From IMG/VR virus record IMGVR_UViG_3300017971_000273: DNA of 64,000 nt. The stretch is one strand, 5' to 3'. The stretch's first letter is position 1. Every line of letters starts with the position of its first letter. Positions 1 to 64,000 of the stretch are shown one piece after another. The position numbers were made by a program, and so were the translations under genes. Source of the stretch: a virus. Under the pieces are notes generated by a model. It ran no database searches. It was not told the origin of the DNA and saw only the letters and a program-made list of their open reading frames with translations.

Positions 1-99
1 TGTATAAGAAGGAGTGGCCAGGTTTTTATAACGCACTTCACAGCACGGAGGAAATGGATCCTAGAGTTGCTAAGATGTGGAGATATTTAGAAGATTTGT

Positions 100-423
100 T
101 TGGAGATGATAATGACCAAGATTCCGTATGAGGATCGCACAGAGCCACAAACCAATGAGAAAAAGTTCAAGACCTTCTGCGCTATGGCCAGCCTTTTTAT
201 TGTATCGAAGGCTTTAGAAATGGGATTTACCTTTAGAGATGTCGCTGTGTCTATGTTTAGGATGGGCGAAGACCTAATCAATTACGGGCAACTATCTGGA
301 GATATTGAAGAAGGTGACGCCGAGAGCATTAAGAAAGAAGCAGCTGAGTTGGCCGGTGATAAATTAGAGGAAGTGGAAGCCGACGGCATAGCCGATGTGA
401 TAAGAAAGTATGGACGCAAATGA
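100..423 (+). CDS. hypothetical protein
   Basis: 107 aa ORF with acidic C-terminus; no motif recognised; start uncertain. Confidence 0.55.
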   Translation: MEMIMTKIPYEDRTEPQTNEKKFKTFCAMASLFIVSKALEMGFTFRDVAVSMFRMGEDLINYGQLSGDIEEGDAESIKKEAAELAGDKLEEVEADGIADVIRKYGRK

Positions 424-579
424 TTTGTCTGCGAGGAAGATACAATCCAGAAATCGAGGATTATATCTCTGTTCCTTTGTGGGAAGTAATTAGGAAAAAG
501 CTTGTTAGTGCTTGGTTGCCTGCCGGCAATGAAATAAGAAGATTGGTTCTTTCGAAAATGAAAATACCGGGTAGAAGAA

Positions 580-783
580 ATGGCTAAGAAAAAGAAGTGG
601 GACAGACTAAAAGCATTGAAGAAGATAAGTAGAGAAGAACAGGGGCTTCACGGTAAAGCTGGCCCACATAAAGATAAGCGTGAGAAAAGACAAAGAAAGA
701 TGCGAACCGAGGACTACTTGGCTGAGCTTGAGGAAGAAGATGAAACTGGAGATGATGAGCCCGAACAAGGGGAGGATACATAA
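580..783 (+). CDS. small hypothetical protein with basic N-terminus and acidic C-terminus
   Basis: ATG after AGAAG; MAKKKKWDRLKALKK...EEEDETGDDE. Confidence 0.6.
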   Translation: MAKKKKWDRLKALKKISREEQGLHGKAGPHKDKREKRQRKMRTEDYLAELEEEDETGDDEPEQGEDT

Positions 784-1082
784 TCAGGTCGGCTATTGTA
801 GTTGGGTGGGTTTCAATGGCAACCCTTTCTATCCCTTGATGGCTCCACTTTTGGGTGAGCTTTCGCATACGGTAGTTAATACCGTTCATGATGGTTTTTG
901 GGAAAAGAAATGGGGGCAGCCCGCATGGATATAGAAATTTGTATTCTTTCCAAGCGGCGAAGCGCAGCCTGCGGCGCCTTTGATAGTAGATCTTATTTGA
1001 ACTTTGGCGCCACGGTGATGACCAAATTTGATTCGCGTCTTTTCAGGCTACTTGAGAATTGGCTGTATAAGGAGGTGGTTGC

Positions 1083-1664
1083 ATGGGAACTAAAATTGGA
1101 TTCGCTGACATCTTGACAGCCTTTCAGGAAGAAGGAACGGTAGGCACAAAGGTTTGGTGGCAAGACCAAATGGATTTCCTGCGCGTTTTGTACGAGGAAG
1201 TAGAGAAGTTCGATTGGAGTTCTTGTCGCCAGCCAGGTCAAGCCTACATAGTCCTGCCCGATAAATGTTGCAAGTGGGTTTCTTCTGGTGTCGGTAAAAG
1301 GACAATGAATCCAGAAGATTATGTAATTCGAAGCCACAGGGAATCGGTTAAACTCTATCTAAAAAGAGCCTTTGCGGCGGAAGTCGATAATGTTGCCGTA
1401 GTCGTATATACTTTAGATGCATACTTAGCCGACCCAGACATCGATGAAGCTGAGACTGCAAGAATATTGGCAACTGGGTGTAGTCATATTCTTGTCGCCG
1501 TTCTTGCTGCATCGGGGCCAAAAAGCCCCTTGACCCCCACTCGCTTTGTTCATAATTTAGCAGGTGGAAACAAGGAGGCTTTGCTCTGGACTGCGGATGA
1601 GATAAGAGAGAAAGCCAAAGAAATCAAAGACTACTCTAATGAGTGGTGTATGGTCGCTGATTAA
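1083..1664 (+). CDS. hypothetical protein
   Basis: GGAGGTGG SD upstream; 193 aa globular-looking ORF. Confidence 0.75.
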   Translation: MGTKIGFADILTAFQEEGTVGTKVWWQDQMDFLRVLYEEVEKFDWSSCRQPGQAYIVLPDKCCKWVSSGVGKRTMNPEDYVIRSHRESVKLYLKRAFAAEVDNVAVVVYTLDAYLADPDIDEAETARILATGCSHILVAVLAASGPKSPLTPTRFVHNLAGGNKEALLWTADEIREKAKEIKDYSNEWCMVAD

Positions 1665-1777
1665 AAGAGGTAAAATGGGCGAATGGTGTAGAGACTGGCT
1701 CCCTTTTATTTTTATGTTTGTTGTAGTTGCACTGTGCGTGATGTTGCCTATAATGTGTGCAACTTGAAGGAGGAGAA

Positions 1778-2011
1778 ATGTTTTGGAAAGCTGTTTTAGT
1801 TGTCTTGGTTTTGGCAACATCGGGGTGCTCTGACTGCGGTAAAAACTACAACAGCCTGAGGGCCAGATGCAAACAGATGTGCAAGCAAAAGCAATCCGAC
1901 AATGTGGGATCTACTTTCATGTTCCGTGATGTCCACGGAACTTTTGGCAAATGTAAGTGTTTTGATAGAGAAGGTAAGAAGATCGATTTTTATATCTCGG
2001 TCGAGGATTAA
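1778..2011 (+). CDS. putative small Cys-rich lipoprotein
   Basis: AGGAGG SD before ATG 1778; hydrophobic leader ending LATSG-C. Confidence 0.6.
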   Translation: MFWKAVLVVLVLATSGCSDCGKNYNSLRARCKQMCKQKQSDNVGSTFMFRDVHGTFGKCKCFDREGKKIDFYISVED

Positions 2012-2022
2012 CAGGAGGATTA

Positions 2023-2457
2023 ATGGAAAGCGACCCGAAACTCAGCAAAGCTCTTAAGTATCTTGAGGAAATTGGGTTCAAGGATGACATCATTGATATG
2101 ATGGTTCAAATGCACTATAGTATGGCCCCTCAAGCCCCGGCAGTTGCTTGGACTGAACTGTTCGCGGATCTTGACTACTCCTTTCTAATCGAAGGTCATG
2201 CCAAGAGACTTGCGAATAGATTTGATGAAGAGGAGCTGGATGAGCTTGTGAACTTCGCCAAGTCCCCTGTTTTCCAAAAGTTAATGCACCCAAGTAATAA
2301 CGACAACCTTGAAGCTGAGGAAGAGAGTAACGAGTGGTTCCTTAAAGTTGAGGAAGACCTTTTGTCGAGGGCTCGTTATGTATTTACCAAACACAATGTT
2401 GATATGAGGGTTTATGATCTGATGGTTAGATCTATGTTAGACTTAAAGGAAAGCTAG
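2023..2457 (+). CDS. DUF2059-like helical protein
   Basis: FDEEELDELVNFAKSPVFQKL resembles the DUF2059 core motif; AGGAGG SD. Confidence 0.5.
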   Translation: MESDPKLSKALKYLEEIGFKDDIIDMMVQMHYSMAPQAPAVAWTELFADLDYSFLIEGHAKRLANRFDEEELDELVNFAKSPVFQKLMHPSNNDNLEAEEESNEWFLKVEEDLLSRARYVFTKHNVDMRVYDLMVRSMLDLKES

Positions 2458-2736
2458 ATGGAAGATGCCATGTTGTTGTTTTTTGGCGGCATTGCCGCCG
2501 CCCTTCTACTCGCTGTTTTTCTGGTCTTTGTGAGCAGCAGGGTTTACCACAAATATTTAAGCTACAAGCATGTAAAGATATTTGGGGGTTTTAAAAGTGT
2601 TAAAAAATAAGTGTAATGGAGGGCTACATTACGCTCTATATAAAGACTACTTAGACAACTGGTCTTGTCTGGTATGTGGAGAGAAGATTGATCACAATAA
2701 GCTCTGCGAGCTTAGGAATAAGGCAAGGAGAAAGAA

Positions 2737-3024
2737 ATGGACCTTAAAAAGCTTGAAGCTGTGGGTGAGTTCATTATTATCGAGAAGTTAGAAGAAGGTG
2801 CCGCTGATGATGGGCCAATCAAAGTGGTTAATAAATCCACTCCCTTTTTTGGCAGGGGAAGAGTGGTGGCCTCTGATGACCTCGGCATAGACGAAGGTGA
2901 TGAGATTGTCTATCTTATAGACAATGCTATTCCACTTGGTCTTGGAGCACCTGAGAACGTTGTTGTTGCCAAATTGGAAGACGTTGTTTGTCTCGTGGAA
3001 GAGGACGAGGAAGACGAGGAGTGA
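2737..3024 (+). CDS. divergent GroES/Cpn10-like co-chaperonin
   Basis: LEAVGEFIIIEK ... GRVVA ... IDEGDEIVY ... KLEDVVCLVE matches the Cpn10 pattern and size; loop lacks canonical GGIVL. Confidence 0.6.
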   Translation: MDLKKLEAVGEFIIIEKLEEGAADDGPIKVVNKSTPFFGRGRVVASDDLGIDEGDEIVYLIDNAIPLGLGAPENVVVAKLEDVVCLVEEDEEDEE

Positions 3025-3234
3025 GAATTTGTCTCAATACAAATGGGTTGTAGATGACGATACTGTTTCGAGAAAACTTGATGACCGTCATAGTTTAGAG
3101 ATCACGCTCATGGAAAAAGGAATAGAGATGAGGGTATGGGAGGAGCCAGAGGATAAGCGTGATAAGCGTAAACTGATGTATCATAAACACATCTCCCATG
3201 GGCAACTTGGCTATTTTATACCAGAGGAAGACTA

Positions 3235-3558
3235 ATGGAAGATAAGGTGATGCGGAAAACATCTGGCCTGCAAGCAGAAACCATAGATGAGCTTGATGTT
3301 GGATATAGCCAGCTTGGTGTCCAACTGAGAAGGCAGACAGACAAGAGGCTCCTTAAAAAGGGTGGGCCTTGGGCAGCACTGGCTTTTAAGTTTCAAGATC
3401 GTGAGGGGTCTGGTGAGATGTATGGGCCAGAAGAAACGATGCTCGCTGCTTTCAAGAGTCAAGGGGGCACATATAAACGATATTCATACTTTATCGTTAG
3501 GGACAAAGAAATGGCGGAGAAGATTATTGGTCTTCTTAAGGAGTGCTTCGATGTATAA
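3235..3558 (+). CDS. hypothetical protein
   Basis: GAGGA SD, TAATG coupling with upstream ORF. Confidence 0.65.
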   Translation: MEDKVMRKTSGLQAETIDELDVGYSQLGVQLRRQTDKRLLKKGGPWAALAFKFQDREGSGEMYGPEETMLAAFKSQGGTYKRYSYFIVRDKEMAEKIIGLLKECFDV

Positions 3559-3787
3559 GATACTGATTATTTTGGCTTTCCTTCTGGCCAGTTGCGTAGT
3601 GGCCGTGCGTGAAACCAAGAAAGAGCCCTTCTATACTAACGACGCGCTCGATGCCTGTCATGGATACTGCGTTGATATATTTCGCCTAAGCCCGCGAAAC
3701 AAGGGAACTTATTTCTGCGAGTGTTTGTCGGGGACAAAGAAGGGCGAGATAGTTGTGATAAGCAGAGGCGGGACGGTGTATAAATGA
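3551..3787 (+). CDS. putative small lipoprotein
   Basis: MYKILIILAFLLAS-C lipobox, several Cys. Confidence 0.55.
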   Translation: MYKILIILAFLLASCVVAVRETKKEPFYTNDALDACHGYCVDIFRLSPRNKGTYFCECLSGTKKGEIVVISRGGTVYK

Positions 3788-4026
3788 GTGTTTATAGAGA
3801 CAACGCAAAGCCGTTGGAACTAGGAGATTTTGTCGGCAAGAACGTCATACTATACATCTATCATGGAGCCAAGAATAGGTGGTTTGGAAGGCTCAAGGGC
3901 GTTGTCCCTCCAACTGATTCCAAGCCATACTGGTCTTTCGCCTTTTTTGACAACGGCAAAGATGAGTTGATGTTCGTTCCACAAAGCATAGCCTTTGGCA
4001 TAGTGGAGAAGGCAGGAACAGAATGA
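3784..4026 (+). CDS. hypothetical protein
   Basis: coupled to neighbours, 80 aa. Confidence 0.55.
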   Translation: MSVYRDNAKPLELGDFVGKNVILYIYHGAKNRWFGRLKGVVPPTDSKPYWSFAFFDNGKDELMFVPQSIAFGIVEKAGTE

Positions 4027-4241
4027 AAAAGCTATGTTTCCACTGCTGGAGCAGCATCCCAATAATGGCTGGGCGATGTAAATATTGCCTATCAAATGAC
4101 CAGATGGTTCATGGGCGATTCATCTTTCTGCTTCTGCTCATAATTGGTGTTCTGGTCTTTGGCCATTACTATTTGGACGAGGAGACAACTTCTCCCGCCA
4201 CGCAAAAGAAGAAAGTCGAGGAGGTCTATGAATCCAAATAA
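4023..4241 (+). CDS. zinc-ribbon membrane protein
   Basis: CFHC...CKYC followed by one transmembrane segment. Confidence 0.6.
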   Translation: MKKLCFHCWSSIPIMAGRCKYCLSNDQMVHGRFIFLLLLIIGVLVFGHYYLDEETTSPATQKKKVEEVYESK

Positions 4242-4431
4242 AGGATTGTGGAAGAGGGTAATAATTATCTGGAGCGAAGAAGACCCCAGCGATATGGATA
4301 TTGAGGATGTGTCTGTGGCCGCAATGAGGGGAGACGCTCACCTGGCCCTGGATGAGATAGAGTTTGTGGATGACCCTGAGCGAGATCCTGATTGGGATGC
4401 TCCCGTTGCCGACGAGGAAGATGATGCGTGA
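4228..4431 (+). CDS. small acidic hypothetical protein
   Basis: GAGGAGG SD before ATG 4228. Confidence 0.55.
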   Translation: MNPNKGLWKRVIIIWSEEDPSDMDIEDVSVAAMRGDAHLALDEIEFVDDPERDPDWDAPVADEEDDA

Positions 4432-4954
4432 TTACCCGTTTGAACTTTCTGTGTATATCTACACACGCCCCAATTTGAGAGATGACAGTCTCGAAATGGA
4501 AATGTTCATGGGTCGTGGTGTCCTGGAGAGCCTATACGACCGGATGGAAGTCAGGAAGGATGTAAAGAGCTTGTTCCTGTCGTTCCCCGAACATTGGCTT
4601 AACATCACGGAGCAGAGGCAGCTTTTTGAAAGGCTCGCAAAGTATTGTCCAAATCTCAAAGAGGTTGATATAAAGACGCACAGCGTCTATATTATTCAAT
4701 GCACACCAAATAAGTGTGCTTATATGATGGATGAAACCATTCCCGAGCACACTGATGGAAAGCACTACCACGATGGGTCAATGGGCGGCAATCTTTTTGA
4801 TATGTCCAAGCTCAATGTGGTTGGAGGAAGTGTTGCTCAGTCATGCGCCAAGTGTCATGGCCGGGGGTTTCACTTAAACAAAACCGGCGATGTTGTTATA
4901 GACTGTGAAAATGGATGCAAAAGAAACAAGGAGGTCGGTCGTGGCGAGCCGTAA
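4424..4954 (+). CDS. hypothetical protein with C-terminal CxxCxGxG zinc-finger-like motif
   Basis: GAGGA SD; CAKCHGRG...CENGC. Confidence 0.65.
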   Translation: MRDYPFELSVYIYTRPNLRDDSLEMEMFMGRGVLESLYDRMEVRKDVKSLFLSFPEHWLNITEQRQLFERLAKYCPNLKEVDIKTHSVYIIQCTPNKCAYMMDETIPEHTDGKHYHDGSMGGNLFDMSKLNVVGGSVAQSCAKCHGRGFHLNKTGDVVIDCENGCKRNKEVGRGEP

Positions 4955-5945
4955 GAAGGATTATTACGACGTGCTTGAGGTTTCTCCGAGGGCACGGCCA
5001 GAGGTAATTGGAGCCGCATATAAAGCCTTGATGAAAATCTTTCATCCCGACAAGTGCGAAGATGATAGAGTTTCCAAGCAGCTCAATGAAGCTCACCAAG
5101 TATTATCTAACGCCAAATCCCGCAAGAAGTATGATGCTGGCAAAGATGATCTTGAGGGAACTGTAGTTGGGGCTTATAGAATCCTTGAGCAAATTGCTGA
5201 AGGTGGCTTCGGAAAGACATACAAGGGCGAGCATGTGAGCTTGGGCACTCCAGTTTGTATCAAGCACGCCTCAAATATCTCTCCTCAGGATGAGGAAATC
5301 CTGATGGGAGAGGCAAAATCTATTTGGGATTTGAGGCACTTTGCCATTCCGGCTATTAGAGATATTCTAAAGCTGGATGACGGCAGCTTGGCCTTGGTCA
5401 TGAGCTACATTCCTGGGCCAACCCTGGAACAAATCATTGAGAAAAACGGCGGCTTGGATGCAGAGCACGTATGCTGGATCACTGAGAGATGCCTTAATGC
5501 CCTAATGTATCTCCACTATCACGCCACTGTTCATGGCGACGTGAAGCCACAGAACATTATTATTCAGCCCAGTAGTCATACGGTTGTTCTCGTAGATTAT
5601 GGCCTTTCGGTAGTCAGACCAAATAGTAGCTCTAAGAGTCTGGGCTACACTCCTCATTTTGCCCCACCTGAGCAAATCAAGGGCATGCCTTTACTCCCCG
5701 AGTCGGATTATTATTCGCTTGGGATGACGATGGTTTATGCTCTGGGCGGTGATGTGGGGAGCAGGGACGTTCCAAAAAGAACGCCCGACCTGGTTTGTGA
5801 ATTCATCAAGAAGTTGATTGTGTATGATGTTTTGGCCAGGCCAAGATGGAACGAAGAGAGTTTGATGGAGGAGCTGCAAAACATCAGACAGCAAACTTTC
5901 AAAAGGACATGTTCTTTTGGTATGAACATTCCAGGTTTTAAATGA
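4941..5945 (+). CDS. DnaJ domain - Ser/Thr protein kinase fusion
   Basis: GGAGG SD then GTG 4941; DYYDVLEV...FHPDK...LNEAHQVLSNAKSRKKYD (J domain with HPD); IAEGGFGKTYKG, VCIK, HGDVKPQN, DYG, PPE, ESDYYSLG (Hanks-type kinase). Confidence 0.9.
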   Translation: MASRKKDYYDVLEVSPRARPEVIGAAYKALMKIFHPDKCEDDRVSKQLNEAHQVLSNAKSRKKYDAGKDDLEGTVVGAYRILEQIAEGGFGKTYKGEHVSLGTPVCIKHASNISPQDEEILMGEAKSIWDLRHFAIPAIRDILKLDDGSLALVMSYIPGPTLEQIIEKNGGLDAEHVCWITERCLNALMYLHYHATVHGDVKPQNIIIQPSSHTVVLVDYGLSVVRPNSSSKSLGYTPHFAPPEQIKGMPLLPESDYYSLGMTMVYALGGDVGSRDVPKRTPDLVCEFIKKLIVYDVLARPRWNEESLMEELQNIRQQTFKRTCSFGMNIPGFK

Positions 5946-6104
5946 TAGAAGCATTGGAGATGCGTAAAGCTAAAGCTAGGCTCAAGCTTAAAGGTTGGAG
6001 TCCCACTATCTCTCAAGTATTAAGAGATTTGGAAGTTGTGGCTCCTTGGGCTTGGGATATGAATTCGACTTTGTATGATTGGAGACATGAAAAGGAGAAC
6101 AAAA

Positions 6105-7085
6105 ATGTCTGAAACTGCTGATTATAACCCAGGAAAATGGAAGGGGCACACCTCTTTTTCGGATGCCCGCAAGGTCTATGACCGACATGTTAATAGAAGC
6201 TATGGTGATGCTAAGGCTGCGAACAAGGGAAGCACTGATCTGATTCCTGATTCGATTACGACCAACAGCCCTGCACCTCTTGTTATTCTTTGTGATGTGA
6301 CGGGCTCCATGGGTGCATGGCCAGCCACCATGTTCTCAAAGCTCCCGTATCTTGAGCACGAAACCAAAGAGTATTTGGGCAAGGATATGGAGATTGCGTG
6401 GGGAGCCATTGGCGATGCTATGTGCAATGACTCCTATCCATTCCAGATTAGTGAGTTCTCAAAGGACACCGACATCAAAGAGAAGCTCAAGGAGCTTGTC
6501 ATCGAGGGTGGTGGTGGAGGCTCCAAGCAGGAGACCTACGAGATTGCTGCTCTTTACTGTGCCCGAAACATCCACATGCCCAAGGCCATTAACCCGATTT
6601 GTATCATCATTGGTGACGAAGGGTTCTACGACACAATCAACAAGAGCCTTGGCGAGAAGTTCGCTAAGACCGCTATGCAGAAGCGTATGAATTCTGTGGA
6701 TGTTTTTGAGGAGCTTAAGAGAAAATTCTCGGTCTATCTGATCAGGAAGCCCTACAGATCCACTGGAACTGACGACATGAGCCCAATCGATAAGGCCATC
6801 TACTCACAGTGGGAAAAGGTTCTTGGTGCTGACCATATCTCTATCCTGCCTGAAGCTGGCCGAGTTGTTGATACAATCTTCGGTATTCTGGCCAAAGAAA
6901 CCGATAAGATTAAGTATTTCAAGGAGGAAATCAAGGATAGGCAGGAGCCACATCAGGTCGAGACGGTTATGAAATCGCTCAAGACGATTCATAAGGTTTC
7001 TCCGCCTGAGGATCGCAAGCTTCTGAAGTCTGCCTCTAAGCTTCACAAGAAGACCAAGGGCAAGAAAACCAAGTCGTTGCTATAG
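6105..7085 (+). CDS. vWA-domain protein (stress/Ter-cluster type)
   Basis: AAGGAG SD; LCDVTGSM (MIDAS DxTxS), AIGD, EGGGGG, ETY, IIGDE. Confidence 0.8.
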   Translation: MSETADYNPGKWKGHTSFSDARKVYDRHVNRSYGDAKAANKGSTDLIPDSITTNSPAPLVILCDVTGSMGAWPATMFSKLPYLEHETKEYLGKDMEIAWGAIGDAMCNDSYPFQISEFSKDTDIKEKLKELVIEGGGGGSKQETYEIAALYCARNIHMPKAINPICIIIGDEGFYDTINKSLGEKFAKTAMQKRMNSVDVFEELKRKFSVYLIRKPYRSTGTDDMSPIDKAIYSQWEKVLGADHISILPEAGRVVDTIFGILAKETDKIKYFKEEIKDRQEPHQVETVMKSLKTIHKVSPPEDRKLLKSASKLHKKTKGKKTKSLL

Positions 7086-7097
7086 AAAGGTAAGTTA

Positions 7098-7289
7098 ATG
7101 GAAGCTATTTTAGCAATAGCCCTTGTCTTTTCTATTGCGTGGGCTGTGGTTTGTGGGTGCTTGGGCTTGATTATGACTACTAGTGGCGGCGGTGCCCAGC
7201 ACACTGTCGAAAAACTACTTGTCGTGATTATATTGGCCGTTGGATTTGGCCCACTGGCGTATGTCTTATACAAGCTGTTTGGAGGATAA
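7098..7289 (+). CDS. small membrane protein
   Basis: two hydrophobic helices. Confidence 0.6.
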   Translation: MEAILAIALVFSIAWAVVCGCLGLIMTTSGGGAQHTVEKLLVVIILAVGFGPLAYVLYKLFGG

Positions 7290-7290
7290 T

Positions 7291-8211
7291 ATGGGCTTGG
7301 ATTTAATGGTGACGATGTGGCCAACCTTTTCTCACTTCAAGAGATTCGTGGTTGATAAACGACTCAACGGCATCAGGCTTAATAGTGCGATGGTTAAGGG
7401 AGAAGCGTTAGACACCGAGCTTGATATTGCTAGGAAGATTCAAGATTCCGTGCCTTTGTATTTCGATATTAAAGGCAAGCAACTTCGTATTGTTGAGACA
7501 ATTATTCTCCCCGACAGGCTGGAACTCAAGCTTAACCACCCCATCAAGGTGAAGACTCCCACCATGGTTCTTTTCAAGGCGGGCGAAGATTGCTGCCTGT
7601 TGAAAGAGGTGAGGGACGGAACCCATCTGGTCTTCGAGAGCGGGCCAGAATACATGGTATATGAGGGTGAATCTCTGCACATTAGAGATCCAAGCCTGGA
7701 AGTTCTTGGCCCGACTTTTCTGCCCTTTGAGATTGAGAAGATTGAGAAAGCCAGGAAGGCTGGATTCAACAAGTTCTTTCTCTCGTATGTGGAAAGCCAA
7801 CGGGATATTGATGAGTTCAGGGAGTTTGTAGGCAAAGATTCTTTGATTATCGCCAAGATTGAGAACCAGAAAGGCTTGGAGTATGTAGCCAGAGAGTATC
7901 GTGATCAAGAAGGGTTGCGTCTGGTTGCTGCTCTTGGTGATATGTATGTGGAGGTTGAGAAGCCACATGAGATTACCAGGGCTCTCAAGCTAATCATCGA
8001 GCGAGATCCCAAAGCTCTTGTGGGTTCGAGGATGTTGCTTTCCATCGTTGATGCCCCCGTTCCCTCTTGTGCCGACTTCCTACAGCTTGCGTGGCTGTAT
8101 GATATTGGCTATAAGAAAATGATGCTGTGCGATGAAATCTGCTTGAAAGAAGAGTGGCTTTCTACGGCGGTGGATGCTTTTGACCATTTCAGGCAGGGCT
8201 ATGTGGGTTGA
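7291..8211 (+). CDS. pyruvate kinase-like protein (barrel plus B domain, no C-terminal regulatory domain)
   Basis: GGAGG SD; GIRLNS, FDIKGKQLR, FLSYVES, IIAKIEN, ALGDMYVEV, GSRML correspond to PK motifs RLN, DTKG, SFV, AKIE, ARGDLGVE, ATQML. Confidence 0.75.
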   Translation: MGLDLMVTMWPTFSHFKRFVVDKRLNGIRLNSAMVKGEALDTELDIARKIQDSVPLYFDIKGKQLRIVETIILPDRLELKLNHPIKVKTPTMVLFKAGEDCCLLKEVRDGTHLVFESGPEYMVYEGESLHIRDPSLEVLGPTFLPFEIEKIEKARKAGFNKFFLSYVESQRDIDEFREFVGKDSLIIAKIENQKGLEYVAREYRDQEGLRLVAALGDMYVEVEKPHEITRALKLIIERDPKALVGSRMLLSIVDAPVPSCADFLQLAWLYDIGYKKMMLCDEICLKEEWLSTAVDAFDHFRQGYVG

Positions 8212-8538
8212 TGTAAGGGTGCTGAACAAGGTGTTTAAAGCGCCACCTGATTACTTTTGGCCGATGGTCGATCTTGCCTATTTCATATCTGATATTCGCG
8301 TAGAATCCCAAACGATTTCTGGAATTTTGTGGGAGGTTTTGCGTGCAGATTGAAAAGAGGAACATCAAGGGCGTGGAAGGTAATGAAAGAATAGATAGAA
8401 CTTTCTATCCGTATTGTATGTTCTGGGGGCATGTCGCCAGTGATATATTTGCTGGCAAGTGGCCCGCTTACGATGTCCTTGAGGATTTCTTGTTTGTAGA
8501 TTTTTGGTGCCAGTGTAAAATCCTTAAGGATCGGGTAG

Positions 8539-8766
8539 ATGGAAATTAAACCAACCAGAACATATAGGGGCAGCGGCTTCAAGAACGATATATGGCATGA
8601 TATGTATGATCTTTTCGCAAGCAAGATGCGGGTAGGCAACATATCCTACGCCAACTTTTTCCATAAGATAGTGGAAGATGTTATTGTTAAGGGGCTCGAT
8701 GCCGTGGAATATAGAAGACTAATAAGAGAGAGAATCATAGAACTGAGAGGTAGTTTGTGGTGGTAA
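8539..8766 (+). CDS. hypothetical protein
   Basis: 75 aa ORF; no motif. Confidence 0.5.
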   Translation: MEIKPTRTYRGSGFKNDIWHDMYDLFASKMRVGNISYANFFHKIVEDVIVKGLDAVEYRRLIRERIIELRGSLWW

Positions 8767-8837
8767 TTACAGACTGGCGTTTTGGATGATGATATTCAAT
8801 TCGTCCTTACTCCAAATGGCCATTTAAGGAGGAAAAC

Positions 8838-8975
8838 ATGGCGACTAAGAGAGAGCTTAGTGAGCGTGCCCATAAGGCGTGGCGGACTCGCCGTGCCCGC
8901 AAGGCTGCTCGCACCCGTAAGCTGCGCGAGCGTGCTCGCAAGGCGTGGGAGACTCGCAGGAGAAACGGGCAGTAG
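8838..8975 (+). CDS. 45 aa Arg/Lys-rich peptide (not in the ORF track)
   Basis: AAGGAGG SD, ATG 8838, TAG 8973-8975; MATKRELSERAHKAWRTRRARKAARTRKLRERARKAWETRRRNGQ; followed by a terminator. Confidence 0.75.
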   Translation: MATKRELSERAHKAWRTRRARKAARTRKLRERARKAWETRRRNGQ

Positions 8976-8984
8976 AAAGCCCGC

Positions 8985-9020
8985 AACCCTGGCCCCTGAA
9001 ATATGGGGCCAGGGTTTTTT
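8985..9020 (+). terminator. intrinsic terminator
   Basis: AACCCTGGCCCC-TGAAATAT-GGGGCCAGGGTT then TTTT. Confidence 0.85.
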
Positions 9021-9033
9021 AAAGGAGAAGAAG

Positions 9034-9234
9034 ATGAGAGATCTTGGTGCCTTTGCTTTGGGTGTTTTGTGTGTGCTCGCTCTATCTTTCCCCATGGGAT
9101 ATATGGGCCCTACTGGAACGTATGTTTTGGTCGTGGTGGGTGTTGTATGGGGAATTTTCTATAAGCAAATCTGGAACTTCACTCTGGGCAGAAAGTTTGG
9201 GAGAATAGAAAAGAAGAAGAAAAAGGAACAGTGA
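9034..9234 (+). CDS. small membrane protein
   Basis: AAGGAG SD before ATG 9034; two hydrophobic segments and Lys-rich tail. Confidence 0.6.
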   Translation: MRDLGAFALGVLCVLALSFPMGYMGPTGTYVLVVVGVVWGIFYKQIWNFTLGRKFGRIEKKKKKEQ

Positions 9235-9376
9235 TGGAAGCGACAACGTTCATTGCGGCGCTCCTGGGCGGGATAATCGCCGCCATACTTCTCAGTCCAT
9301 TACTGGAAAAGCCTATCGACAAGCTGCAAACGAGATTGGTCAGATGGGAAGAAAAGGTTAAAGGTAGGTTTAGAAA

Positions 9377-10786
9377 ATGATAATGTTCGAAAAGTTATTC
9401 CAAGCGTTTGAGGATGGTGGATATAAACTCTACCATGTTGGTGGTTCTGTAAGAGACATCATGCTTGGGAGAGAGCCCAAGGATTATGACTTCACAACAG
9501 ACGCAAGACCACCACAAACCAAAGAGATACTTGATAAAGCAGGATATAAACACTGGCCTTTAGGCGAGAAATTCGGCACGATTGCGGCCAAATTTGATGG
9601 GATGGATGTGGAAATCACCACTCATCGCAAAGACATGACGCCTGGGCGTCACCCCGATGTGGTCTTCACGGACAATCTGGAAGAAGACCTGGCGAGAAGA
9701 GACTTCACAATTAATTCAATGGCCATGGACGCCAAGGGCAAAGTTGTTGATCCCTTTGGTGGCCTCAAAGACATCGGCAGAAGATTGGTCAAAGCTACGG
9801 GCTCTCCCAAAGCAAGGTTTGGTGAAGACCCGTTGAGGATGCTACGGGCAGTGAGGTTCTGCTCCCAGCTTGATTTTGACATGGAAGATAGAACTTTGAG
9901 TGCCATTAAGGAATATGCTCAAGCCATTATGACCGTAAGCAGGGAGAGGTGGTTTGATGAGATGAGCAAGCTTCTGCTGGGCAACATCAACAAGGGATTT
10001 GCTCTTCTTTATGCCTCACGACTGCTTGGATACTTGCTGCCTGAAGTGTATGCGATGACGCTTAATGATCCTCAGGCCAAAGTTGCGAGTAAAAACCTAT
10101 CCCGGCACACGATGCTTGTGACCGCTGGAACGCCCGCAAGGCTGGCCCTTAGATGGGCTGCTATTCTACACGACATCGGCAAGCCCTACACCAGGTTTGA
10201 GGATGTTAACGAAGTTCATTTCTGGCAGCACGAATATCTTGGTGCTGAGATGGTGGAAGGTATAGCCAGAAGATATAGAATGTCTAACAAGCTTCGGCGT
10301 TCTATTAAGGGTCTTGTGGCCTTGCACCAAAGAGTAGGCGATGTAGTGAGCAGAAGATATGACCCACCGGTAAGCGAGAATGCGCTGCGGAGGCTGATTA
10401 GAGACTGTGATGAAAGAGGCTGCGACATTGATGACTTAATCGACCTCTTCTCCGCAGACTGCACCTCTAACAAGCCTAATATCAAAGAGAGACATGGTGC
10501 TCACAGCAGGCTTCTCAAGGAAGCCCTTGAAGCTATTAGAGAAAAGGATGCGCGTCCCAGGTTGCCCAAGGGCATTGGAAACGCCATCATGGATAGGTTC
10601 CATCTTGAACCTGGGGCGAAGGTTGGCGAGATTAAAAAGATACTCGATGGGCTTTTGCTGGAGAATAAGATTAGCGCAGACATGACCCCAGAACAAATCA
10701 TTGAGTTCTGGATAAAGTATTCCCAGCCTAAATTAGATAAGGATCCAAAACAATGGCGTTGCTTGGTTGGAAAAGAAAAGCCGTGA
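9377..10786 (+). CDS. CCA tRNA nucleotidyltransferase / poly(A) polymerase family with HD domain
   Basis: VGGSVRD, DYDFTT, RRDFTINSMA, EDPLRMLRAVRF, LHDIGKP, HEYLGA. Confidence 0.9.
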   Translation: MIMFEKLFQAFEDGGYKLYHVGGSVRDIMLGREPKDYDFTTDARPPQTKEILDKAGYKHWPLGEKFGTIAAKFDGMDVEITTHRKDMTPGRHPDVVFTDNLEEDLARRDFTINSMAMDAKGKVVDPFGGLKDIGRRLVKATGSPKARFGEDPLRMLRAVRFCSQLDFDMEDRTLSAIKEYAQAIMTVSRERWFDEMSKLLLGNINKGFALLYASRLLGYLLPEVYAMTLNDPQAKVASKNLSRHTMLVTAGTPARLALRWAAILHDIGKPYTRFEDVNEVHFWQHEYLGAEMVEGIARRYRMSNKLRRSIKGLVALHQRVGDVVSRRYDPPVSENALRRLIRDCDERGCDIDDLIDLFSADCTSNKPNIKERHGAHSRLLKEALEAIREKDARPRLPKGIGNAIMDRFHLEPGAKVGEIKKILDGLLLENKISADMTPEQIIEFWIKYSQPKLDKDPKQWRCLVGKEKP

Positions 10787-10916
10787 GGATTGAGTCTGAA
10801 GAGCCCGAAAGAACCTTAGATCAAAAGCTATTTGATTTGAGATGTACTATATTTGATTATGTTGAGTGGCCGTTCCGCGTGGCTGGAACAGTCTACGATT
10901 TCATAAGGAGGAACAT

Positions 10917-12026
10917 ATGGAATTCGTAATACTTGGAGGTTCTGGAATCCAGGGCCAAGCCATAACCAAATATCTTTACGAGGAAACTAAAGATAAGATG
11001 GTTGTATTGGATCCAAAGCCGCCGCCTGAGCACATAGTAGAAATGTGTGGCGATAGGTTGGAGCACAAAGAGAATGGCTTTTCCTATTCCTTTATGCCCA
11101 AGACAAAAGAAGAAGAGCAACTCATTGTTATTAGCTGCTTGCCTACAGAGGAAAACCTGAGAATTATGAAGTATTGCTTGGATGAATCGGCTAAGGGATA
11201 TGTTCATCATTTCATCGACCTGGGTGGAAGCACTGAGGTCGCTTTGAAGCAGTCGGAACTACATGATAAGGCAGCGAAAGTTGGCTCCATAAACGTTCTT
11301 GAGGCTGGCCTAGCCCCAGGTATTATTTCTCCTATGGCTGCCGACATAGCTAAAGACGACGGCGTGATTGGTATTAGGATTTATTGTGCTGGGCTTGTGA
11401 AATATCCAGAAGCTCCGCATTATCACGGTAAAACTTTCTATACCGGCGGCATGATTAAAGAATATCTGGGCATAGCAAGGGAGATTGTGAATGGAGAAGT
11501 CCGTAATTATCCGGCCCTCTCAGGTGAAGAAGATGTGTTTGTCCCAGGCTTGGGACTACTCAGAGCCCGTCGCACGTCAGGTGGTTTATCAATACTGCCT
11601 TATGGACTCAATATCCAGAACCTTGCCTATAAGACATTACGTTTCCCAGGTCATTGGGAGTTCGTCCAAAACCATATTCTCAATCAACAGGATCCAGTCT
11701 ACGTGTTGGACAGCGTTTTGCCGGAAATTAATGCGGACAATCCGGACGTGGTTACCCTATGTTTCCACATAGATTACGAAGATGGCGATGAGATAATTGA
11801 GAGATACTTTTTTGAGTATGATTACGAATATGATCTTCCAGCTATGGCCCAGGCAACTGGATATGTGGTGGGCGCCGTGGCTACGATGATTAAGGATGGT
11901 CTTGTTCCGCCTGGCGTTAATGCTATGCATGAGCTTGATGCTGGGGAACTTTGTGAAAGAGCGCAGTTAGACAGGGGTTGTTTCTCAAACCAACCCATCA
12001 TTTATGAGCCCGAAGAGGAGGAATAA
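10917..12026 (+). CDS. saccharopine dehydrogenase-like NAD(P)-dependent oxidoreductase
   Basis: AAGGAGG SD; ILGGSGIQG Rossmann motif, FIDLGG, AGLAPG, YKTLRFPGH, AMAQATGY. Confidence 0.8.
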   Translation: MEFVILGGSGIQGQAITKYLYEETKDKMVVLDPKPPPEHIVEMCGDRLEHKENGFSYSFMPKTKEEEQLIVISCLPTEENLRIMKYCLDESAKGYVHHFIDLGGSTEVALKQSELHDKAAKVGSINVLEAGLAPGIISPMAADIAKDDGVIGIRIYCAGLVKYPEAPHYHGKTFYTGGMIKEYLGIAREIVNGEVRNYPALSGEEDVFVPGLGLLRARRTSGGLSILPYGLNIQNLAYKTLRFPGHWEFVQNHILNQQDPVYVLDSVLPEINADNPDVVTLCFHIDYEDGDEIIERYFFEYDYEYDLPAMAQATGYVVGAVATMIKDGLVPPGVNAMHELDAGELCERAQLDRGCFSNQPIIYEPEEEE

Positions 12027-12392
12027 ATGGTCCCCAAAACGGGTGATGTCGTGAGAATGACTGAAGAATACATAAGACACGACTCCAATTTTGAAAACAT
12101 TAAAGGTAGAAAACTAGAAGTAATGAAGGTTACTCTTGACGGCATTAGCCATAACGGCCCCTCCTATGTTGTGTATTTTACCGGGGAAGGTTATTTGCGA
12201 AAGATCATAATCGACAAGGATGGCCAGCGCGATGGGTTTGCCGTTTTTGAATTAGTAGAGGCAGAAGGCTATAGCCCAACCAGAAACGAATCAAGCGAGG
12301 ATGATGTTTGTGGAAATTGTGGGGCCATGGGGGAGGTGAAAGGAATGTGTTGTATGTGCCCAAGTTGCGGCAGCTTGATTTGGGGGATATAA
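12027..12392 (+). CDS. hypothetical protein with C-terminal Cys4 zinc ribbon (paralog A)
   Basis: CGNCGAMGEVKGMCCMCPSCGSLIWGI*. Confidence 0.7.
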   Translation: MVPKTGDVVRMTEEYIRHDSNFENIKGRKLEVMKVTLDGISHNGPSYVVYFTGEGYLRKIIIDKDGQRDGFAVFELVEAEGYSPTRNESSEDDVCGNCGAMGEVKGMCCMCPSCGSLIWGI

Positions 12393-12793
12393 TGTTCGCA
12401 GTTGGCAGCAAGGTGAAGATGAGCGAGGCTTTTGTGTTGTGGTGTAAAGAGATGGCCAAGCATCCACTCCCCAACAAGTTTCTGATAAAGTGGGTGACTT
12501 GGGAAAATAGGGTTTTAGACGTTCTATCTGCGGATTTTAATCAATACGATTCAAACTATTTAGATGTAGTGACTAGACTTGAATATACTGACGAAGATCC
12601 GTTAGTTATTTCGGTACACAAGGATGACTTCTCATTCTGCAATGATAAGACGATAATTCCGTTTGTTTTGGCAAACGGAGTGAAACTATCTAATAATAGA
12701 GAAGACCGCTGTAAAGAGTGCGGAGCGCCTGGAAAGATAATCCGTATGGCTTGTATTTGTAGCAAATGTGGCCAGCTTGTTTGGGGCATATAA
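12392..12793 (+). CDS. hypothetical protein with C-terminal Cys4 zinc ribbon (paralog B)
   Basis: TAATG coupling; CKECGAPGKIIRMACICSKCGQLVWGI*. Confidence 0.7.
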   Translation: MFAVGSKVKMSEAFVLWCKEMAKHPLPNKFLIKWVTWENRVLDVLSADFNQYDSNYLDVVTRLEYTDEDPLVISVHKDDFSFCNDKTIIPFVLANGVKLSNNREDRCKECGAPGKIIRMACICSKCGQLVWGI

Positions 12794-12802
12794 AGGAGAA
12801 AC

Positions 12803-13246
12803 ATGCCGAGCAAAAAAATAAAGCGCGACGAAAAGGGACATCCAATACTGCCTGGAGCCAAGACCTACGGCGAGCTGGTTAAGCCCAAGGGTGGTAAAAC
12901 TGCCACGGGGAATAGGCACAAGGATGCCTCCGATCATCGGCTTATCGTTCTCTTAAGAATCGGCAGAGAAGCGGACAGACTTTCTCGCGCCGAGAAGCCC
13001 ATAAACCCAAAAGATAAAGACAATGTGGAGTTCCAAAACAAACTGGCCAGATCTCCCAAGATTGTTCAGTTCGCATATCACAAGGCCAGAAGAGATAAGC
13101 TCCTGAAAGAACTGAAAGAATTGGACGAGGGAGACAATAAGCTCAAGAAAAGCATAATGATGGGGATCGTTGAGAAGGAGCTACAGGAAGCCGAGAAGCT
13201 CCTTGAGGAACTCTATGAAGAGATCAAGGCGGGAGATGAGGGATGA
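12803..13246 (+). CDS. basic hypothetical protein with coiled-coil C-terminus
   Basis: AAGGAG SD; 147 aa. Confidence 0.7.
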   Translation: MPSKKIKRDEKGHPILPGAKTYGELVKPKGGKTATGNRHKDASDHRLIVLLRIGREADRLSRAEKPINPKDKDNVEFQNKLARSPKIVQFAYHKARRDKLLKELKELDEGDNKLKKSIMMGIVEKELQEAEKLLEELYEEIKAGDEG

Positions 13247-13446
13247 AAATAGAAAAGATGATCAACATCAAGTTTACCGAACATGAGATTAAAGAGGCTA
13301 TATTGAATTGGTTGGAAAAGAACATAAGCCAGACTTATTATAATCATGTTAGAGACAACCTTAATGATTCTTGTACGGATACTGAGGACGGCCAGATTGT
13401 TCTTGTCGTAAATGGAGCCATGAAGGAGGATCCAAATGATTCTTGA
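13243..13446 (+). CDS. hypothetical protein
   Basis: coupled ORF, 67 aa. Confidence 0.55.
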   Translation: MKIEKMINIKFTEHEIKEAILNWLEKNISQTYYNHVRDNLNDSCTDTEDGQIVLVVNGAMKEDPNDS

Positions 13447-14344
13447 TTACGAAAAGCTCGTTGAAGAGATAGTTTGGTATATGAGAAAGCAGGCCAACGA
13501 AGCTCATACAGACAAAGCTGAGATTGATATTTCTGGTGGCGTTGATAGTGCCGTTGTGGCTGCTCTGGCTTGTAGGGCTTTTGGCTCCGAAAATGTAATC
13601 GGGGTTTATAGCGATGTTAATTCTTCCCCCGAGTCTCTTAGACGAGCCAGATTGGTTGCTAAGACTTTTGGATTCAATTTCATAGAGCTACACCTGGCTC
13701 CCGTGTTCTTTACGGTTCGTGCCCAAATTAGGCGAGAGTTTGAGCGTCTTGGGCTCCCTTGGCCTGATGAAAATGAGAACCCAACAACTTACGGCAGCTT
13801 TAGAAGTTGTATCAGGGCGCCCGTTGGGCGCTTCGTGAATAGGTTGTTTGGCGGAGGGATTAGACAAGGAACAGGAAACAGGGATGAAGATCAGTATGTT
13901 CGGTTTTACCAAAAGGGAGGCGATGGAGAAGTCGATTCTAATTGGATTGGTTCCTTGTTTAAGAGCGAAGTATGGGAATTGGCGGAACATCTGGGCGTCC
14001 CAGAGGAGATCATCAATGCCGTTCCTACTCCAGATCTTTGGGGAGTTGGTGAGGAACACAACGACGAAGAAGAGTTAGAAGATCTCTGTGGAGTTCCACT
14101 AACTTACACTCGCCCAGGTCAAGAAGAGATGGGAACTATTGAGTGGTGCAGCAGAGAGGATGAAGATTTTGGCTTGATTCGGGGTTTGGCGGAAGATACT
14201 GACCCCGAGGAGTTCGGCTATACGGAAGAGCAGTGTAAAGTTGTTAGGGCCATGAGGAAAATGGAGAAAGCCACTCGTCATAAGGCTGAGCCGCCCCCAG
14301 AAATCCCACGAGATTACTTGAAGAGAAAAGGTCTGGTGGTATGA
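13436..14344 (+). CDS. nadE: NH3-dependent NAD+ synthetase
   Basis: ISGGVDSAVVAAL PP-loop, GTGNRDE, FYQKGGDG, IGSLFKSEVWELAEHLGVPEEII, PTPDLW; no glutaminase domain. Confidence 0.9.
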   Translation: MILDYEKLVEEIVWYMRKQANEAHTDKAEIDISGGVDSAVVAALACRAFGSENVIGVYSDVNSSPESLRRARLVAKTFGFNFIELHLAPVFFTVRAQIRREFERLGLPWPDENENPTTYGSFRSCIRAPVGRFVNRLFGGGIRQGTGNRDEDQYVRFYQKGGDGEVDSNWIGSLFKSEVWELAEHLGVPEEIINAVPTPDLWGVGEEHNDEEELEDLCGVPLTYTRPGQEEMGTIEWCSREDEDFGLIRGLAEDTDPEEFGYTEEQCKVVRAMRKMEKATRHKAEPPPEIPRDYLKRKGLVV

Positions 14345-15702
14345 TGTTTGAGCGCGACAAAGAATCGACAATAGAATATAGGCGCGACAAGAGAAAGATC
14401 AAGGAGAAGATCAGAAAGGCCATAGCCGTTGGTAGAGCTGGCTTTGAGATATATTTGGCCATCAAGAAGAAGGATCTTATATATGCGGGCATGAGTTTGG
14501 CCAGCACTTACGATGCTCTTGAAAAGATCTTTGAAAAAGAGGAGAAGGATCTTTTGTCCAGACTGCGCGATACTGGTCTGAAGCCCATCCTTTATAGGAT
14601 GGAACGCCTTGTTTATTATGCTCTACAAGAGATTGACTATCCTTACTCCACTCCTTTCGTTAAGAAAGAAGAGGGCAGTGATATTAGAACTGTTCTTTAT
14701 GAGTTGCCTGGTTGTGATGCCTATTTTGCTATTGAAAATGGGTCTTTAGAAGGGATGTGGGCAGAGGACGAGGATAAGTTTATTGATGCCTTCTCGAAAG
14801 TCGTTCGAGAAAACATGGGCCAAAACATCTCGGTTGTTATGGGCATAGAGGGTTGGAACACATTCATCCGCATTAGAGAGATAGAGATTCCGCTGGATAC
14901 ATACGTTTCTACTTTCGATGAGGGAAAGTTCTTCGATAATATCAAGAGGTTCCAGAAGATGAATCTCAATCGATCTTCCCTACTTTTTGGTCCGCCCGGT
15001 TGTGGAAAGACGACTCTGGCCGCTAAAATAGCCAGTATGCTCGATGGCCAGCTTATAGTGATAGATGCTCCTGCTCTCAACTTTGCGTCGGAGTATTCTC
15101 TTCCCTTGGAGAAGATCTTTAGGGCTCTTTCTCCGAGCGTCGTTTTGTTTGATGATATGGATAGGATTGGAGAGCAGGGATTAGATATGCTGCTGGGCAC
15201 TGTCGAAGCGCTCAACAGATATAAGGGAAGTGGCAACGTAGTAATCATGGGCGCCGTGAATCATCTGGGCGAGTTGCCCGAGCCGATGAGGCGCCCTGGA
15301 AGATTCGATGAGATCATCATGTTTGATTTTCCCAATGTTGAACAGCGCAGAGCGATAGTCAAAGCCTACCTTGATTCTTTCGAGATGCGCCTGGCCAATG
15401 CTTATCTTGATGAAGTTGCTGAAATTACTGAAGGTATGACGCCTGCTTATTTGAGAGAAGTGGCTCTCCAGATTACTGTTAGACAGTATGGTGAAATCAA
15501 GGAGGCGATTACCGAGGGTAAGTTTGAGGAATTGAAAGAGGTTGTGGAGCACATGAAGACGATGGCTGGTGTGTGCAATGAAGAGGAGGGTGATGAGCCC
15601 GTAAGCCCAGATGGCCCACAACTGGTAAGCAAAACAGCGAGGAGACTCAAAAGAAGAAAAAGGGGCAACGGCAGGCCAAAAGAAACAGTTTCAACTGGTT
15701 AG
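14341..15702 (+). CDS. AAA+ ATPase
   Basis: Walker A GPPGCGKTT, Walker B VVLFDD, SRH RRPGRFD. Confidence 0.9.
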   Translation: MMFERDKESTIEYRRDKRKIKEKIRKAIAVGRAGFEIYLAIKKKDLIYAGMSLASTYDALEKIFEKEEKDLLSRLRDTGLKPILYRMERLVYYALQEIDYPYSTPFVKKEEGSDIRTVLYELPGCDAYFAIENGSLEGMWAEDEDKFIDAFSKVVRENMGQNISVVMGIEGWNTFIRIREIEIPLDTYVSTFDEGKFFDNIKRFQKMNLNRSSLLFGPPGCGKTTLAAKIASMLDGQLIVIDAPALNFASEYSLPLEKIFRALSPSVVLFDDMDRIGEQGLDMLLGTVEALNRYKGSGNVVIMGAVNHLGELPEPMRRPGRFDEIIMFDFPNVEQRRAIVKAYLDSFEMRLANAYLDEVAEITEGMTPAYLREVALQITVRQYGEIKEAITEGKFEELKEVVEHMKTMAGVCNEEEGDEPVSPDGPQLVSKTARRLKRRKRGNGRPKETVSTG

Positions 15703-15714
15703 GAGAAGGCACCT

Positions 15715-16038
15715 ATGGAAAAATTAAAGATTATTTTTGATATTCTCAGAGATTTTTATAAAGGCAACACCATGCGTCTTGTTATTATGGTAGTTGTAGC
15801 AGCACTGGTAGTTGTTAATGCGGCAAATGGGTTTAGAGGCACTATGAGTGACTTCGGTGCGGGAATTGGCTGGGTGTTTGGTGGCATTCTGTTTTTTCTT
15901 AACGAACTTACCTTAGCCTCTACAGCTAAGGTTAGGGAGATGTTTGCAGCCTTACAAGCGGGCACCGAAGTGTTGGTTAAAGAAAATGAGAAGTTGCGAG
16001 GCCAGCTAAAGGAACAGGCTGAAGATGAAGGGGTTTGA
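15715..16038 (+). CDS. membrane protein with C-terminal coiled coil
   Basis: two TM helices. Confidence 0.6.
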   Translation: MEKLKIIFDILRDFYKGNTMRLVIMVVVAALVVVNAANGFRGTMSDFGAGIGWVFGGILFFLNELTLASTAKVREMFAALQAGTEVLVKENEKLRGQLKEQAEDEGV

Positions 16039-16858
16039 GATTGCTGCCGGTTCTGTGATCGGCAAAGACCACTTGCGGCTCAACAAGAATAACCACGACG
16101 CCTACAATGTTGTCCATAGACCAGACAGTATAGTTGCTGTAGTTTGTGATGGTTGTGGAAGCGGTGCTCACAGCGAAGTGGGAGCTAAGATTGCAGCATA
16201 TATGTTGCCCCACCAGCTTAGACTTATTGCGGATATTGGAGACCTCGACAAAACGGAAGTGACGGGGCTCGTGGAATTGAACGTCAATATCACCGACTTG
16301 GCCGTGAAAATGATCTGGGGGACAGGAAAAGTTGAGGAGAAATTGGTCGGGGTTGTTAAAGACTATTTCCTATTCACCTGTATGGTGGCCATCATTACTA
16401 AGTATTGGGTTGCTATTGCGTCCATTGGTGATGGTGTGTATGCCCTAAACGGAGAGGTCAAAACTATTGGCCCCTTTCCCAATAATGCCCCACCCTATTC
16501 CTCATACGGTATTGTTCCGCAGGCGGTTGATGAACGGTTTAGGAACCCCAAGTTTCAAGTTAATGAGATAATCCTTGCTGAAAATTTCCAGAGCTTAGTG
16601 ATTGGGACAGATGGGCTTGATGACTTTCAGGCTGCCGAGAATAAGAGTATCCCAGGCAAAGATGAGTTGGTTGGGCCACTTAGCCAGTTCTGGACAAAGG
16701 ACAAATACTTCACCAACAAAATGGCTTTACAAAGGCGCCTGGTCAGGATAAATAAAGAAGTGGTGAAGGTAGTTGATGGCGTGGCTACTCGTCAGCATGG
16801 ACACCTGAAGGATGATACAACCGTGGTTGCTATAAGACGGAAAGATGAAAATAGATAA
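16025..16858 (+). CDS. PP2C-family protein phosphatase (YegK/TerY-P type)
   Basis: GKDH...NNHDA, VVCDGCGSG, SIGDG, GTDG, DDTTVV. Confidence 0.88.
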   Translation: MKGFEIAAGSVIGKDHLRLNKNNHDAYNVVHRPDSIVAVVCDGCGSGAHSEVGAKIAAYMLPHQLRLIADIGDLDKTEVTGLVELNVNITDLAVKMIWGTGKVEEKLVGVVKDYFLFTCMVAIITKYWVAIASIGDGVYALNGEVKTIGPFPNNAPPYSSYGIVPQAVDERFRNPKFQVNEIILAENFQSLVIGTDGLDDFQAAENKSIPGKDELVGPLSQFWTKDKYFTNKMALQRRLVRINKEVVKVVDGVATRQHGHLKDDTTVVAIRRKDENR

Positions 16859-17502
16859 TAGTAATAACCACCGGCATCGCCATAAACTCTGGGTTCAGTT
16901 TGCATTTCAGTTTGAGTCGCATCCCCTATACCATCTTGGTGATTTATTTGTGCATGCGCTTCGTCCAAGAGATTTTTGTTGGGGCTACTCATGGTGATAA
17001 TTCCAATTTGGGCCGATCACAGGCGAAAATGGCTAAGTGAGAAACAAGTGAGTGCCGCCACATATAATATGGGCAACTTCCTGTTGAACTATATTAGACC
17101 AAGCATAGTTCTTGCTGGACACAAACTACTTGTGGGGACATTAGGTGGATGGGGATTAAGCAGGTGGGGAAATGATTGAGCCAATTCGTTCTGCGTCAAA
17201 AAGGACCCTTAACTTTTGGCGTCTCCTCACTGGTTTGTTTTTCAACAACCTAAATGAGCTTTGGACCTTTGACGATGAGGACGACACTTTGCTAGGTCTG
17301 GTGTCTTGGGGTTTGAGAAAATGGCTAAAGTGATTAAACTGGTTTATACTTCAGACTTACGAGTGTCCATTGCTCCTCATGTCGGGGCTGTATCCCCGGC
17401 AATATTCTGGATGGGTGTTAATTTTGCCAGAAATAGGTCTGATTTGGGCCAGAATCTTATGTTTAAGACTCTGTTTCTTACCTTGTCTCAAGGAAGGGTT
17501 GC

Positions 17503-19359
17503 ATGATAGTATATCTGAACGGCAAGCAGTATCGTCTTAATCCCGCCGATTCAATCGGCAAGGGTGGCGAGGCAGATATTTTCGCCAAGGGCAACATGGC
17601 CTTCAAGGTTTTCAAACAGCCCAACCACCCAGATTTCCGAGGCTTCCCCCATGAACAACAAGCGGCCAAGATAAGAATAGCCGAGCACCAAACGAAGCTT
17701 CCCGCGTTTCCCAAGAATCTGCCGGGCAGGGTCGTAGCTCCCCATGGCATACTCACCAACAAAAACGGCAAAGAAGTAGTTGGCTATGTGATGCCCTTTC
17801 TTAAAGGCTGCGAAGTTCTCCTGAAGTATTCTGATCGCTCATACAGACAAGCGGGCGTGAGCAACGAAGATGTTATTGAAGTCTTCAAGGATCTTCACGC
17901 CACGGTTAAAGGGATCCATAGGGCTGGAGCAATCATAGGGGACTTCAATGACCTTAACATAATGATAAAGGGCGATGAAGCTCACATAATTGATGCGGAT
18001 AGTTTCCAGTATGGAGGCTTTCTCTGTCATCTTTTCACAGAAAGATTTGTGGATCCGCTACTTTGCGACCCAAATGAAACCAGGCCAATTCTAACCAGGA
18101 GCCACAACGAGGGATCTGATTGGTATGCTTACGCCATTATGCTCATGCAGAGCTTACTTTATGTTGGCCCGTATGGTGGAATCTACAAGCCAAAAGACAA
18201 ATCAAAGAGAGTTAAGCAGGGCGAGAGACCGCTGAAGAGAATCACGGTATTTAATTCAGAGGTTAAGTATCCTAAGCCCGCGACTCATTATGATGTCCTA
18301 CCAGATGATATGCTTCAGCACTTTCATCTGCTATTTCAAGAGGACAAGAGAGGCGAGTATCCAGAGAACCTACTGGATATAAGATGGACAACTTGTATTA
18401 AATGCGGGACAATTCACGCGAAGCGTGTGTGTCCTGGCTGTGCAACTTATTCTCCCATGGCAGTTGTGGAAACAATCAGGGGCAATATCAAGTGCGTTCG
18501 TGTGTTTCAGACGCCTGGCCTCATCATCTACTCCACCGTTCAAAATGATAAGCTGAGATATTTGTATCACAAAGATAATAGATTCATTAGGGAAAATGAA
18601 GTAGAAGTGGTAAAGGGCTCGTTGAGCCCCACGATGAGATTTAGAATCAAGGGCAAGGAAACGTTGATTGGTAGTAATGGTCAGTTTGTTTCCATAGTTC
18701 CCGGCGGCCAGCCAAGCAAGGTTGCTGTGGATAGCCTCAATATGCTTACGCTTTTTGATTCAAATGGGAATCATAAATATTGGTCTTATGATGGTCAATT
18801 GTTTAGAGATGAAAGGGTTGGGCCAAAATACATAGGAGATGTGCTTAGAGGACAAACACTCTTTTGGGTTGGCCCCAAGTTTGGTTTCGGTTTTTACCGA
18901 GCGGGTAATATTAATGTTGGTTTTCTATTCAACGCCGATAAAGGAGGAATCAACGATACGGTGAAGATGCCTATAATTCCAGGGCAGTTGATTGATGCCA
19001 CCTGCTATTTTGCTGGTGACTGGGCATGGTTTTTCTATTCAACAAGGGAGAAAGGCCAAACGATTAACAGGTGTGTTATTATCAAATCCGACGGTAGAGT
19101 TGGAGATTCGGCAATAGGTATAGAAGGCGATGGAACTTGGCTGGGTAGGATTCGTGGTAAGGCTGCCGCTGGGAACTTCTTGTTTGCCGCCACAGATGAC
19201 GGCATTGTTAGAGTTGAACCAGGCGGCGGGATGCTGGATGTTGCTAAAGAGTTTCCTGATACTGAGCCGTTTGTTGATTCAGGCTGCCACCTTCTAGTTT
19301 CCAAAAATGGCCTATATGTTGTGTCCAAACACGAGATTAGGCTGCTTACGATTTCATAA
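17503..19359 (+). CDS. Ser/Thr kinase (YegI/TerY-P type) with zinc finger and beta-rich C-terminal region
   Basis: IGKGGEADIF, AFKVF, IGDFNDLNIMI, IDADSFQ, SDWYAY; CIKC...CPGC. Confidence 0.85.
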   Translation: MIVYLNGKQYRLNPADSIGKGGEADIFAKGNMAFKVFKQPNHPDFRGFPHEQQAAKIRIAEHQTKLPAFPKNLPGRVVAPHGILTNKNGKEVVGYVMPFLKGCEVLLKYSDRSYRQAGVSNEDVIEVFKDLHATVKGIHRAGAIIGDFNDLNIMIKGDEAHIIDADSFQYGGFLCHLFTERFVDPLLCDPNETRPILTRSHNEGSDWYAYAIMLMQSLLYVGPYGGIYKPKDKSKRVKQGERPLKRITVFNSEVKYPKPATHYDVLPDDMLQHFHLLFQEDKRGEYPENLLDIRWTTCIKCGTIHAKRVCPGCATYSPMAVVETIRGNIKCVRVFQTPGLIIYSTVQNDKLRYLYHKDNRFIRENEVEVVKGSLSPTMRFRIKGKETLIGSNGQFVSIVPGGQPSKVAVDSLNMLTLFDSNGNHKYWSYDGQLFRDERVGPKYIGDVLRGQTLFWVGPKFGFGFYRAGNINVGFLFNADKGGINDTVKMPIIPGQLIDATCYFAGDWAWFFYSTREKGQTINRCVIIKSDGRVGDSAIGIEGDGTWLGRIRGKAAAGNFLFAATDDGIVRVEPGGGMLDVAKEFPDTEPFVDSGCHLLVSKNGLYVVSKHEIRLLTIS

Positions 19360-19370
19360 GGAGAAAACAA

Positions 19371-20396
19371 ATGAGTAAATTGGATCTTCCGGTTCCCTCG
19401 CACTTTGATGCGAGCAAAGTTAATGAGCTTTTCCATGTTAAGTATGAGGATATTTTCACCAGGGCAAAGGAGTGGGCCAAGCGACATGACCTCCAGCCTG
19501 CGGCCAAAGATAAGCTTCGCGTCTGCTTGATTGCTATTGACTGCCAGAATACTTTCTGTATGCCGTATCCCGATGGGGAGCTTTCTGTGGTAGATGCGGA
19601 CAAAGACATCGTGCGGCTTTGTGAGTTTATCTATAGGAATATGGATGTAATTACCAATATTTCTCCCACGATGGACACTCACTTGAGCAAGCAGATTTTC
19701 CACCAGGATTTCTGGGTCAATGATGAGGGTGAGCATCCTCCTCCCGGTGTCACTATGATTTCTGCGGACGATGTTAAGAAGGGCGTGTGGAAGGTGAATC
19801 CGGTTATGGCCAGCGTTCTTAACGCCAGCTACACCGGGCTTCATAAGTATGCCCTTCACTACACACAGACTCTCGCTGACGAGGGCAAGTATGCTTTGCT
19901 TATCTGGCCACACCACGCGATGCTTGGTGGAGTTGGCCATGCGCTTGTTCCCCTTCTTGAAGAAGCCATCTTTTTCCATGACATCGCTCGTGGAAGCCAG
20001 ACCGACTTCCAGATTAAGGGTGGAAATCCCTTGACTGAGAACTATTCGGTGCTTCGTCCAGAAGTTCTTACCACCGCAAAGGGCGTTGCTATTGCCCAGA
20101 AGAACACTGCTTTTATCGAGAAGCTGCTCAACTTTGATGCGGTTGTGATTGCTGGCCAGGCTAAGTCTCACTGTGTTGCTTGGACGATTGACGATCTGCT
20201 CAATGAGATTAACACCAAGGATCCCAAGCTGGTCAAGAAGGTTTATCTTCTGGAGGATTGCACCTCTCCGGTTGTGATTCCTGGCATCGATTTCACCGAC
20301 CAGGCTAACGAGGCTTTCGAGAGGTTCCAGAAGGCTGGGATGCATGTTGTTAAATCTACTGACCCAATTACCACCTGGGATGGGATTACCCTATGA
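19371..20396 (+). CDS. nicotinamidase-like cysteine hydrolase (isochorismatase superfamily)
   Basis: AAGGAG SD; IDCQNTF (Asp), MDTH and WPHH (metal ligands), IKGG (Lys), AKSHCV (Cys). Confidence 0.8.
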   Translation: MSKLDLPVPSHFDASKVNELFHVKYEDIFTRAKEWAKRHDLQPAAKDKLRVCLIAIDCQNTFCMPYPDGELSVVDADKDIVRLCEFIYRNMDVITNISPTMDTHLSKQIFHQDFWVNDEGEHPPPGVTMISADDVKKGVWKVNPVMASVLNASYTGLHKYALHYTQTLADEGKYALLIWPHHAMLGGVGHALVPLLEEAIFFHDIARGSQTDFQIKGGNPLTENYSVLRPEVLTTAKGVAIAQKNTAFIEKLLNFDAVVIAGQAKSHCVAWTIDDLLNEINTKDPKLVKKVYLLEDCTSPVVIPGIDFTDQANEAFERFQKAGMHVVKSTDPITTWDGITL

Positions 20397-20938
20397 TACA
20401 CTACCTAACTGGCGATGCCACAGAGCCCCAGGTTAATAAGGGAGCGAGAATCATCGCTCATATTTGTAATGATCTTGGAGGTTGGGGGAGCGGTTTTGTT
20501 GTTGCCCTGTCTAACAAGTGGCCTGAACCAGAGAGAAAGTATAGAGAGTGGTTCAAGTGGGCTACGGACGACACAAACAAAACGCTGCCGCTGGGGCAAA
20601 TACAACTCGTCCAGGTGAAAGATCCTAAAAAGGAAGGTCCGCTCTATGTGTGCAACATGATCGCACAAGAGGGATACACTGCTCCAGACCATCCAATTGC
20701 CGTTAGGTATGATATGCTTTGTGCATGTCTGGCTGATTTGAACAACTGGATTGGTCACTATTGTCATCTAAAGAGTCGTATGGTTCTGCCGCCCACTAAC
20801 ACTCACCTTTCAATCCATATGCCGCGAATTGGTTGCGGTTTGGGCGGCGGAGATTGGGGAATTGTAAGTGAGCTTATCGGAGCTTTGCTTACAGCGTGCG
20901 ATGTGTATGTTTATGATTTGGAGGAATCAAATGAGTGA
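20393..20938 (+). CDS. macrodomain protein (Poa1p/TARG1-like ADP-ribose hydrolase)
   Basis: YLTGDAT, IAHICNDLGGWGSGFVVAL, MPRIGCGLGGGDW. Confidence 0.88.
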   Translation: MIHYLTGDATEPQVNKGARIIAHICNDLGGWGSGFVVALSNKWPEPERKYREWFKWATDDTNKTLPLGQIQLVQVKDPKKEGPLYVCNMIAQEGYTAPDHPIAVRYDMLCACLADLNNWIGHYCHLKSRMVLPPTNTHLSIHMPRIGCGLGGGDWGIVSELIGALLTACDVYVYDLEESNE

Positions 20939-21722
20939 AAGCAAGAATATTAATGAGCTTTTTGAAGATGCTCAGGATGAAGGGCTTCTTTCTCCTGAGT
21001 CTTCCCAGGCTCTAATGGTTCATGATATTGGTCAGCAGATTCAGGCTGGCTTGGGTGTGGATGTTGATGATGTCGAGGCAAGTGAGGTTGTGCTTGTTTC
21101 CGTAATGGTTGATGATTCTGGTTCTATTCGATTCTCTGGGAATGCCCAGCCGATTCGTGATGGCCACAATGAGTTGATTCGTGCTATGACGGATTCCAAG
21201 CAGCAGGATAATATCTTGGCCCATACTCGATACTTGAACGGCGGGGTTCTTTATCCGTATTGTTCGCTTGATCAAGCCGTTGAAATGGATAGAAGCAATT
21301 ACGACCCCAATCAGGGCACGCCCCTTTATGATGAAACAGTTTCTTTTCTGGGCACTGTTCTCGCCAAGACTTTCGAGTTTGCGGACAACGGAGTTCCTGT
21401 GAGAACGATTTCTCTTGTTATGACTGATGGACGTGACCTACACTCCAGTCGCCATGATGCTGCGGCTGTAAAGAACATTGTGGCTGATATGCTTGGCCAA
21501 GAAAATCATATCGTTGCGGCCATGGGTTTTGATGATGGTGGTGCTACAAGCTTTCGTGAGGTTTTCAAAGAGATGGGGCTCAGGGACGAGTGGATTCTCA
21601 CGCCACAGAACACCCCAACTGAAATTCGCAGGGCTTTCCAGTTGTTCAGCAAGAGTGCAGTTCAGGCCAGCCAAAGCAGCATGAACTTTAGCAAGACGGC
21701 AATGGGAGGTTTCGGTGGGTAA
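20931..21722 (+). CDS. TerY-like vWA-domain protein
   Basis: GGAGG SD before ATG 20931; VDDSGS MIDAS, GTPLYD, MTDG. Confidence 0.82.
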   Translation: MSESKNINELFEDAQDEGLLSPESSQALMVHDIGQQIQAGLGVDVDDVEASEVVLVSVMVDDSGSIRFSGNAQPIRDGHNELIRAMTDSKQQDNILAHTRYLNGGVLYPYCSLDQAVEMDRSNYDPNQGTPLYDETVSFLGTVLAKTFEFADNGVPVRTISLVMTDGRDLHSSRHDAAAVKNIVADMLGQENHIVAAMGFDDGGATSFREVFKEMGLRDEWILTPQNTPTEIRRAFQLFSKSAVQASQSSMNFSKTAMGGFGG

Positions 21723-22197
21723 GAGAGACTTTGAGGATTCTGTTCCTCCCAGCCCTTGTCCACTGCCAGAAGACACGCCAAAAAGAGAATTTGGTTTTGG
21801 GGCTTTGCCCCCTCCAGGAATGGCATGGCAAATGGGAAAAACCGCTGCCTCAATACTTTTCGTGAATGCTGCTGAAAGTGCGATAGGTTGGCTCCAAAGT
21901 CAAATTGAAGCAGTTAAAAAGGGTGAGGTTGTTCTCTATGAGGAAGTGCGTGTGGATCCGCCATTGGTATATGGCTGGGAAAGGGCTCTGGAAGAGCCGA
22001 GCCCAATAGAAAGAGCTGTGGATTCTTTTAGTATGAACCACACCGATGGTAATATGTGGGGCTGTGGTATAGGGCTTGAAGATGGTGAGGAAGTCATCGA
22101 AGCTTACTTAATAGATGGCTCAAAGTCCGACTTGCCCAGCGAATACGAAGGTTTCAAGGTCATAGTTATAGAGTGTGATAGACCGGTTCCACACTAG
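21715..22197 (+). CDS. hypothetical protein
   Basis: coupled ORF, 160 aa. Confidence 0.6.
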   Translation: MGKRDFEDSVPPSPCPLPEDTPKREFGFGALPPPGMAWQMGKTAASILFVNAAESAIGWLQSQIEAVKKGEVVLYEEVRVDPPLVYGWERALEEPSPIERAVDSFSMNHTDGNMWGCGIGLEDGEEVIEAYLIDGSKSDLPSEYEGFKVIVIECDRPVPH

Positions 22198-22207
22198 GGA
22201 GATTAAA

Positions 22208-22759
22208 ATGAGAATAGGAATTGTAGGAGGAAGCTTCAATCCGCCCCACATAGGCCATGCTGCAATGATTCAATATGCTCTGGCCAGGGAAGATTTCGAT
22301 GAGATTTTGGTTGCTCCCTGCTATAAGCATCCGTTCAAAGATAAGATGCTGTCTTTTTATAATCGGTTATATATGTGCAACATCATGGTTAGGAAGCTTT
22401 TCCCTCATAATGTCATGGCTGTAGATTATGAAAAGGAAATAAACACTGGAAGAACTTACGACTTGTTGAAATACTTAATTGCAGACTATCCGGAAGCTCG
22501 CTATACTCTTATCTTGGGTGATGACCTGTTCTTTGAGTTTGATAAAAAGTGGTATAAGAGTGATGAAATTAGAGAGTTGGCGGATATTATGTGGGTTCCT
22601 GCCCAGCTATACGCCAGCAATCCAGTGTTGCAGATTCGTTCTTCTTATATACGCTGGCTCCTTAAACAAGGAAAAGATGTTTCCCACATGGTTCCGAAGG
22701 CGGTTTTGGAATATCTGGAATCACGAAAGCTCGTGGAGAGTCTCAAGGAGATGCCGTGA
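22208..22759 (+). CDS. nadD: nicotinate/nicotinamide mononucleotide adenylyltransferase
   Basis: GIVGGSFNPPHIGH (HxGH), PCYKHPFK, RLYMC, TYDLL, ILGDD, IRSSYIR. Confidence 0.85.
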   Translation: MRIGIVGGSFNPPHIGHAAMIQYALAREDFDEILVAPCYKHPFKDKMLSFYNRLYMCNIMVRKLFPHNVMAVDYEKEINTGRTYDLLKYLIADYPEARYTLILGDDLFFEFDKKWYKSDEIRELADIMWVPAQLYASNPVLQIRSSYIRWLLKQGKDVSHMVPKAVLEYLESRKLVESLKEMP

Positions 22760-22882
22760 AACAAAAAGATAGGTTAGTATTTTTTGCTCTTATCAAGCGC
22801 ATGGAAGTAGAAGAACACTCTAGTTTTGAATATCGCATCTCGGTGCTTAGAAAGTTGTTTTCCGACCTAGGCTTTGATGTGA

Positions 22883-23164
22883 ATGTCGAATGGGACGAGG
22901 TGGACGAGGTGGATGATGGCGTGGAAAAATGAGAGAAAAGTTCATGTGGATGGCCAAGAGTGGCAATGGGTTGTGGTGAGAAGTGGCAGCAATCCAGGTG
23001 TTCTTGTGAGATCCCCAGATAGGAAAGTTCATAGAATATCTTATCATGATCTCTATCCAGGTTTGGACTTGAAACAAGATAGAGAAACTGGCGAGTGGAG
23101 CGGCCCCGGTATAGCTCCAAACGAGGTGAAAGAATACATCGAAACATATTTGATTGGAGAATAG
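22883..23164 (+). CDS. hypothetical protein
   Basis: Trp-rich ORF; true start probably downstream. Confidence 0.45.
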   Translation: MSNGTRWTRWMMAWKNERKVHVDGQEWQWVVVRSGSNPGVLVRSPDRKVHRISYHDLYPGLDLKQDRETGEWSGPGIAPNEVKEYIETYLIGE

Positions 23165-23165
23165 A

Positions 23166-23717
23166 ATGACCTGTATTATTGGCTTGGTGGGTAAAGACCG
23201 TGTTTATGTTGGTGCCGATTCTGCGTCGGTGAATGTGGATAAATTAATCACCAGACCTACCAACGTGCCTAAAGTTTTTAAGCGCGGCCCCTTTATTATT
23301 GGATACACTACCAGTTTTCGTATGGGTCAGCTACTTGAACACTGGCTTGAAGTTCCTGCACAGAATCCTAAACAGAGCGACCAAGAATATATGGTGGTTC
23401 AGTTTGCGGAGAAGGTAAGAGAGCTGCTTAAGGAAAAGGGGTTTTCTACCATCGCAAGCAACAACGAAACGGGCGGCACTTTTATAGTTGCCTACAAGGG
23501 CAAGATCTATACCATGCATGGCGACTTCCAAGTGTCAGAAATGTCTGATGGTTTTGATGCTGTGGGTTGCGGAAGCCAGTTTGCCCTGGGTGCTATGTCC
23601 GCACTTGCGAAACTAAAGCCAGAGACTCGAATCAAGAAGTCGCTGGAAATTGCTGCATATTTCAGTGCTGGTGTCTGTGTGCCCTTCCGCGTGCGGTCAA
23701 TGAAGAGGGAGGACTAA
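23166..23717 (+). CDS. HslV/proteasome-like Ntn-hydrolase peptidase
   Basis: MTCIIG N-terminal Thr nucleophile, VGADS, KVF, AVGCGSQFALGAM. Confidence 0.78.
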   Translation: MTCIIGLVGKDRVYVGADSASVNVDKLITRPTNVPKVFKRGPFIIGYTTSFRMGQLLEHWLEVPAQNPKQSDQEYMVVQFAEKVRELLKEKGFSTIASNNETGGTFIVAYKGKIYTMHGDFQVSEMSDGFDAVGCGSQFALGAMSALAKLKPETRIKKSLEIAAYFSAGVCVPFRVRSMKRED

Positions 23718-24649
23718 TGGGCTGTTGGAATGGAACCTGCGGCATTAGCCAAATGCCAATCTTAGCAGGCCAAAGGATTTGGGCGTTTCTTATTGGTGTT
23801 GCCGGTTATAGAGACAACCCCAGTTCAAGTGGTCACTGCTACTCAACAGACTTGGGTTTTCCTATGACGCTTCCTATTCGCGGGAAGTATAACGATTACG
23901 GCGGAATAGAGAGCATTGAGGAGAACTATAACACGGAGTTGATTCTGGATATTTTCCGAGACACAGAGGGAGATAAGTTTCCAGACATCGAAACTTTACT
24001 AAATGACCAGGTTGAGAGAGATAGTTATACTTTCTATGTTGAAGATAAGGAAGAAAGAAGATACATAGAAAAGTTCCCCGTCGGCTTATTTATGGTTTTG
24101 GAAGATATAGCCCTATCTCTCAAGGGTGTTAGAACATCATACGAAAGATATTGTGAGACTTATCCAAGAAAACATATGCGCCAAGATGCCAGATATTTCA
24201 TGAAGTTTCTTGTTGAAGAAGCGGAGAGACTGAAAGAAATTTATGGGGAAGATATGTTGAGCGATGAGCTGAAAGATCATATGCTATTTAACTCGCGGAA
24301 TGATAGGTGTGAGAAATCAAGCAGATATGATAATCAGTTTGCTGTAGTCTTCAACGATAGGGGTTTTGCTGGTGCCCCTATATATGATGCCTGGAAGCCA
24401 TACAGGGAATACATCAAGAGCCTTGCTGCTCAAGGCAAAACCAGCGGCAAAGAAGTAGATGAGCTAGTGACAGACGCTTGCGATTTGGATCTGGTTGCTA
24501 GGGCTTTGAGCCTTATGCGGAAGTCTTGGTTTCCTCAGTCTGGTAAGGGTGGCCAAGGTGAGAACTATGAGTTTTACTGGAAACTCACCACCGCTATGCG
24601 AAGGCAGATTAAAGAAACGCTGAAAGAACGAGAGGATTGGGGATACTGA
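23717..24649 (+). CDS. hypothetical protein
   Basis: GGAGG SD, TAATG coupling; MGCWNGTCGISQMPI start; 310 aa. Confidence 0.75.
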   Translation: MGCWNGTCGISQMPILAGQRIWAFLIGVAGYRDNPSSSGHCYSTDLGFPMTLPIRGKYNDYGGIESIEENYNTELILDIFRDTEGDKFPDIETLLNDQVERDSYTFYVEDKEERRYIEKFPVGLFMVLEDIALSLKGVRTSYERYCETYPRKHMRQDARYFMKFLVEEAERLKEIYGEDMLSDELKDHMLFNSRNDRCEKSSRYDNQFAVVFNDRGFAGAPIYDAWKPYREYIKSLAAQGKTSGKEVDELVTDACDLDLVARALSLMRKSWFPQSGKGGQGENYEFYWKLTTAMRRQIKETLKEREDWGY

Positions 24650-25002
24650 TGACTTTGTTTGTAGGAATAATCATAGGCATTTGCCTTGCGATATACTTGG
24701 GCATTGGTATTATATTGTGGCTTGCTTCCATGGCCCTTAATAATCCCAGCCCGTTCATGATTGTTGGTTGGCCAATTAAGATGATCCGGATTGCTTTAAC
24801 TGTAGATAATGATCTGAACCTTCACACCACGGCTGGAACCTATAAGCCTCTCGACCCAGATTTTGTTGCAAGTGGAGAACAGAAAATAACCATCCAGTAT
24901 AAGTTTGGAATAACCGGCGTTGATCGTAGGGAGCGCAGGGAGAACCTGATAAGGAAGTTTAAAAAATTGGGGAGATTCTTGAAACGTTTCATTGCCGCGT
25001 GA
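24637..25002 (+). CDS. putative membrane protein
   Basis: N-terminal hydrophobic segment; start uncertain. Confidence 0.5.
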   Translation: MGILMTLFVGIIIGICLAIYLGIGIILWLASMALNNPSPFMIVGWPIKMIRIALTVDNDLNLHTTAGTYKPLDPDFVASGEQKITIQYKFGITGVDRRERRENLIRKFKKLGRFLKRFIAA

Positions 25003-25313
25003 ATTGGGCATCTATGTCGGTTTCTGGTCAGACAGTTGAAGCCACGCTGCCACTGTATCTGTTAGACAAACTTAGGGAAGCTATGGAGAGTGGCCCTTAC
25101 CGCTTTGATGAAGTTGTGGAACGGCAGGTTATAAATGACTGATGATAAAAACAAAATCACGTTTGATGATTGGGAGAATATATCTGACTTTCTCGCCCGA
25201 CAAATCGTAGATGATTTGTATAGGGCTGGACTATTGGATGCACATAAATATCAGGGTGTTGTAGAGAAGACGTTGGTGAGGTGGCCTGAAACTGGGCGGA
25301 CATGGGGGCGTGA

Positions 25314-25598
25314 GTGATGCCAGTCTCATATGATATGCTGACCGAAAAAAATGCTGCTCTCCGTGCCCGCGAAAAAGAGTTGGAACAATTGGTTGAATCG
25401 CTACAAGAGGATAAGATAAACGCTTCTGAAGCCGAACATTTGATTGCGGATCTGGTGCAAGACGCAATGATGAACGCCTCTTGGAATGGTGTTGGCCGTC
25501 GTCGCGGAGAAGAGGAATTGCGGGACAATACCGAATCCGCAATTAGATTCACCTTAGAGGCATACCAGGTAATCCCCCTGCGCAAGGAAGATGAGTGA
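25314..25598 (+). CDS. coiled-coil hypothetical protein
   Basis: coupled ORF. Confidence 0.55.
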   Translation: MMPVSYDMLTEKNAALRAREKELEQLVESLQEDKINASEAEHLIADLVQDAMMNASWNGVGRRRGEEELRDNTESAIRFTLEAYQVIPLRKEDE

Positions 25599-25894
25599 TG
25601 GGAGTATCCTGGAAAAAAGATGAGCGCTCGCCTCTTGTGGATGTGGATCTTTGTGAAACTTGCGAACAGCACATTTGTAAAGACTGTGCCCTGCGCGATA
25701 GTCTCCAAGATCGGGTTGAAAAGTTGGAGACGGAGCTTGACGAGCAAGGCGATATTCTGCGTGGGCAAATCGCGGACAACGCCAAGTTGCGGAACCGTTG
25801 GGCAGAATTGCGGAGGCAAGTTAGTGCAGAGAACCCAATGCACGGGTGCTTCGCAGACATTACCGATTGGATGGATGAATTGGAGGATAAGTGA
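25595..25894 (+). CDS. hypothetical protein with CxxCxxxxCxxC motif and coiled coil
   Basis: CETCEQHICKDC. Confidence 0.55.
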   Translation: MMGVSWKKDERSPLVDVDLCETCEQHICKDCALRDSLQDRVEKLETELDEQGDILRGQIADNAKLRNRWAELRRQVSAENPMHGCFADITDWMDELEDK

Positions 25895-26430
25895 TGGGAT
25901 CGCTTTGTAGTTTTATATCGGGCAAGCTGGAAAATTGCGAGCAAGAGCTGGCCAAATTGCAAAAAGCGGAATGCTGAACTCGTCCGAGATATGAATGCTC
26001 TTGACGGTTGCTGGGAGAAAAAGGTGGAGCGGCTGCGGAGATTGCTGGAGAAGTCAGTAAAATGGGTAGAGTATTGGAGCAGCCATGAGCCGGCTATTGA
26101 ACTCGCCCAACAAATACATAAGGAGTTGGAGGAAGATTGATGGACACTAAAAAGATTGCTGATGCTATTATCTATGCTGGATTAATTATAGGCATGGCCA
26201 TTATGCTTGGCTTGCAGTTTCACGCATGTAATTTGATGATGAAGTAGGTGAAAGATGATAGATCCGCTGTATGCAGGAATATTTGCAGGCGTATTTCTTT
26301 TGGCCTGCGTCGGAATTTGGTTTTTGACTAAGGATTGGAATTGAGAGATGGGCGTGCTACTGGGTATTATATTAGCAGCCTCTTGTATTTTGTTCTGTCT
26401 TGGAGTTTGGCTTTTACTTAAAGATTAGAA

Positions 26431-26733
26431 TTGAGAGATAATATGAATGAAGAAGAGCACGGACAATATTGGTGGGCGAGTATATGCTCGGCGCATCAAT
26501 ACCACGAACCGACGTGCAACAATTGCCATTCTGGCTCGTGGGTCATGTATACATCTGCCGAAGCTCAAGTGCATCGCACACTGATGTTTAAAATGGCTCA
26601 GTGGAAAGTCTTAAGAGTTAAGGAGATACTCGACGCTGTGGATTGGTCTGATTTTCCTAGGTCGGCTTGGGATGTTGACTACCAAGATATTTTTGATGCC
26701 TTGCAAGAAATAAAAGAAGTTGTCGAGAGGTAA
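26431..26733 (+). CDS. hypothetical protein
   Basis: CSAH...CNNC motif. Confidence 0.5.
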   Translation: MRDNMNEEEHGQYWWASICSAHQYHEPTCNNCHSGSWVMYTSAEAQVHRTLMFKMAQWKVLRVKEILDAVDWSDFPRSAWDVDYQDIFDALQEIKEVVER

Positions 26734-26736
26734 GTT

Positions 26737-27630
26737 ATGCTACTAAACGATTTACAATCCAGAAATCTAATCCACCCTCCACCCTGGCTTCCCAGCACTA
26801 CACATTACCTTTGCATCATGGGGAGTTTCGCATACGGCGTAGCGGGTGATGATTCTGATTGCGATATATATGGCTGGTGTATTCCTCCGAAACAAATGAT
26901 CTTTCCGCATCTTGCTGGCGAGATCGCCGGGTTCGGAAAGCAGATCAAGCGGTTTGATCAGTGGCAGGAACATCATATCAACGATGAAGTCAAGGGCAAA
27001 GAGTATGACTTCAGTGTGTATAACATCGTGAAGTTCTTCCAGCTATGCATGGATAATAATCCGAACATGGTTGATGCTCTCTTCGTCCCCGAGCGATGCG
27101 TAATCCATTGTAGTGCCGTGGGCAACATCGTAAGGGAGAACAGAAAGTTGTTTCTCCATAGAGGTTGCTGGCACAAGTTCAGGGGCTACGCCTACAGCCA
27201 GCTTCACAAAATGGCCATCAAGAACCCCGAGCCAGGAAGTAAGCGTGCGGAATATGTAGAGAAATACGGCTATGATGTGAAGTTCGCTTATCATCTTGTT
27301 CGCTTGATGTATGAGGTTGAGGAAATCCTCACCGCAGGAGATCTCCATCTTGATCAGAATTCCGAGGTTCTCAAGGCCATTAGGCGTGGGGAGTGGTCCC
27401 AAGAGCGCGTGGAAAAGTTCTTCGAACAAAAGGAACATGCGCTCAATTCAGCCTACGAGCAAAGCGGGTTGCCTTGGGGACCAGACGAGAAGGAACTAAA
27501 GAAGCTTCTGTTTAAGTGTCTTGAACATCACTACGGCACGCTCAAGGATGCTTATGTGGAACCGGATAGGTTCAAGAACGCAGTGATGAAGATTATGGAA
27601 ACCTGTGCCGACGCCCTGAAGGGAGGATAA
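26737..27630 (+). CDS. Pol-beta superfamily nucleotidyltransferase (YcgL/RlaP-like)
   Basis: MGSFAYGVAGDDSDCDIYG (GS...DxD), NNPN, GYAYSQ, YDVKFAYHLVRL, AIRRGEW. Confidence 0.85.
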   Translation: MLLNDLQSRNLIHPPPWLPSTTHYLCIMGSFAYGVAGDDSDCDIYGWCIPPKQMIFPHLAGEIAGFGKQIKRFDQWQEHHINDEVKGKEYDFSVYNIVKFFQLCMDNNPNMVDALFVPERCVIHCSAVGNIVRENRKLFLHRGCWHKFRGYAYSQLHKMAIKNPEPGSKRAEYVEKYGYDVKFAYHLVRLMYEVEEILTAGDLHLDQNSEVLKAIRRGEWSQERVEKFFEQKEHALNSAYEQSGLPWGPDEKELKKLLFKCLEHHYGTLKDAYVEPDRFKNAVMKIMETCADALKGG

Positions 27631-27840
27631 GATGCATATTATAATGATTTTGGGGGTGCTATATGCCCTGATGGTGATTTATTCGCTGGCTTATCTCTAC
27701 GCAGAGCACATTGGATTTTGTAGTAAAAGGAAGCGGGCCTGGTTCTGGCTTACAATTCCATTTACAATATGGTTCATACCCATTGTAGTTTTGTTAATAG
27801 TAGTTTCAGGTTTGCTTAAGGATGCTTTCGGGAGTGGAAA

Positions 27841-28374
27841 ATGAATAAATTGACGGCAAGTAGGCTTATAGCAATTAGCTTAGCATTCTTCGTGGCGACT
27901 TTGTTGGCCGCATTACTTTTTGGTTGTGGCGGAGTCATTGAGGATCCAGATCCTACTCCATTGCCCAAACCTGATAAGAAAGTCGAAGAGCCAATTGAAT
28001 ACTGCGGCAACGGGGTTTGTGAAGTTGAGAAGGGCGAAGATTACTGGAGCTGCTATTGGGATTGTTCTGATCCTTATGGTGGACCAAAGAACGGATACTG
28101 CGGCGATGGTATTTGCTACAAAGAAAGCATGACGAGTTGCTGGAAAGACTGTAGGCCAAGGCAATACAACCCAGAACCAGATTGGCCGGGTCCAGGTCCA
28201 GGTCCAGATCCAGGTCCAATGTGGGGCGTGGAGCCACCATATCCAGATCCAAGGGAGATGTTGGATGAAGATAGAGTTAAGGATGTATTACAATCTCAAA
28301 GAGAAATTCTGGGATTACCCGTGGAGCCACCCGTTGTATTTAGAAGCAGAGAATATAATCAAGAGGCCCCTTAA
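27841..28374 (+). CDS. lipoprotein with two Cys-rich CG(N/D)GxC...CxxDC repeats and Pro-Gly linker
   Basis: LLFG-C lipobox; CGNGVCEVEKGEDYWSCYWDC and CGDGICYKESMTSCWKDC; PGPGPGPDPGP. Confidence 0.7.
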   Translation: MNKLTASRLIAISLAFFVATLLAALLFGCGGVIEDPDPTPLPKPDKKVEEPIEYCGNGVCEVEKGEDYWSCYWDCSDPYGGPKNGYCGDGICYKESMTSCWKDCRPRQYNPEPDWPGPGPGPDPGPMWGVEPPYPDPREMLDEDRVKDVLQSQREILGLPVEPPVVFRSREYNQEAP

Positions 28375-28587
28375 AGATCTCTTGATGACGGTCAAGACCG
28401 AGCCATTATGTTGGCCCGAGAGGCGATATGATAGAGCCTGTCTATACTTATCCACTTGCAGAACGCCTCAGTCGTTCGCGTAATGGTGATGGTATACCTT
28501 TTGTATCATTTTGGGACCTTTTAGCAAGGCCAAGCAGACCTTTCGGAGCGCTTCGCCCTGCACATTTTTTCTTTGGGAGATTTAAAG

Positions 28588-28839
28588 ATGAAGATTTTCG
28601 CAATAAAATGTCTCGGCTGCGGGGACACAATCTACAGCAGAGCAAGACACGATTGGCACCAATGCTCGTGTGGAAAAACCTTTGTAGATGGGGGCTTCGA
28701 TTATATGAGAGTTGGGTGGGATGAAGAGGTTGGATATGAACACGCGGAATTAGAGCTTGATGTTACGCAAGAAGAACTCTATGAAGATTGGAACAAGGGA
28801 ATAGACAAATACGGCACGATCAGAGCAAAAGAAGAGTGA
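28588..28839 (+). CDS. zinc-binding phage hypothetical protein
   Basis: AIKCLGCGDTIYSRARHDWHQCSCGKTFVDGG. Confidence 0.75.
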   Translation: MKIFAIKCLGCGDTIYSRARHDWHQCSCGKTFVDGGFDYMRVGWDEEVGYEHAELELDVTQEELYEDWNKGIDKYGTIRAKEE

Positions 28840-29132
28840 AAATGTACAACGAGACAAAACTGGCTGTGAAGAAGGCGTTTGATATAGGCAAGCGCCTTTT
28901 CTTTATGGGCTATGGGGATTATTTGAAGCTTCTGGAAGCTGCATCTAAAATCAGTATGCCTACAAAAGAGGACGTGGCTTCTTACATTGAGGACGGTTTG
29001 GCCGTGGAAGATGCCCAGCTCGCCGCTATGAAAGAAAGATATAGGGAAGCGGCAGTAGAAGCCGGCTTTACGGAAGACCAAGGCTTAGCTGTGCTTGAAT
29101 ATGCGGCTATGCTTGAGGAGATGAAAGAATGA
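28836..29132 (+). CDS. hypothetical protein
   Basis: coupled ORF. Confidence 0.55.
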   Translation: MKMYNETKLAVKKAFDIGKRLFFMGYGDYLKLLEAASKISMPTKEDVASYIEDGLAVEDAQLAAMKERYREAAVEAGFTEDQGLAVLEYAAMLEEMKE

Positions 29133-29368
29133 GCGACGAAAAGAAATATAATCCGCGAGTGGAGGATCCTCTTTACTGGCGGTACCAGAAGCTCGTGGAA
29201 GATTGGTCTGCGCTTATGAGCGAGAAGCTGAAAATCTTTGGCCCTTCCGCAGAAAACTTCCAGTTGGTCACAGCCCATTTTGCTAGGCAGCTTTATAAGA
29301 TGGGCTACGACGATGCCGAGAGACTTTTCAAAGAGGTTCTAGAGGATAAAGACAAGGTAGTAAATTAA
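29129..29368 (+). CDS. hypothetical protein
   Basis: GAGGAG SD. Confidence 0.6.
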   Translation: MSDEKKYNPRVEDPLYWRYQKLVEDWSALMSEKLKIFGPSAENFQLVTAHFARQLYKMGYDDAERLFKEVLEDKDKVVN

Positions 29369-29667
29369 TGAAGTGGCTTGTGGGATTGGCGATATTTTTG
29401 CTCTGCATCTTCGATGCTGGGGCTACGGCATATGCAGTAGAACATCATATTGGAAAAGAAACGAATCCACTAATGCTGTGGTGCATAAATAGTTTCGGTA
29501 TTGACGGGTTTCTTTACATAAAGATTCTCCTTGCCTCCTTGGTATTGTTCCTGGTCGTTGGATTTTGGGAACGCTTTAAAGTAGCTAAGGTTGGGGGTAT
29601 TCTGGCGGCCGGTGTTTATTCAGCAGTGGCCGTTTATCATTTGGTTGGCCTAACAGGCATGTGTTAG
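29368..29667 (+). CDS. small multi-pass membrane protein (DUF5658-like)
   Basis: FDAGATAY...ETNPLM pattern, three TM segments. Confidence 0.6.
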   Translation: MKWLVGLAIFLLCIFDAGATAYAVEHHIGKETNPLMLWCINSFGIDGFLYIKILLASLVLFLVVGFWERFKVAKVGGILAAGVYSAVAVYHLVGLTGMC

Positions 29668-29677
29668 GAGGTAAAAA

Positions 29678-30301
29678 ATGGCCCCGGATTTTACGGTGGT
29701 TAGAGAGCCCTTTAATGATGTGCTTCAAGATAGAAGGTCCAGCATACTTTCTCTGCCCTCCATAGATAGGTTAATCATTGACACGACCAAAAATATGGAG
29801 GGATGTTGGATTGCAGGAGGGGCCGCGCTTGCTCTATACACGGGAGATTACAACCAGATTAAAGACTGGGATGTGTTCTTTAGTTCGCGAAAACGGTGGG
29901 GTGAAGCAAAGCAAATCTTTGAGAGCAAAGGGTTTGTTAAAACTACGGAGAGCGAGTGGAGCGTGACTTTTCAACTTGCCGGTGTTGATTTACAATTGGT
30001 TACGCGGCACTGGTATAGAGAAGTAGCTGATATTTTTAGGAAGTTTGACTTTACTGTGTGCTGTTTTGCCATAGACGGAGATGACTTCTGCTATATCATG
30101 GACGCAAAAAATGACGCCATGGCCAAGGAGTTTAACTTCATCTACACGGACAATCTATCCGTATGTATCAAACGAATAGCACGCTACGGAGCCAAGGGAT
30201 ATTATCCTTCGGGCCAATTCACTCTGGACATAGCGAAGGCTTTTAAGCGAGCCAAGTTAGATACGCTGTTTAAGAAATCTAAGGCTAAAAAGGACAGCTA
30301 A
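29678..30301 (+). CDS. nucleotidyltransferase-fold protein
   Basis: WIAGGA...KDWDVFF, DLQLV, FDFTVC, KRIARYGAKGY. Confidence 0.75.
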   Translation: MAPDFTVVREPFNDVLQDRRSSILSLPSIDRLIIDTTKNMEGCWIAGGAALALYTGDYNQIKDWDVFFSSRKRWGEAKQIFESKGFVKTTESEWSVTFQLAGVDLQLVTRHWYREVADIFRKFDFTVCCFAIDGDDFCYIMDAKNDAMAKEFNFIYTDNLSVCIKRIARYGAKGYYPSGQFTLDIAKAFKRAKLDTLFKKSKAKKDS

Positions 30302-30304
30302 TTA

Positions 30305-30817
30305 ATGTTTTGCGTTAAGATGATAATGAGCTTGATTGTAGCTACAAGCCCTTATCCCAATAGTCCAAATATCTATAAGATCTCCAAGAGGGTCTGTGCT
30401 TGGTCAGAAGTGAGGAAACTCGATCCTCATGATGTCTTAGCTTTGATAAGGCATGAGTCCAGTTTTAATCGCCGGTTGGTAAGCAAGACAGGTGATTATG
30501 GACTCATGCAAGTTAATAAGAAATATTCCAGAGCCAGATGCAACCTGCTAAAAATAGGATGCAATATTAAAGAGGGAACAAGGCAGATGGCCCTCTGGCG
30601 TTATGCCTGCCTAAATCAGCACAAGCATAGAAGATATAACCACTGGCTTAGGCATTACAATTGGAACAGCAGGAACCATCATTTACATATTTTGTGGGTC
30701 TCTAAGGCCTATAAATCTGGAAACCCCAAACTGCTAAAGATAATTAAGAATAGAGGATATACAAAATTCAGAATCAGTTATAGGTGTCTAAAGGAGGGAT
30801 ACTGTGGTGCTATTTAG
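30305..30817 (+). CDS. lytic transglycosylase (SLT) domain protein
   Basis: LALIRHESSFN (catalytic Glu), DYGLMQVN. Confidence 0.8.
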   Translation: MFCVKMIMSLIVATSPYPNSPNIYKISKRVCAWSEVRKLDPHDVLALIRHESSFNRRLVSKTGDYGLMQVNKKYSRARCNLLKIGCNIKEGTRQMALWRYACLNQHKHRRYNHWLRHYNWNSRNHHLHILWVSKAYKSGNPKLLKIIKNRGYTKFRISYRCLKEGYCGAI

Positions 30818-31403
30818 AACGTTGCTAGTTGGTCTTGCGCTCTTGCTTGTTCCCACGCACGCTGTCGGAAAAGATAGGTGCAAGAAGGTTGTTGTTTTGA
30901 GGGTGGATAATAAGCTTACCAAGAAGCAGCAGAATATTGTATATGCGGCAGCAAAGGTCTGGTATAAGCTTTCGAAAAGACAAGTTTGCTTTATTATTGG
31001 AGAAACCCCGCTCAATAAAGATGAGAAGACTAACTGGAGATATGATGGAGTCTCGACCATTTATAGCGGGAAATACAAATGGCAGAGGGCAGTCGCTAAA
31101 CGAGAAGGCTGCACGCACAAAGGCAAACAGCCATGTGTGGCCATTACAATAATGGGAAGACCCAAGGGGATAGGCGGAGATATATTCGTTGTCCGTCCGC
31201 ATAAATTCTATGCTTTGATGACCCATGAGATTGGACACATACTCGGGCTGCCCCACTCGCCAAATAAGAAAGACATTATGTATAAGTTGATTAGAAGTGG
31301 ACATGTAGTGCCAACCCACAATGATGAAAAAGCCGTCGGGTGCTTAATAAGGAACAACAAAGTGACGGTGTGGAATAACAACTGTTTTTACGAAAAGGAG
31401 TAA
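30804..31403 (+). CDS. secreted matrixin-family (metzincin) metalloprotease
   Basis: signal peptide; HEIGHILGLPH; IMY Met-turn. Confidence 0.85.
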   Translation: MVLFRTLLVGLALLLVPTHAVGKDRCKKVVVLRVDNKLTKKQQNIVYAAAKVWYKLSKRQVCFIIGETPLNKDEKTNWRYDGVSTIYSGKYKWQRAVAKREGCTHKGKQPCVAITIMGRPKGIGGDIFVVRPHKFYALMTHEIGHILGLPHSPNKKDIMYKLIRSGHVVPTHNDEKAVGCLIRNNKVTVWNNNCFYEKE

Positions 31404-31406
31404 AGT

Positions 31407-33749
31407 ATGAAAGCGACTCTACCTATTTTGCCCATTCGAGACCCCGACCTGGTGGTTTTTCCTGGAAACTTTTGCGAGGTGGAAGTTGGCCGAGAGTTCT
31501 CTGTAAACGCCATAAATGTGGCCAAGAATAACGAGATTAACATCATTGTAGGTTTGCAGACAGACAAAGATGTTGATGAGCCAGTGGCCAAAGACTTTCT
31601 CGGTCAATGCACGGAGGCAGAGATTAAAAGTGTGTTGAAAGCAGGCGCAAAAGATGAGCCACATCTTAGAGTCATTCTCGTTGGTGTTAGGCGGGCCCAT
31701 CTCAAAATTGTTGGGCTTACAGAAGGAGAAGAGCAGTATCTCCAGGGTGAGATTGAATATGTGCAAGAAGAAGAGGTTGAGATCACCGATGATATCAAGG
31801 AGCAGGTGAAGGTTCTTTACGATACGATCTCTGAGCACCTACCTAGTATTGCTCTCAAGAAGAAAGAAACTCCCAAAAACAGCCAAGATCTTGCGGCTTT
31901 TTTGGACGACATCGCTGGTCAGCTACAGGTTGATAAACAGGGAATCGTTTCGCGAGAGAAACTCCTTGATCTTCTGCATATACCAAGCCCAGCGGAAAGA
32001 CTGAAAAGACTTGTTGCGATGGTCACGGAGTTGTCCAAAAATACTGAAGTTTTGATTTCAAATGACCCACAACAGCAGGGCGAAGATCCCATGCAGGCTG
32101 AAATTAGGCGGCTGGCCGAGAAGCTCCAGAAGTCCGGAATGCCTGAAGAAAACATGAAGATTGCACAGCAGGAAATGAGGCGGCTCTCTATGACCCCTCC
32201 TAATGGCGCAGAGTTCCAAGTTATGTTTAATTACTTGGAAACGTTGGCTTCTTTGCCGTGGGGCAAGAGCACTGAAGACAGCTTGGATATTGAGAAGGGC
32301 AAAGAGATTCTGGACAGAGATCACTTTGGTCTTAAGAAACCAAAAGAAAGAATCCTGGAGTTTCTTGCGGTTAAGAAGCTTGCTCCAGAGAGAAAGGGCT
32401 CGATTCTTTGCTTTATTGGCCCTCCTGGAACAGGTAAAACGAGCCTTGGCAAGAGCATCGCAGAAGCTATGGGACGTGAGTTTATCCGCACTTCGCTTGG
32501 TGGTGTCCATGATGAGGCAGAGATTCGTGGCCACAGAAGAACCTATGTTGGCGCGATGCCAGGTAGGATTATCCAGCTCATCAAGAAGGTTGGTGTTAAT
32601 AATCCGGTGTTCATGTTGGACGAGTTGGATAAGTTGGGCAGAGACTTCAGAGGCGATCCTGGTTCGGCACTGTTGGAGGTTCTTGACCCGGAGCAGAATC
32701 ACTCTTTCAACGATAATTACCTCGGCATGTCTTTTGACTTGTCGAATGTGTTCTTCATTGCTACAATTAATACCAGGGGCAACATCCAGCCCGCTCTGTT
32801 AGACAGGATGGAGATTATCAAGCTGCCTGGTTATTCCCCGCATGATAAGCTACAGATTGCCAAGAAGCACTTGATTCCCAAGCAGAAAGAGGAGAAGGGG
32901 CTCAAGGATCATGAGATTGCTTTCTCCAAGAATGCAATCAACAAAATCATCGAGGAATATACGAGTGAAGCTGGTGTTAGATCCCTCGAAAGAGAGTGCG
33001 GCAGTGTTTTCAGGAAGGTTGCTGTTCAGGTTGCCTCTAAGAAGAAGCCGCCCGCCATTATAAAGACCGACATGATTCACAAGTATCTGGGGCCAAGTAA
33101 GATCTTTACTCAGCAGGCGATTGAGGAGCCCTCTGTTGGTGTTGCTACTGGACTCGCTTGGGCGGTTAGTGGGGGCTCACTGCTGTTTGTGGAATCTGCG
33201 TTGGTCAAAGGCAAGGGCAAAATTGTTCTGACAGGCAATCTTGGCAAGGTTCTTAAAGAATCTGCGTCAGCAGCCTATACTTGGATTAGGTCCAACGCTG
33301 ACAAGTTTGGTCTTAGCCCTGAAAAGTTCGCTGAGAATAATGTCCACATTCACTTTCCAGCTGGAGCGACACCTAAGGATGGCCCGAGCGCTGGAATCGC
33401 CATTGCTGCATCAATCTTATCTGCCCTCACGGACAGGCCAATTAGAAATGATGTTGGAATGACTGGTGAGATTTCTTTGCGCGGGAGAGTCCTCCCTATT
33501 GGTGGCCTTCTGGAGAAGACTCTTGCGGCTCACAGAGCCAGCCTTAGTGAAGTTGTGTTCCCCATAAGAAACAAGTGCGACCTGGAGGAGGTTCCTAACG
33601 ATGTGAAGAATAGCATCAAACTAACGCCTGTATCCAACTTGGAAGAGGCGCTGGATATAATTATGATGGGCACCAATGGCAGCGTGGATAAGAAGCCCAT
33701 GGGGAAAGTGAACTCCGGTGAGGAGTCGCTTATCAATTTGGAAGGTTAA
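31407..33749 (+). CDS. lon: ATP-dependent Lon protease
   Basis: N-terminal LON domain, GPPGTGKT, HRRTYVGAMPG, LDELDK, PKDGPSAG (Ser), GGLLEK (Lys). Confidence 0.97.
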   Translation: MKATLPILPIRDPDLVVFPGNFCEVEVGREFSVNAINVAKNNEINIIVGLQTDKDVDEPVAKDFLGQCTEAEIKSVLKAGAKDEPHLRVILVGVRRAHLKIVGLTEGEEQYLQGEIEYVQEEEVEITDDIKEQVKVLYDTISEHLPSIALKKKETPKNSQDLAAFLDDIAGQLQVDKQGIVSREKLLDLLHIPSPAERLKRLVAMVTELSKNTEVLISNDPQQQGEDPMQAEIRRLAEKLQKSGMPEENMKIAQQEMRRLSMTPPNGAEFQVMFNYLETLASLPWGKSTEDSLDIEKGKEILDRDHFGLKKPKERILEFLAVKKLAPERKGSILCFIGPPGTGKTSLGKSIAEAMGREFIRTSLGGVHDEAEIRGHRRTYVGAMPGRIIQLIKKVGVNNPVFMLDELDKLGRDFRGDPGSALLEVLDPEQNHSFNDNYLGMSFDLSNVFFIATINTRGNIQPALLDRMEIIKLPGYSPHDKLQIAKKHLIPKQKEEKGLKDHEIAFSKNAINKIIEEYTSEAGVRSLERECGSVFRKVAVQVASKKKPPAIIKTDMIHKYLGPSKIFTQQAIEEPSVGVATGLAWAVSGGSLLFVESALVKGKGKIVLTGNLGKVLKESASAAYTWIRSNADKFGLSPEKFAENNVHIHFPAGATPKDGPSAGIAIAASILSALTDRPIRNDVGMTGEISLRGRVLPIGGLLEKTLAAHRASLSEVVFPIRNKCDLEEVPNDVKNSIKLTPVSNLEEALDIIMMGTNGSVDKKPMGKVNSGEESLINLEG

Positions 33750-33830
33750 AAATTGCGCGTGTGGAGCGGGATATTTGATTTTTTTCGCTCTTTCCGAGTG
33801 AAACCTTTATCTATATCAACGGAGTGAATA

Positions 33831-34073
33831 ATGGTAAAAAAGCGTGACGGCCCTCCCAGGCAGAGGAAAAAAGAAAGGGAGAAGGAAAAAGTGGAAATGA
33901 AGTGTCCCCATTGTGGAAACAGGATGAGATTTCGCGGGCCTGGCGATTCTGCCGGGGGAATATTTTGGAAATGTAGAAGTAAGAAGTGTGGCAGGACGGT
34001 GTGGAAAAGGGTGGATCGACCCAAGGAGGTCATCCCAGTAGTTTATGAAAAGAAAGTGCAGAGACGCGTATGA
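33831..34073 (+). CDS. basic zinc-ribbon protein
   Basis: KCPHCG...WKCRSKKC. Confidence 0.6.
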   Translation: MVKKRDGPPRQRKKEREKEKVEMKCPHCGNRMRFRGPGDSAGGIFWKCRSKKCGRTVWKRVDRPKEVIPVVYEKKVQRRV

Positions 34074-34390
34074 ACGAACTAGATGATATTTCAAGGAAGC
34101 TTTCAGACCAATTGGAGGAATTTGAGAAAAGTGCCCTGAATACAACGGATAGGCTAAGAGATGTAGAGGTGTATATCAGTACGAGGCTCCAGAAGGCCAG
34201 AGATTTACTTCCCGCAATGAAGAAATCTGACAACTGGATGGCCAGGCTTTCGCGAGTTATTGATATTCTTGAGGAGATACAGACGATACTGGACAAGATG
34301 GAGGATGTGGAGGCTGCCGTTGAACCGGCTGACGAAATCCTCATGGATATGGAGAAGTTTACAGATGAGCTTGCAATCTCAAATATCTAA
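34070..34390 (+). CDS. helical hypothetical protein
   Basis: coupled ORF, coiled-coil-like. Confidence 0.6.
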   Translation: MNELDDISRKLSDQLEEFEKSALNTTDRLRDVEVYISTRLQKARDLLPAMKKSDNWMARLSRVIDILEEIQTILDKMEDVEAAVEPADEILMDMEKFTDELAISNI

Positions 34391-34837
34391 AGTGCTCCGG
34401 AAGATATTTTTGATCCTGGCGGTGATATTTATGATCGGGAGTGCTGTCACGTATCTTGTCGCTCCAGTGCCACACTTCGCTGTGCTCTGTATCATGGGTG
34501 CCTTCTGGTGTTGGTTCGGATATTACTGGAACGGCAAGTTTGTTGAGGATCATGATGGAAAGGTTTAAAGGATTGAGCGATGTGACTCAATTGTTCATCG
34601 ACCATTTTATAAGAATTGCGGGTCTCACGAAAGATTCCCCAGTTCCATTTGGGACGTTGTTCATTAGTTTCATGCTTGCTTCGAAAGTAATTGCGCAGAC
34701 ATTTGTAAAGTCGGGGCTCATTACTGAGGAGCAGTTAGTCAAGCTCAATGAAGAATTAGATGGTGTAGTGAAAACTGCTTCATGCAAGGAGCAGGTTGAT
34801 CAAGTGATCGAAGCAATAAAGAGAGAGGAGAAAGAAG

Positions 34838-35182
34838 ATGTCGGATCAGGATCAAGTAAGGACGAGTAATCACACTTATATTATTTATGCGACTCGCAAG
34901 ACCTCGCAGTTTGACCAGACGAAGCAGGAGATGCGAGTCAAGGTTCTTGAGGCTCATAGAGACCACCTGCTTGTTGAGTCTCTCAAGCGGTATAACGTGA
35001 AGTATGCTGGTGCGAACAGGGCAACTAATGGTAGGCTTGCCGGTATTCCTGTGCGCAGAATTAACAAGGATCAAGCCCTAGTAATTATCGATGAAACCAC
35101 TGGCCAGTGGCTTGATTGGGAAACTGTCCGTAGGCGAGAGGGAACTTCTCGCTCTCCCGGCAGAGACAGAGGCGGAAAGTAA
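34838..35182 (+). CDS. hypothetical protein
   Basis: GGAG SD, 114 aa. Confidence 0.65.
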   Translation: MSDQDQVRTSNHTYIIYATRKTSQFDQTKQEMRVKVLEAHRDHLLVESLKRYNVKYAGANRATNGRLAGIPVRRINKDQALVIIDETTGQWLDWETVRRREGTSRSPGRDRGGK

Positions 35183-35246
35183 AGAGAGGAGGTGAGAAGT
35201 TTTTGTCTATGGATATGTATTTTTTTGAGTTTAAAAAGGAGGAAAC

Positions 35247-35579
35247 ATGATTAGACTCAGTGAAGCCGAAGAGCTACTCGGTAGACTCTTTGCAGAGTAT
35301 GAAAACCGCGTCGTGGTTACTGTCGGTGCGGTGCCGACTCAGGAAAATGAGTGGGCGGATGAGGAAGAGGTGTATCTTGCTCGCATTAATCTCGATGGTG
35401 AGATTCGTGGTGCGATCAGTTACGAGAGTATTGAGGATGCACTCAACCAGGCTATTAGCATGGTTCTCGACGGCGGGTATGGTCCTGTCGATATTCGGCA
35501 CATCGAGAATTTTAAGGATGCCCTGGATGAGATGGGATTTGACCGTGCCGTTGCTCTACTTGAGCGTCTTGAAGGCTAA
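35247..35579 (+). CDS. acidic hypothetical protein upstream of the Ubl gene
   Basis: AAGGAGG SD, 110 aa. Confidence 0.75.
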   Translation: MIRLSEAEELLGRLFAEYENRVVVTVGAVPTQENEWADEEEVYLARINLDGEIRGAISYESIEDALNQAISMVLDGGYGPVDIRHIENFKDALDEMGFDRAVALLERLEG

Positions 35580-35590
35580 AGGAGGAAGAA

Positions 35591-35773
35591 ATGTCTGAAG
35601 AATTCACTATTTACCGTTTCATGGATGAAGAGATCAAGGCTCCTGCTGATATGAGTGTTGATGAGGTTAGGGCTGTTTGGGAAGACTGCCACGCGGCCAT
35701 CGCCAATGCGGAAGTTGTCGAGAATCCCGACGGCAGCTACACCTTTGCACTTCGTGCTGGTTCCAAGGGGTAA
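35591..35773 (+). CDS. ubiquitin-like protein (Prok_Ub / PRTRC protein C-like)
   Basis: AAGGAGG SD; YRF...SVDEVR...IANA...YTFALRAGSKG matches the PRTRC-C C-terminus (YTF..xGxKG); terminal Gly. Confidence 0.75.
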   Translation: MSEEFTIYRFMDEEIKAPADMSVDEVRAVWEDCHAAIANAEVVENPDGSYTFALRAGSKG

Positions 35774-35779
35774 AAACTA

Positions 35780-35809
35780 GGCCCGCCTGGGGTCGCTCCC
35801 AGGCGGGCC
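35780..35809 (+). other. perfect 12-bp GC-rich hairpin without a U-tract, just after the Ubl stop
   Basis: GGCCCGCCTGGG-GTCGCT-CCCAGGCGGGCC. Confidence 0.8.
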
Positions 35810-35825
35810 ACTACGAGGTTTCAAT

Positions 35826-36080
35826 ATGAATCCAAAACAGATATTTGATAATTGTGATGAGCTAAGAGAGTTTAATGCGGATTGTAAAGAGCTGCTTGAT
35901 AAACTCATGGCCATTAAAACGCCCATGAGCTTTGATGATGACTTTGCAACTGACGCAGAACTCCAAGCTTTAGAGGATGAGCTTGATAGGATGGCTGCGC
36001 AGATTCCGCAAGCCGTTAATATCAAGCAAATAATTTTGAACTTGCCAGCGGTTAGGGCAACTAAGATTAACTTTATTTAA
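35826..36080 (+). CDS. hypothetical protein, in frame with the next ORF across one TAA
   Basis: GAGG SD; TAA 36078-36080 followed in frame by GGC GTG. Confidence 0.55.
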   Translation: MNPKQIFDNCDELREFNADCKELLDKLMAIKTPMSFDDDFATDAELQALEDELDRMAAQIPQAVNIKQIILNLPAVRATKINFI

Positions 36081-36083
36081 GGC

Positions 36084-36911
36084 GTGAGGGATATGTTTTC
36101 GTTTAGACAGCAATACATGCAGATAGATTTTCTGCGCCTTTTTAGGTTGTGTCGTTCTTTGGGTGTAGCAAAGCGTAAAAGAAAAATGCCCACGGAATAT
36201 GATGGCGACAATACGGCCACCGCTGCTGGAAGAAGGCTTTTAAAATCTCTCTTAGAAAAACACCTGTTTGTCGGTTCCAAAGTCCAGACTCAATATGAGA
36301 GTCTCCGCGTAAATATTTCGCGCGATGATAGGCAAATGCTCAATACAATCAATACCCTGACGTATGACACTCGCCTAAGGCAAGCATGTGGAGATATGGG
36401 AGCAAATGCGGTTGAGAAATATAATCAGCTCGCAACTGGAACCTCTTATGTAGCTCCTTATCTTCCATATGAAATAAAGGTATGTGCTATTAACCGATCC
36501 AACACAATGGGTGGATACAGACCCAGCGAGAAGTTTTATGAGTGTGCGCTAGATTGTATTGAATTCAAAGAGTTGTGGGACACTAATATACAATCGTTGC
36601 GCGACTTCTATGATTTTTTCCAGACAAAACGGGATGAAATAGAGGCTGAGCAAAGAAGGCAGCGTGAAGAACAAAGGCGTGCAGGAGAGGAAGCAAGGTA
36701 CAGGGCCGACAGAGAGTTGGCGGCGCAAAGAGCAGCCCGAGATGCAGAAGCAGCGGAAGCCAATAGAATAGAAGAGGAGAGACGAGCGGCTGTTGCCGCA
36801 CAGGTCTCTGCGGAAGCTGATAGAAGAAGAGAGAATGCACAGAACAGATTTGAGCAAGCCCTTAGCAGATTCAGAGGAAATAGGTCTGCTGGAGGTGGAG
36901 GAGGAGCTTAA
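36084..36911 (+). CDS. hypothetical protein with long C-terminal charged coiled coil, inside the Ubl cassette
   Basis: E/R/A-rich tail; start uncertain. Confidence 0.7.
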   Translation: MRDMFSFRQQYMQIDFLRLFRLCRSLGVAKRKRKMPTEYDGDNTATAAGRRLLKSLLEKHLFVGSKVQTQYESLRVNISRDDRQMLNTINTLTYDTRLRQACGDMGANAVEKYNQLATGTSYVAPYLPYEIKVCAINRSNTMGGYRPSEKFYECALDCIEFKELWDTNIQSLRDFYDFFQTKRDEIEAEQRRQREEQRRAGEEARYRADRELAAQRAARDAEAAEANRIEEERRAAVAAQVSAEADRRRENAQNRFEQALSRFRGNRSAGGGGGA

Positions 36912-37603
36912 TGGATGCTGGAAGTTATGACCTGACTGCGAGAATATCTTCAAACTCCTCGGAGGTGCAGGTTAGTTTAATTGGTCCTGATGGGACAGTG
37001 GGTCAGAAGACTATATCTGTCGATGATTTAATAACACAACTCGCAAGTTCTCATCGCATATCTACTGACATTTTGCCGCGAGGGACAAGGTTCTATAAAG
37101 GAAGCCCCTCGGATTATTACATAGGTGTGGAATTGATTCCAAAGAAGCGTCCATTACAGATAGACAATGTTGAAGATGGCGTTAGAAAGTTTTTGCCAGT
37201 TCCAAGAAGCTTGTTTGTGATGCACATTAAAAACAACCGGTCCTTTAACACTTGGCTTTTCTGCCTTGCTGCGCCACTTAATAATTGGTCAGAGTCGTTA
37301 TATGGTTTCCCATATGGTAATGTATATGAGGATGGTAGAATTTGCTGGGGTGATGCACGTTTGGGCAACATCACAAAACCCATGGATCTGATCGGCGCCC
37401 TTGCTATGTTCTTTGATTCTGGGTTTAATGGGGATTTGATTAATGAGGGCGCTTTTGTCCACCCGACAGTGGGCCCCGGAGAAGACCCCGTAGACAACTT
37501 GTGGGGCTTGGTTAAGTATGTAGAGAATATGGAAGAGTTTCCTGAGGATTTAATGTACAAGAAGGGCTATACGTTGGCCCAAGTTATTGAAGGGAGTAGC
37601 TAA
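36911..37603 (+). CDS. prokaryotic E2 family D protein (PRTRC protein B-like)
   Basis: GGAGGAG SD; FPYGNVYEDGRICWG with putative catalytic Cys; FFDSGFNGDL. Confidence 0.8.
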   Translation: MDAGSYDLTARISSNSSEVQVSLIGPDGTVGQKTISVDDLITQLASSHRISTDILPRGTRFYKGSPSDYYIGVELIPKKRPLQIDNVEDGVRKFLPVPRSLFVMHIKNNRSFNTWLFCLAAPLNNWSESLYGFPYGNVYEDGRICWGDARLGNITKPMDLIGALAMFFDSGFNGDLINEGAFVHPTVGPGEDPVDNLWGLVKYVENMEEFPEDLMYKKGYTLAQVIEGSS

Positions 37604-38643
37604 TGAGCGTGTGGGGAAGTTATAAGAAGCCGAAGCCAAAGGTGGACAAGGACAAGAGACTGGCTCTCCAGAAGATGATGGTTGGCCACTACGTAGAAAG
37701 CATCCCAGAAGACTGCAAGAAGAAGATCACATATGTTCTTCAGGGTGATGGTCTTTGGGAGCGCAGGATTAATAGGCTTGGGACTTTTGATTCGAGAATT
37801 GCCAAGGTGGCCGTCCCTGGTCTGGATGAAACCATGGTTAGTGGTTGGGAGCTTAATGTTCCAAAGATTCCCATCAATCTTTTGGGGACTACTGTGGCCT
37901 TCTTCCGTCGCATCTATAGGAAACACTCAAGCGAAGTGTTCTTACAGTTCTACTACGATCAAAAAGAAGAGAAATATATTCTTCACTGCCCTAAGCAGGT
38001 GGTTAGTGGGGCGTCTGTAAATTACAAGAATGACCCCGAATATGATTCAAAGATTCTTGTCTTTGAGATTCATAGCCACGGTAACATGGGCGCTTCATTC
38101 TCTATGGTTGATGATGCAGATGAGAAGTCTGATCGTTTCTATGGAGTGATTGGAAGCATCACTGATTTCTTCCCAGACATGGTGTTGCGCTTGGTGGTAG
38201 GTGGTAGAGAGTATGAAGTAGATGTTGAAGATTTGTTCGAGATGGACGATGAGCTTTATCACGCCGAAAATTTCCCGAGCGATTGGGTCGATAGAATAAA
38301 GAAGAAAAAGCCGAAGAAGACCAAAAGAACCAGGGGCAAGGGCGGCAACCAAGCGTACACTTTTCCCGGCGGCGGTTGGCCCGGCAGACAGATTTCGATG
38401 TTTGGTTCTGGTGCAGAGATAGATGAAATCGATGATGTAGCTAAACTCTTTGATGATGAGCATCTTGGCCACAGCATGCATTATCTACCCGATGACGATG
38501 ATGACGATGATGAGGATGAGGGGTTTTATGTCAGAGAGGATGATAAGCTCTGGTTTGTAAAGGATGGCGAGAAGCAGTGGTATGTGGAGCGTGGCCAGCG
38601 CGTTGAAGCCGAGCCAACTGATCATAGAGGAAAGAAGTTCTAA
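37603..38643 (+). CDS. JAB/MPN metallopeptidase (PRTRC protein A-like) with acidic C-terminal extension
   Basis: SEVFLQFYYD, PKQVVSGASVNY, EIHSHGNMGASFSMVDDADE (HxH...S..D). Confidence 0.85.
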   Translation: MSVWGSYKKPKPKVDKDKRLALQKMMVGHYVESIPEDCKKKITYVLQGDGLWERRINRLGTFDSRIAKVAVPGLDETMVSGWELNVPKIPINLLGTTVAFFRRIYRKHSSEVFLQFYYDQKEEKYILHCPKQVVSGASVNYKNDPEYDSKILVFEIHSHGNMGASFSMVDDADEKSDRFYGVIGSITDFFPDMVLRLVVGGREYEVDVEDLFEMDDELYHAENFPSDWVDRIKKKKPKKTKRTRGKGGNQAYTFPGGGWPGRQISMFGSGAEIDEIDDVAKLFDDEHLGHSMHYLPDDDDDDDEDEGFYVREDDKLWFVKDGEKQWYVERGQRVEAEPTDHRGKKF

Positions 38644-38644
38644 A

Positions 38645-39532
38645 ATGGCTGCGAAGAAAATTAAGATACTCCAGAAAGTTTATTCTCTGGCCGGCTATAG
38701 GCCCGTCAGAACCATTCTTGTTATTGGTTGTGGCGGGACTGGTGGGCACTTGATCCCCCATTTGGCTAGGTATGTAAAAGTCAAAAACGATTCTGGTGAG
38801 CGCAGAACTGTAAATCTAATTCTGGCCGATGGAGATATGGTCGAGGAAAAGAATCTTAAAAGACAGCACTTTATTATGCAGGACATCTCCAAGAACAAGG
38901 CCATGGTGATGGCGGAAAGATATTCTTCCGCTTTTGGTTTGGAGATTAAAGCAATCCCCAATGATTTAGAGAAGGTGGAGGATATAAATGATGCTCTGAA
39001 TCACTACTCAATCGGGAGTGATTCTGCCTATATGGTGATAGGCTGTGTGGATAATAACGCCTCTCGTAGGGTAATACATGAGTGGTTTACAACTGAAGAC
39101 TTTCATGCTAAGTTCTGGATTGATTCTGGAAACGAAGAAAAGGCGGGGCAGGTTGTCTGTGGCTACGCGCCAACTAGGAGAGGACACTATGGAATTATAA
39201 AGGCTGGCCCTTTTAGTGGTAATGCGGTTGGAGAATTCAGTTTGCCCTGTGTTATGGATCACTATCCAGAACTCATAGACAGTGAAGATGGTTTCAACTC
39301 CGAGCTTTCTTGTGCAGACAGGGCGCTCTCGGCGCCCCAAAATATGCAGGTTAATGTAAGTGCCGCAACCATCATAATGAACTACGCTAGAAAGGCCATT
39401 GACCGTGAAGACATCAGGTCTCACGGAGTTGAATTTAGCATAGATAATGTATATAATACTAAACTAAACACTGAGGAGAATTTGAATAAAGTTCCCGACG
39501 AACGCAAACGATTTTGGGAGAAACAAAGATGA
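38645..39532 (+). CDS. ThiF/E1-family activating enzyme (PRTRC ThiF-like)
   Basis: VIGCGGTGG, DGDMVEEKNLKRQ, NKA, GCVDN, WIDSGN, LSCA putative catalytic Cys. Confidence 0.88.
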   Translation: MAAKKIKILQKVYSLAGYRPVRTILVIGCGGTGGHLIPHLARYVKVKNDSGERRTVNLILADGDMVEEKNLKRQHFIMQDISKNKAMVMAERYSSAFGLEIKAIPNDLEKVEDINDALNHYSIGSDSAYMVIGCVDNNASRRVIHEWFTTEDFHAKFWIDSGNEEKAGQVVCGYAPTRRGHYGIIKAGPFSGNAVGEFSLPCVMDHYPELIDSEDGFNSELSCADRALSAPQNMQVNVSAATIIMNYARKAIDREDIRSHGVEFSIDNVYNTKLNTEENLNKVPDERKRFWEKQR

Positions 39533-39972
39533 GTAAAATTCTTAATGCTAATGATGTTCATGATGAGTTGCCGGTTGCTACTGACGAAGAGTGTGCTGCT
39601 AGAAGGAATGCCCTCATCTATGTAGGTATGATTAGACCGTCCAAAAACCCAGAGCTATTTATCAAAAAGGGAAATCCCGTGGCTCTATCAACTAAGGAAG
39701 CCAGCGCTAGAAAGCGACAGGAACTAATCGACAGGGGAATTATCACCCCCGAGCCAGTTTCAGTTTCTTCCGGGCTGGTGCGCCCGCCTCGTGGAAAGGA
39801 AGAGGGACAGTATAAACCTCGCCCTATAAGAAGCGATGCTGAATACGAAAAGCGCAAACGGGCTTATTTTCGCCTGATGCAGGAAATGCTGATCGCAAGA
39901 CGAGAGTTGAGGCTCGTGTTTAATCAGTGGGATGAAGCAAAAATGGGGCCTTGGCCAAACTGGTATTTCTAA
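39529..39972 (+). CDS. hypothetical protein
   Basis: ATGA coupling to the E1 gene. Confidence 0.65.
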   Translation: MSKILNANDVHDELPVATDEECAARRNALIYVGMIRPSKNPELFIKKGNPVALSTKEASARKRQELIDRGIITPEPVSVSSGLVRPPRGKEEGQYKPRPIRSDAEYEKRKRAYFRLMQEMLIARRELRLVFNQWDEAKMGPWPNWYF

Positions 39973-40101
39973 TGGCCGGCTGGAATCCTGTTTTGGGTAG
40001 GGTTTATATCCACGAATTTTATTATAATGACGAGTGGGTTTTGGTCTATGATCGATGGGGACGCAAATTTCTGTTCCCAGAACAGGAGATATGGTGGTAA
40101 T

Positions 40102-41450
40102 ATGGACGCTTTAAAGACTGACCTTTATCAGCTCACAATGATGGCGGCTTACTATGTGAAAGGTCTTCACAAAAAGAAAGTGACTTGTGAAGGTTTTGTG
40201 AGGAAGTTGCCCCCAGAGAGAAGGTTTCTCGTGATGGCTGGGACCGAGGAGATTAGAGACTTCCTCACCAGCCTGCGATTCACGGCAGACGACATCAAGT
40301 ATCTCAGGGAAGTTAAAGCTCTCAAGCCAGCTTTCTCTATGTCTAACTTCGCTAAATACTTGGAAGATTTCTCCTTCAGGGGTGACTTCTGGGCGATGGC
40401 GGAAGGCGAGATTGCTTTGCTGGTGAGCCACTTATAAGGGTGTCTGGAACGCTGCCGGAAGTTCATATGGCCGAAACCTTTGCCCTTTCGGTGTTGAACC
40501 ATGATATTAAGGTTGCCTCCAAGGCGGCGAGAATTGTTCTCGCCGCCCGTGGGCGACCAGTCTTAGAGTTTGGCACCAGAAGAACCCACCATGAAGCTGC
40601 TATTAGAGCAGCCCGAGCTGCCTATCTTGCTGGGTTTGCGGCAACCTCCAATGTTGAGGCGGGCAGAACATACGGCATCCCTGTTGCTGGAACAATGTCT
40701 CATATGTGGGTCATGGTTTCTAAGAGTGAATCCAGAGCGTTCAGTGATTTTAAGGATGTGTATAGAAGCCCTGTGTTACTAATTGACACCTACGATACGG
40801 ACATGGGCGCTGTTTATGCCGCACAAATTCCGCTACTACAAGGAGTAAGGCTGGACTCTGGAAATCTGGAAACATTGTCCAAAAAAGTTAGGGGAATTTT
40901 GGATAGTAATGGCAAGCAGTCAGCTAAGATTATTGTGTCTAATGACCTCAACGAATATGCCATAGACAACCTGGCCCGTTGTGGTGCCCCTATCGACACT
41001 TTTGCTGTGGGCACTGAGCTTGTTGTTTCCAGAGATGTTCCTTCTCTGGGGGCTGTGTATAAAGTTGTATATGACGATACAGATGATAGACCACTTATGA
41101 AACTGTCCGCAGGCAAGAAGACCTTTCCTGGCCGCAAACAAGTCTTCTTGGATCAGCGAAATGGTGAGTGGAAACATCTATTAGCAATAGAGGGAGCGGT
41201 TGAACCAGAAGAAAACCTCACGCCTCTTCTGGACTGTAATATAAAAGATGGCGAGATTATTGAGGAAAGCGTTGTGGACTTAGAAGTTTCTCGTAAGTAT
41301 TGCAATGCTGCCCTCATTAACCTGCACTCCAATCTGGCTTCTTTGGAACCGAAAGAGACTCAGGTTCCTGTACACCCAGATAAGAGCTTAGAGGAGTTAT
41401 TTAAGAAAGCTATGCAAGATGGATCTAATTTGGGGAAAAGCAGGGACTAG
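40102..41450 (+). CDS. pncB: nicotinate phosphoribosyltransferase, split by an apparent one-base deletion near 40416-40418
   Basis: LKTDLYQLTM; EFGTRRTH; GTMSHMWV; LIDTYD; GVRLDSG; VSNDLNE; VGTELV; VYKV; KKTFPGRKQV; adding one T restores EIAFAGEPLIRVSG. Confidence 0.9.
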
Positions 41451-41829
41451 TTTATTCGATACGTATTCTCTGCACCATGTAGTATGGTTTATAGCCATCA
41501 CGGTTATGTTATACTCTGTATTCAGGCGTCATGCTTGGATGGGTGCTGTTGGAATTGCTTTCATGTGGGAAGTGTTTGAACATTGGGTTGTTCAAAACAT
41601 ACCCAACTTCCCATATGCGGGTAACGAGTTATTCATAAATAAAATTGTTGGTGATACTATTAGCGATTTAATTGGCTTCCTGATTGCTATGTTGGCCATT
41701 AGATCAATAAGGAAAGATGAAAATGAGCGACGACAGAAGACCAGCTTGGAAGAAGAAAGAGAAAAGAGAGCCCAGAGTGAGGCCATTGGAGGTGGAAGTC
41801 AGGGACGGAGATCTGGAAGGGGCGATTAG
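41419..41829 (+). CDS. small membrane protein
   Basis: DTYSLHH, WEVFE and GDTISD polar motifs in TM helices. Confidence 0.55.
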   Translation: MDLIWGKAGTSLFDTYSLHHVVWFIAITVMLYSVFRRHAWMGAVGIAFMWEVFEHWVVQNIPNFPYAGNELFINKIVGDTISDLIGFLIAMLAIRSIRKDENERRQKTSLEEEREKRAQSEAIGGGSQGRRSGRGD

Positions 41830-42010
41830 AGCTTTGAGAAAGAAGATGTCTAATGAGGGCGTTTTGGCTGAACTCAAACGCAGGCGCTATGCAGAGAAGC
41901 CCTCCGAGAAAAAGAGGAGGGAGCGGCGTGAGGCTATTAAGAAGATGCGTCGTTCTCGCGGCAGAAAAGCAAGACAGAGAGCACAAGCCAACAGGAGAAA
42001 GAAGAAATGA
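41723..42010 (+). CDS. rpsU: ribosomal protein bS21 homolog
   Basis: VEVRDGDLEGAIRALRKKMSNEGVLAELKRRRYAEKPSEKKRR. Confidence 0.85.
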   Translation: MSDDRRPAWKKKEKREPRVRPLEVEVRDGDLEGAIRALRKKMSNEGVLAELKRRRYAEKPSEKKRRERREAIKKMRRSRGRKARQRAQANRRKKK

Positions 42011-42258
42011 GCCTTGATGATAAAAACCGTGAGCCCGCTGATCTCTTATTGGAAGTTGTCGGTGTGGAACCTGAGTTAAGAAAAAGGGCGAAGATAACTT
42101 CTGACTTTGATCTCTTGATGAAAAAGAGCAAGAAGAAGGCCACTAGAAAGTTTGTTATGTGGATGATTATTTTGGTGGTTTTTGCGGCTTTTGTCATCGT
42201 TGGCTCTGTTCTTCTCTTTGATAATTTGGCTGAACTTTCAATTAAGGCACTGGAATGA
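42007..42258 (+). CDS. small membrane protein
   Basis: one TM segment. Confidence 0.5.
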   Translation: MSLDDKNREPADLLLEVVGVEPELRKRAKITSDFDLLMKKSKKKATRKFVMWMIILVVFAAFVIVGSVLLFDNLAELSIKALE

Positions 42259-42566
42259 TGGAAATTAAACGCAGATTGACCTGGACGAACATCATTGTGC
42301 CTCTTTCTTTTGTGCCTACATTTCTTTTTCCTGTGGGCGGCAGAATTAAAGTCATGGGTGGTGATTTTCGTTGACTTATGCGCAACCGATTAGCCAGGAG
42401 AATTAATATTGGAGATTAAAGACGCGCCTCCCGTGAGCTACTATTTGGGTCTTAGATTTAACCTGCCGGCCAGTCTTGAAGCAAATGTAGATTGGGTGCT
42501 TGGCGATGGCGGGCTCGAAACTGATAGATGGTTCTTTAGGAGCTTTTTTCGCAAGGATAAAGTGAG

Positions 42567-43955
42567 ATGAGAGAGTTCAGGAAGACAACAGGGCGCAATA
42601 AGCGCCCGCAAGTGTGGTTTATTGGTGTGGATCCCAACGACCCCGAAACCTACATCGTTAAGTGGGGTCAGTTGGATGGGGCCATGCAGGAGACTTCCGA
42701 TTCTCCTGGGGATTGCGGCGTTGAAGGTCATTCCGATTATCAGACGCCGGAAGAGTATGTAAAGTTTTGCATTAGCAGAGACATCAGGAAGAAGCGCGAG
42801 CAAGGCTATGTTGAATACATAGACGGCGAACCAGTGGAAGAGCTTTCCACGGCTATTGATTTTGATGAACCTCTACCAAAACATCTCTGTTTCTTCAAGC
42901 CGAAGAAGGAGATTTCAGATAAGAAACTGGCCAAGCTTGAGGAAGATGGGAGGGCTATCTGGACTCTCAAGCGCGATGGCATGTGCCACATCATTGTGAA
43001 GCGGGAAGACGAGGTTGAGATTTACTCCCGCCGTATGGATCTGGTGACGGAGAAGTTCCCACATATTATTGAAAGTGTTGAGCTTTTAGACCTTCCAAAC
43101 AACACAATTCTTCTTGGCGAAATGACCCTATTGAAAGACGATGGGTCGGATGATTTCTTGGGAACCTCAAGAATATGTCGCTCTGATCCCGATTTAGCTT
43201 TGGCATATCAGGGACTTGGAAAGTTTCCCAAGGGCAAAAAGGATAAGGAAGTTCTTGGGAAAGTGTCCTATTACGTTTTTGACATCGCTTTCTATAGCGG
43301 AGCCGATCTCATATCAAGACTGACCGTGAGAAGCCGCCTGGCGGCCCTGAGGAAGATTTTCCAGAAATTAGATGACAGACTAGCACTCAGCACCGGACTC
43401 GCCTCAGATCGCCGCAGAAAGCTCCGAGAGAGCAAGTTGCGTGAGGGGATCCTGCGGAAGTTTCATATCGGTCCAATCAAGATCTATGAGACAAGCACGG
43501 GTGACGATCTGGAGCTGGCCAAGGAGCTTAAAGCCGAAGGCTTTGTTGCTCTAGACGCCGATGCCGTATATGGTGATAAAGCCTATAGTTTTGACGGCAA
43601 GGCACAGAGACCGGATGGTATATGGAAGCGTAAGCCCAAGTATGAAGATGAGTTCGTAATCACTGGCTACTACGAAGGCAGTGGTAAGAATATGGGCAGA
43701 CTTGGTGGATTCTACATCAAGCAGGTTCATCCTGAGACTGGGGAGTGGATTGATTGTGGTAAATGTGGTGGTGGCTTCACGGATCCTCAGCGCATAGAGT
43801 TCTACGAGGAAGGCGATGATCTGATTGACCAGACCATTAAGGTCGAGTTTGATTCTCGCCAGCCTGAGAAAGACGGCGTATTTGCTCTGAGATTTCCGAT
43901 ATATAAGGGACCAGCGGACAAGGAGCCGGAAGAGTGCATCGCTCAATATCTCTAA
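42567..43955 (+). CDS. ATP-dependent DNA ligase with WGR-like N-terminal domain
   Basis: KRDG motif I, LLGEM, VFDI, EGFV, WKRKP, GSGKNMGRLG, GGGFTD, LRFP; N-terminal VKWGQLDG...KKREQGY. Confidence 0.9.
   Translation: MREFRKTTGRNKRPQVWFIGVDPNDPETYIVKWGQLDGAMQETSDSPGDCGVEGHSDYQTPEEYVKFCISRDIRKKREQGYVEYIDGEPVEELSTAIDFDEPLPKHLCFFKPKKEISDKKLAKLEEDGRAIWTLKRDGMCHIIVKREDEVEIYSRRMDLVTEKFPHIIESVELLDLPNNTILLGEMTLLKDDGSDDFLGTSRICRSDPDLALAYQGLGKFPKGKKDKEVLGKVSYYVFDIAFYSGADLISRLTVRSRLAALRKIFQKLDDRLALSTGLASDRRRKLRESKLREGILRKFHIGPIKIYETSTGDDLELAKELKAEGFVALDADAVYGDKAYSFDGKAQRPDGIWKRKPKYEDEFVITGYYEGSGKNMGRLGGFYIKQVHPETGEWIDCGKCGGGFTDPQRIEFYEEGDDLIDQTIKVEFDSRQPEKDGVFALRFPIYKGPADKEPEECIAQYL
43934..43954 (+). 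repeat. 21-bp direct repeat, copy 1
   Basis: GTGCATCGCTCAATATCTCTA, identical to 44189-44209. Confidence 0.9.
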
Positions 43956-44188
43956 AACGCCCCGAAGGGCTTAGACAATGTTTATGGGAGTTTTTTGACG
44001 AGCCTGTAATATCAACATGCCTGATAAGTAATGGTGTAATTATTTCAAAACCTAGAGATTATATGTGCTATGATATAGTGGTAAGAGATCATGTAGGAGT
44101 GGTAGATAGGCTTCAAAGCGGTCTTAGTGGTTTGAGCGTAAATCTGGCCGTGCTTATGTCAAACTGCATGCGTATGTCGAGGTAAGTT

Positions 44189-44209
44189 GTGCATCGCTCA
44201 ATATCTCTA
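44189..44209 (+). repeat. 21-bp direct repeat, copy 2
   Basis: identical to 43934-43954. Confidence 0.9.
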
Positions 44210-44792
44210 GTGGGACATATGCATCTTGTAGATTACATCCGTCGTTCTTACATGAAAGCTGGATGGCTGTGGGAGATGCGGCACTGGCCCATTGATGTGT
44301 GGGGAATAAGAACCCGAATCCAAGCAGAATTATTGCATCTGAGTGGAGATACGCGCACTGAATTAAAATGGAGCCTGATAGATCAGCTTGAGGAATAACA
44401 TGATCAAACCAATTCACAGAGATGCCAGGCGTAATGTTTTCTATTGGGGATTTAGGCGCCAAGTTGGCTACTCTTTCAAGATGGAGGCTAAGAGGCGCAC
44501 CTTATTTGGACTCGGGCAGCCGATACGAGAGTACATAATAGAGTCTTTCAGGAAAGAGTTATGCTGACCAGAAACTTTAAGCGCGAGAGAATATCAACAA
44601 GGATGAATTGGGCCTGGGAAGATCAGCCAATTGCATTGCCCTTTATGACACGAATATTTTCTTCGCCTCATTTGGATCACATCAAAGATTCAGTAGATCG
44701 CTTTGCCAACCCCTTGGGCAGCGCCATATATTTTGCCTTTTTCGATTTCAAGATTAAACTTGCGAACGAAACAACAAAACTGAGATGGGGAC

Positions 44793-45143
44793 ATGTCAAA
44801 AAAGAAAAAGCTGCTTTTTTCAATAACGAAGAAAGATCTAGATATAAAGTATTTTCGCGCAGGGAAACACGGTGGCCAAAAAGGGGACAAGACATCCTCC
44901 GCTTGCAGAATAAGACATACGGCATCAGGCGCAGAAGGAATCAGCCGCGACGAAAGGTCTAAGGAACAGAATAAGAAAATAGCTTTCAATCGCTTGGTGG
45001 AAAGCGAGAAGTTTCAATCTTGGCTCAGGCTTGAAGCTGCGGCTCGTCTACAGGGACACAGGGATCTTGAGGCCAAGATAGAAGAAATGATGAAACCAGA
45101 GAACATCAAGATAGAGGTTGGTGATGGAGAAAACTGGGAGTAA
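44793..45143 (+). CDS. RF-1-domain peptidyl-tRNA hydrolase (ArfB-like, GGQ)
   Basis: YFRAGKHGGQKGDKTSSACRIRH...ERSKEQNKKIAF. Confidence 0.8.
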   Translation: MSKKKKLLFSITKKDLDIKYFRAGKHGGQKGDKTSSACRIRHTASGAEGISRDERSKEQNKKIAFNRLVESEKFQSWLRLEAAARLQGHRDLEAKIEEMMKPENIKIEVGDGENWE

Positions 45144-45547
45144 TATGCGGCGTGTTGTAACCAACGATATCAGGCAAAGAATATTGTTCAAACTTAATAT
45201 GTCTTCCGTGCTTGATTATCATATGGAATGGATTGGGCTGTCTAGTCGTATAGCAAATGTGCTTAGAATCCTAGATCCTAACTCTTTGGAAATTGGAAAG
45301 CACCAAATTGATAGGCCCCTTCGCTGTTGGAGATATAATAGGCCATACTTATGATTATTAGACCCTTAAAATATGAAAGATTCCATACGCCTATACGCTG
45401 GGCAATGGAAGATTCTGGTTTTGAATTTGAATTAAGAAATGCGGTGAGTAGTCCAATCTTCGCCGTGAAGGTATTTTTCAAGAGGTCGCTCTACGAAGAG
45501 CTTGAAAGTTTTGCGGGGTTTGAACGAGTAGTCATGAGGGGATAGAA

Positions 45548-45736
45548 ATGTTCATTAAAATTTACGGATGTGCTGATTGCGTGCTACGCTCTCGGCTTAA
45601 TGATAAAGAGTTATGCCGGGCAATCCACAAAGAGATTCCAGACGAGGCGCTGGAAGATGAAAGCTCTTGGCCCGAATGGTGCCCTGCCAAGAAGGATGTG
45701 GTGTTCGTGAAATGGCAGCCGGATAGTGAAAAATGA
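45548..45736 (+). CDS. small Cys-rich hypothetical protein
   Basis: CADC...C...PEWCP. Confidence 0.6.
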   Translation: MFIKIYGCADCVLRSRLNDKELCRAIHKEIPDEALEDESSWPEWCPAKKDVVFVKWQPDSEK

Positions 45737-45990
45737 TAGAAGCTAATAAAATCGGGCATGCAAAAGCGAGATTCATTTATGGTCTTGAGGGTGTTCACCT
45801 TCTTGACAATACTGGTTATACATATATGGACAATAATGAGTGGGGCTCTTTTATAATCAAGGGTATTGAGAAAGTTTTGTTGCCATATGTGGCTCTAAGA
45901 TACTCAAATGGCTTCACATTCGATACATCGCCAGTTTGGTTTTTGAAATCTAAGGTGAAAGAGGCTACGAGGAAAATGAATGGAGATTAA
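45733..45990 (+). CDS. hypothetical protein
   Basis: coupled ORF. Confidence 0.55.
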   Translation: MIEANKIGHAKARFIYGLEGVHLLDNTGYTYMDNNEWGSFIIKGIEKVLLPYVALRYSNGFTFDTSPVWFLKSKVKEATRKMNGD

Positions 45991-46373
45991 AGTAACATAC
46001 GAATTAAGCTCCCTGTATCTTAAAAATAAATTTCGCATGAGATATGGTTTGGGCGAGTATGAGTTTAGGCCAATAGCAGTTAAACTTATGGATATGAATT
46101 GGTCTTGGCCTCCTTTAAGAAGAGGTTTTACGCGCTCTATGGAAAGCGGATGGAAATAAGTGGAACAAAAAGGGGACATCTAAAAGCTTTGATGGAAACC
46201 AAATATGTTCAACAGGCACCGGAATTCAACAATCCGTTGCATTGTATTTTTACGAATGATATTCTTGAAGGTTTGTTCTGGGTGATTAATAATTGCCTCA
46301 ATATTCTGGATCCAAATCGAGCTTATGAGATGATGGTAAGAGGAAAAATACAACTCGTAAAAGAGGAATTAAA

Positions 46374-47429
46374 ATGTCTGTAGAGGAAGGCACTGTGATT
46401 ATTAAAAGTGGAAGTAGCAAATTTTCGGCAATTCTAAACTTCGTTCTGGTCATCTTAGTTGCATTAGGTATTGTCGCAGGATACTATGTCTATAAGAGTT
46501 TGACCGAGGAGAACGCCCAGTTAAGAAATGATATTACGCAGTTTAAGAAGCTCACGGAAAGTCTCGTGAGGAGCAGTACGACTTGGGCGACTAAGGATGA
46601 TCTAGAAAATGATCTCAAGGGTATGCTCAAGAAGGAAGACCTAGCCGCGCTTGAGGGTGACATTAAGAAGCTTGGCACAAGGCTCACGGCGGTTGGAAAG
46701 ACCGTTGGCGTAATCGGCAGGAAAGTTTCCAGGCTGGAAGCAAGCGACAGCGAGGGGCCAGAGAACCCCAATCCCGAAACTTGCGATGATGGTCGCCTGG
46801 TTGATACGCACGGCTATACCAAGAAGCCACAGATCAAGCTCGTCACAGATACAAATCTGGCCCCGCTGACTGAAGTTCAGTTTAATGCGGCGAAGAAGAA
46901 GCCTTGGAGTTATGAGGTCTATAAGCGTCAGTATAAGCTCGTCACGGCTGTAAGTAAGAAAGAAAGTGGCCAGCTTGTATTACATCATAATTTAGAATAC
47001 TCTATGCCTGAGAAGTCCAAGAAAACCTACAAGGTTAATCTTGTTTCATCTCAGTATAGGCAAGCTCCGCCTCCAAATAGAATGTTCTGGCTCAATCCAA
47101 GGTTGGATGCCAACTTCTTTGCGGGCGGAAATGTGTATGGCTTTGCTCAAGGCCCAGGAAGACCGGATAGCATCCTGTCTATGGGCTTGGACTTAGGAAT
47201 ATCACTATCATCTTACGGCGAGACGAAGGTTGATAGTTGGTTTAGATTGTTTAGATTTAGTTTAGGATACAACATAGAAAGGAGAGCTGGGCACTTTGCC
47301 TTCGCCCCAATTGCCTTCAACTTGGGCAAACCGATGCCGTTGCTGACCAATCTATATCTAAGTCCACAGATTGGTCTGGATACGGCAGGCGGCTTAACGA
47401 TTAATATGGGCACAGGGGTTCAATTTTGA
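46374..47429 (+). CDS. membrane-anchored coiled-coil protein with beta-strand-rich C-terminus ending in Phe
   Basis: N-terminal TM helix, heptad region, C-terminus GGLTINMGTGVQF. Confidence 0.75.
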   Translation: MSVEEGTVIIKSGSSKFSAILNFVLVILVALGIVAGYYVYKSLTEENAQLRNDITQFKKLTESLVRSSTTWATKDDLENDLKGMLKKEDLAALEGDIKKLGTRLTAVGKTVGVIGRKVSRLEASDSEGPENPNPETCDDGRLVDTHGYTKKPQIKLVTDTNLAPLTEVQFNAAKKKPWSYEVYKRQYKLVTAVSKKESGQLVLHHNLEYSMPEKSKKTYKVNLVSSQYRQAPPPNRMFWLNPRLDANFFAGGNVYGFAQGPGRPDSILSMGLDLGISLSSYGETKVDSWFRLFRFSLGYNIERRAGHFAFAPIAFNLGKPMPLLTNLYLSPQIGLDTAGGLTINMGTGVQF

Positions 47430-48296
47430 TCAAGAAAGTCAAGCCTTTTGGAACGTGGCTTTATGACACTGATTTTGATTCCAGCCACCCAGACTTTATG
47501 CCCACGTTCGTTAATAAGTTGCGGAGAAAAAATGGAGATCTTGACCCGGCCAAAAGGCAGTTGCATCATGAGTTAAGAAATTCTCTGTTGGAGACGCGAA
47601 CAGCGATATGGAAACTAATTTTAGACAAATGGAAATAAAGCCAATTTTTGGGTTTAATGTCTGGTTCTATGATCGCGGTTATAATCCGTATGATATATTT
47701 CATACGTGGCTTCATTATCAGTTACTAAGAGATTGGTATATATGGAAATAAGGCGGGCTGTATATAATACATCTTTGTATAAAGATGGAGAAAGGACTCA
47801 TGATTCATTGGTGTTGTTAGTTCGTCAAATTCAGTTGCACAGCTTTATAAGATATTATGGGCTGCGTGATCCGATTAGGTGGCGGTTGAATTTTGAGCTA
47901 ATGGAGCTTAGCCTGTGGAAATTAGGATGATTGAAAACAAACATATGAGTTGGTTCCATTTTGACATGCCATCAGAAATTTACCAGCTCTTATCAAGGCT
48001 CATGAAGTCATATCGGAGCTTTGAAAGCCCAGCATCTTTTATTGCTCACGCCAGACCTATGTTGTATAATCAATTGCGTGCATGTTTGTTGGGAGAGGAA
48101 ACCTCAAATAGAAAATGATAATAAAGAAAATGGAAAGAAGTAGATACAACAAAAATATCGTAGACTTAATTGTGGACCAATTATTTCCATGGCTTAATTA
48201 TGGGCCTCAGGCCATAGATGTCATTAACATTATGCTTCACGACATCTTCCCTGGAAGATCGGATATACAACTTATTTTGAGAGAGGAGTTTAAAAG

Positions 48297-48821
48297 ATGG
48301 AAACCAAATGGATAGTATTTCTGGTTTTACTTATCCCGTTCTGGTTGCTTCAGAACACAATCCACGAACTATCGCACGGCCTCACCAGGTATATAGGATG
48401 GAAGTGGAAGTTTAAGCTGTGGCCATTTCCGTCTTGGAAGCTTGGGCGATTCACTTTCGCTCATGTGAAATACGAGAAGACAGAAGAAAGCAAGGAACTT
48501 ACGGATAAAGATAAGGCGCTGGTGTCAGTGATGCCAAAGATAGTCAATGCTGTGTTCATAATCATGGCAGCCATACTATCTGCTGCAATCACTAACAAAG
48601 TTGCTTCAATTATATTCTTGACTTTTACTTGGTTCAACTTCATCGATTTCTGCACTGGCTTTGTGTCTGTGTTCTTTAGAGAACCGAACGAGAGCGATAT
48701 GTGGAGATTTCAGCGGCGCTTGGATCTCCCTGTGAAGTTGTTTAAGGCGCTTTCGGTTGGGGCCATAATCTATATGGCGTTGCCAATTGCACTCTCTACA
48801 ATCTCTTTCTTTGCGGGGTAA
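48297..48821 (+). CDS. membrane HExxH protein (M50-like peptidase)
   Basis: IHELSHG in hydrophobic context, SDMW, multiple TMs. Confidence 0.6.
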   Translation: METKWIVFLVLLIPFWLLQNTIHELSHGLTRYIGWKWKFKLWPFPSWKLGRFTFAHVKYEKTEESKELTDKDKALVSVMPKIVNAVFIIMAAILSAAITNKVASIIFLTFTWFNFIDFCTGFVSVFFREPNESDMWRFQRRLDLPVKLFKALSVGAIIYMALPIALSTISFFAG

Positions 48822-48822
48822 T

Positions 48823-49352
48823 ATGAGCGTTTGGTTTACTAGCGACCATCACTTTGGTCACGGAAATATCATAGGCTACTGCGATAGGCCGTTTGGTGAT
48901 GCCCATGAAATGAATGTCAAAATGTCTAACTACTGGAATGAAGTCATAATGCCAGATGATATTGTGTATCATTTGGGAGATTTCTCATTCCATTCGGATA
49001 AATACATTGACAGATTGAATGGCAGGGTTGTTCTGGTCAAGGGAAATCACGACAATAGCGGCATTGGAAATGTTTTGACTTGGCGGTTGATGGTATAGCT
49101 CTAAAATTGGCTGAGTTTAAATGTTTCCTTACGCATTGGCCAATAGAGGTGGGTTGGAAATACAACCACACCTCGCCAGAACTTCACCTATTAGATGTTT
49201 ACGACTTTATAATCTGTGGCCACGTCCACGAGAAGTGGAAGGTCAAAGGAAAGAATGTCAATGTTGGCGTAGATGTTTGGGATTTCAAACCTATCCACGT
49301 TGATGAACTTGTGAGATTTCTAAGAAAAACAAGAGGAGAAGAAAATGCATGA
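48823..49352 (+). CDS. calcineurin-like metallophosphoesterase, split by an apparent one-base deletion near 49073-49076
   Basis: SDHHFGH, HLGDFS, GNHD in frame 1; LTHWP, CGHVH, NVGVD in frame 2. Confidence 0.85.
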
Positions 49353-49851
49353 AACTGACTTCAACACACTGTTCTACGGGTTTGAGCATTACGGACTTAC
49401 TGAAGAGGAAAAAGAGTCTACGCAGGAGCCAGTGGTAGAGTTTGATTTTGCGAACGAGCTACATCGTGAATATCTCTGCTGGTCTAATGAGTTTACTTTT
49501 GCTCATCTCAAGGTGGGTGATGGTGCTATGACTGTTGGTGGCACGCGCGTTGGTGATAAGCTTTACTACGCAGTTGCCCTTTGTTCCCCAGAGGATAATT
49601 TCTCTAAGGCCAAGGGTAGGGCGTATATTAGAGAACACATTCAATATCCAGAACACAGTAAAAAACGCGGCGTGCTTAAGCTAGCACCGGAGGCTGGGGA
49701 GCTGCCCCCAGCAATCATCTTGAAAACTGCCGCAGAGCTTTACCTTAGCAAGATGAGTCACAAGCCCGCTTGGGCCAGGAAAGCTACTGTTCATTTCAGG
49801 ACTGAGCGCAGGGCGGACAAAAAGCGGAGGCGTGAGGGACGATTGCCGTAA
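49345..49851 (+). CDS. phage hypothetical protein
   Basis: GAGGAG SD; CSPEDNFSKAKGR motif. Confidence 0.7.
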   Translation: MHETDFNTLFYGFEHYGLTEEEKESTQEPVVEFDFANELHREYLCWSNEFTFAHLKVGDGAMTVGGTRVGDKLYYAVALCSPEDNFSKAKGRAYIREHIQYPEHSKKRGVLKLAPEAGELPPAIILKTAAELYLSKMSHKPAWARKATVHFRTERRADKKRRREGRLP

Positions 49852-49869
49852 AAAATCAACAAAAGGGGC

Positions 49870-49897
49870 TTGACTGAATCTCCAGAATGATTATCTT
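49870..49897 (+). promoter_or_regulatory. putative sigma70-type promoter of hsp20
   Basis: TTGACT-N16-TATCTT in an intergenic gap, AAGGAGG SD downstream. Confidence 0.55.
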
Positions 49898-49942
49898 AGT
49901 ATATGTGTTGAAAACTGAGATATTTTTCAAAGGAGGTTTAAG

Positions 49943-50365
49943 ATGTTAATGAGATGGAGTCCTTTTTGGGAGATCAGCGCGGCTGAAAAAGTAGTAAGAA
50001 GGTTGATGGATTTTGATAAATTTACTGGAGAAGGGCTCTTTAGGCCACCGGTAGATGTAAGAGAAGATACAAAAGAAATCGCGGTCGATGTTGAACTTCC
50101 TGGTGTTGACCCCAAAGATGTGAAGATTACAGTGGAAAAAAATACGCTGACCATCGAGGGTGAGAAGAAGCTGGAAAGGAAAGAAGAAGGTGATTTTTAT
50201 AGGGCTGAAAGATACTACGGGGCATTTATTCGGTCCTTCTCTCTCCCCACCTCGGCTGATAGTGAAAAGATTTCAGCTTCTTACGACAAGGGAATATTGA
50301 AGATTACTATTCCCAAAAAGAAAGAAGCGGTCCCCAAACAAATAAAGATTAAGGGAGCCAACTAA
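49943..50365 (+). CDS. Hsp20/alpha-crystallin small heat shock protein
   Basis: PPVDVRE, ELPGVDPKDVKI, LTIEGEK, ERYYGAFIRSFSLP, YDKGILKITIPK. Confidence 0.95.
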   Translation: MLMRWSPFWEISAAEKVVRRLMDFDKFTGEGLFRPPVDVREDTKEIAVDVELPGVDPKDVKITVEKNTLTIEGEKKLERKEEGDFYRAERYYGAFIRSFSLPTSADSEKISASYDKGILKITIPKKKEAVPKQIKIKGAN

Positions 50366-50392
50366 AAGGGCGGGCTTCGGCCCGCCCTTTTT
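50364..50392. terminator. bidirectional intrinsic terminator
   Basis: AAAAGGGCGGGC-TTCG-GCCCGCCCTTTTT. Confidence 0.9.
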
Positions 50393-50471
50393 ATTAATTC
50401 TCTCGCCCACTTATGTCTCTCTACTAATTTCTGTCCATTTAGATGGAAAGGAGACTCTGCTGGGAGGGAGG

Positions 50472-50888
50472 TTGATGTATATTCATTCTAGAAAAAGGAT
50501 ACGAAAAGTATATAAAGCCCTTCTTGATAGGCTTCCAAACACCTATCCACAGGCTAGGCTTGTGGTTCACAGCAGCACTCAAAAGCTAAGAGAATATTAT
50601 ACAAAAACCGAAGGCAAAGAAAGTGGAGATCCGCCGTGCGCCTATTGCGATGTCGAAGGCTGGACGATTCATGTGCCAGTGGACTTAGATTTTAGTTTTA
50701 GAGGCACTATGCCACGGCGATTTGCTGAGATTATGCTTCATGAAATTGGACATTTGTATGTCCATCAAAAATACGGGGAAGACGATCCCCGATGGGATGA
50801 CCACGAGACGGCAGAAAAGTACGCCGACAGATTCGCTGCTCGATGGATTAAGAGAATCGATAAGGAGGGTTTCTTTAAAAATCTATGA
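50472..50888 (+). CDS. HExxH zinc metallopeptidase-like protein
   Basis: IMLHEIGHLY...E..ADRFA. Confidence 0.65.
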   Translation: MMYIHSRKRIRKVYKALLDRLPNTYPQARLVVHSSTQKLREYYTKTEGKESGDPPCAYCDVEGWTIHVPVDLDFSFRGTMPRRFAEIMLHEIGHLYVHQKYGEDDPRWDDHETAEKYADRFAARWIKRIDKEGFFKNL

Positions 50889-51556
50889 AAAAAATCTTAG
50901 CACTTATTCTTTGCCTATTCTTAGCTAGCTGCTACACCTTTAATCGTTCTGGTTTCGTAAATCAAAAAATTGAAGATATGTATTTTTCGAGCGTTTCCGT
51001 TACTAACAATGTCGGAAAATCTTCCGGCAGTGGAACGATTATTTGGAACAAGGGTGGCGATTATATGATGGTAATAACTTCCGCCCATGTGATAAAAAGC
51101 ATGCAGAAAAGAAAGAAGGCCATACACATTACTTTTACCTATAGTAGCGCCATCAAACCGATGAAGGTGGTTAAGTTAGATGAGAAAAAGGATTTAGCCT
51201 TACTAATGGGTTATGCGAAAGAGGTAAGCGATGGCCCATACGTTAGAGTGGCGACAAAATCTCCTAACATAGGAGATACTGTGTGGGCCATTGGAACTCC
51301 GATGAGCGTTAAATCTACAGTGACCAAAGGCAACCTAAGCAATTTTGTTTGGGAGGAAAAGCCCAAACGCTTGACTTACAGATTCACCGCCGATGTATTC
51401 TTTGGAAATTCTGGCGGCGGCGTGTTCAATGAGAGAGGGGAGCTGGTTGGTGTTGTAGACAGCATCTCTTATCTTAGAATGTCGGTTTTTTCCTCGATGC
51501 TGATTCCAGGTGGAAACTACGCAGTCGGCTTAGAAGAGATAAGGAAATTCCTATAA
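50885..51556 (+). CDS. trypsin-like serine protease lipoprotein
   Basis: LASC lipobox; TSAHV, DLALL, GNSGGG triad. Confidence 0.88.
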   Translation: MKKILALILCLFLASCYTFNRSGFVNQKIEDMYFSSVSVTNNVGKSSGSGTIIWNKGGDYMMVITSAHVIKSMQKRKKAIHITFTYSSAIKPMKVVKLDEKKDLALLMGYAKEVSDGPYVRVATKSPNIGDTVWAIGTPMSVKSTVTKGNLSNFVWEEKPKRLTYRFTADVFFGNSGGGVFNERGELVGVVDSISYLRMSVFSSMLIPGGNYAVGLEEIRKFL

Positions 51557-51581
51557 TCTAAAACGAATACATACAAACCTT

Positions 51582-51615
51582 AAAAGGATACACCGATGTT
51601 GGTGTATCCTTTTTT
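51582..51615 (+). terminator. intrinsic terminator
   Basis: AAAAGGATACACC-GATGTT-GGTGTATCCTTTTTT. Confidence 0.85.
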
Positions 51616-51629
51616 ATTGGAGGGAAACA

Positions 51630-51902
51630 ATGGTAGCAGGAAAGACGAAGGGCAAGTCTAGTTCTGGCAAGCTGAAGATTCGCAATGAGGCCAGCAACAG
51701 AATTCGCAGAATTAAAACGGAGATTCGCAGGTGCGAGAAGAAACTTAATAAGCTGCTAGCTAGGTTCAACGAGGGTAAGAAGCGGTGGAAATTGAAGGGT
51801 AAAAAGAAAGAGCCTATTGATAAGCTACAGGGAATTGCTCCCGGCAGCAGAAGACATGAGAGACTTGAGGCTCACATTGAATTTTTGAAAGCGTTAGTAT
51901 AG
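51630..51902 (+). CDS. Lys/Arg-rich hypothetical protein
   Basis: GGAGG SD. Confidence 0.65.
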   Translation: MVAGKTKGKSSSGKLKIRNEASNRIRRIKTEIRRCEKKLNKLLARFNEGKKRWKLKGKKKEPIDKLQGIAPGSRRHERLEAHIEFLKALV

Positions 51903-51910
51903 GAGGAGCT

Positions 51911-53413
51911 ATGGGCGCATCTATGAAGGTGAAGGCTTGGAAGGCTGGCGATGCCAAGCAGCCCAACTTTCCATCTACTTTCAAGGTCACGAAAAGGTGG
52001 GAAGGGAATTGCACCGACGTTGCAAAGAACAATAACAAGTTCTATCATGCTGAGATTCAGGTTGCTGCAAACGGTAAGGCCAGAATCATGACGATGTATG
52101 GAAGAGTTGGAGCCAAAAATCCCACGACGGAACACAGATACTATCAATCCGAATCAGCCTGTATAAGCGACTATGAGTCGCTAGTTAGAAAGAAAAGGGA
52201 CAGAAAGAGAAATCCCTATAGAGAAGTGGATCTGGCTATTACGGATGTTGGCTCACAGGGAGCCAAGGAAATCAAGAAGCCCATGACGGGGCTTAAAGTT
52301 AAGGGAAAGATCAAGCAAGCTGATGGCAGCTCATCTTTGCACCCAGAAGTGGTCCGCATGGTGTCTGGTTGGTTTGGGACAACCGGCCAGTTTATCACAA
52401 TGACGCTGAAGTGTCCCCTTGGACAATTGACGAAAGAGCAGATTGATAAGGGACGAGCGGTTCTGGATGATTGTAAATCCAGAGTTAATGCCAAAACTAA
52501 GTCTGGTTCCAGCGAATATGACCAACTAACCAGTCAGTTCTATAGCCTTATTCCTCATGTGCTTCCACACAAGATTGACCCGGCATCCCTAAGGTTGGAT
52601 ACCATAGACAAGATCATGGAGAAACATGACACTTTGGACACCTTCTTGGACGCCAAAAATGTTGCATCTGTGCTAGGTAAGGGAAGTGCTATTGATGACC
52701 AGTATAAGAAATTGAATGCGGAATTAGACTGGATAGATCCCAAGAGCCCGACTGGGCAGTGGATTACGAAGCTGTTGTTTGAGACTCGCGCATCCAACCA
52801 CCAGTTCTTAGGAAAGATAAAGCTCTACAATATCTTTAGTCTTGAGAGGAATAAGGAAAGTGATCATTTCAACGATACGCTCACTAGAGTTGCGAGACAG
52901 GTTAAGGGTAAGAGCGAGAAGCCAAGATTCACCACACTACAACGCCCTGATCTACAAACTGACGAACGGAAACTCTTTACGCAAGCTAATGTGTGGCCAC
53001 TTTGGCACGGGACGCGTCCCCAGAACATGGTGGGCATCATTTCAAGAGGTCTCTTGATCAGGCCATCTGGCGCCGTTCATACTGGGTCGATGTTTGGTGA
53101 TGCGCTCTATCACGCCGAGAGTAGTTCTAAGTCCATGAATTATTGTGGGTGTAGAGGAGCTTTCTGGTCTGGAAAGACCCAGAACGATAGAGTCTTTATG
53201 TTTTTGGAAGATGTGATTGTAGGCAAGCCACATATCGTCACCAGCTCTCAGTTCTTTAGAGAGCCTCCGAGGGGCACGCATAGTGTTTATGCTGTTCCTA
53301 GCAACCGAGGATATGGTGGCCTTTACAACTCCGAAAATATGACCTATGCCTCTTCTGGCCCAGGCCAGCAACATAGGCTTAGATATATTGTGGAGTTTCA
53401 GGCGAATATGTAA
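51911..53413 (+). CDS. PARP-family ADP-ribosyltransferase (WGR + regulatory + catalytic domains)
   Basis: NNNKFY...YGRVG...KKR..PY (WGR); PLGQLTKEQI, LTSQFYSLIPH (regulatory); WHGT, GSMFGDALY, SKSMNY, LYNSE (H-Y-E). Confidence 0.88.
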   Translation: MGASMKVKAWKAGDAKQPNFPSTFKVTKRWEGNCTDVAKNNNKFYHAEIQVAANGKARIMTMYGRVGAKNPTTEHRYYQSESACISDYESLVRKKRDRKRNPYREVDLAITDVGSQGAKEIKKPMTGLKVKGKIKQADGSSSLHPEVVRMVSGWFGTTGQFITMTLKCPLGQLTKEQIDKGRAVLDDCKSRVNAKTKSGSSEYDQLTSQFYSLIPHVLPHKIDPASLRLDTIDKIMEKHDTLDTFLDAKNVASVLGKGSAIDDQYKKLNAELDWIDPKSPTGQWITKLLFETRASNHQFLGKIKLYNIFSLERNKESDHFNDTLTRVARQVKGKSEKPRFTTLQRPDLQTDERKLFTQANVWPLWHGTRPQNMVGIISRGLLIRPSGAVHTGSMFGDALYHAESSSKSMNYCGCRGAFWSGKTQNDRVFMFLEDVIVGKPHIVTSSQFFREPPRGTHSVYAVPSNRGYGGLYNSENMTYASSGPGQQHRLRYIVEFQANM

Positions 53414-53712
53414 TGGTAATAACAGACCAAGATACATCCATTATATTGATGGCCGATCAAAATCCTTTTGGTCTTAGGATTAAAGGCTACGATAAAAATG
53501 GGGACATGATGAGAGGAATTATCAAGATTAATCTTGTAAGTCTTGAGGCTGAACAGATTGTCTTTGATAATAGCGGGCTTGTTCAGTTTGATATTAATGG
53601 TAATGTAATGACGCAAACAGTAGAAGTAGATTTAGTCACCATTGAGCATCCAAATGGGAGCGATTCCCTTATGTCTAAAAGGGTGGTGAATGTCGGGAGT
53701 ATGAACCCATGA
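53413..53712 (+). CDS. hypothetical protein
   Basis: TAATG coupling to the PARP gene. Confidence 0.55.
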   Translation: MVITDQDTSIILMADQNPFGLRIKGYDKNGDMMRGIIKINLVSLEAEQIVFDNSGLVQFDINGNVMTQTVEVDLVTIEHPNGSDSLMSKRVVNVGSMNP

Positions 53713-54839
53713 CGATAAAGATATTTTACACATCAAGGAAATACAAGGAGAATTGGGATAAGGTTTTTGGAAAAGATGAGCCCCTAGTTGCGGAAAAAGA
53801 CTACAAAGACTTGTATGGCTATGGCCTTCCAGACTGGCAAGATATAGTATTTAAGCCAAACAGCTTTGATAATTTTTGCATTAAGCATAACCTATTTGAC
53901 GGTTATGGAGACTTTTTCACAAAAGAGAAAGAGGAGGAAGAAATGGATTTGAAAACGAAGGTATTGGATGTAATTAGCGATCTTTGCGATGACGTGGTGT
54001 CTTTTACTAGCTTGGATGTAAGCAACAGAGTGAAGCAGGAAGGGTTCGCAGATACTCGCCACAGGCAAATTGCTCCGGTTGTTCGTCAGGCCTATATGGA
54101 CGGCGAGCTTGATTTCTTTGGTTATTCGAGAACTTTGATTTCCGTTACCTTGAATAACGGACAAACGACTAACGCTTTCTTGTATCATCATCAGTCAGTA
54201 GATCCGGACTCTTATGATAAGCTGAACCAGATTGCTATTATTCCGGTTGCTACTCCCGCTCCTGCTGCCGATGCGGATGACGATGACTATTCTCCCGTAA
54301 AATTTGATCCAGATCCCGACGATGCCCAACAGGCTTTCGACAGTGCCTTGGCAAATAAGAGCGATGCTCAGAAGGCCTTTGACAATGCGCTTGCAGCGAA
54401 GCAGGATATGCCTTCCAGTAGCGATGTGACTGCTTCAGCACCGAGGGTTGTGAATACCACTCCTGTTGCCGCACCTACCAGTAATGATGGGCTGCTGGAC
54501 ACTGCTGATCGAGAGACTACATATGAAGGTCGTATGGAAGTTCCTGCTGGTTGGGTTCCGCGCATGGGTTGGACTGCTGGTAATGCCGTCTATGCCATTC
54601 TTAATAGAGACAAAATTATCATGAAGACCAGTGTGGTTCAGGGCGAAAATGTTGTGGGAACCATGTATATTAATAGCGACGGGCGACTTCGGTTGACCAA
54701 GATGGCTTCCGTGAATGCTGGCTGGCGAGTTACTTATGGACTCTCCAGAAAGCTGAGTCGTTTTGCTGATAGGATTGAGGTTGAGTGTGCGAACCATCCA
54801 GCTCCGCCGCCTGCCCCAACCTCAACCTTTTGTTTCTAA
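53709..54839 (+). CDS. hypothetical protein with C-terminal AbrB/MraZ-like repeats; probable internal start at 53943
   Basis: EGRMEVPAGW...MGW and DGRLRL; GAGGAGG SD before ATG 53943. Confidence 0.65.
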   Translation: MTIKIFYTSRKYKENWDKVFGKDEPLVAEKDYKDLYGYGLPDWQDIVFKPNSFDNFCIKHNLFDGYGDFFTKEKEEEEMDLKTKVLDVISDLCDDVVSFTSLDVSNRVKQEGFADTRHRQIAPVVRQAYMDGELDFFGYSRTLISVTLNNGQTTNAFLYHHQSVDPDSYDKLNQIAIIPVATPAPAADADDDDYSPVKFDPDPDDAQQAFDSALANKSDAQKAFDNALAAKQDMPSSSDVTASAPRVVNTTPVAAPTSNDGLLDTADRETTYEGRMEVPAGWVPRMGWTAGNAVYAILNRDKIIMKTSVVQGENVVGTMYINSDGRLRLTKMASVNAGWRVTYGLSRKLSRFADRIEVECANHPAPPPAPTSTFCF

Positions 54840-54850
54840 AAGGAGAATAA

Positions 54851-55357
54851 ATGGCTTTTAAGCCAATTAGATGTGGAGACGGGAAGAGAGCTACGCCTTA
54901 TCTGAGGAAGCATCTTCCCGATCTCGACATCTCCAGAGATGTCTTAGCGGTTGATTTGGGCTGCGGGAATCTCAGGAATACTAACTATTTGAAGGAACTT
55001 GGATTTAAGAAGATAAGTCCGTTTGATAAAGCTGGAGACTTTGGATTCCAAGTGGATTTGGGAAAAGAAAAAGTTCCGGTTTTTGATAGAAGTGTGGGTT
55101 TGATTTTGTGTAATTATGTGTTGTGTTTTTTGAACAAACCAGAAAAGGCTCATCTTGCTAGTGAGATAGAAAGGATGGCTGCCCCTGGTTGTTATTTATT
55201 CGTGGAACTTTATCCCGCGAAGAAAGCGTATAAATATACCACCGATGCTGTCTGCAATTTATTCCAAGGTTGGGAAATTATTCACAAAGTTAAGGACCGC
55301 TTTATCTTCAGAAAAATCGCATGGAAGCGAGGGATCATTGAAGAGAAAGACGCATGA
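54851..55357 (+). CDS. class I SAM-dependent methyltransferase
   Basis: VDLGCGNLRN motif I, FD, LILCNYVLCFL. Confidence 0.8.
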   Translation: MAFKPIRCGDGKRATPYLRKHLPDLDISRDVLAVDLGCGNLRNTNYLKELGFKKISPFDKAGDFGFQVDLGKEKVPVFDRSVGLILCNYVLCFLNKPEKAHLASEIERMAAPGCYLFVELYPAKKAYKYTTDAVCNLFQGWEIIHKVKDRFIFRKIAWKRGIIEEKDA

Positions 55358-55574
55358 CTATACCGAAAGATATTGGGGCCATGACTATACCTTTGAGCCA
55401 ATCGCTGGTGGTCTCTACGGCAGGATGATGGGTTGGGGCCACGGAATCAGGGATGGAGATTATCTCATCCTTCTCAGTGGCGATGAGACCACAAGATATA
55501 AAGTAGATTCAATATCTTACTACAGAGATCCTCCCGACATGTGGAAAGCTGAAGTTTCTTTTGCTCCAAGATAA
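55338..55574 (+). CDS. hypothetical protein
   Basis: probable TTG start; HDYT motif twice. Confidence 0.5.
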   Translation: MKRKTHDYTERYWGHDYTFEPIAGGLYGRMMGWGHGIRDGDYLILLSGDETTRYKVDSISYYRDPPDMWKAEVSFAPR

Positions 55575-55581
55575 AAAACAC

Positions 55582-57259
<1,678 letters not shown>

Positions 57260-57278
57260 GCTTGTTGCTTACATATCT

Positions 57279-57310
57279 AAAGCCCGACTCGCTAAGGGTC
57301 GGGCTTTTTT
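57279..57310 (+). terminator. intrinsic terminator
   Basis: AAAGCCCGAC...GTCGGGCTTTTTT. Confidence 0.85.
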
Positions 57311-57324
57311 CGTAGGGAGAGAGA

Positions 57325-58278
57325 ATGAACGAATATACGAAAGAAGCAGCAAGATTAGGCGTTAAGATACACAACTGTGGAGTCAGCGTTTTTCCAAAAG
57401 CAGATGGGCGCGTAGAGATTCCGCAGTTTGTAGTTCACGCAATGGGCTGGGAAAGAATTAATAAAGCATATATAACTATTGAAGATATAGGGGTGTGCGT
57501 ATATGCTAATGATGAGGGATTGAATACCGCCGGGCTTACTTTGGTTAGTGGTGGCCGTATAAGAATCCCTGCCGGCATTCTCAAGAAAACGGTCTTTTTC
57601 AAGAGGCCTCTTGTGTTTGTTATTGAAAGAAATCGTGTTATTGCTCGCAAGAGAGCCGAGCTAAGTGATGTAGAAGAGGGCCTTAAGAATATCTTTGGAG
57701 ATGAAGAGATTGAGCAGATTGGTGTTGAGCCACCTCGTAAATCTGCCCCCAAGGAAAAGCCGATAAATGTAGGGAAGCCAGAACTTATCATGCTTGATAC
57801 GAATAATATTACTACATTCAGACCGGTTGGCTCCCCGTTTAAGTTCGCGGCCTCTTTCAACAATACACAAAGAGAAATTGTATTCAGTGCTCCCAGACAT
57901 AATATCTTCCCGTTCTATTTGATTCCAGGAATTAAAAGAGTAAATAAGAATAGTTTTATCATAGGATTCCTACTTCTAAGTTCCAGAACACACGAGCGAC
58001 TTTGTTGGAAAATAAAAGAGAATGGTATAGACAGAGAAGTGATGTTCTATCCAGGTCAAACAGAAATGGGTGGGTTCCGTGTGTTTACCAATCCACCAAA
58101 CACAAAGTATTCTCCCGAATTAATTAGGCGGGCAAAGCATATGTGTGAAGATCCAAAAAATCTATTGGAGACTCATTTCAGACAAGTTGTTCAGAATAGA
58201 AACAATGATGTCTATTCTACCCCGCCCTCTATAATTGCCAGTCAAACAATCAATCTTATGTGCCCGGAGGAAAAATAA
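57325..58278 (+). CDS. hypothetical protein with two N-terminal AbrB/MraZ-like repeats
   Basis: ADGRVEIP...MGW and GGRIRIPAG. Confidence 0.65.
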   Translation: MNEYTKEAARLGVKIHNCGVSVFPKADGRVEIPQFVVHAMGWERINKAYITIEDIGVCVYANDEGLNTAGLTLVSGGRIRIPAGILKKTVFFKRPLVFVIERNRVIARKRAELSDVEEGLKNIFGDEEIEQIGVEPPRKSAPKEKPINVGKPELIMLDTNNITTFRPVGSPFKFAASFNNTQREIVFSAPRHNIFPFYLIPGIKRVNKNSFIIGFLLLSSRTHERLCWKIKENGIDREVMFYPGQTEMGGFRVFTNPPNTKYSPELIRRAKHMCEDPKNLLETHFRQVVQNRNNDVYSTPPSIIASQTINLMCPEEK

Positions 58279-58281
58279 GTA

Positions 58282-58803
58282 ATGAGAGACAATGTAGGTG
58301 CTTGTATTAACCAGAATATTCGTGCTTCACAAGTTCTTCTAATTGACCAAGACGGAAATAACCTAGGAAGCGTTCCTATTAGAGATGCGTTGAAGATGGC
58401 CGAAGATGCCGACCTTGACTTGGTTGAAGTAAATCAAGGAAAAAGCGGCTCTGTTTGTCGCATTATGGACTACGGCAAGTGGAAATACGAGCAAACCAAA
58501 AAGATTAAGAAAAACACGCATCATAAGAAAGTCATGAAAGAAATTAACTTTCGCCCTACTACCGGAACTAATGACCTAACATATCGGGCCAAACAAGTTG
58601 ATAAATTTCTTAAAGCCGGAAATAAAGTGAAGTTGGTTGTGAAGTTCAAGGGGAGGGAGCAAGCGCATATGTATGAAACTGGTAAGGCGCTACTCGAAAG
58701 ATTTCTTGATTTAGTTACGGCCAGCTATGCTATTTACGATACTGCTAAGAGCGATGGCAGATCCATCGTGCTGCTGTTGAACCCCCAAAATGAGGAAAAA
58801 TGA
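58282..58803 (+). CDS. infC: translation initiation factor IF-3
   Basis: INQNIRASQVLLID, DLDLVEV, CRIMDYGKWKYE, KEINFRP, KFKGRE. Confidence 0.93.
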   Translation: MRDNVGACINQNIRASQVLLIDQDGNNLGSVPIRDALKMAEDADLDLVEVNQGKSGSVCRIMDYGKWKYEQTKKIKKNTHHKKVMKEINFRPTTGTNDLTYRAKQVDKFLKAGNKVKLVVKFKGREQAHMYETGKALLERFLDLVTASYAIYDTAKSDGRSIVLLLNPQNEEK

Positions 58804-59309
58804 TAATCACAGACACTTCCGAACTACGAAAGAAAAACGAAAAGGCGTCGGCAGAGGAAGCTCAAGAAATAATTAAGAAATTAGAAAGAGAGCTTGTCGA
58901 GTCTAAGGCGCCTGGAATTGGCCTTGCTGCAAACCAGATAGGAATAAACAAGAAGGTTGCCATTGTCAGAATCAAACACGAAAATGATGATGACGAGAAT
59001 CTGGATCTTGTGAATCCTGTTATGGTGGATCAATGGGGCAGCTTCATCCATAAGGGCGAAGGTTGCCTGAGTATGCCTGGTAAACAAATAAATACGAATA
59101 GATACAGAGAGGTGTTCGTAAAAGATGATCTTCATCCCGCTGGTTTCATTGCTACGGGCCTTGCTGCTATAGCTATACAGCATGAGATTGATCACCTGGA
59201 GAATATGCTAATCACTGATCGCGTGGCTGGTAAGGGTAAGATTAAGAGGAATGATAAATGTCCCTGCGGCAGCGGGAAAAAATGGAAGAAATGTCATGGC
59301 AAAAGATAA
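58800..59309 (+). CDS. def: peptide deformylase with C-terminal SEC-C motif
   Basis: GIGLAANQIG, EGCLS, QHEIDHL; RNDKCPCGSGKKWKKCH. Confidence 0.92.
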   Translation: MIITDTSELRKKNEKASAEEAQEIIKKLERELVESKAPGIGLAANQIGINKKVAIVRIKHENDDDENLDLVNPVMVDQWGSFIHKGEGCLSMPGKQINTNRYREVFVKDDLHPAGFIATGLAAIAIQHEIDHLENMLITDRVAGKGKIKRNDKCPCGSGKKWKKCHGKR

Positions 59310-59613
59310 GAAAAAGTCGGCTAGTAGCCGAAGACCAAGAATGGCCACAAGAAAATCAAAGTTCTACTGCCCAGAATCTCCCTATGTGCTCTGGCATCAT
59401 GGACTAGTATTCGCTGAGTGCCCAGTGTGCTCAGAAGATAGAGACATGAACGAGTGCGAAAAGTGTCCGCTGAGAGGTGAGGGCAAGTTCAAAAGTAGAA
59501 GAAGTAAGAAGCAACGCTATAAAAAAGATATACCAAGGTTAGAAAGAAGAGGCAAAGAACCAATACCGAGTATAGGAAAAACCTACACAAGCAAAGAAGA
59601 CACAAAGTCCTGA
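59296..59613 (+). CDS. basic Cys-rich hypothetical protein
   Basis: CPVC...CEKCP. Confidence 0.6.
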   Translation: MAKDKKKSASSRRPRMATRKSKFYCPESPYVLWHHGLVFAECPVCSEDRDMNECEKCPLRGEGKFKSRRSKKQRYKKDIPRLERRGKEPIPSIGKTYTSKEDTKS

Positions 59614-59694
59614 TTTTATTGGTGAAATAAAGGTTCTAATTCTATCAATAATTAGATAATAAGTGTGTATTTGTTTTTTGCGGAGGCGAAAATA

Positions 59695-59970
59695 ATGAAT
59701 AAAAACGGCAACGGAAAGGCCAAATTGCTTAAGTTCTGGGCACCCTGGTGCGTCCCTTGCACAGCTATGAAGCCAACAGTTGAAGCTGCTGTAGATGGAA
59801 TAGATATAGAGTTGGTGGATCTGAATGTTGATGAAGATCCCGATTCTGCAAGAGAATATAAAGTCAGATCAATTCCCACCCTTATCTTGGTTAAAGGGGA
59901 AGAGGTGGTGGACAGGCTTACTGGAAGAGCCTCTCTAGCTCAAGTTAGAGCGCTCCTTAGCCAAGCCTAA
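59695..59970 (+). CDS. thioredoxin
   Basis: FWAPWCVPC, VRSIPTL; GGAGG SD. Confidence 0.9.
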   Translation: MNKNGNGKAKLLKFWAPWCVPCTAMKPTVEAAVDGIDIELVDLNVDEDPDSAREYKVRSIPTLILVKGEEVVDRLTGRASLAQVRALLSQA

Positions 59971-59989
59971 GTCTGTATTGGAGAAAGTC

Positions 59990-60903
59990 ATGTCTAAATA
60001 CAAACTCCCCATTAAGGATTCTCTGGTTGTCGGCCATGTGGATCCCGATGGGGATTCTTTGTCTTCAATTAAAGCCGTAATAAATTATCTGCATGCCAAT
60101 GGTAAAAAGGCTGTAGCTAAAGTTGCGGGCTCTGCTCCCGAGCACTTGGCTTGGATTTTGCCCGAGTGCGATTTGGTTGAAGACATTCCCGATTGGGTGG
60201 AACAAACTATAGTTTTAGACTGTGCGCCCACAGCAGACCGAATAGGTTTTGAGGTTGGTGCCCCCATTATTAATATCGATCATCATATTACGCGCAAAGA
60301 AGATCACAGCACCAGGAAGAAGATCTATGTCCTGGATAGATGTTCAGTAGCAGCCGCACTCGTTTTAGATTTCGGTATTATAGACGATGTGCTATTGGTT
60401 GGCCTATACACGGACACTTTCTTTATGCGCTCTTGGAACGAAGTTCTAACTGTTGCAAAGAAACTAAAAGTGGGAGATGAAAGAGCAGAGGAAATTCTAT
60501 CTTCAATTAGGCCAACTCGATATATGCAGGCTCTTATAGGTCTCAAAAATGCCAAGCTACACAAGTGTAGGAACGGCTTTCTTATCGCTGAAGTTGACGA
60601 GAAAGATCCTGTGGTTGTGTCGGAGATTATGGACACCTTGTTTAGATACTCCGAAATGTCTGTCTTGTTGATGGAAATCACAAGGCAAGGTTGAGAACCT
60701 CTAATAAGCACCTGAAAGAAAGCGGCAATCTTGCTGCCATAGCTACGATACTCGGTGGTGGCGGCCATAACTTCGCTTCGGGCGCGGATGTAAGTGGAAA
60801 GAAAACCGCGCTGTTTGCTGTGGTTAAACAGCTCGATGTCCCCGCTATGATCATGGAAGCAGATGGCTACGAAGAACAGAAGAAAGAGAAGGAAGATGAT
60901 TAA
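59990..60903 (+). CDS. DHH-family phosphoesterase (NrnA-like), split by an apparent one-base deletion near 60654-60656
   Basis: GHVDPDGDSL, VLDC, IDHH, YTDT; DHHA1 GGGGHNFASGA in second frame. Confidence 0.85.
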
Positions 60904-61537
60904 TCTTTTGAAACAAACATTCAAAGTTCCATTAAGACTTCACTGGTCTGCGCTCATTCTGCCGCTTTTATTTGTGCTCAATCTTGGCTCCGTTGGACTC
61001 CTTTATTGGGTAATGCTTTTGGCTTGCCTACTATTCCATGAGTATGGGCACGTCTATGAAGCCATAAGGCAGGGCATCGAGCCGAAGTATGTTCTGGTTC
61101 ATGCGTTTGGCGGCTTAGCGGTGCTTGGAAAGATGAACCTTGCGGAGCCTCAAAAGGAAGCATGGATGGGGATTGCTGGGCCAGTAGCTTCCTTTTTCCT
61201 GGCGACCTTTACACTACCCTTCTTTCTTTTTACCGCAAACTATTATGTTGTAATGTTCCTTGTATTTAATATAGCCATTTGTTTCTTCAATCTCATTCCC
61301 GCCTATCCTATGGACGGTGGCAGGATCCTAAATGGCGTCCTTGCTTCTTTTGTTGGATACAGAAAGGCGATCAACGTCTCAGCTATAGTGTCTTATGTTC
61401 TTGCTGGTTGTGGCCTTATACTTTCGCTAATGAACGGCGCTATATGGTTGGCTATGATTTCTGGTTTGGTTGCTTATCTTGCCTACAGAAGTAAGCAGGG
61501 TGTTGAGAGACAGCTTGATGCGATTGGCCATGACTAA
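60896..61537 (+). CDS. site-2 protease (M50)
   Basis: FHEYGH, AGP, NLIPAYPMDGG. Confidence 0.9.
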   Translation: MINLLKQTFKVPLRLHWSALILPLLFVLNLGSVGLLYWVMLLACLLFHEYGHVYEAIRQGIEPKYVLVHAFGGLAVLGKMNLAEPQKEAWMGIAGPVASFFLATFTLPFFLFTANYYVVMFLVFNIAICFFNLIPAYPMDGGRILNGVLASFVGYRKAINVSAIVSYVLAGCGLILSLMNGAIWLAMISGLVAYLAYRSKQGVERQLDAIGHD

Positions 61538-61832
61538 TGATGATAAGGTTTGTCCGTTGTGTGAAAGAGAAGTGCCGGAACTTACAGAACATCACTTAGT
61601 TCCGCGAAGTCGTGGTGGCTTGGATACGGTGGGCATTTGTAGAGACTGTCACCGCCAGCTACATGCTCTGTTCAGCAACAAACTATTGGAAACGGAAATC
61701 AATACTTACGAAGCTATAATGGCTGTTGAGAGATTTGTTAAGTATATAAAGTGGGTTAAGAGAAGACCTTTTGGCGCAGTCCAGAAAGCCAAAAGGGCTA
61801 AGGATAGTAGGAACAGAGGGAGAGCAGGCTGA
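61530..61832 (+). CDS. small HNH endonuclease
   Basis: CPLC...HHLVPRSRGG...CRDCHRQLH. Confidence 0.85.
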   Translation: MTNDDKVCPLCEREVPELTEHHLVPRSRGGLDTVGICRDCHRQLHALFSNKLLETEINTYEAIMAVERFVKYIKWVKRRPFGAVQKAKRAKDSRNRGRAG

Positions 61833-61985
61833 TCTATCAATATTCTTCCATTATTATAGATATTTAATGGAGGTGTTTAAATGAGCTTTCTTTGGGGTTT
61901 GCTTGTAGGTCTTCCCGCAGGTGTATTTTTGTGGGAACTCGGTAAGGTTGCTCTTAAGAAAATTAGACAGTTGGGCGAAAAATAA

Positions 61986-62534
61986 ATGATAAAGCGGGAA
62001 GAACGCGAAGATCTTGTTGGACAAAAAAGCAAAATCATTTGGATCACGGGGTTGAGTGGTTCTGGTAAGACAACCATAGCCCGAGCGCTCGATGAATATT
62101 TACATCACGAAGGCATCTTGAGCTATGTTCTCGACGGAGATGTTCTAAGGAGTGGGCTCAATTCTAACCTTGGTCTAAGCGAAGAAGACAGAAATGAAAA
62201 CATACGCCGCGCCTATGAGGTCGCCAACATCTTGGCTGACTTGGGCGCGGTTGTTATTTGTGCCTTCATATCTCCGTATGTGGAGATGCGTGATGAGGCA
62301 AGGCAATCAGCTAAAGTTCCATTCATTGAAGTTTATCTGGACTGTCCCGTGGAAGAATGTGCGAAACGAGACCCGAAGGGTCTGTATGCCAAACATAAAG
62401 CTGGAGTAATAAAAGGGCTTACGGGAGTGGATGCTCCATATGAAAAACCTAAAAGCCCAGATTTGGTCTTAAAGACAAAGGAACAGAGTGTACAAAAATG
62501 TGTGGAAATCATTATGAATCTGATAAACAGTTAG
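61986..62534 (+). CDS. cysC: adenylyl-sulfate kinase
   Basis: WITGLSGSGKTT, LDGD, FISPY, RDPKGLY, TGVDAPYE. Confidence 0.95.
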   Translation: MIKREEREDLVGQKSKIIWITGLSGSGKTTIARALDEYLHHEGILSYVLDGDVLRSGLNSNLGLSEEDRNENIRRAYEVANILADLGAVVICAFISPYVEMRDEARQSAKVPFIEVYLDCPVEECAKRDPKGLYAKHKAGVIKGLTGVDAPYEKPKSPDLVLKTKEQSVQKCVEIIMNLINS

Positions 62535-62908
62535 AAGAGTTCTATGCCCTGAATGGAAGAGATTTTGATATGGGTGATAAAGACGCGATGTTTCGTCTTG
62601 CTGCTCATACTGGGCTGGATGTTGCTATTAAAGAACTGGCTGGTGAAGTAGATGTTAATCAGCGTGCTGGATATGCCCTGCGCTATGCATCCCTATATGG
62701 CCACAACAAGGTGGTAAAAACTCTCCTGGAAGCTGGAGCAGATGTTCATGCTGCTCAAGACTGTGCGATTGTCTGGGCTGCTGAGTTTGGACATATGGAC
62801 ACAGTAAGAACGCTGTTGAAGCACGGCGCTGTAAAAAGCGGTGAAGCATATCAGATGGCCAAAGAAAATGGCCATATGGAAATAGCAAGGCTCCTAGAAA
62901 ATGTGTAA
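62498..62908 (+). CDS. ankyrin-repeat protein
   Basis: ALRYASLYGHNKVVKTLLEAGAD; WAAEFGHMDTVRTLLKHGA; start uncertain. Confidence 0.85.
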   Translation: MCGNHYESDKQLEEFYALNGRDFDMGDKDAMFRLAAHTGLDVAIKELAGEVDVNQRAGYALRYASLYGHNKVVKTLLEAGADVHAAQDCAIVWAAEFGHMDTVRTLLKHGAVKSGEAYQMAKENGHMEIARLLENV

Positions 62909-62941
62909 TTAGAATAAACAACAGAAAGTTGAGGATGGATA

Positions 62942-64000
62942 GTGCCTGGAACCGTAGTAGTAGGATTACAATTTGGAGATGAAGGCAAGGGAAAAGTTAT
63001 TGATTATTTGGCCAAAGATGCTAATATGGTCGTTCGTTTTGCCGGTGGCCCGAACGCAGGCCACACGGTCGTAGTGGGTGAAAAGACTTACAAGTTGCAT
63101 CACATTCCGTCTGGAATTGTTCAGTATGCACTTGGAAACAGAGACTTTATTTGTGTCCTGGGGAATGGGATGGTGATTGATCCGGAGGGCTTGAGAGCAG
63201 AGCTTTTGAGTTTCATGAATATAAACAATCGAGGAAGGCCCATTCCAGGCGGCCTCCCGCTGCCTAAGAACTTCCGTATATCTGGCCAGGCACATATGAT
63301 CCTGCCCACTCACAGAGAGTTGGAGCAGTTGTCTGAAAACAGAAGGAAAGGAAACAAGATAGGCACAACCGGCAAGGGGATAAGCCAAGCATATAAAGAT
63401 AAGGCACTGAGATGTGGAATCAGGATGATGGACATGCTGCTTCCCTACGAAGAGCTTAAGAAGAAAGTTGAGCTTCACCTCCTTGAGAACAATTTCCTTA
63501 TGAGAAGAGCAGAGGAGCTTGCCCCTTGGATTAAGAGCTTCACCAAGTTCTTTGAGAGCTACATAGACAATGATACTTCTGTTCTAATCAACAATTATTT
63601 GTATGATCGCAATGTGCTATTTGAAGGAGCGCAAGGTGCTCTGCTTGACATAGACCACGGCACCTATCCCTTAGTGACCTCTTCTAACCCTGTCGCTGGA
63701 GCAGCCTGTACGGGCTCTGGAGTTGGCCCTACGAAGATTAGAGATGTTGTTGGTGTCTTCAAAGCATACACCACTCGCGTTGGTGCAGGGCCCTTTCCAA
63801 CCGTTTTGACTGACGCCAGCGGAGAGATGATCAGAGGTAGAGGTCATGAGTATGGAACCACAACTGGTAGGCCAAGAGATTGTGGTTGGCTGGACTTGGT
63901 GCCGTTATTCCATAGTTGTAGAATTAATGGGACCACACATCTGGCCATCACCAAGCTGGATGTGCTCGATGATTTCGATGAGATTAGAGTCTGTGTTGGA
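62942..64000 (+). CDS. purA: adenylosuccinate synthetase (truncated by window end)
   Basis: GTG start; QFGDEGKGK, GGPNAGHT, IGTTGKG, FEGAQG, GTYPLVTSS, TTRVGAGPFPT, TTGRPRDCGWLD. Confidence 0.95.
   Translation, partial: MPGTVVVGLQFGDEGKGKVIDYLAKDANMVVRFAGGPNAGHTVVVGEKTYKLHHIPSGIVQYALGNRDFICVLGNGMVIDPEGLRAELLSFMNINNRGRPIPGGLPLPKNFRISGQAHMILPTHRELEQLSENRRKGNKIGTTGKGISQAYKDKALRCGIRMMDMLLPYEELKKKVELHLLENNFLMRRAEELAPWIKSFTKFFESYIDNDTSVLINNYLYDRNVLFEGAQGALLDIDHGTYPLVTSSNPVAGAACTGSGVGPTKIRDVVGVFKAYTTRVGAGPFPTVLTDASGEMIRGRGHEYGTTTGRPRDCGWLDLVPLFHSCRINGTTHLAITKLDVLDDFDEIRVCVG

Follow-up and report, generated by a model that had tools for sequence, protein, structure and literature searches.

The combination of PncA, PncB, NadD, and NadE is known from bacterial NrtR regulons as the "salvage I plus universal" pathway (Rodionov 2008, PMC2330246). 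Among phages, NARP1 (Adps and Namat), NARP2 (Nampt and Nmnat), and NARP3 (PnuC and NadR; PMC13464706, 2026) rebuild NAD+ from breakdown products or precursors; these two-gene, non-deamidating systems have been shown experimentally to defeat NADase defenses. Furthermore, complete salvage or Preiss-Handler gene sets were reported in 174 of 668 jumbo phages, and a pncB-nadD-nadE cluster in the jumbo phage Kuafu_71 (PMC11662467, 2024). For these "NAD-jumbo phages", the Preiss-Handler route is predicted from genes and is defined from nicotinate, with pncA mentioned in passing only. In addition, the annotation of Bacillus phage G (JN638751) contains an isochorismatase/PncA-like protein (gp275), a NAPRTase (gp277), an NaMN adenylyltransferase (gp281), and an NAD synthetase (gp283).

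In this study, we analyzed a 64,000-nt stretch of DNA (the window), which belongs to a phage-like contig of about 452 kb and occurs in sediment and seawater metagenomes. The phage-like nature of the contig is suggested by gene content, PHROG hits, and relatives that are IMG/VR-listed or labeled "uncultured phage"; no structural gene was found in the 64,000 nt. Four ORFs for NAD enzymes, all on the + strand, were found where a sequence-only reading of this DNA had placed them, and all four genes are confirmed to be real. The relevant features are as follows:

13436..14344, + strand: NadE, single-domain (NH3-dependent type) NAD+ synthetase, 302 aa
14341-15702: AAA+ ATPase, next gene after NadE, its start overlapped by the NadE stop
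16025..16858, + strand: PP2C phosphatase, first gene of the cassette
17503..19359, + strand: divergent protein-kinase-like protein, about 620 aa, second gene of the cassette
19371..20396, + strand: predicted long-form nicotinamidase (PncA step), 341 aa
20393..20938, + strand: macrodomain protein
20931..21722, + strand: vWA-like protein, 263 aa, last gene of the cassette
22208..22759, + strand: NadD-family nicotinate/nicotinamide mononucleotide adenylyltransferase
40102..41450 (alternative start 40027), + strand: PncB-type nicotinate phosphoribosyltransferase
51911..53413, + strand: WGR / PARP-regulatory / PARP-catalytic protein

We consider it probable that this phage-like contig encodes its own classical deamidating nicotinamide salvage pathway, which would maintain the NAD+ pool in the infected cell. 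The enzyme identities come from sequence, fold, and comparative genomics, and the joint action of the four enzymes is what we infer. The sequence-only reading, the interpretation of which is partly supported, had named the four families correctly, as judged from HMMs, solved-structure relatives, and motifs for NadE, NadD, and PncB, and from fold, residues, and phyletic pattern for the nicotinamidase. The reactions that it assigned to them jointly (Nam to NA, NaMN, NaAD, and NAD+) are those predicted here.

The window shares four enzyme families and an identical reaction order with the bacterial salvage I plus universal / Preiss-Handler pathway. In contrast to bacterial salvage, a phage-like genome carries the pathway here, with its genes distributed over 28 kb and not forming one operon; NrtR was not detected in the window, and the PncA step would fall to a 341-aa long form inside a PP2C/kinase/vWA cassette. 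As in the NrtR regulons (PMC2330246), the cyanobacterial counterparts of this nicotinamidase cassette adjoin NrtR. Phage G similarly combines the four families in a single phage genome of about 0.5 Mb; however, its four genes lie within about 6 kb, accompanied by a Nudix gene and a KptA-like gene, and its PncA is of the short canonical type. Comparison by tblastn showed only low similarity between phage G and the window proteins (PncB 40%, NadD 26%), and NadE and PncA were not detected. In the 12.8 kb of phage G viewed, the annotation lists no kinase/PP2C/vWA cassette. The "NAD-jumbo phages" (PMC11662467) likewise carry complete Preiss-Handler sets alongside NAD+-consuming enzymes, but their source is animal gut, with Bacteroidota as the assigned hosts of the Kuafu clade. 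Compared with NARP1-3, with which it would share the phage-encoded rebuilding of NAD+, the predicted window route comprises four steps, proceeds through nicotinate intermediates, and needs ammonia. The set had been proposed as a candidate new NAD pathway and as a third phage route. However, the route is that of classical deamidating salvage (PMC2330246), phage G and jumbo phages (PMC11662467) already carry such gene sets, and NARP3 was published in 2026 (PMC13464706). Because other giant phages already have this gene set annotated, the window represents another example and not a new pathway.

The genes had also been described as dispersed, which holds for pncB, located about 17 kb from the others, but not for NadE, the nicotinamidase, and NadD, which lie within 9.3 kb. 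Consistent with the same reading, no PRPP synthetase was found among the window ORFs scanned, nor were Nampt, NadR, Nudix, or any of the NARP families (Adps/Namat, Nampt/Nmnat, PnuC/NadR). Elsewhere on the contig, there may be further NAD genes (Nampt, NadR, Nudix, Prs). Chance was considered as an explanation of the gene set and is not a sensible one: in tblastn, no window protein matched more than 24 of 50,697 phage records.

NadE matches PF02540 (2e-28, 99.6 bits) and TIGR00552 (102 bits, above the cut-off of 63.65) and carries a PP-loop of the SGGxDS type, SGGVDS. Its best solved relatives are NH3-dependent enzymes, headed by the P. horikoshii NH3-dependent NAD synthetase 2e18 (2e-23), and the synthetase domain is the sole match, with no fused glutaminase (CN-hydrolase) domain. 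By family, the enzyme is predicted to be of the ammonia-dependent type. A NadE copy with 62% identity lies at the same place in the relative L003.

NadD matches PF01467 (CTP_transf_like) at 1.6e-11, and its best NCBIfam models are all NaMN/NMN adenylyltransferases, with scores below the cut-offs of TIGR00482 (102.1 bits; cut-off 112.45) and NF006479 (102.9 bits; cut-off 164). Its HxGH and C-terminal SxxxxR-type motifs (GGSFNPPHIGH and QIRSSYIR) align to those of solved NadD structures, and the protein is closest, among solved structures, to bacterial NadD (8aih, 1kam), not to NadM or NadR. It is a divergent member of the family, for which a preference for NaMN over NMN is at most predicted. 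Its close homologs number only four, all on tiny contigs. NadD was not found in the nearest long relative, of which approximately 45 kb were examined; the complete set of four genes may therefore be recent. Host NadD may normally perform this step.

For PncB, the N domain (40027-40437) scores 75.8 bits against PF17767 (cut-off 32.6), and the catalytic part (40440-41450) scores 304 bits against NF006696 and matches the E. faecalis NAPRTase 2f7f at 1e-45. Scored separately against TIGR01513, the two halves reach 97.9 and 279.5 bits (whole-protein cut-off 297.4); intact relatives (58-87% identity) reach 385-409 bits and pass both TIGR01513 and NF009131. All top models of the window protein are nicotinate PRTases, and its GTMSHM aligns to GTHAHS of 2f7f; the His of this GT-x-x-H motif is presumably the phospho-histidine. 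The gene occupies the same position, after the E1 gene, in the relatives L006, L007, and L011.

In the window record, pncB contains a -1 shift at GCTTTGCTGG, with TTT at 40413-40415 and a stop at 40435-40437. This record would suit a true pseudogene or a programmed -1 frameshift, by which the phage route would be broken or specially regulated, and close to this position the low-depth X3 contigs break off. However, independent Logan contigs of runs X1 (175x) and X2 (169x), which may stem from the same sample as the window, read TTTT, with an extra T behind 40415 that removes the frameshift and leaves the ORF intact. The gene repaired in this way encodes 474 aa from 40027 with no stop, and six intact relatives share its junction AMAEGEIAFAGEPLIRV exactly. 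Moreover, the one other short homolog is cut by its contig end, not by a frameshift. The frameshift reported earlier is thus present in the window record but absent from the X1 and X2 contigs and from the intact relatives, and we give very little credence to a broken or specially regulated pncB.

The product of 19371..20396 is, as predicted from fold, conserved residues, and distribution with pncB, a long-form nicotinamidase. It scores 19.4 bits against PF00857 (cut-off 27) and 17.7 bits against NF008623 (cut-off 174), and we attribute these low scores to an N-terminal extension of 50 aa and to about 100 aa of inserted sequence. Both the scores and the added segments might instead indicate another amidohydrolase of the isochorismatase superfamily, in which case the route would begin only at nicotinate. 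Structural comparison argues against this reading. Foldseek with the AF2 model (pLDDT 96.9) places nicotinamidases in the top 14 PDB rows and among all of the top 6 Swiss-Prot matches, with 2wta as the best (E 2.8e-13, TM 0.79 by target), and the first five matches of the family profile against the PDB are also nicotinamidases; in structure and profile alike, they outrank RutB, biuret hydrolase, and CSHase. The predicted Asp-Lys-Cys triad (D57, K216, C268) is conserved in at least 90% of 60 family members and aligns to the motifs that carry the triad in yeast Pnc1 and in A. baumannii nicotinamidase. Similarly, the predicted Asp-His-His metal site, which would bind the pyridine nitrogen and is formed by D102 and H104 (MDTH) and H182 (WPHH), is conserved, as are the pocket residues F62, W179, and Y225; the site aligns to the DWH and WPVH motifs of Pnc1.

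The cyanobacterial distribution points in the same direction. In 151 genomes sampled, pncB is present in 47 of 47 long-form carriers, and short PncA occurs in 10 pncB-positive genomes, 9 of which have no long form; the two types are near mutually exclusive (Fisher p 1.3e-5, uncorrected for phylogeny). As the long form always accompanies pncB and nearly excludes short PncA, we argue that its product goes to PncB, and the enzyme appears to behave as the PncA partner of PncB. An amidohydrolase of another kind is therefore quite improbable.

A PP2C / kinase-like / vWA-like cassette, conserved in phages and bacteria, has the nicotinamidase as its enzyme. The PP2C gene (PF13672, 5.5e-17) has the same position in L003, L012-L014, and cyanobacterial operons, the kinase-like gene is syntenic in these relatives and in cyanobacteria, and the vWA-like gene follows the nicotinamidase in L003, L012-L014, L010, and cyanobacteria. 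The kinase and vWA assignments are tentative, coming from weak matches: the kinase-like protein matches Pkinase at only 0.0029, with Atlas feature and structure neighbors in kinase-domain clusters of Cyanobacteriota, Myxococcota, and Uroviricota, and the vWA-like protein has no Pfam match, its Atlas neighbors including VWA clusters as a lead only. In the window, NadE, the macrodomain gene, and NadD flank or interrupt the cassette. The macrodomain protein matches 2afc, 2fg1, and 5e3b, all macrodomain proteins (phmmer against the PDB, about 1e-33), as well as PHROG 335 (2.6e-29), and its gene starts within the nicotinamidase gene, with an overlap of 4 nt at the stop of the latter. In phages, the cassette is linked to NAD synthesis by NadE, located 2-3 kb away from it in the window, L003, and LR756500. 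Furthermore, an NrtR-type regulator adjoins the cassette in three cyanobacteria, in one of which an ADP-ribosylglycohydrolase gene is located inside it. The signaling genes resemble what we take to be the TerY-P-type triad of vWA, PP2C, and Ser/Thr kinase in that all three are kept together here; unlike that triad, a nicotinamidase is always placed between the kinase and vWA genes, a combination of which no description was found in the literature searched. Inheritance of the nicotinamidase within this cassette suggests that the first step is regulated.

The fixed place of the nicotinamidase in the cassette across phages and bacteria, together with the translational coupling of the macrodomain gene to it, would also fit four separate auxiliary genes that top up host steps, the nicotinamidase mainly clearing nicotinamide or signaling within the cassette, for example by relieving phage PARP inhibition, rather than feeding PncB. 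NadE occurs alone in cyanomyoviruses and a Pelagibacter phage, and a relative with NadE, nicotinamidase, and PncB has no NadD in the parts examined. The cyanobacterial linkage to pncB and the near-exclusion of short PncA described above argue against such independence, as does the conservation of NadE and PncB alongside the nicotinamidase in relatives, and we consider it unlikely.

In the salvage pathway that we favor, the long-form nicotinamidase would convert nicotinamide to nicotinate, and PncB would combine nicotinate with host PRPP to yield NaMN, presumably with the ATP coupling of its family. NadD-type adenylylation would then convert NaMN to NaAD, from which the single-domain NadE would form NAD+ with ATP and ammonia. 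The purpose is most likely to uphold the NAD+ pool during infection. The phage's own PARP, any host NADases, and other NAD+ consumers would supply the nicotinamide. In line with the phage PARP named in the sequence-only reading, the window encodes a WGR/PARP-type protein (PF00644, 3.6e-24; PF02877, 4.4e-13; PF05406, 2e-12), predicted from its domains to consume NAD+ and release nicotinamide; no PARP gene is found at the syntenic place in L007. Nicotinamide inhibits PARPs and sirtuins, and recycling would also remove this inhibitory product.

A role of the deamidating route in counter-defense is plausible. We entertain only tentatively its dedicated, NARP-like form, which the sequence-only reading proposed and in which NAD+ would be rebuilt from released nicotinamide after attack by Thoeris, SIR2, DSR, or TIR effectors. 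The route needs three ATP-using steps, PRPP, and ammonia, which would make it slower and costlier than the two-gene NARPs, and most bacterial hosts already possess NadD and NadE, often with PncA and PncB, so little gain over the host pathway is evident. Moreover, nothing was found in the window that recycles the ADP-ribose half of cleaved NAD+, and no experiment on the deamidating phage route, counter-defense tests included, was found in the literature searched. In favor of this role, NARP1, NARP2, and NARP3 provide phage precedents with other enzymes, nicotinamide is the product of the NADase effectors, and NrtR links the bacterial cassette to the sensing of ADP-ribose.

NAD+ is at the centre of the conflict between phages and bacteria. 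As proposed by the sequence-only reading, four NAD enzymes are encoded in the window, and this is borne out by motifs, family models, solved relatives and fold. Two of them were assigned as follows:

13436-14344, + strand, NadE; passes the Pfam and TIGR00552 cut-offs and carries the SGGVDS PP-loop
22208-22759, + strand, NadD-family adenylyltransferase; HxGH and SxxxxR-type motifs, with bacterial NadD as the best match

NadE has no glutaminase domain, and the solved structures closest to it are NH3-dependent NAD synthetases. NadE as a Francisella-type NMN synthetase was also considered, and the sequence here cannot separate the two readings; the nearest relatives of NadE are ordinary NH3-dependent NAD synthetases. 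The NadD product scores slightly below the equivalog cut-offs, and its close homologues number just four among 5.8 billion proteins. Judged by its sequence, it is a divergent NadD-family member, whose preference for NaMN or NMN is not readable at this level.

The phosphoribosyltransferase (PncB, 40102-41450) is of the nicotinate type: the top NCBIfam models are all NAPRTases, and among solved structures E. faecalis NAPRTase comes closest. Within the window, pncB frame 1 runs into the TAA at 40435-40437 and the catalytic part goes on in the -1 frame; the switch is located in GCTTTGCTGG. Independent Logan contigs from four public sequencing runs were aligned over this stretch. An extra T behind 40415, the sole difference from the window over 1.6 kb, is present in two long contigs, one of 220 kb at 175x and one of 130 kb at 169x. 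The contigs of the other two runs (X3 and X4) are low-depth pieces whose gaps are uninformative on the T run. With the extra T, pncB encodes 474 residues with no stop, and the repaired junction AMAEGEIAFAGEPLIRV is the same in six intact relatives (58-87% identity); two NAPRTase equivalog cut-offs are passed by the intact relatives. Because the window itself may derive from the two T-adding runs, or these may be a single data set filed twice, they point to an assembly-level discrepancy rather than two independent populations. An intact pncB allele exists at high depth, and the frameshift read earlier from the window is not upheld in view of the TTTT-type contigs, the open reading frame and the conserved junction; a truly broken pncB is highly improbable. 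The only other short homologue, a relative of 328 aa, was tried as a second frameshift case and rejected, as it is ended by the contig end. The pncB region had no megablast match in the phage collection and the PncB C-terminal protein had none in IMG/VR, a look-up of the 327-aa truncated product gave no record, and a pattern scan from a narrower alignment (A2) gave three loci.

The product of 19371-20396 lies below the Pfam and NCBIfam cut-offs. It belongs to a very large family of long-form proteins (~345 aa; >8000 word-sharing matches; ~65% identical in cyanobacteria), and a profile built from 60 members retrieved five nicotinamidases as its first PDB matches. In this profile, D57, D102/H104, H182, K216 and C268 align with the motifs for catalysis and metal binding in Pnc1 and in the A. 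baumannii enzyme. Additionally, AlphaFold models the protein with very high confidence (pLDDT 96.9), and the best structural matches of the model are nicotinamidases, above RutB, biuret hydrolase and other superfamily members. Phyletic patterns served as a functional test in 151 sampled cyanobacterial genomes, with counts uncorrected for shared ancestry. The long form occurs in 47 of the 151 genomes, all 47 of which have pncB, and pncB itself is present in 65 of the 151. The short canonical PncA model matches 10 of the 151 (10/10 pncB-positive, several matches lying beside pncB), and the long form is absent from nine of these 10 short-PncA genomes. This pattern, not corrected for ancestry, is what would be expected if the long form did the PncA job for PncB, and action of the long-form enzyme on another substrate is rated as improbable. 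The results give evidence that the long cyanobacterial-type 'isochorismatase' is the working nicotinamidase in pncB-containing genomes. Versions of ~583-614 aa also exist (P0123, P0131, P0133, P0143 and similar), and their N-terminal extension of ~240 aa matched no Pfam family.

The nicotinamidase gene is not free-standing. As read by tblastn of the window proteins on all fetched loci, it lies in the order PP2C, ~620-aa kinase-like protein, nicotinamidase and ~263-aa protein, and this order recurs in one relative from Logan and in three contigs of IMG/VR, and part of it in LR756500. Moreover, the identical order is found in three cyanobacterial chromosomes, where an NrtR-type regulator (Nudix plus NrtR winged helix) is divergently transcribed directly upstream of the cassette; in one of the three, an ADP-ribosylglycohydrolase lies within the operon. 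NrtR is an ADP-ribose-responsive repressor of NAD genes (PMC2330246). The cassette spans 16025-21722 in the window, is also seen in the homologous loci L003 and L012-L016, and is common to huge phages and cyanobacteria. As leads only, the Atlas places the ~620-aa protein among kinase-domain clusters and the 263-aa protein among vWA ones. Complex prediction for the nicotinamidase and the vWA-like protein scored 0.00, which is evidence in neither direction, and no publication on a kinase/PP2C/vWA-nicotinamidase cassette was found in the literature.

In the window, the cassette is extended by NadE and an AAA+ ATPase upstream and by NadD 0.5 kb past the vWA gene, and therefore three of the four enzymes (nicotinamidase, NadE and NadD) lie inside one 9.3-kb block. 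NadE is also near the cassette in a 71%-identical relative and in LR756500. NadD and the macrodomain are the variable parts of the locus. Two further genes of the block overlap their neighbors:

14341-15702, AAA+ ATPase; start overlaps the NadE stop
20393-20938, macrodomain gene; start overlaps the nicotinamidase stop by 4 nt; closest solved relatives 2afc, 2fg1 and 5e3b

In L003, a relative with NadE near the cassette, the AAA+ gene overlaps the PP2C start instead of the NadE stop, so this gene may be part of the cassette in its phage form. The same locus has a 34%-identical macrodomain upstream of NadE instead, and in L014 a macrodomain lies 2.6 kb downstream of the cassette. PncB is 17 kb from the 9.3-kb block and directly follows E1 and a small ORF, a position shared with three relatives. 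Two other genes were also recorded:

41717-42010, ribosomal protein S21 homologue; PF01165 at 1.1e-16; two genes past pncB, the same position as in L006, L007 and L017
62498-62908, ankyrin-repeat protein

From 12 to 43 kb, every sizeable ORF is on the + strand, with dense packing and a steadily positive GC skew. The gene content is that of huge phages, with a DnaJ-kinase fusion, a CCA-adding enzyme, Lon, a proteasome-like subunit and a Ubl/E2/JAB/E1 set, together with an ATP-dependent ligase, HSP20, PARP, GroEL, IF3, ribosomal protein S21 and APS kinase. Several PHROG families are matched by window proteins. A 452,619-bp metagenome contig in ENA contains the nicotinamidase gene without a single base changed, and the relatives in synteny are IMG/VR entries and 'uncultured phage' genomes of 460-600 kb. 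The 64-kb window holds no structural gene, and phage identity is thus a deduction from these features. The proteostasis- and translation-rich stretches lie at 23154-23717, 31407-33749, 35591-39532, 55646-57259, 58282-59309 and 61986-62534; they include the proteasome-like subunit, Lon, the Ubl/E2/JAB/E1 cassette, GroEL and IF3, plus APS kinase.

Based on the enzyme assignments, which are established one by one, we infer that the four enzymes act jointly: the genes probably give the phage a working route from nicotinamide to NAD+, which would support the NAD+ pool during infection. A specific role in counter-defence is compatible with this reading and is predicted as a possibility, on balance an unlikely one; the deamidating route is costlier than the known NARPs, since it needs three ATP-using steps plus PRPP and ammonia. 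A looser reading, in which the nicotinamidase chiefly clears nicotinamide within its cassette, is less likely still. Equally doubtful is the proposal that NAD+ recycling in the phage is a regulated loop, more than a copy of a housekeeping pathway, with a kinase/PP2C/vWA switch gating the nicotinamidase. In such a loop, nicotinamide set free by either the phage's own PARP or the host's NADase defences would pass to PncB, NadD and NadE only on need. If true, this would be a counterpart to the NARP systems that deamidates and is under phospho-control, and the cassette, with the nicotinamidase between kinase and vWA genes and under NrtR control in bacteria, would represent an undescribed control layer of NAD salvage, common to cyanobacteria and huge phages. 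The window WGR/PARP gene (51911-53413) sits between a trypsin-like protease and GroEL; it is absent from the corresponding place (15-18.6 kb) in L007, a 460-kb JGI relative, so PARP is no fixed partner of the NAD genes in the clade.

The reaction series is classical salvage I plus the universal pathway. Of the earlier proposal of a candidate new, third phage route, the pathway stands, but its novelty and its rank as third fall to precedents and to NARP3. In Bacillus phage G, an isochorismatase/PncA-like protein, NAPRTase, NaMN adenylyltransferase and NAD synthetase are annotated within ~6 kb, and both the PncA-like gene and the recycling of NAD+ are brought up in a 2025 paper on this phage (PMC12484599). 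Of 668 jumbo phages, 174 were reported to have complete gene sets for salvage or the Preiss-Handler route, with a pncB-nadD-nadE cluster named (PMC11662467). NadE is annotated on its own in several cyanomyoviruses and in one Pelagibacter phage, and PHROGs includes NAD synthetase families. Because deamidating gene sets are already catalogued in giant phages, the window adds a sediment/marine example and no new idea. Three counter-defence systems have been tested by experiment: NARP1, NARP2 and, from August 2026, NARP3 (PnuC plus NadR; PMC13464706); in contrast to the window route, none of the three passes through nicotinate, and no experiment on a deamidating phage route was found in the literature. 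The clean, apparently intact four-gene set is a test case for whether the costlier route can beat NADase defences. With the pathway itself of moderate to low interest, the cassette context is the part more worth following, and a phage copy joined to NadE, NadD and a macrodomain could help reveal the cassette's function. The published huge phages LR756511 (159992-160660) and LR756500 (45016-45591) have the long-form nicotinamidase, NadE and a PF04095 protein. As the latter scores 177-201 bits, far above the 34 bits of the window PncB, it is probably of Nampt type, and salvage in these phages would then draw on a different enzyme mix.

Follow-up and report, generated by a model that had tools for sequence, protein, structure and literature searches.

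A PARP2/3-like ADP-ribosyltransferase gene of a huge phage and its conserved, predicted DNA-binding neighbor

Results

The window analyzed here is a 64,000-nucleotide stretch of viral record IMGVR_UViG_3300017971_000273, and belongs to a bacteriophage of ~450 kb from sediment. Its DNA occurs in sediment and seawater metagenome runs, and no RNA data set was listed among those containing it. Its plus strand encodes a 500-residue protein with the architecture of a poly(ADP-ribose) polymerase (PARP), preceded by a strong ribosome-binding site. The gene and its parts are as follows:

51901..51906, plus strand: Shine-Dalgarno sequence AGGAGG, 4 nt ahead of the PARP ATG (direct sequence reading)
51911..53413, plus strand: PARP gene, 500 aa, WGR-HD-ART (ORF list, Pfam, PDB sequence search, structural model, fold search)
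51980..52243, plus strand: WGR domain, residues ~24-111 (Pfam, alignment to the PARP3 WGR domain, strands in residues 24-78 of the model, motif table)
52343..52711, plus strand: helical regulatory domain (HD, PARP_reg), residues ~145-267 (Pfam, six helices in the model, alignment to the PARP1 HD)
52718..53401, plus strand: ART catalytic domain, residues ~270-497 (Pfam, invariant columns)
53006-53008, 53108-53110, 53141-53143 and 53333-53335, plus strand: catalytic-domain codons of H366, Y400, Y411 and E475, respectively

All three domains were recognized by Pfam well above the respective cut-offs, namely WGR (PF05406, residues 33-98, E 2e-12, 47.5 against 22 bits), PARP_reg (PF02877, residues 167-259, E 4e-13, 49.9 against 26.8 bits) and the PARP catalytic domain (PF00644, residues 285-462, E 4e-24, 85.8 against 26.7 bits). 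The WGR domain could be aligned to that of PARP3 (2eoc), and a sequence search of the PDB aligned residues 166-320 to the HD of PARP1. The top matches in that search were PARP1 catalytic fragments (E 1e-25), followed by PARP2, PARP3 and PARP4. An AlphaFold2 model (mean pLDDT 89.8, pTM 0.81) was compared with the PDB by Foldseek, which ranked first the PARP1 WGR-CAT/DNA-break structures 8g0h_D (E 1.5e-28) and 4dqy_C (E 5e-27; TM 0.69/0.75) and next PARP2/HPF1 on a DNA break (6x0l). The structure prediction proposed in the initial annotation as a check has thus returned a PARP1 WGR-CAT fold, and the protein is not unlike PARP in this respect. Judged by sequence and model, the identification as a PARP is based on matches far stronger than chance would produce. 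Zinc fingers, PADR1 and BRCT domains were not detected by Pfam, and just 23-32 residues precede the WGR domain; the predicted architecture is the minimal one of PARP2, PARP3 and bacterial PARPs and not that of PARP1. Neither a PADLOC defence model nor an NCBIfam family matched the protein.

The catalytic His-Tyr-Glu (H-Y-E) triad, described as intact in the initial annotation, is found in the motifs named there: WHGT (365-368, H366), ALY (398-400, Y400) and LYNSE (471-475, E475). H366, Y400 and Y411 pair with the His and two Tyr of PARP1 in the HMMER alignment, and E475 shares a column with the Glu of the eukaryote-type LLYNE motif in an alignment of 65 sequences. Compared with the LLYNE of PARP1, LYNSE might seem to carry one extra residue ahead of the Glu, but the multiple alignment gave an ungapped match and this reading was rejected. 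No substitution of H366, G367, Y400, K407, Y411 or E475 occurs in 63 relatives with identities down to 27%, and H, Y and E are retained in every sequence of the wider alignment (65/65). The WGR motif reads Y63-G64-R65-V66-G67, where G64 is invariant and Y63 and R65 are near-invariant among relatives; almost all PARPs of prokaryotes and phages likewise carry Tyr instead of Trp here. Where PARP1 has Tyr986, the phage protein has Asn, a residue it shares with most prokaryotic and phage PARPs. Although chains cannot be made without the H-Y-E triad, its presence does not guarantee them: PARP3 and PARP4 retain it yet are mono-transferases. By analogy with known enzymes, the product of the phage PARP would probably be chains.

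At least 637 metagenomic relatives of ~490-500 aa were found, many on viral contigs of 200-620 kb, and 64 PARP loci were counted in IMG/VR, indicating that the family is maintained. In the phylogenetic tree, the protein falls in a phage-dominated branch, and a 100% supported branch divides the phage/bacterial radiation from the eukaryote-type PARPs, a label that is based on PDB similarity to PARP1/2 and one named euglenid sequence. Bacterial PARPs are 25-31% identical to the window's protein; those of Kofleriaceae, nested within the phage branch, reach 46-47%. The description of the enzyme as eukaryote-like therefore applies to its architecture and not to its phylogeny, while its assignment to an ART clade distinct from T4 Alt/Mod, in a phage genome, agrees with our results. 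No match in a phage collection was obtained by megablast with 20 kb of the window. The closest complete relative is a genome referred to here as G001, in which Terminase_6N scored above the cut-off; four related records gave no Terminase_6C, and tail sheath gave sub-threshold matches alone, in the sister clade. Reports of phage PARPs date from 2014, 2021 and 2022 (PMC4245714, PMC7824862, PMC9503650), and gp111 of Klebsiella phage FBKp34 is annotated as one. The novelty attached to a phage PARP in the initial annotation is not borne out: the gene is no rarity but a further member of a recorded group, and as a sequence finding alone it is ordinary.

The surroundings of the gene contain the following features:

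42567..43955, plus strand: ATP-dependent DNA ligase, 8 kb upstream of PARP (PHROG 114, E 3e-34; NCBIfam ATP-ligase models; syntenic in relatives)
50364..50391, plus strand: strong terminator-like hairpin after hsp20 (12-bp stem including 8 GC pairs, followed by a T tail; consensus scan alone)
50472..51556, plus strand: 138-aa HExxH protein and 223-aa trypsin-like protease, likely in the PARP transcription unit (Pfam, PHROG, PADLOC)
53413..53712, plus strand: 99-aa ORF, 1-nt overlap with the PARP stop codon (TAATG; ORF list)
53709..54839, plus strand: conserved PARP partner, 376 aa (synteny, model, weak fold matches)

From its sequence, the hairpin probably delimits the PARP transcription unit on the upstream side. 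The two genes that follow it are conserved in the window's clade; Trypsin_2 was matched by Pfam (E 4e-17), and the metallopeptidase matches in PHROG and PADLOC are weak. The 99-aa ORF lacks relatives as well as Pfam, PHROG and PADLOC matches. Its end overlaps the start of the partner gene by 4 nt, and the overlaps that run from PARP through this ORF into the partner suggest translational coupling in the window.

The partner has no family in Pfam, PHROG or NCBIfam. Its model and weak fold matches point to a winged-helix-like domain (residues ~80-170) and a C-terminal beta domain resembling MraZ/AbrB (~260-360). The best Foldseek match, to MraZ, has an E value of 2e-3, and the ESM Atlas gave a weak lead (0.85) from the winged-helix part to DUF1413/ssDNA-binding clusters. 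We regard the gene as previously undescribed and, on sequence and model, as predicted DNA-binding. A winged-helix domain is encoded downstream of PARP on the same strand in 34/58 phage loci, and the partner directly follows PARP in 18/48 bacterial loci (Armatimonadota, Chloroflexota and Kofleriaceae), the PARPs of which lie in three separate parts of the tree. In all 18 viral records carrying it (120-480 kb), the partner is single-copy and within ~6 kb of PARP. Records from PARP clades that have no partner nearby lack it altogether, and it is thus not universally required. A predicted complex of PARP with the winged-helix domain scored 0.23 (mark 0.32), a value that counts neither for nor against an interaction.

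A ligase gene lies within 10 kb of PARP on the same strand, upstream or downstream, in 45/58 phage loci. Its type follows the clade, being ATP-dependent in that of the window and NAD-dependent in two others, and Cellulophaga phage phi4:1 has an ATP ligase two genes from PARP. The linkage is missing in Klebsiella, XacN1 and LR756511-type lineages, and may reflect a conserved block of DNA metabolism rather than a functional connection.

The initial annotation had combined PARP, a macrodomain and NAD salvage into a writer-eraser-cofactor circuit. The component genes are real. The macrodomain is located far from PARP:

20393..20938, plus strand: macrodomain of the SCO6735/BT1257 (ALC1-like) class, 31 kb upstream of PARP (PDB matches, PHROG 335)

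It matched PDB entries 2afc (E 4e-33), 5e3b (E 3e-32) and also 2fg1, and was missed by the Pfam Macro model; matches to DarG in PADLOC and NCBIfam are weak. All four deamidating steps of NAD salvage are encoded in the window, by genes 10-38 kb from PARP. Both the macrodomain and the salvage genes stand outside the PARP transcription unit, and at these distances, with other explanations at hand, the circuit itself is only partly supported. Judging by its class, the macrodomain is a possible eraser of the PARP product. The same class reverses the thymidine-ADP-ribosylation of DNA by DarT (PMC9411070), and the gene may hence serve in anti-defence. Salvage in a phage is also explained by depletion of host NAD.

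A hydrolase of the ADP_ribosyl_GH (ARH) type is encoded in 11/11 near-complete PARP-bearing viral records, compared with ~5% of jumbo phages (PMC9503650), a baseline drawn from other data, and the 11 records do not represent independent lineages. The 64-kb window itself does not contain an ARH-type gene, while G001 carries both ARH and the macrodomain. Among terminase relatives, represented by fragments 24-84% complete, the 84% record has both ARH and PARP and one 75% record has neither. PARG (PF10021) gave no match in G001, G002 and G025, all of the window's clade, and is confined to the sister clade with 41-44% identity and to LR756511. The FBKp34 and phi4:1 genomes encode PARP and none of ARH, Pfam-Macro and PARG, and reversal is accordingly not universal among PARP phages. 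The genes that truly stay with PARP are the winged-helix partner, the DNA ligase and, genome-wide, the ARH-type hydrolase.

Discussion

The results are probably best explained by an ADP-ribosyltransferase of the compact PARP2/PARP3/bacterial type, which would be activated by DNA breaks and work with a DNA-binding partner in phage DNA metabolism. By homology to PARP1-3 and the bacterial Herpetosiphon enzyme, a strand break would be bound by the WGR domain, and binding would free the catalytic domain from inhibition by the HD. With its H366-Y400-E475 site, the enzyme would then move ADP-ribose from NAD+ onto PARP itself and nearby acceptors, probably as chains. The partner, presumably co-transcribed with PARP, would likely serve as its acceptor, as a factor that targets it or as the output that it regulates. 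The tie to the partner and the proximity of the ligase suggest that PARP helps to deal with nicks and breaks, here presumably those in replicating phage DNA. Phage hydrolases may carry out removal, with ARH available genome-wide in relatives and the macrodomain in the window's clade.

According to the published prediction for jumbo-phage PARPs (PMC7824862), host proteins, for example RNA polymerase or translation factors, would be modified in the manner of T4 Alt/Mod but with chains, so as to redirect the cell, and breaks from host-genome degradation would be the trigger only. Genes for manipulating the host are indeed numerous in the window (kinases, PP2C, a Ubl cassette, Lon, GroEL, IF3, deformylase), and the PARP phages without an eraser fit a one-way modification. 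The WGR and HD sensor that the enzyme has kept, a predicted DNA-binding partner shared with free-living bacteria and the linkage to ligase point to DNA instead, and PARP is not linked to virion or early-gene modules; we consider host takeover quite unlikely. The catalytic domain could also be silent, leaving a relic or a pure binder of DNA breaks. Nothing specific speaks for this formal possibility, and an intact ORF with its strong ribosome-binding site, together with NAD-pocket and catalytic residues that do not vary across hundreds of relatives 27-80% identical, makes it highly improbable.

PARP2 and PARP3 are able to modify DNA 5'-phosphates, and the phage enzyme might serve in conflict by ADP-ribosylating DNA ends against host exonucleases, or by consuming NAD+, either to exclude superinfecting phages or in abortive killing. 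The macrodomain, NADAR and NAD salvage would then belong to the same arms race, as anti-DarT and anti-NADase functions. This agrees with the full nicotinamide salvage in the window, with a NADAR gene at a distance of 3 kb in 26 PARP loci, and with the class of the macrodomain and its DarG matches, given that such enzymes strip DarT-type ADP-ribose from DNA (PMC9411070). It is nevertheless an unlikely role. The salvage genes and the macrodomain are distant from PARP and present in many phages without it (PMC9503650), and a phage that rebuilds NAD+ would hardly drain it through PARP. PADLOC, as noted, assigned PARP to no defence model, and the bacterial-chromosome PARP-partner pairs have no obvious defence neighbors in their 3-kb flanks.

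We tentatively raise a further idea, which we consider a minority possibility. PARP and the winged-helix partner might form an ancient two-gene DNA-damage module common to huge phages and several bacterial phyla, in which PARP senses the break and either ADP-ribosylates the partner on the DNA or takes its position from it, and thereby switches gene expression or recruits ligase or clamp to the lesion, without RecA/LexA. If true, this would be the equivalent, in prokaryotes and viruses, of repair signalling driven by PARP. A partner acting as acceptor or regulator would provide the first mechanism of prokaryotic PARP signalling and bear on the origin of its eukaryotic equivalent in repair. The PARP described here adds a well-populated huge-phage branch with hundreds of metagenomic members, and offers testable handles in a dedicated partner found in phages and three bacterial phyla, a ligase linkage that has outlasted a change of ligase type, and the universal co-occurrence with ARH in complete PARP-bearing huge phages.

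Among known systems, gp111 of Klebsiella phage vB_KpM_FBKp34 (QQV91759.1, 'poly [ADP-ribose] polymerase') has the same order of WGR, regulatory and catalytic domains and the H-Y-E triad. It differs from the window's PARP in length (428 aa), sequence (26% identity) and branch of the PARP tree, belongs to a 141-kb phage, and has neither the winged-helix partner nor ligase nearby. More similar is the PARP/NAD-dependent ligase/NADAR cluster of huge phages, found on IMG/VR contigs of 250-480 kb (e.g., loci L010, L029 and L040). Its PARPs form the sister clade (41-44% identity) and are equal in length and domains, with a winged-helix partner downstream and ligase upstream. In this cluster, however, the ligase is NAD-dependent and has BRCT, NADAR adjoins PARP and a bacterial-type PARG is often present, whereas the window's clade has the ATP ligase, the SCO6735-type macrodomain and no PARG. 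The partner in the cluster is also shorter, at ~165 aa, with a conserved C-terminal peptide (consensus W..LF..QPSLFP.K) in place of the MraZ/AbrB-like domain.

The bacterial PARPs of Armatimonadota, Chloroflexota and Kofleriaceae share the WGR-(HD)-ART order, the Y-G-R form of the motif and H-Y-E. Although these are cellular genes, many resemble the window in having a partner with winged-helix and C-terminal domains immediately downstream. The PARP of Herpetosiphon aurantiacus, likened here by description and not by sequence, is DNA-dependent and makes long PAR chains (PMC4245714, PMC8120803). Compared with human PARP2, PARP3 and the C-terminal module of PARP1, the phage enzyme has the same three-domain fold and the NAD-pocket His, Gly, two Tyr, Lys, Ser and Glu. 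HPF1-type cofactors are not known from prokaryotes. Identity to the human enzymes is 21-25%, and the phage PARP differs by Tyr for Trp in the WGR motif and Asn at the Tyr986 position of PARP1, as well as by dispensing with zinc fingers, BRCT and a long N-terminal tail.

Results

Domains and fold of the PARP

The domain order (WGR, regulatory, catalytic) and the His-Tyr-Glu motifs named in the initial annotation are all present, each domain scoring well over its curated Pfam threshold:

51911-53413, plus strand: PARP open reading frame, 500 uninterrupted codons
4 bases 5' of the PARP ATG, plus strand: AGGAGG, read from the sequence
PARP residues 33-98: WGR domain
PARP residues 167-259: PARP_reg, the helical regulatory domain (HD)
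PARP residues 285-462: PARP catalytic domain
PARP residues 365-368, 398-400 and 471-475: WHGT, ALY and LYNSE

Among 63 aligned relatives, down to 27% identity, the NAD pocket and catalytic Glu are invariant (H366, G367, Y400, K407, Y411, E475). The His and two Tyr of PARP1 align with H366, Y400 and Y411, and E475 shares a column with the Glu of the eukaryote-type LLYNE motif in a 65-sequence alignment. The best PDB sequence matches (phmmer) are PARP1 catalytic fragments (E 1e-25), followed by PARP2, PARP3, PARP4 and tankyrases. Structure prediction, proposed earlier as a check, returned a PARP1-3-like fold at high confidence: the AlphaFold2 model, built on the 63-relative alignment, has a mean pLDDT of 89.8 and a pTM of 0.81, and its top Foldseek matches are PARP1 WGR-CAT chains on a DNA double-strand break (8g0h_D, E 1.5e-28; 4dqy_C, E 5e-27, TM 0.69/0.75), with PARP2/HPF1 on a break coming next.

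Distribution and phylogeny

The family is large and maintained. A word-indexed search found at least 637 relatives at E <=1e-5, and an exhaustive representative search 1350 clusters at E <=1e-10; among the relatives listed, nearly all have 480-520 residues and the same three domains, some on contigs of 300-490 kb. IMG/VR holds 64 PARP loci, many of them on viral contigs 200-620 kb long. GenBank phage matches are all at or below 45% identity; the full-length ones (~24-27%) come from the uncultured huge phage LR756511, Klebsiella phages, and Xanthomonas XacN1 and Xoo-sp13, while Stenotrophomonas and Cellulophaga phages match the catalytic end only. Phage PARPs are a known kind, and the window gene alone is ordinary, since such proteins were named in Aeromonas phage Aeh1 and Cellulophaga phage phi4:1 in 2014 (PMC4245714), noted in a few jumbo phages in 2021 with the XacN1 protein cited (PMC7824862), and counted among the most frequent viral ADP-ribosyltransferase families in 2022 (PMC9503650). 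The GenBank entry for gp111 of Klebsiella phage FBKp34 likewise lists a WGR, a regulatory and a catalytic domain. The literature searched yielded no assay of a phage PARP.

In a maximum-likelihood tree of 65 sequences (28 phage, 22 bacterial/archaeal MAG, 4 eukaryote-type, 10 unlabelled metagenomic and the window's), rooted by choice, and so arbitrarily, on the eukaryote-type sequences, a branch with 100% support divides these from all others. The window PARP lies in a nine-member, fully supported clade of huge-phage and metagenome sequences, which joins, at support 90, another huge-phage clade (41-44% identity; hereafter the sister clade), one more at 37% and three Kofleriaceae MAG sequences (46-47%); a 28-row, mostly phage set has support 97. 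Because the eukaryote-type branch is separate and the window protein sits in a phage clade, the earlier description ‘eukaryote-like’ holds for domain architecture and does not mean that the gene was recently acquired from a eukaryote. In nearly all PARPs of prokaryotes and phages the W-G-R motif reads Y-G-R, and the position of PARP1 Tyr986 is occupied by Asn, His or Asp. The Kofleriaceae PARPs (contigs L099-L101, 34-189 kb) are the closest cellular ones and have the winged-helix gene described below downstream; they are nested inside the huge-phage branch, a placement that transfer from phage to bacterium, a prophage or mis-binning could explain and that may hint at phage host range.

Genomic context

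All window genes lie on the plus strand. They encode a tRNA nucleotidyltransferase, NAD synthetase, an ATP-dependent DNA ligase, kinases, a PP2C phosphatase and a ubiquitin-like cassette, together with phage-borne Lon protease, Hsp20, GroEL, IF3 and peptide deformylase (31407-33749, 49943-50365, 55646-57259, 58282-59309); relatives additionally encode ribosomal protein S21. Also present are a short pyruvate-kinase-barrel protein and an RlaP RNA-repair nucleotidyltransferase (7240-8211, 26737-27630), and an adenylosuccinate synthetase (62942-64000, E 3e-127) truncated by the window end. Around the PARP, the window shows synteny to IMG/VR record 3300029288_005873 (441,904 bp, CheckV 100% complete). 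There the PARP shares 65% identity with that of the window, and a large terminase is matched above the Pfam cut-off. The window sequence occurs in sediment and seawater metagenome runs.

Upstream of the PARP, a 138-aa protein with a HEIGH zinc-peptidase motif (50472-50888) weakly matches models of CapP/RmrA/ImmA-like metallopeptidases, which DNA damage often activates. It directly precedes the PARP in the 442-kb relative and is kept across the window's clade.

A candidate winged-helix partner

Open reading frames were called within 10 kb on each side of 58 phage PARP loci and their proteins clustered. Among the 40 most widespread clusters, the sole non-PARP one with a window gene was the following:

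53709-54839, plus strand: winged-helix protein, 376 aa (the partner)

In 34 of the 58 loci the partner is encoded downstream of the PARP, on the same strand. In the window the PARP overlaps a 99-aa frame by 1 nt, which overlaps the partner by 4 nt; the nearest strong upstream terminator-like hairpin is at 50364-50391, after hsp20. Partners share a domain of ~90 residues with invariant F99, T100, L102, D103, N106 and H118 (window numbering), for which Pfam, PHROG and NCBIfam hold no family. It is modelled as a winged-helix-like fold (residues 80-170, pLDDT >90), and a fold search with the model gave the C-terminal beta domain (260-360) a weak likeness to MraZ, a tandem AbrB-type DNA binder.

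By profile search, the domain directly follows the PARP in 18 of 48 bacterial PARP loci (Armatimonadota, Chloroflexota, Kofleriaceae), most copies having a C-terminal extension of ~130 residues like the window's. On the PARP tree the linkage falls in three separate places and takes 4 changes of state to explain. The partner is single-copy in 18 viral records (120-480 kb), always within ~6 kb downstream of the PARP, and the family is absent from records of PARP clades lacking it nearby. Functional coupling of partner and PARP is, on balance, favoured. Sister-clade partners (loci L006-L043, e.g. L040:15646-16149) are winged-helix proteins of ~165 aa with a Pro/Ala/Thr-rich linker and a conserved C-terminal peptide (consensus W..LF..QPSLFP.K), whose Q-x-S-L-F we take to resemble the bacterial beta-clamp-binding motif QL[SD]LF.

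DNA ligase

A DNA ligase gene lies within 10 kb of the PARP, on the same strand, in 45 of the 58 loci. In the window's clade it is ATP-dependent, its centre 4 to 9.4 kb upstream of the PARP's centre; the sister clade has an NAD-dependent, BRCT-bearing ligase 3.5 to 8 kb upstream, and a distant PARP clade an NAD-dependent one either 2.8 kb upstream or else 2.4-7.8 kb downstream. In phi4:1 an ATP ligase is two genes away. That the linkage outlasts a switch of ligase type and relative position argues for a functional connection; the alternative is a conserved DNA-metabolism block, and Klebsiella, XacN1 and LR756511-type lineages show no ligase link.

ADP-ribose hydrolases and NAD salvage

The initial annotation had proposed a circuit of PARP writer, macrodomain eraser and NAD salvage, triggered by DNA breaks. 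Its components exist: four deamidating salvage enzymes are all in the window, as is the macrodomain:

20393-20938, plus strand: macrodomain (PDB 2afc, 2fg1 and 5e3b at ~E 1e-32; missed by the Pfam Macro model)

They lie, however, 10-38 kb from the PARP, outside its transcription unit, and the proposed circuit is no more than plausible. The macrodomain is of the SCO6735 class, which takes off PARP-type protein ADP-ribose. This type occurs in 4 other of 24 PARP-bearing viral records, never with the bacterial-type PARG, which 6 records carry, every one from the sister clade. The class also undoes DarT thymidine-ADP-ribosylation of DNA (PMC9411070). The window's macrodomain may therefore act on either substrate. 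PARP activity releases nicotinamide, so its salvage would suit a phage that uses a PARP; it makes equal sense as an answer to host NAD depletion. The nicotinate phosphoribosyltransferase frame (40440-41450) covers only profile positions 120-444 of 451, the N-terminal part presumably lying in the preceding 136-aa frame (40027-40437, another reading frame); a split gene, a frameshift and an assembly error are all possible explanations.

ADP-ribosylglycohydrolase is encoded in 20 of the 24 records, including all 11 that are at least 90% complete, compared with ~5% of jumbo phages (PMC9503650), the 11 being non-independent and the baseline coming from a different data set; the records for a control with terminase relatives were fragmentary. 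Closer to the PARP, NADAR lies ~3 kb downstream in 26 sister-clade loci, and the distant clade has a Macro gene immediately upstream. A profile search of the FBKp34 and phi4:1 genomes found no ADP-ribosylglycohydrolase, Macro or PARG. In the 595-kb LR756511.1 an ADP-ribosylglycohydrolase gene lies ~4 kb from the PARP on the same strand (181318-187942), and that genome also carries Macro and PARG. The winged-helix protein, the ligase and the glycohydrolase are the better-supported PARP associates, compared with the macrodomain and NAD salvage.

Discussion

The window PARP is very probably an active ADP-ribosyltransferase; the rival reading of an inactive relic has to be set beside the uninterrupted frame and the invariant catalytic residues. 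By analogy with PARP1-3 and the Herpetosiphon PARP, which is DNA-dependent and makes long chains (PMC4245714, PMC8120803), activation by DNA is the somewhat favoured prediction: WGR binding to a break would release HD autoinhibition, and ADP-ribose would then be moved onto the PARP itself and nearby acceptors. The enzyme may help the phage deal with nicks and breaks in its DNA, working through the putative DNA-binding partner.

We assign it only tentatively to repair or replication, with which the ligase and partner are consistent. Modification of host proteins is a rival, as is a conflict or NAD-economy device, DNA-end capping included. The association of PARP, partner and ligase offers a concrete way into what PARPs do in prokaryotes and phages.
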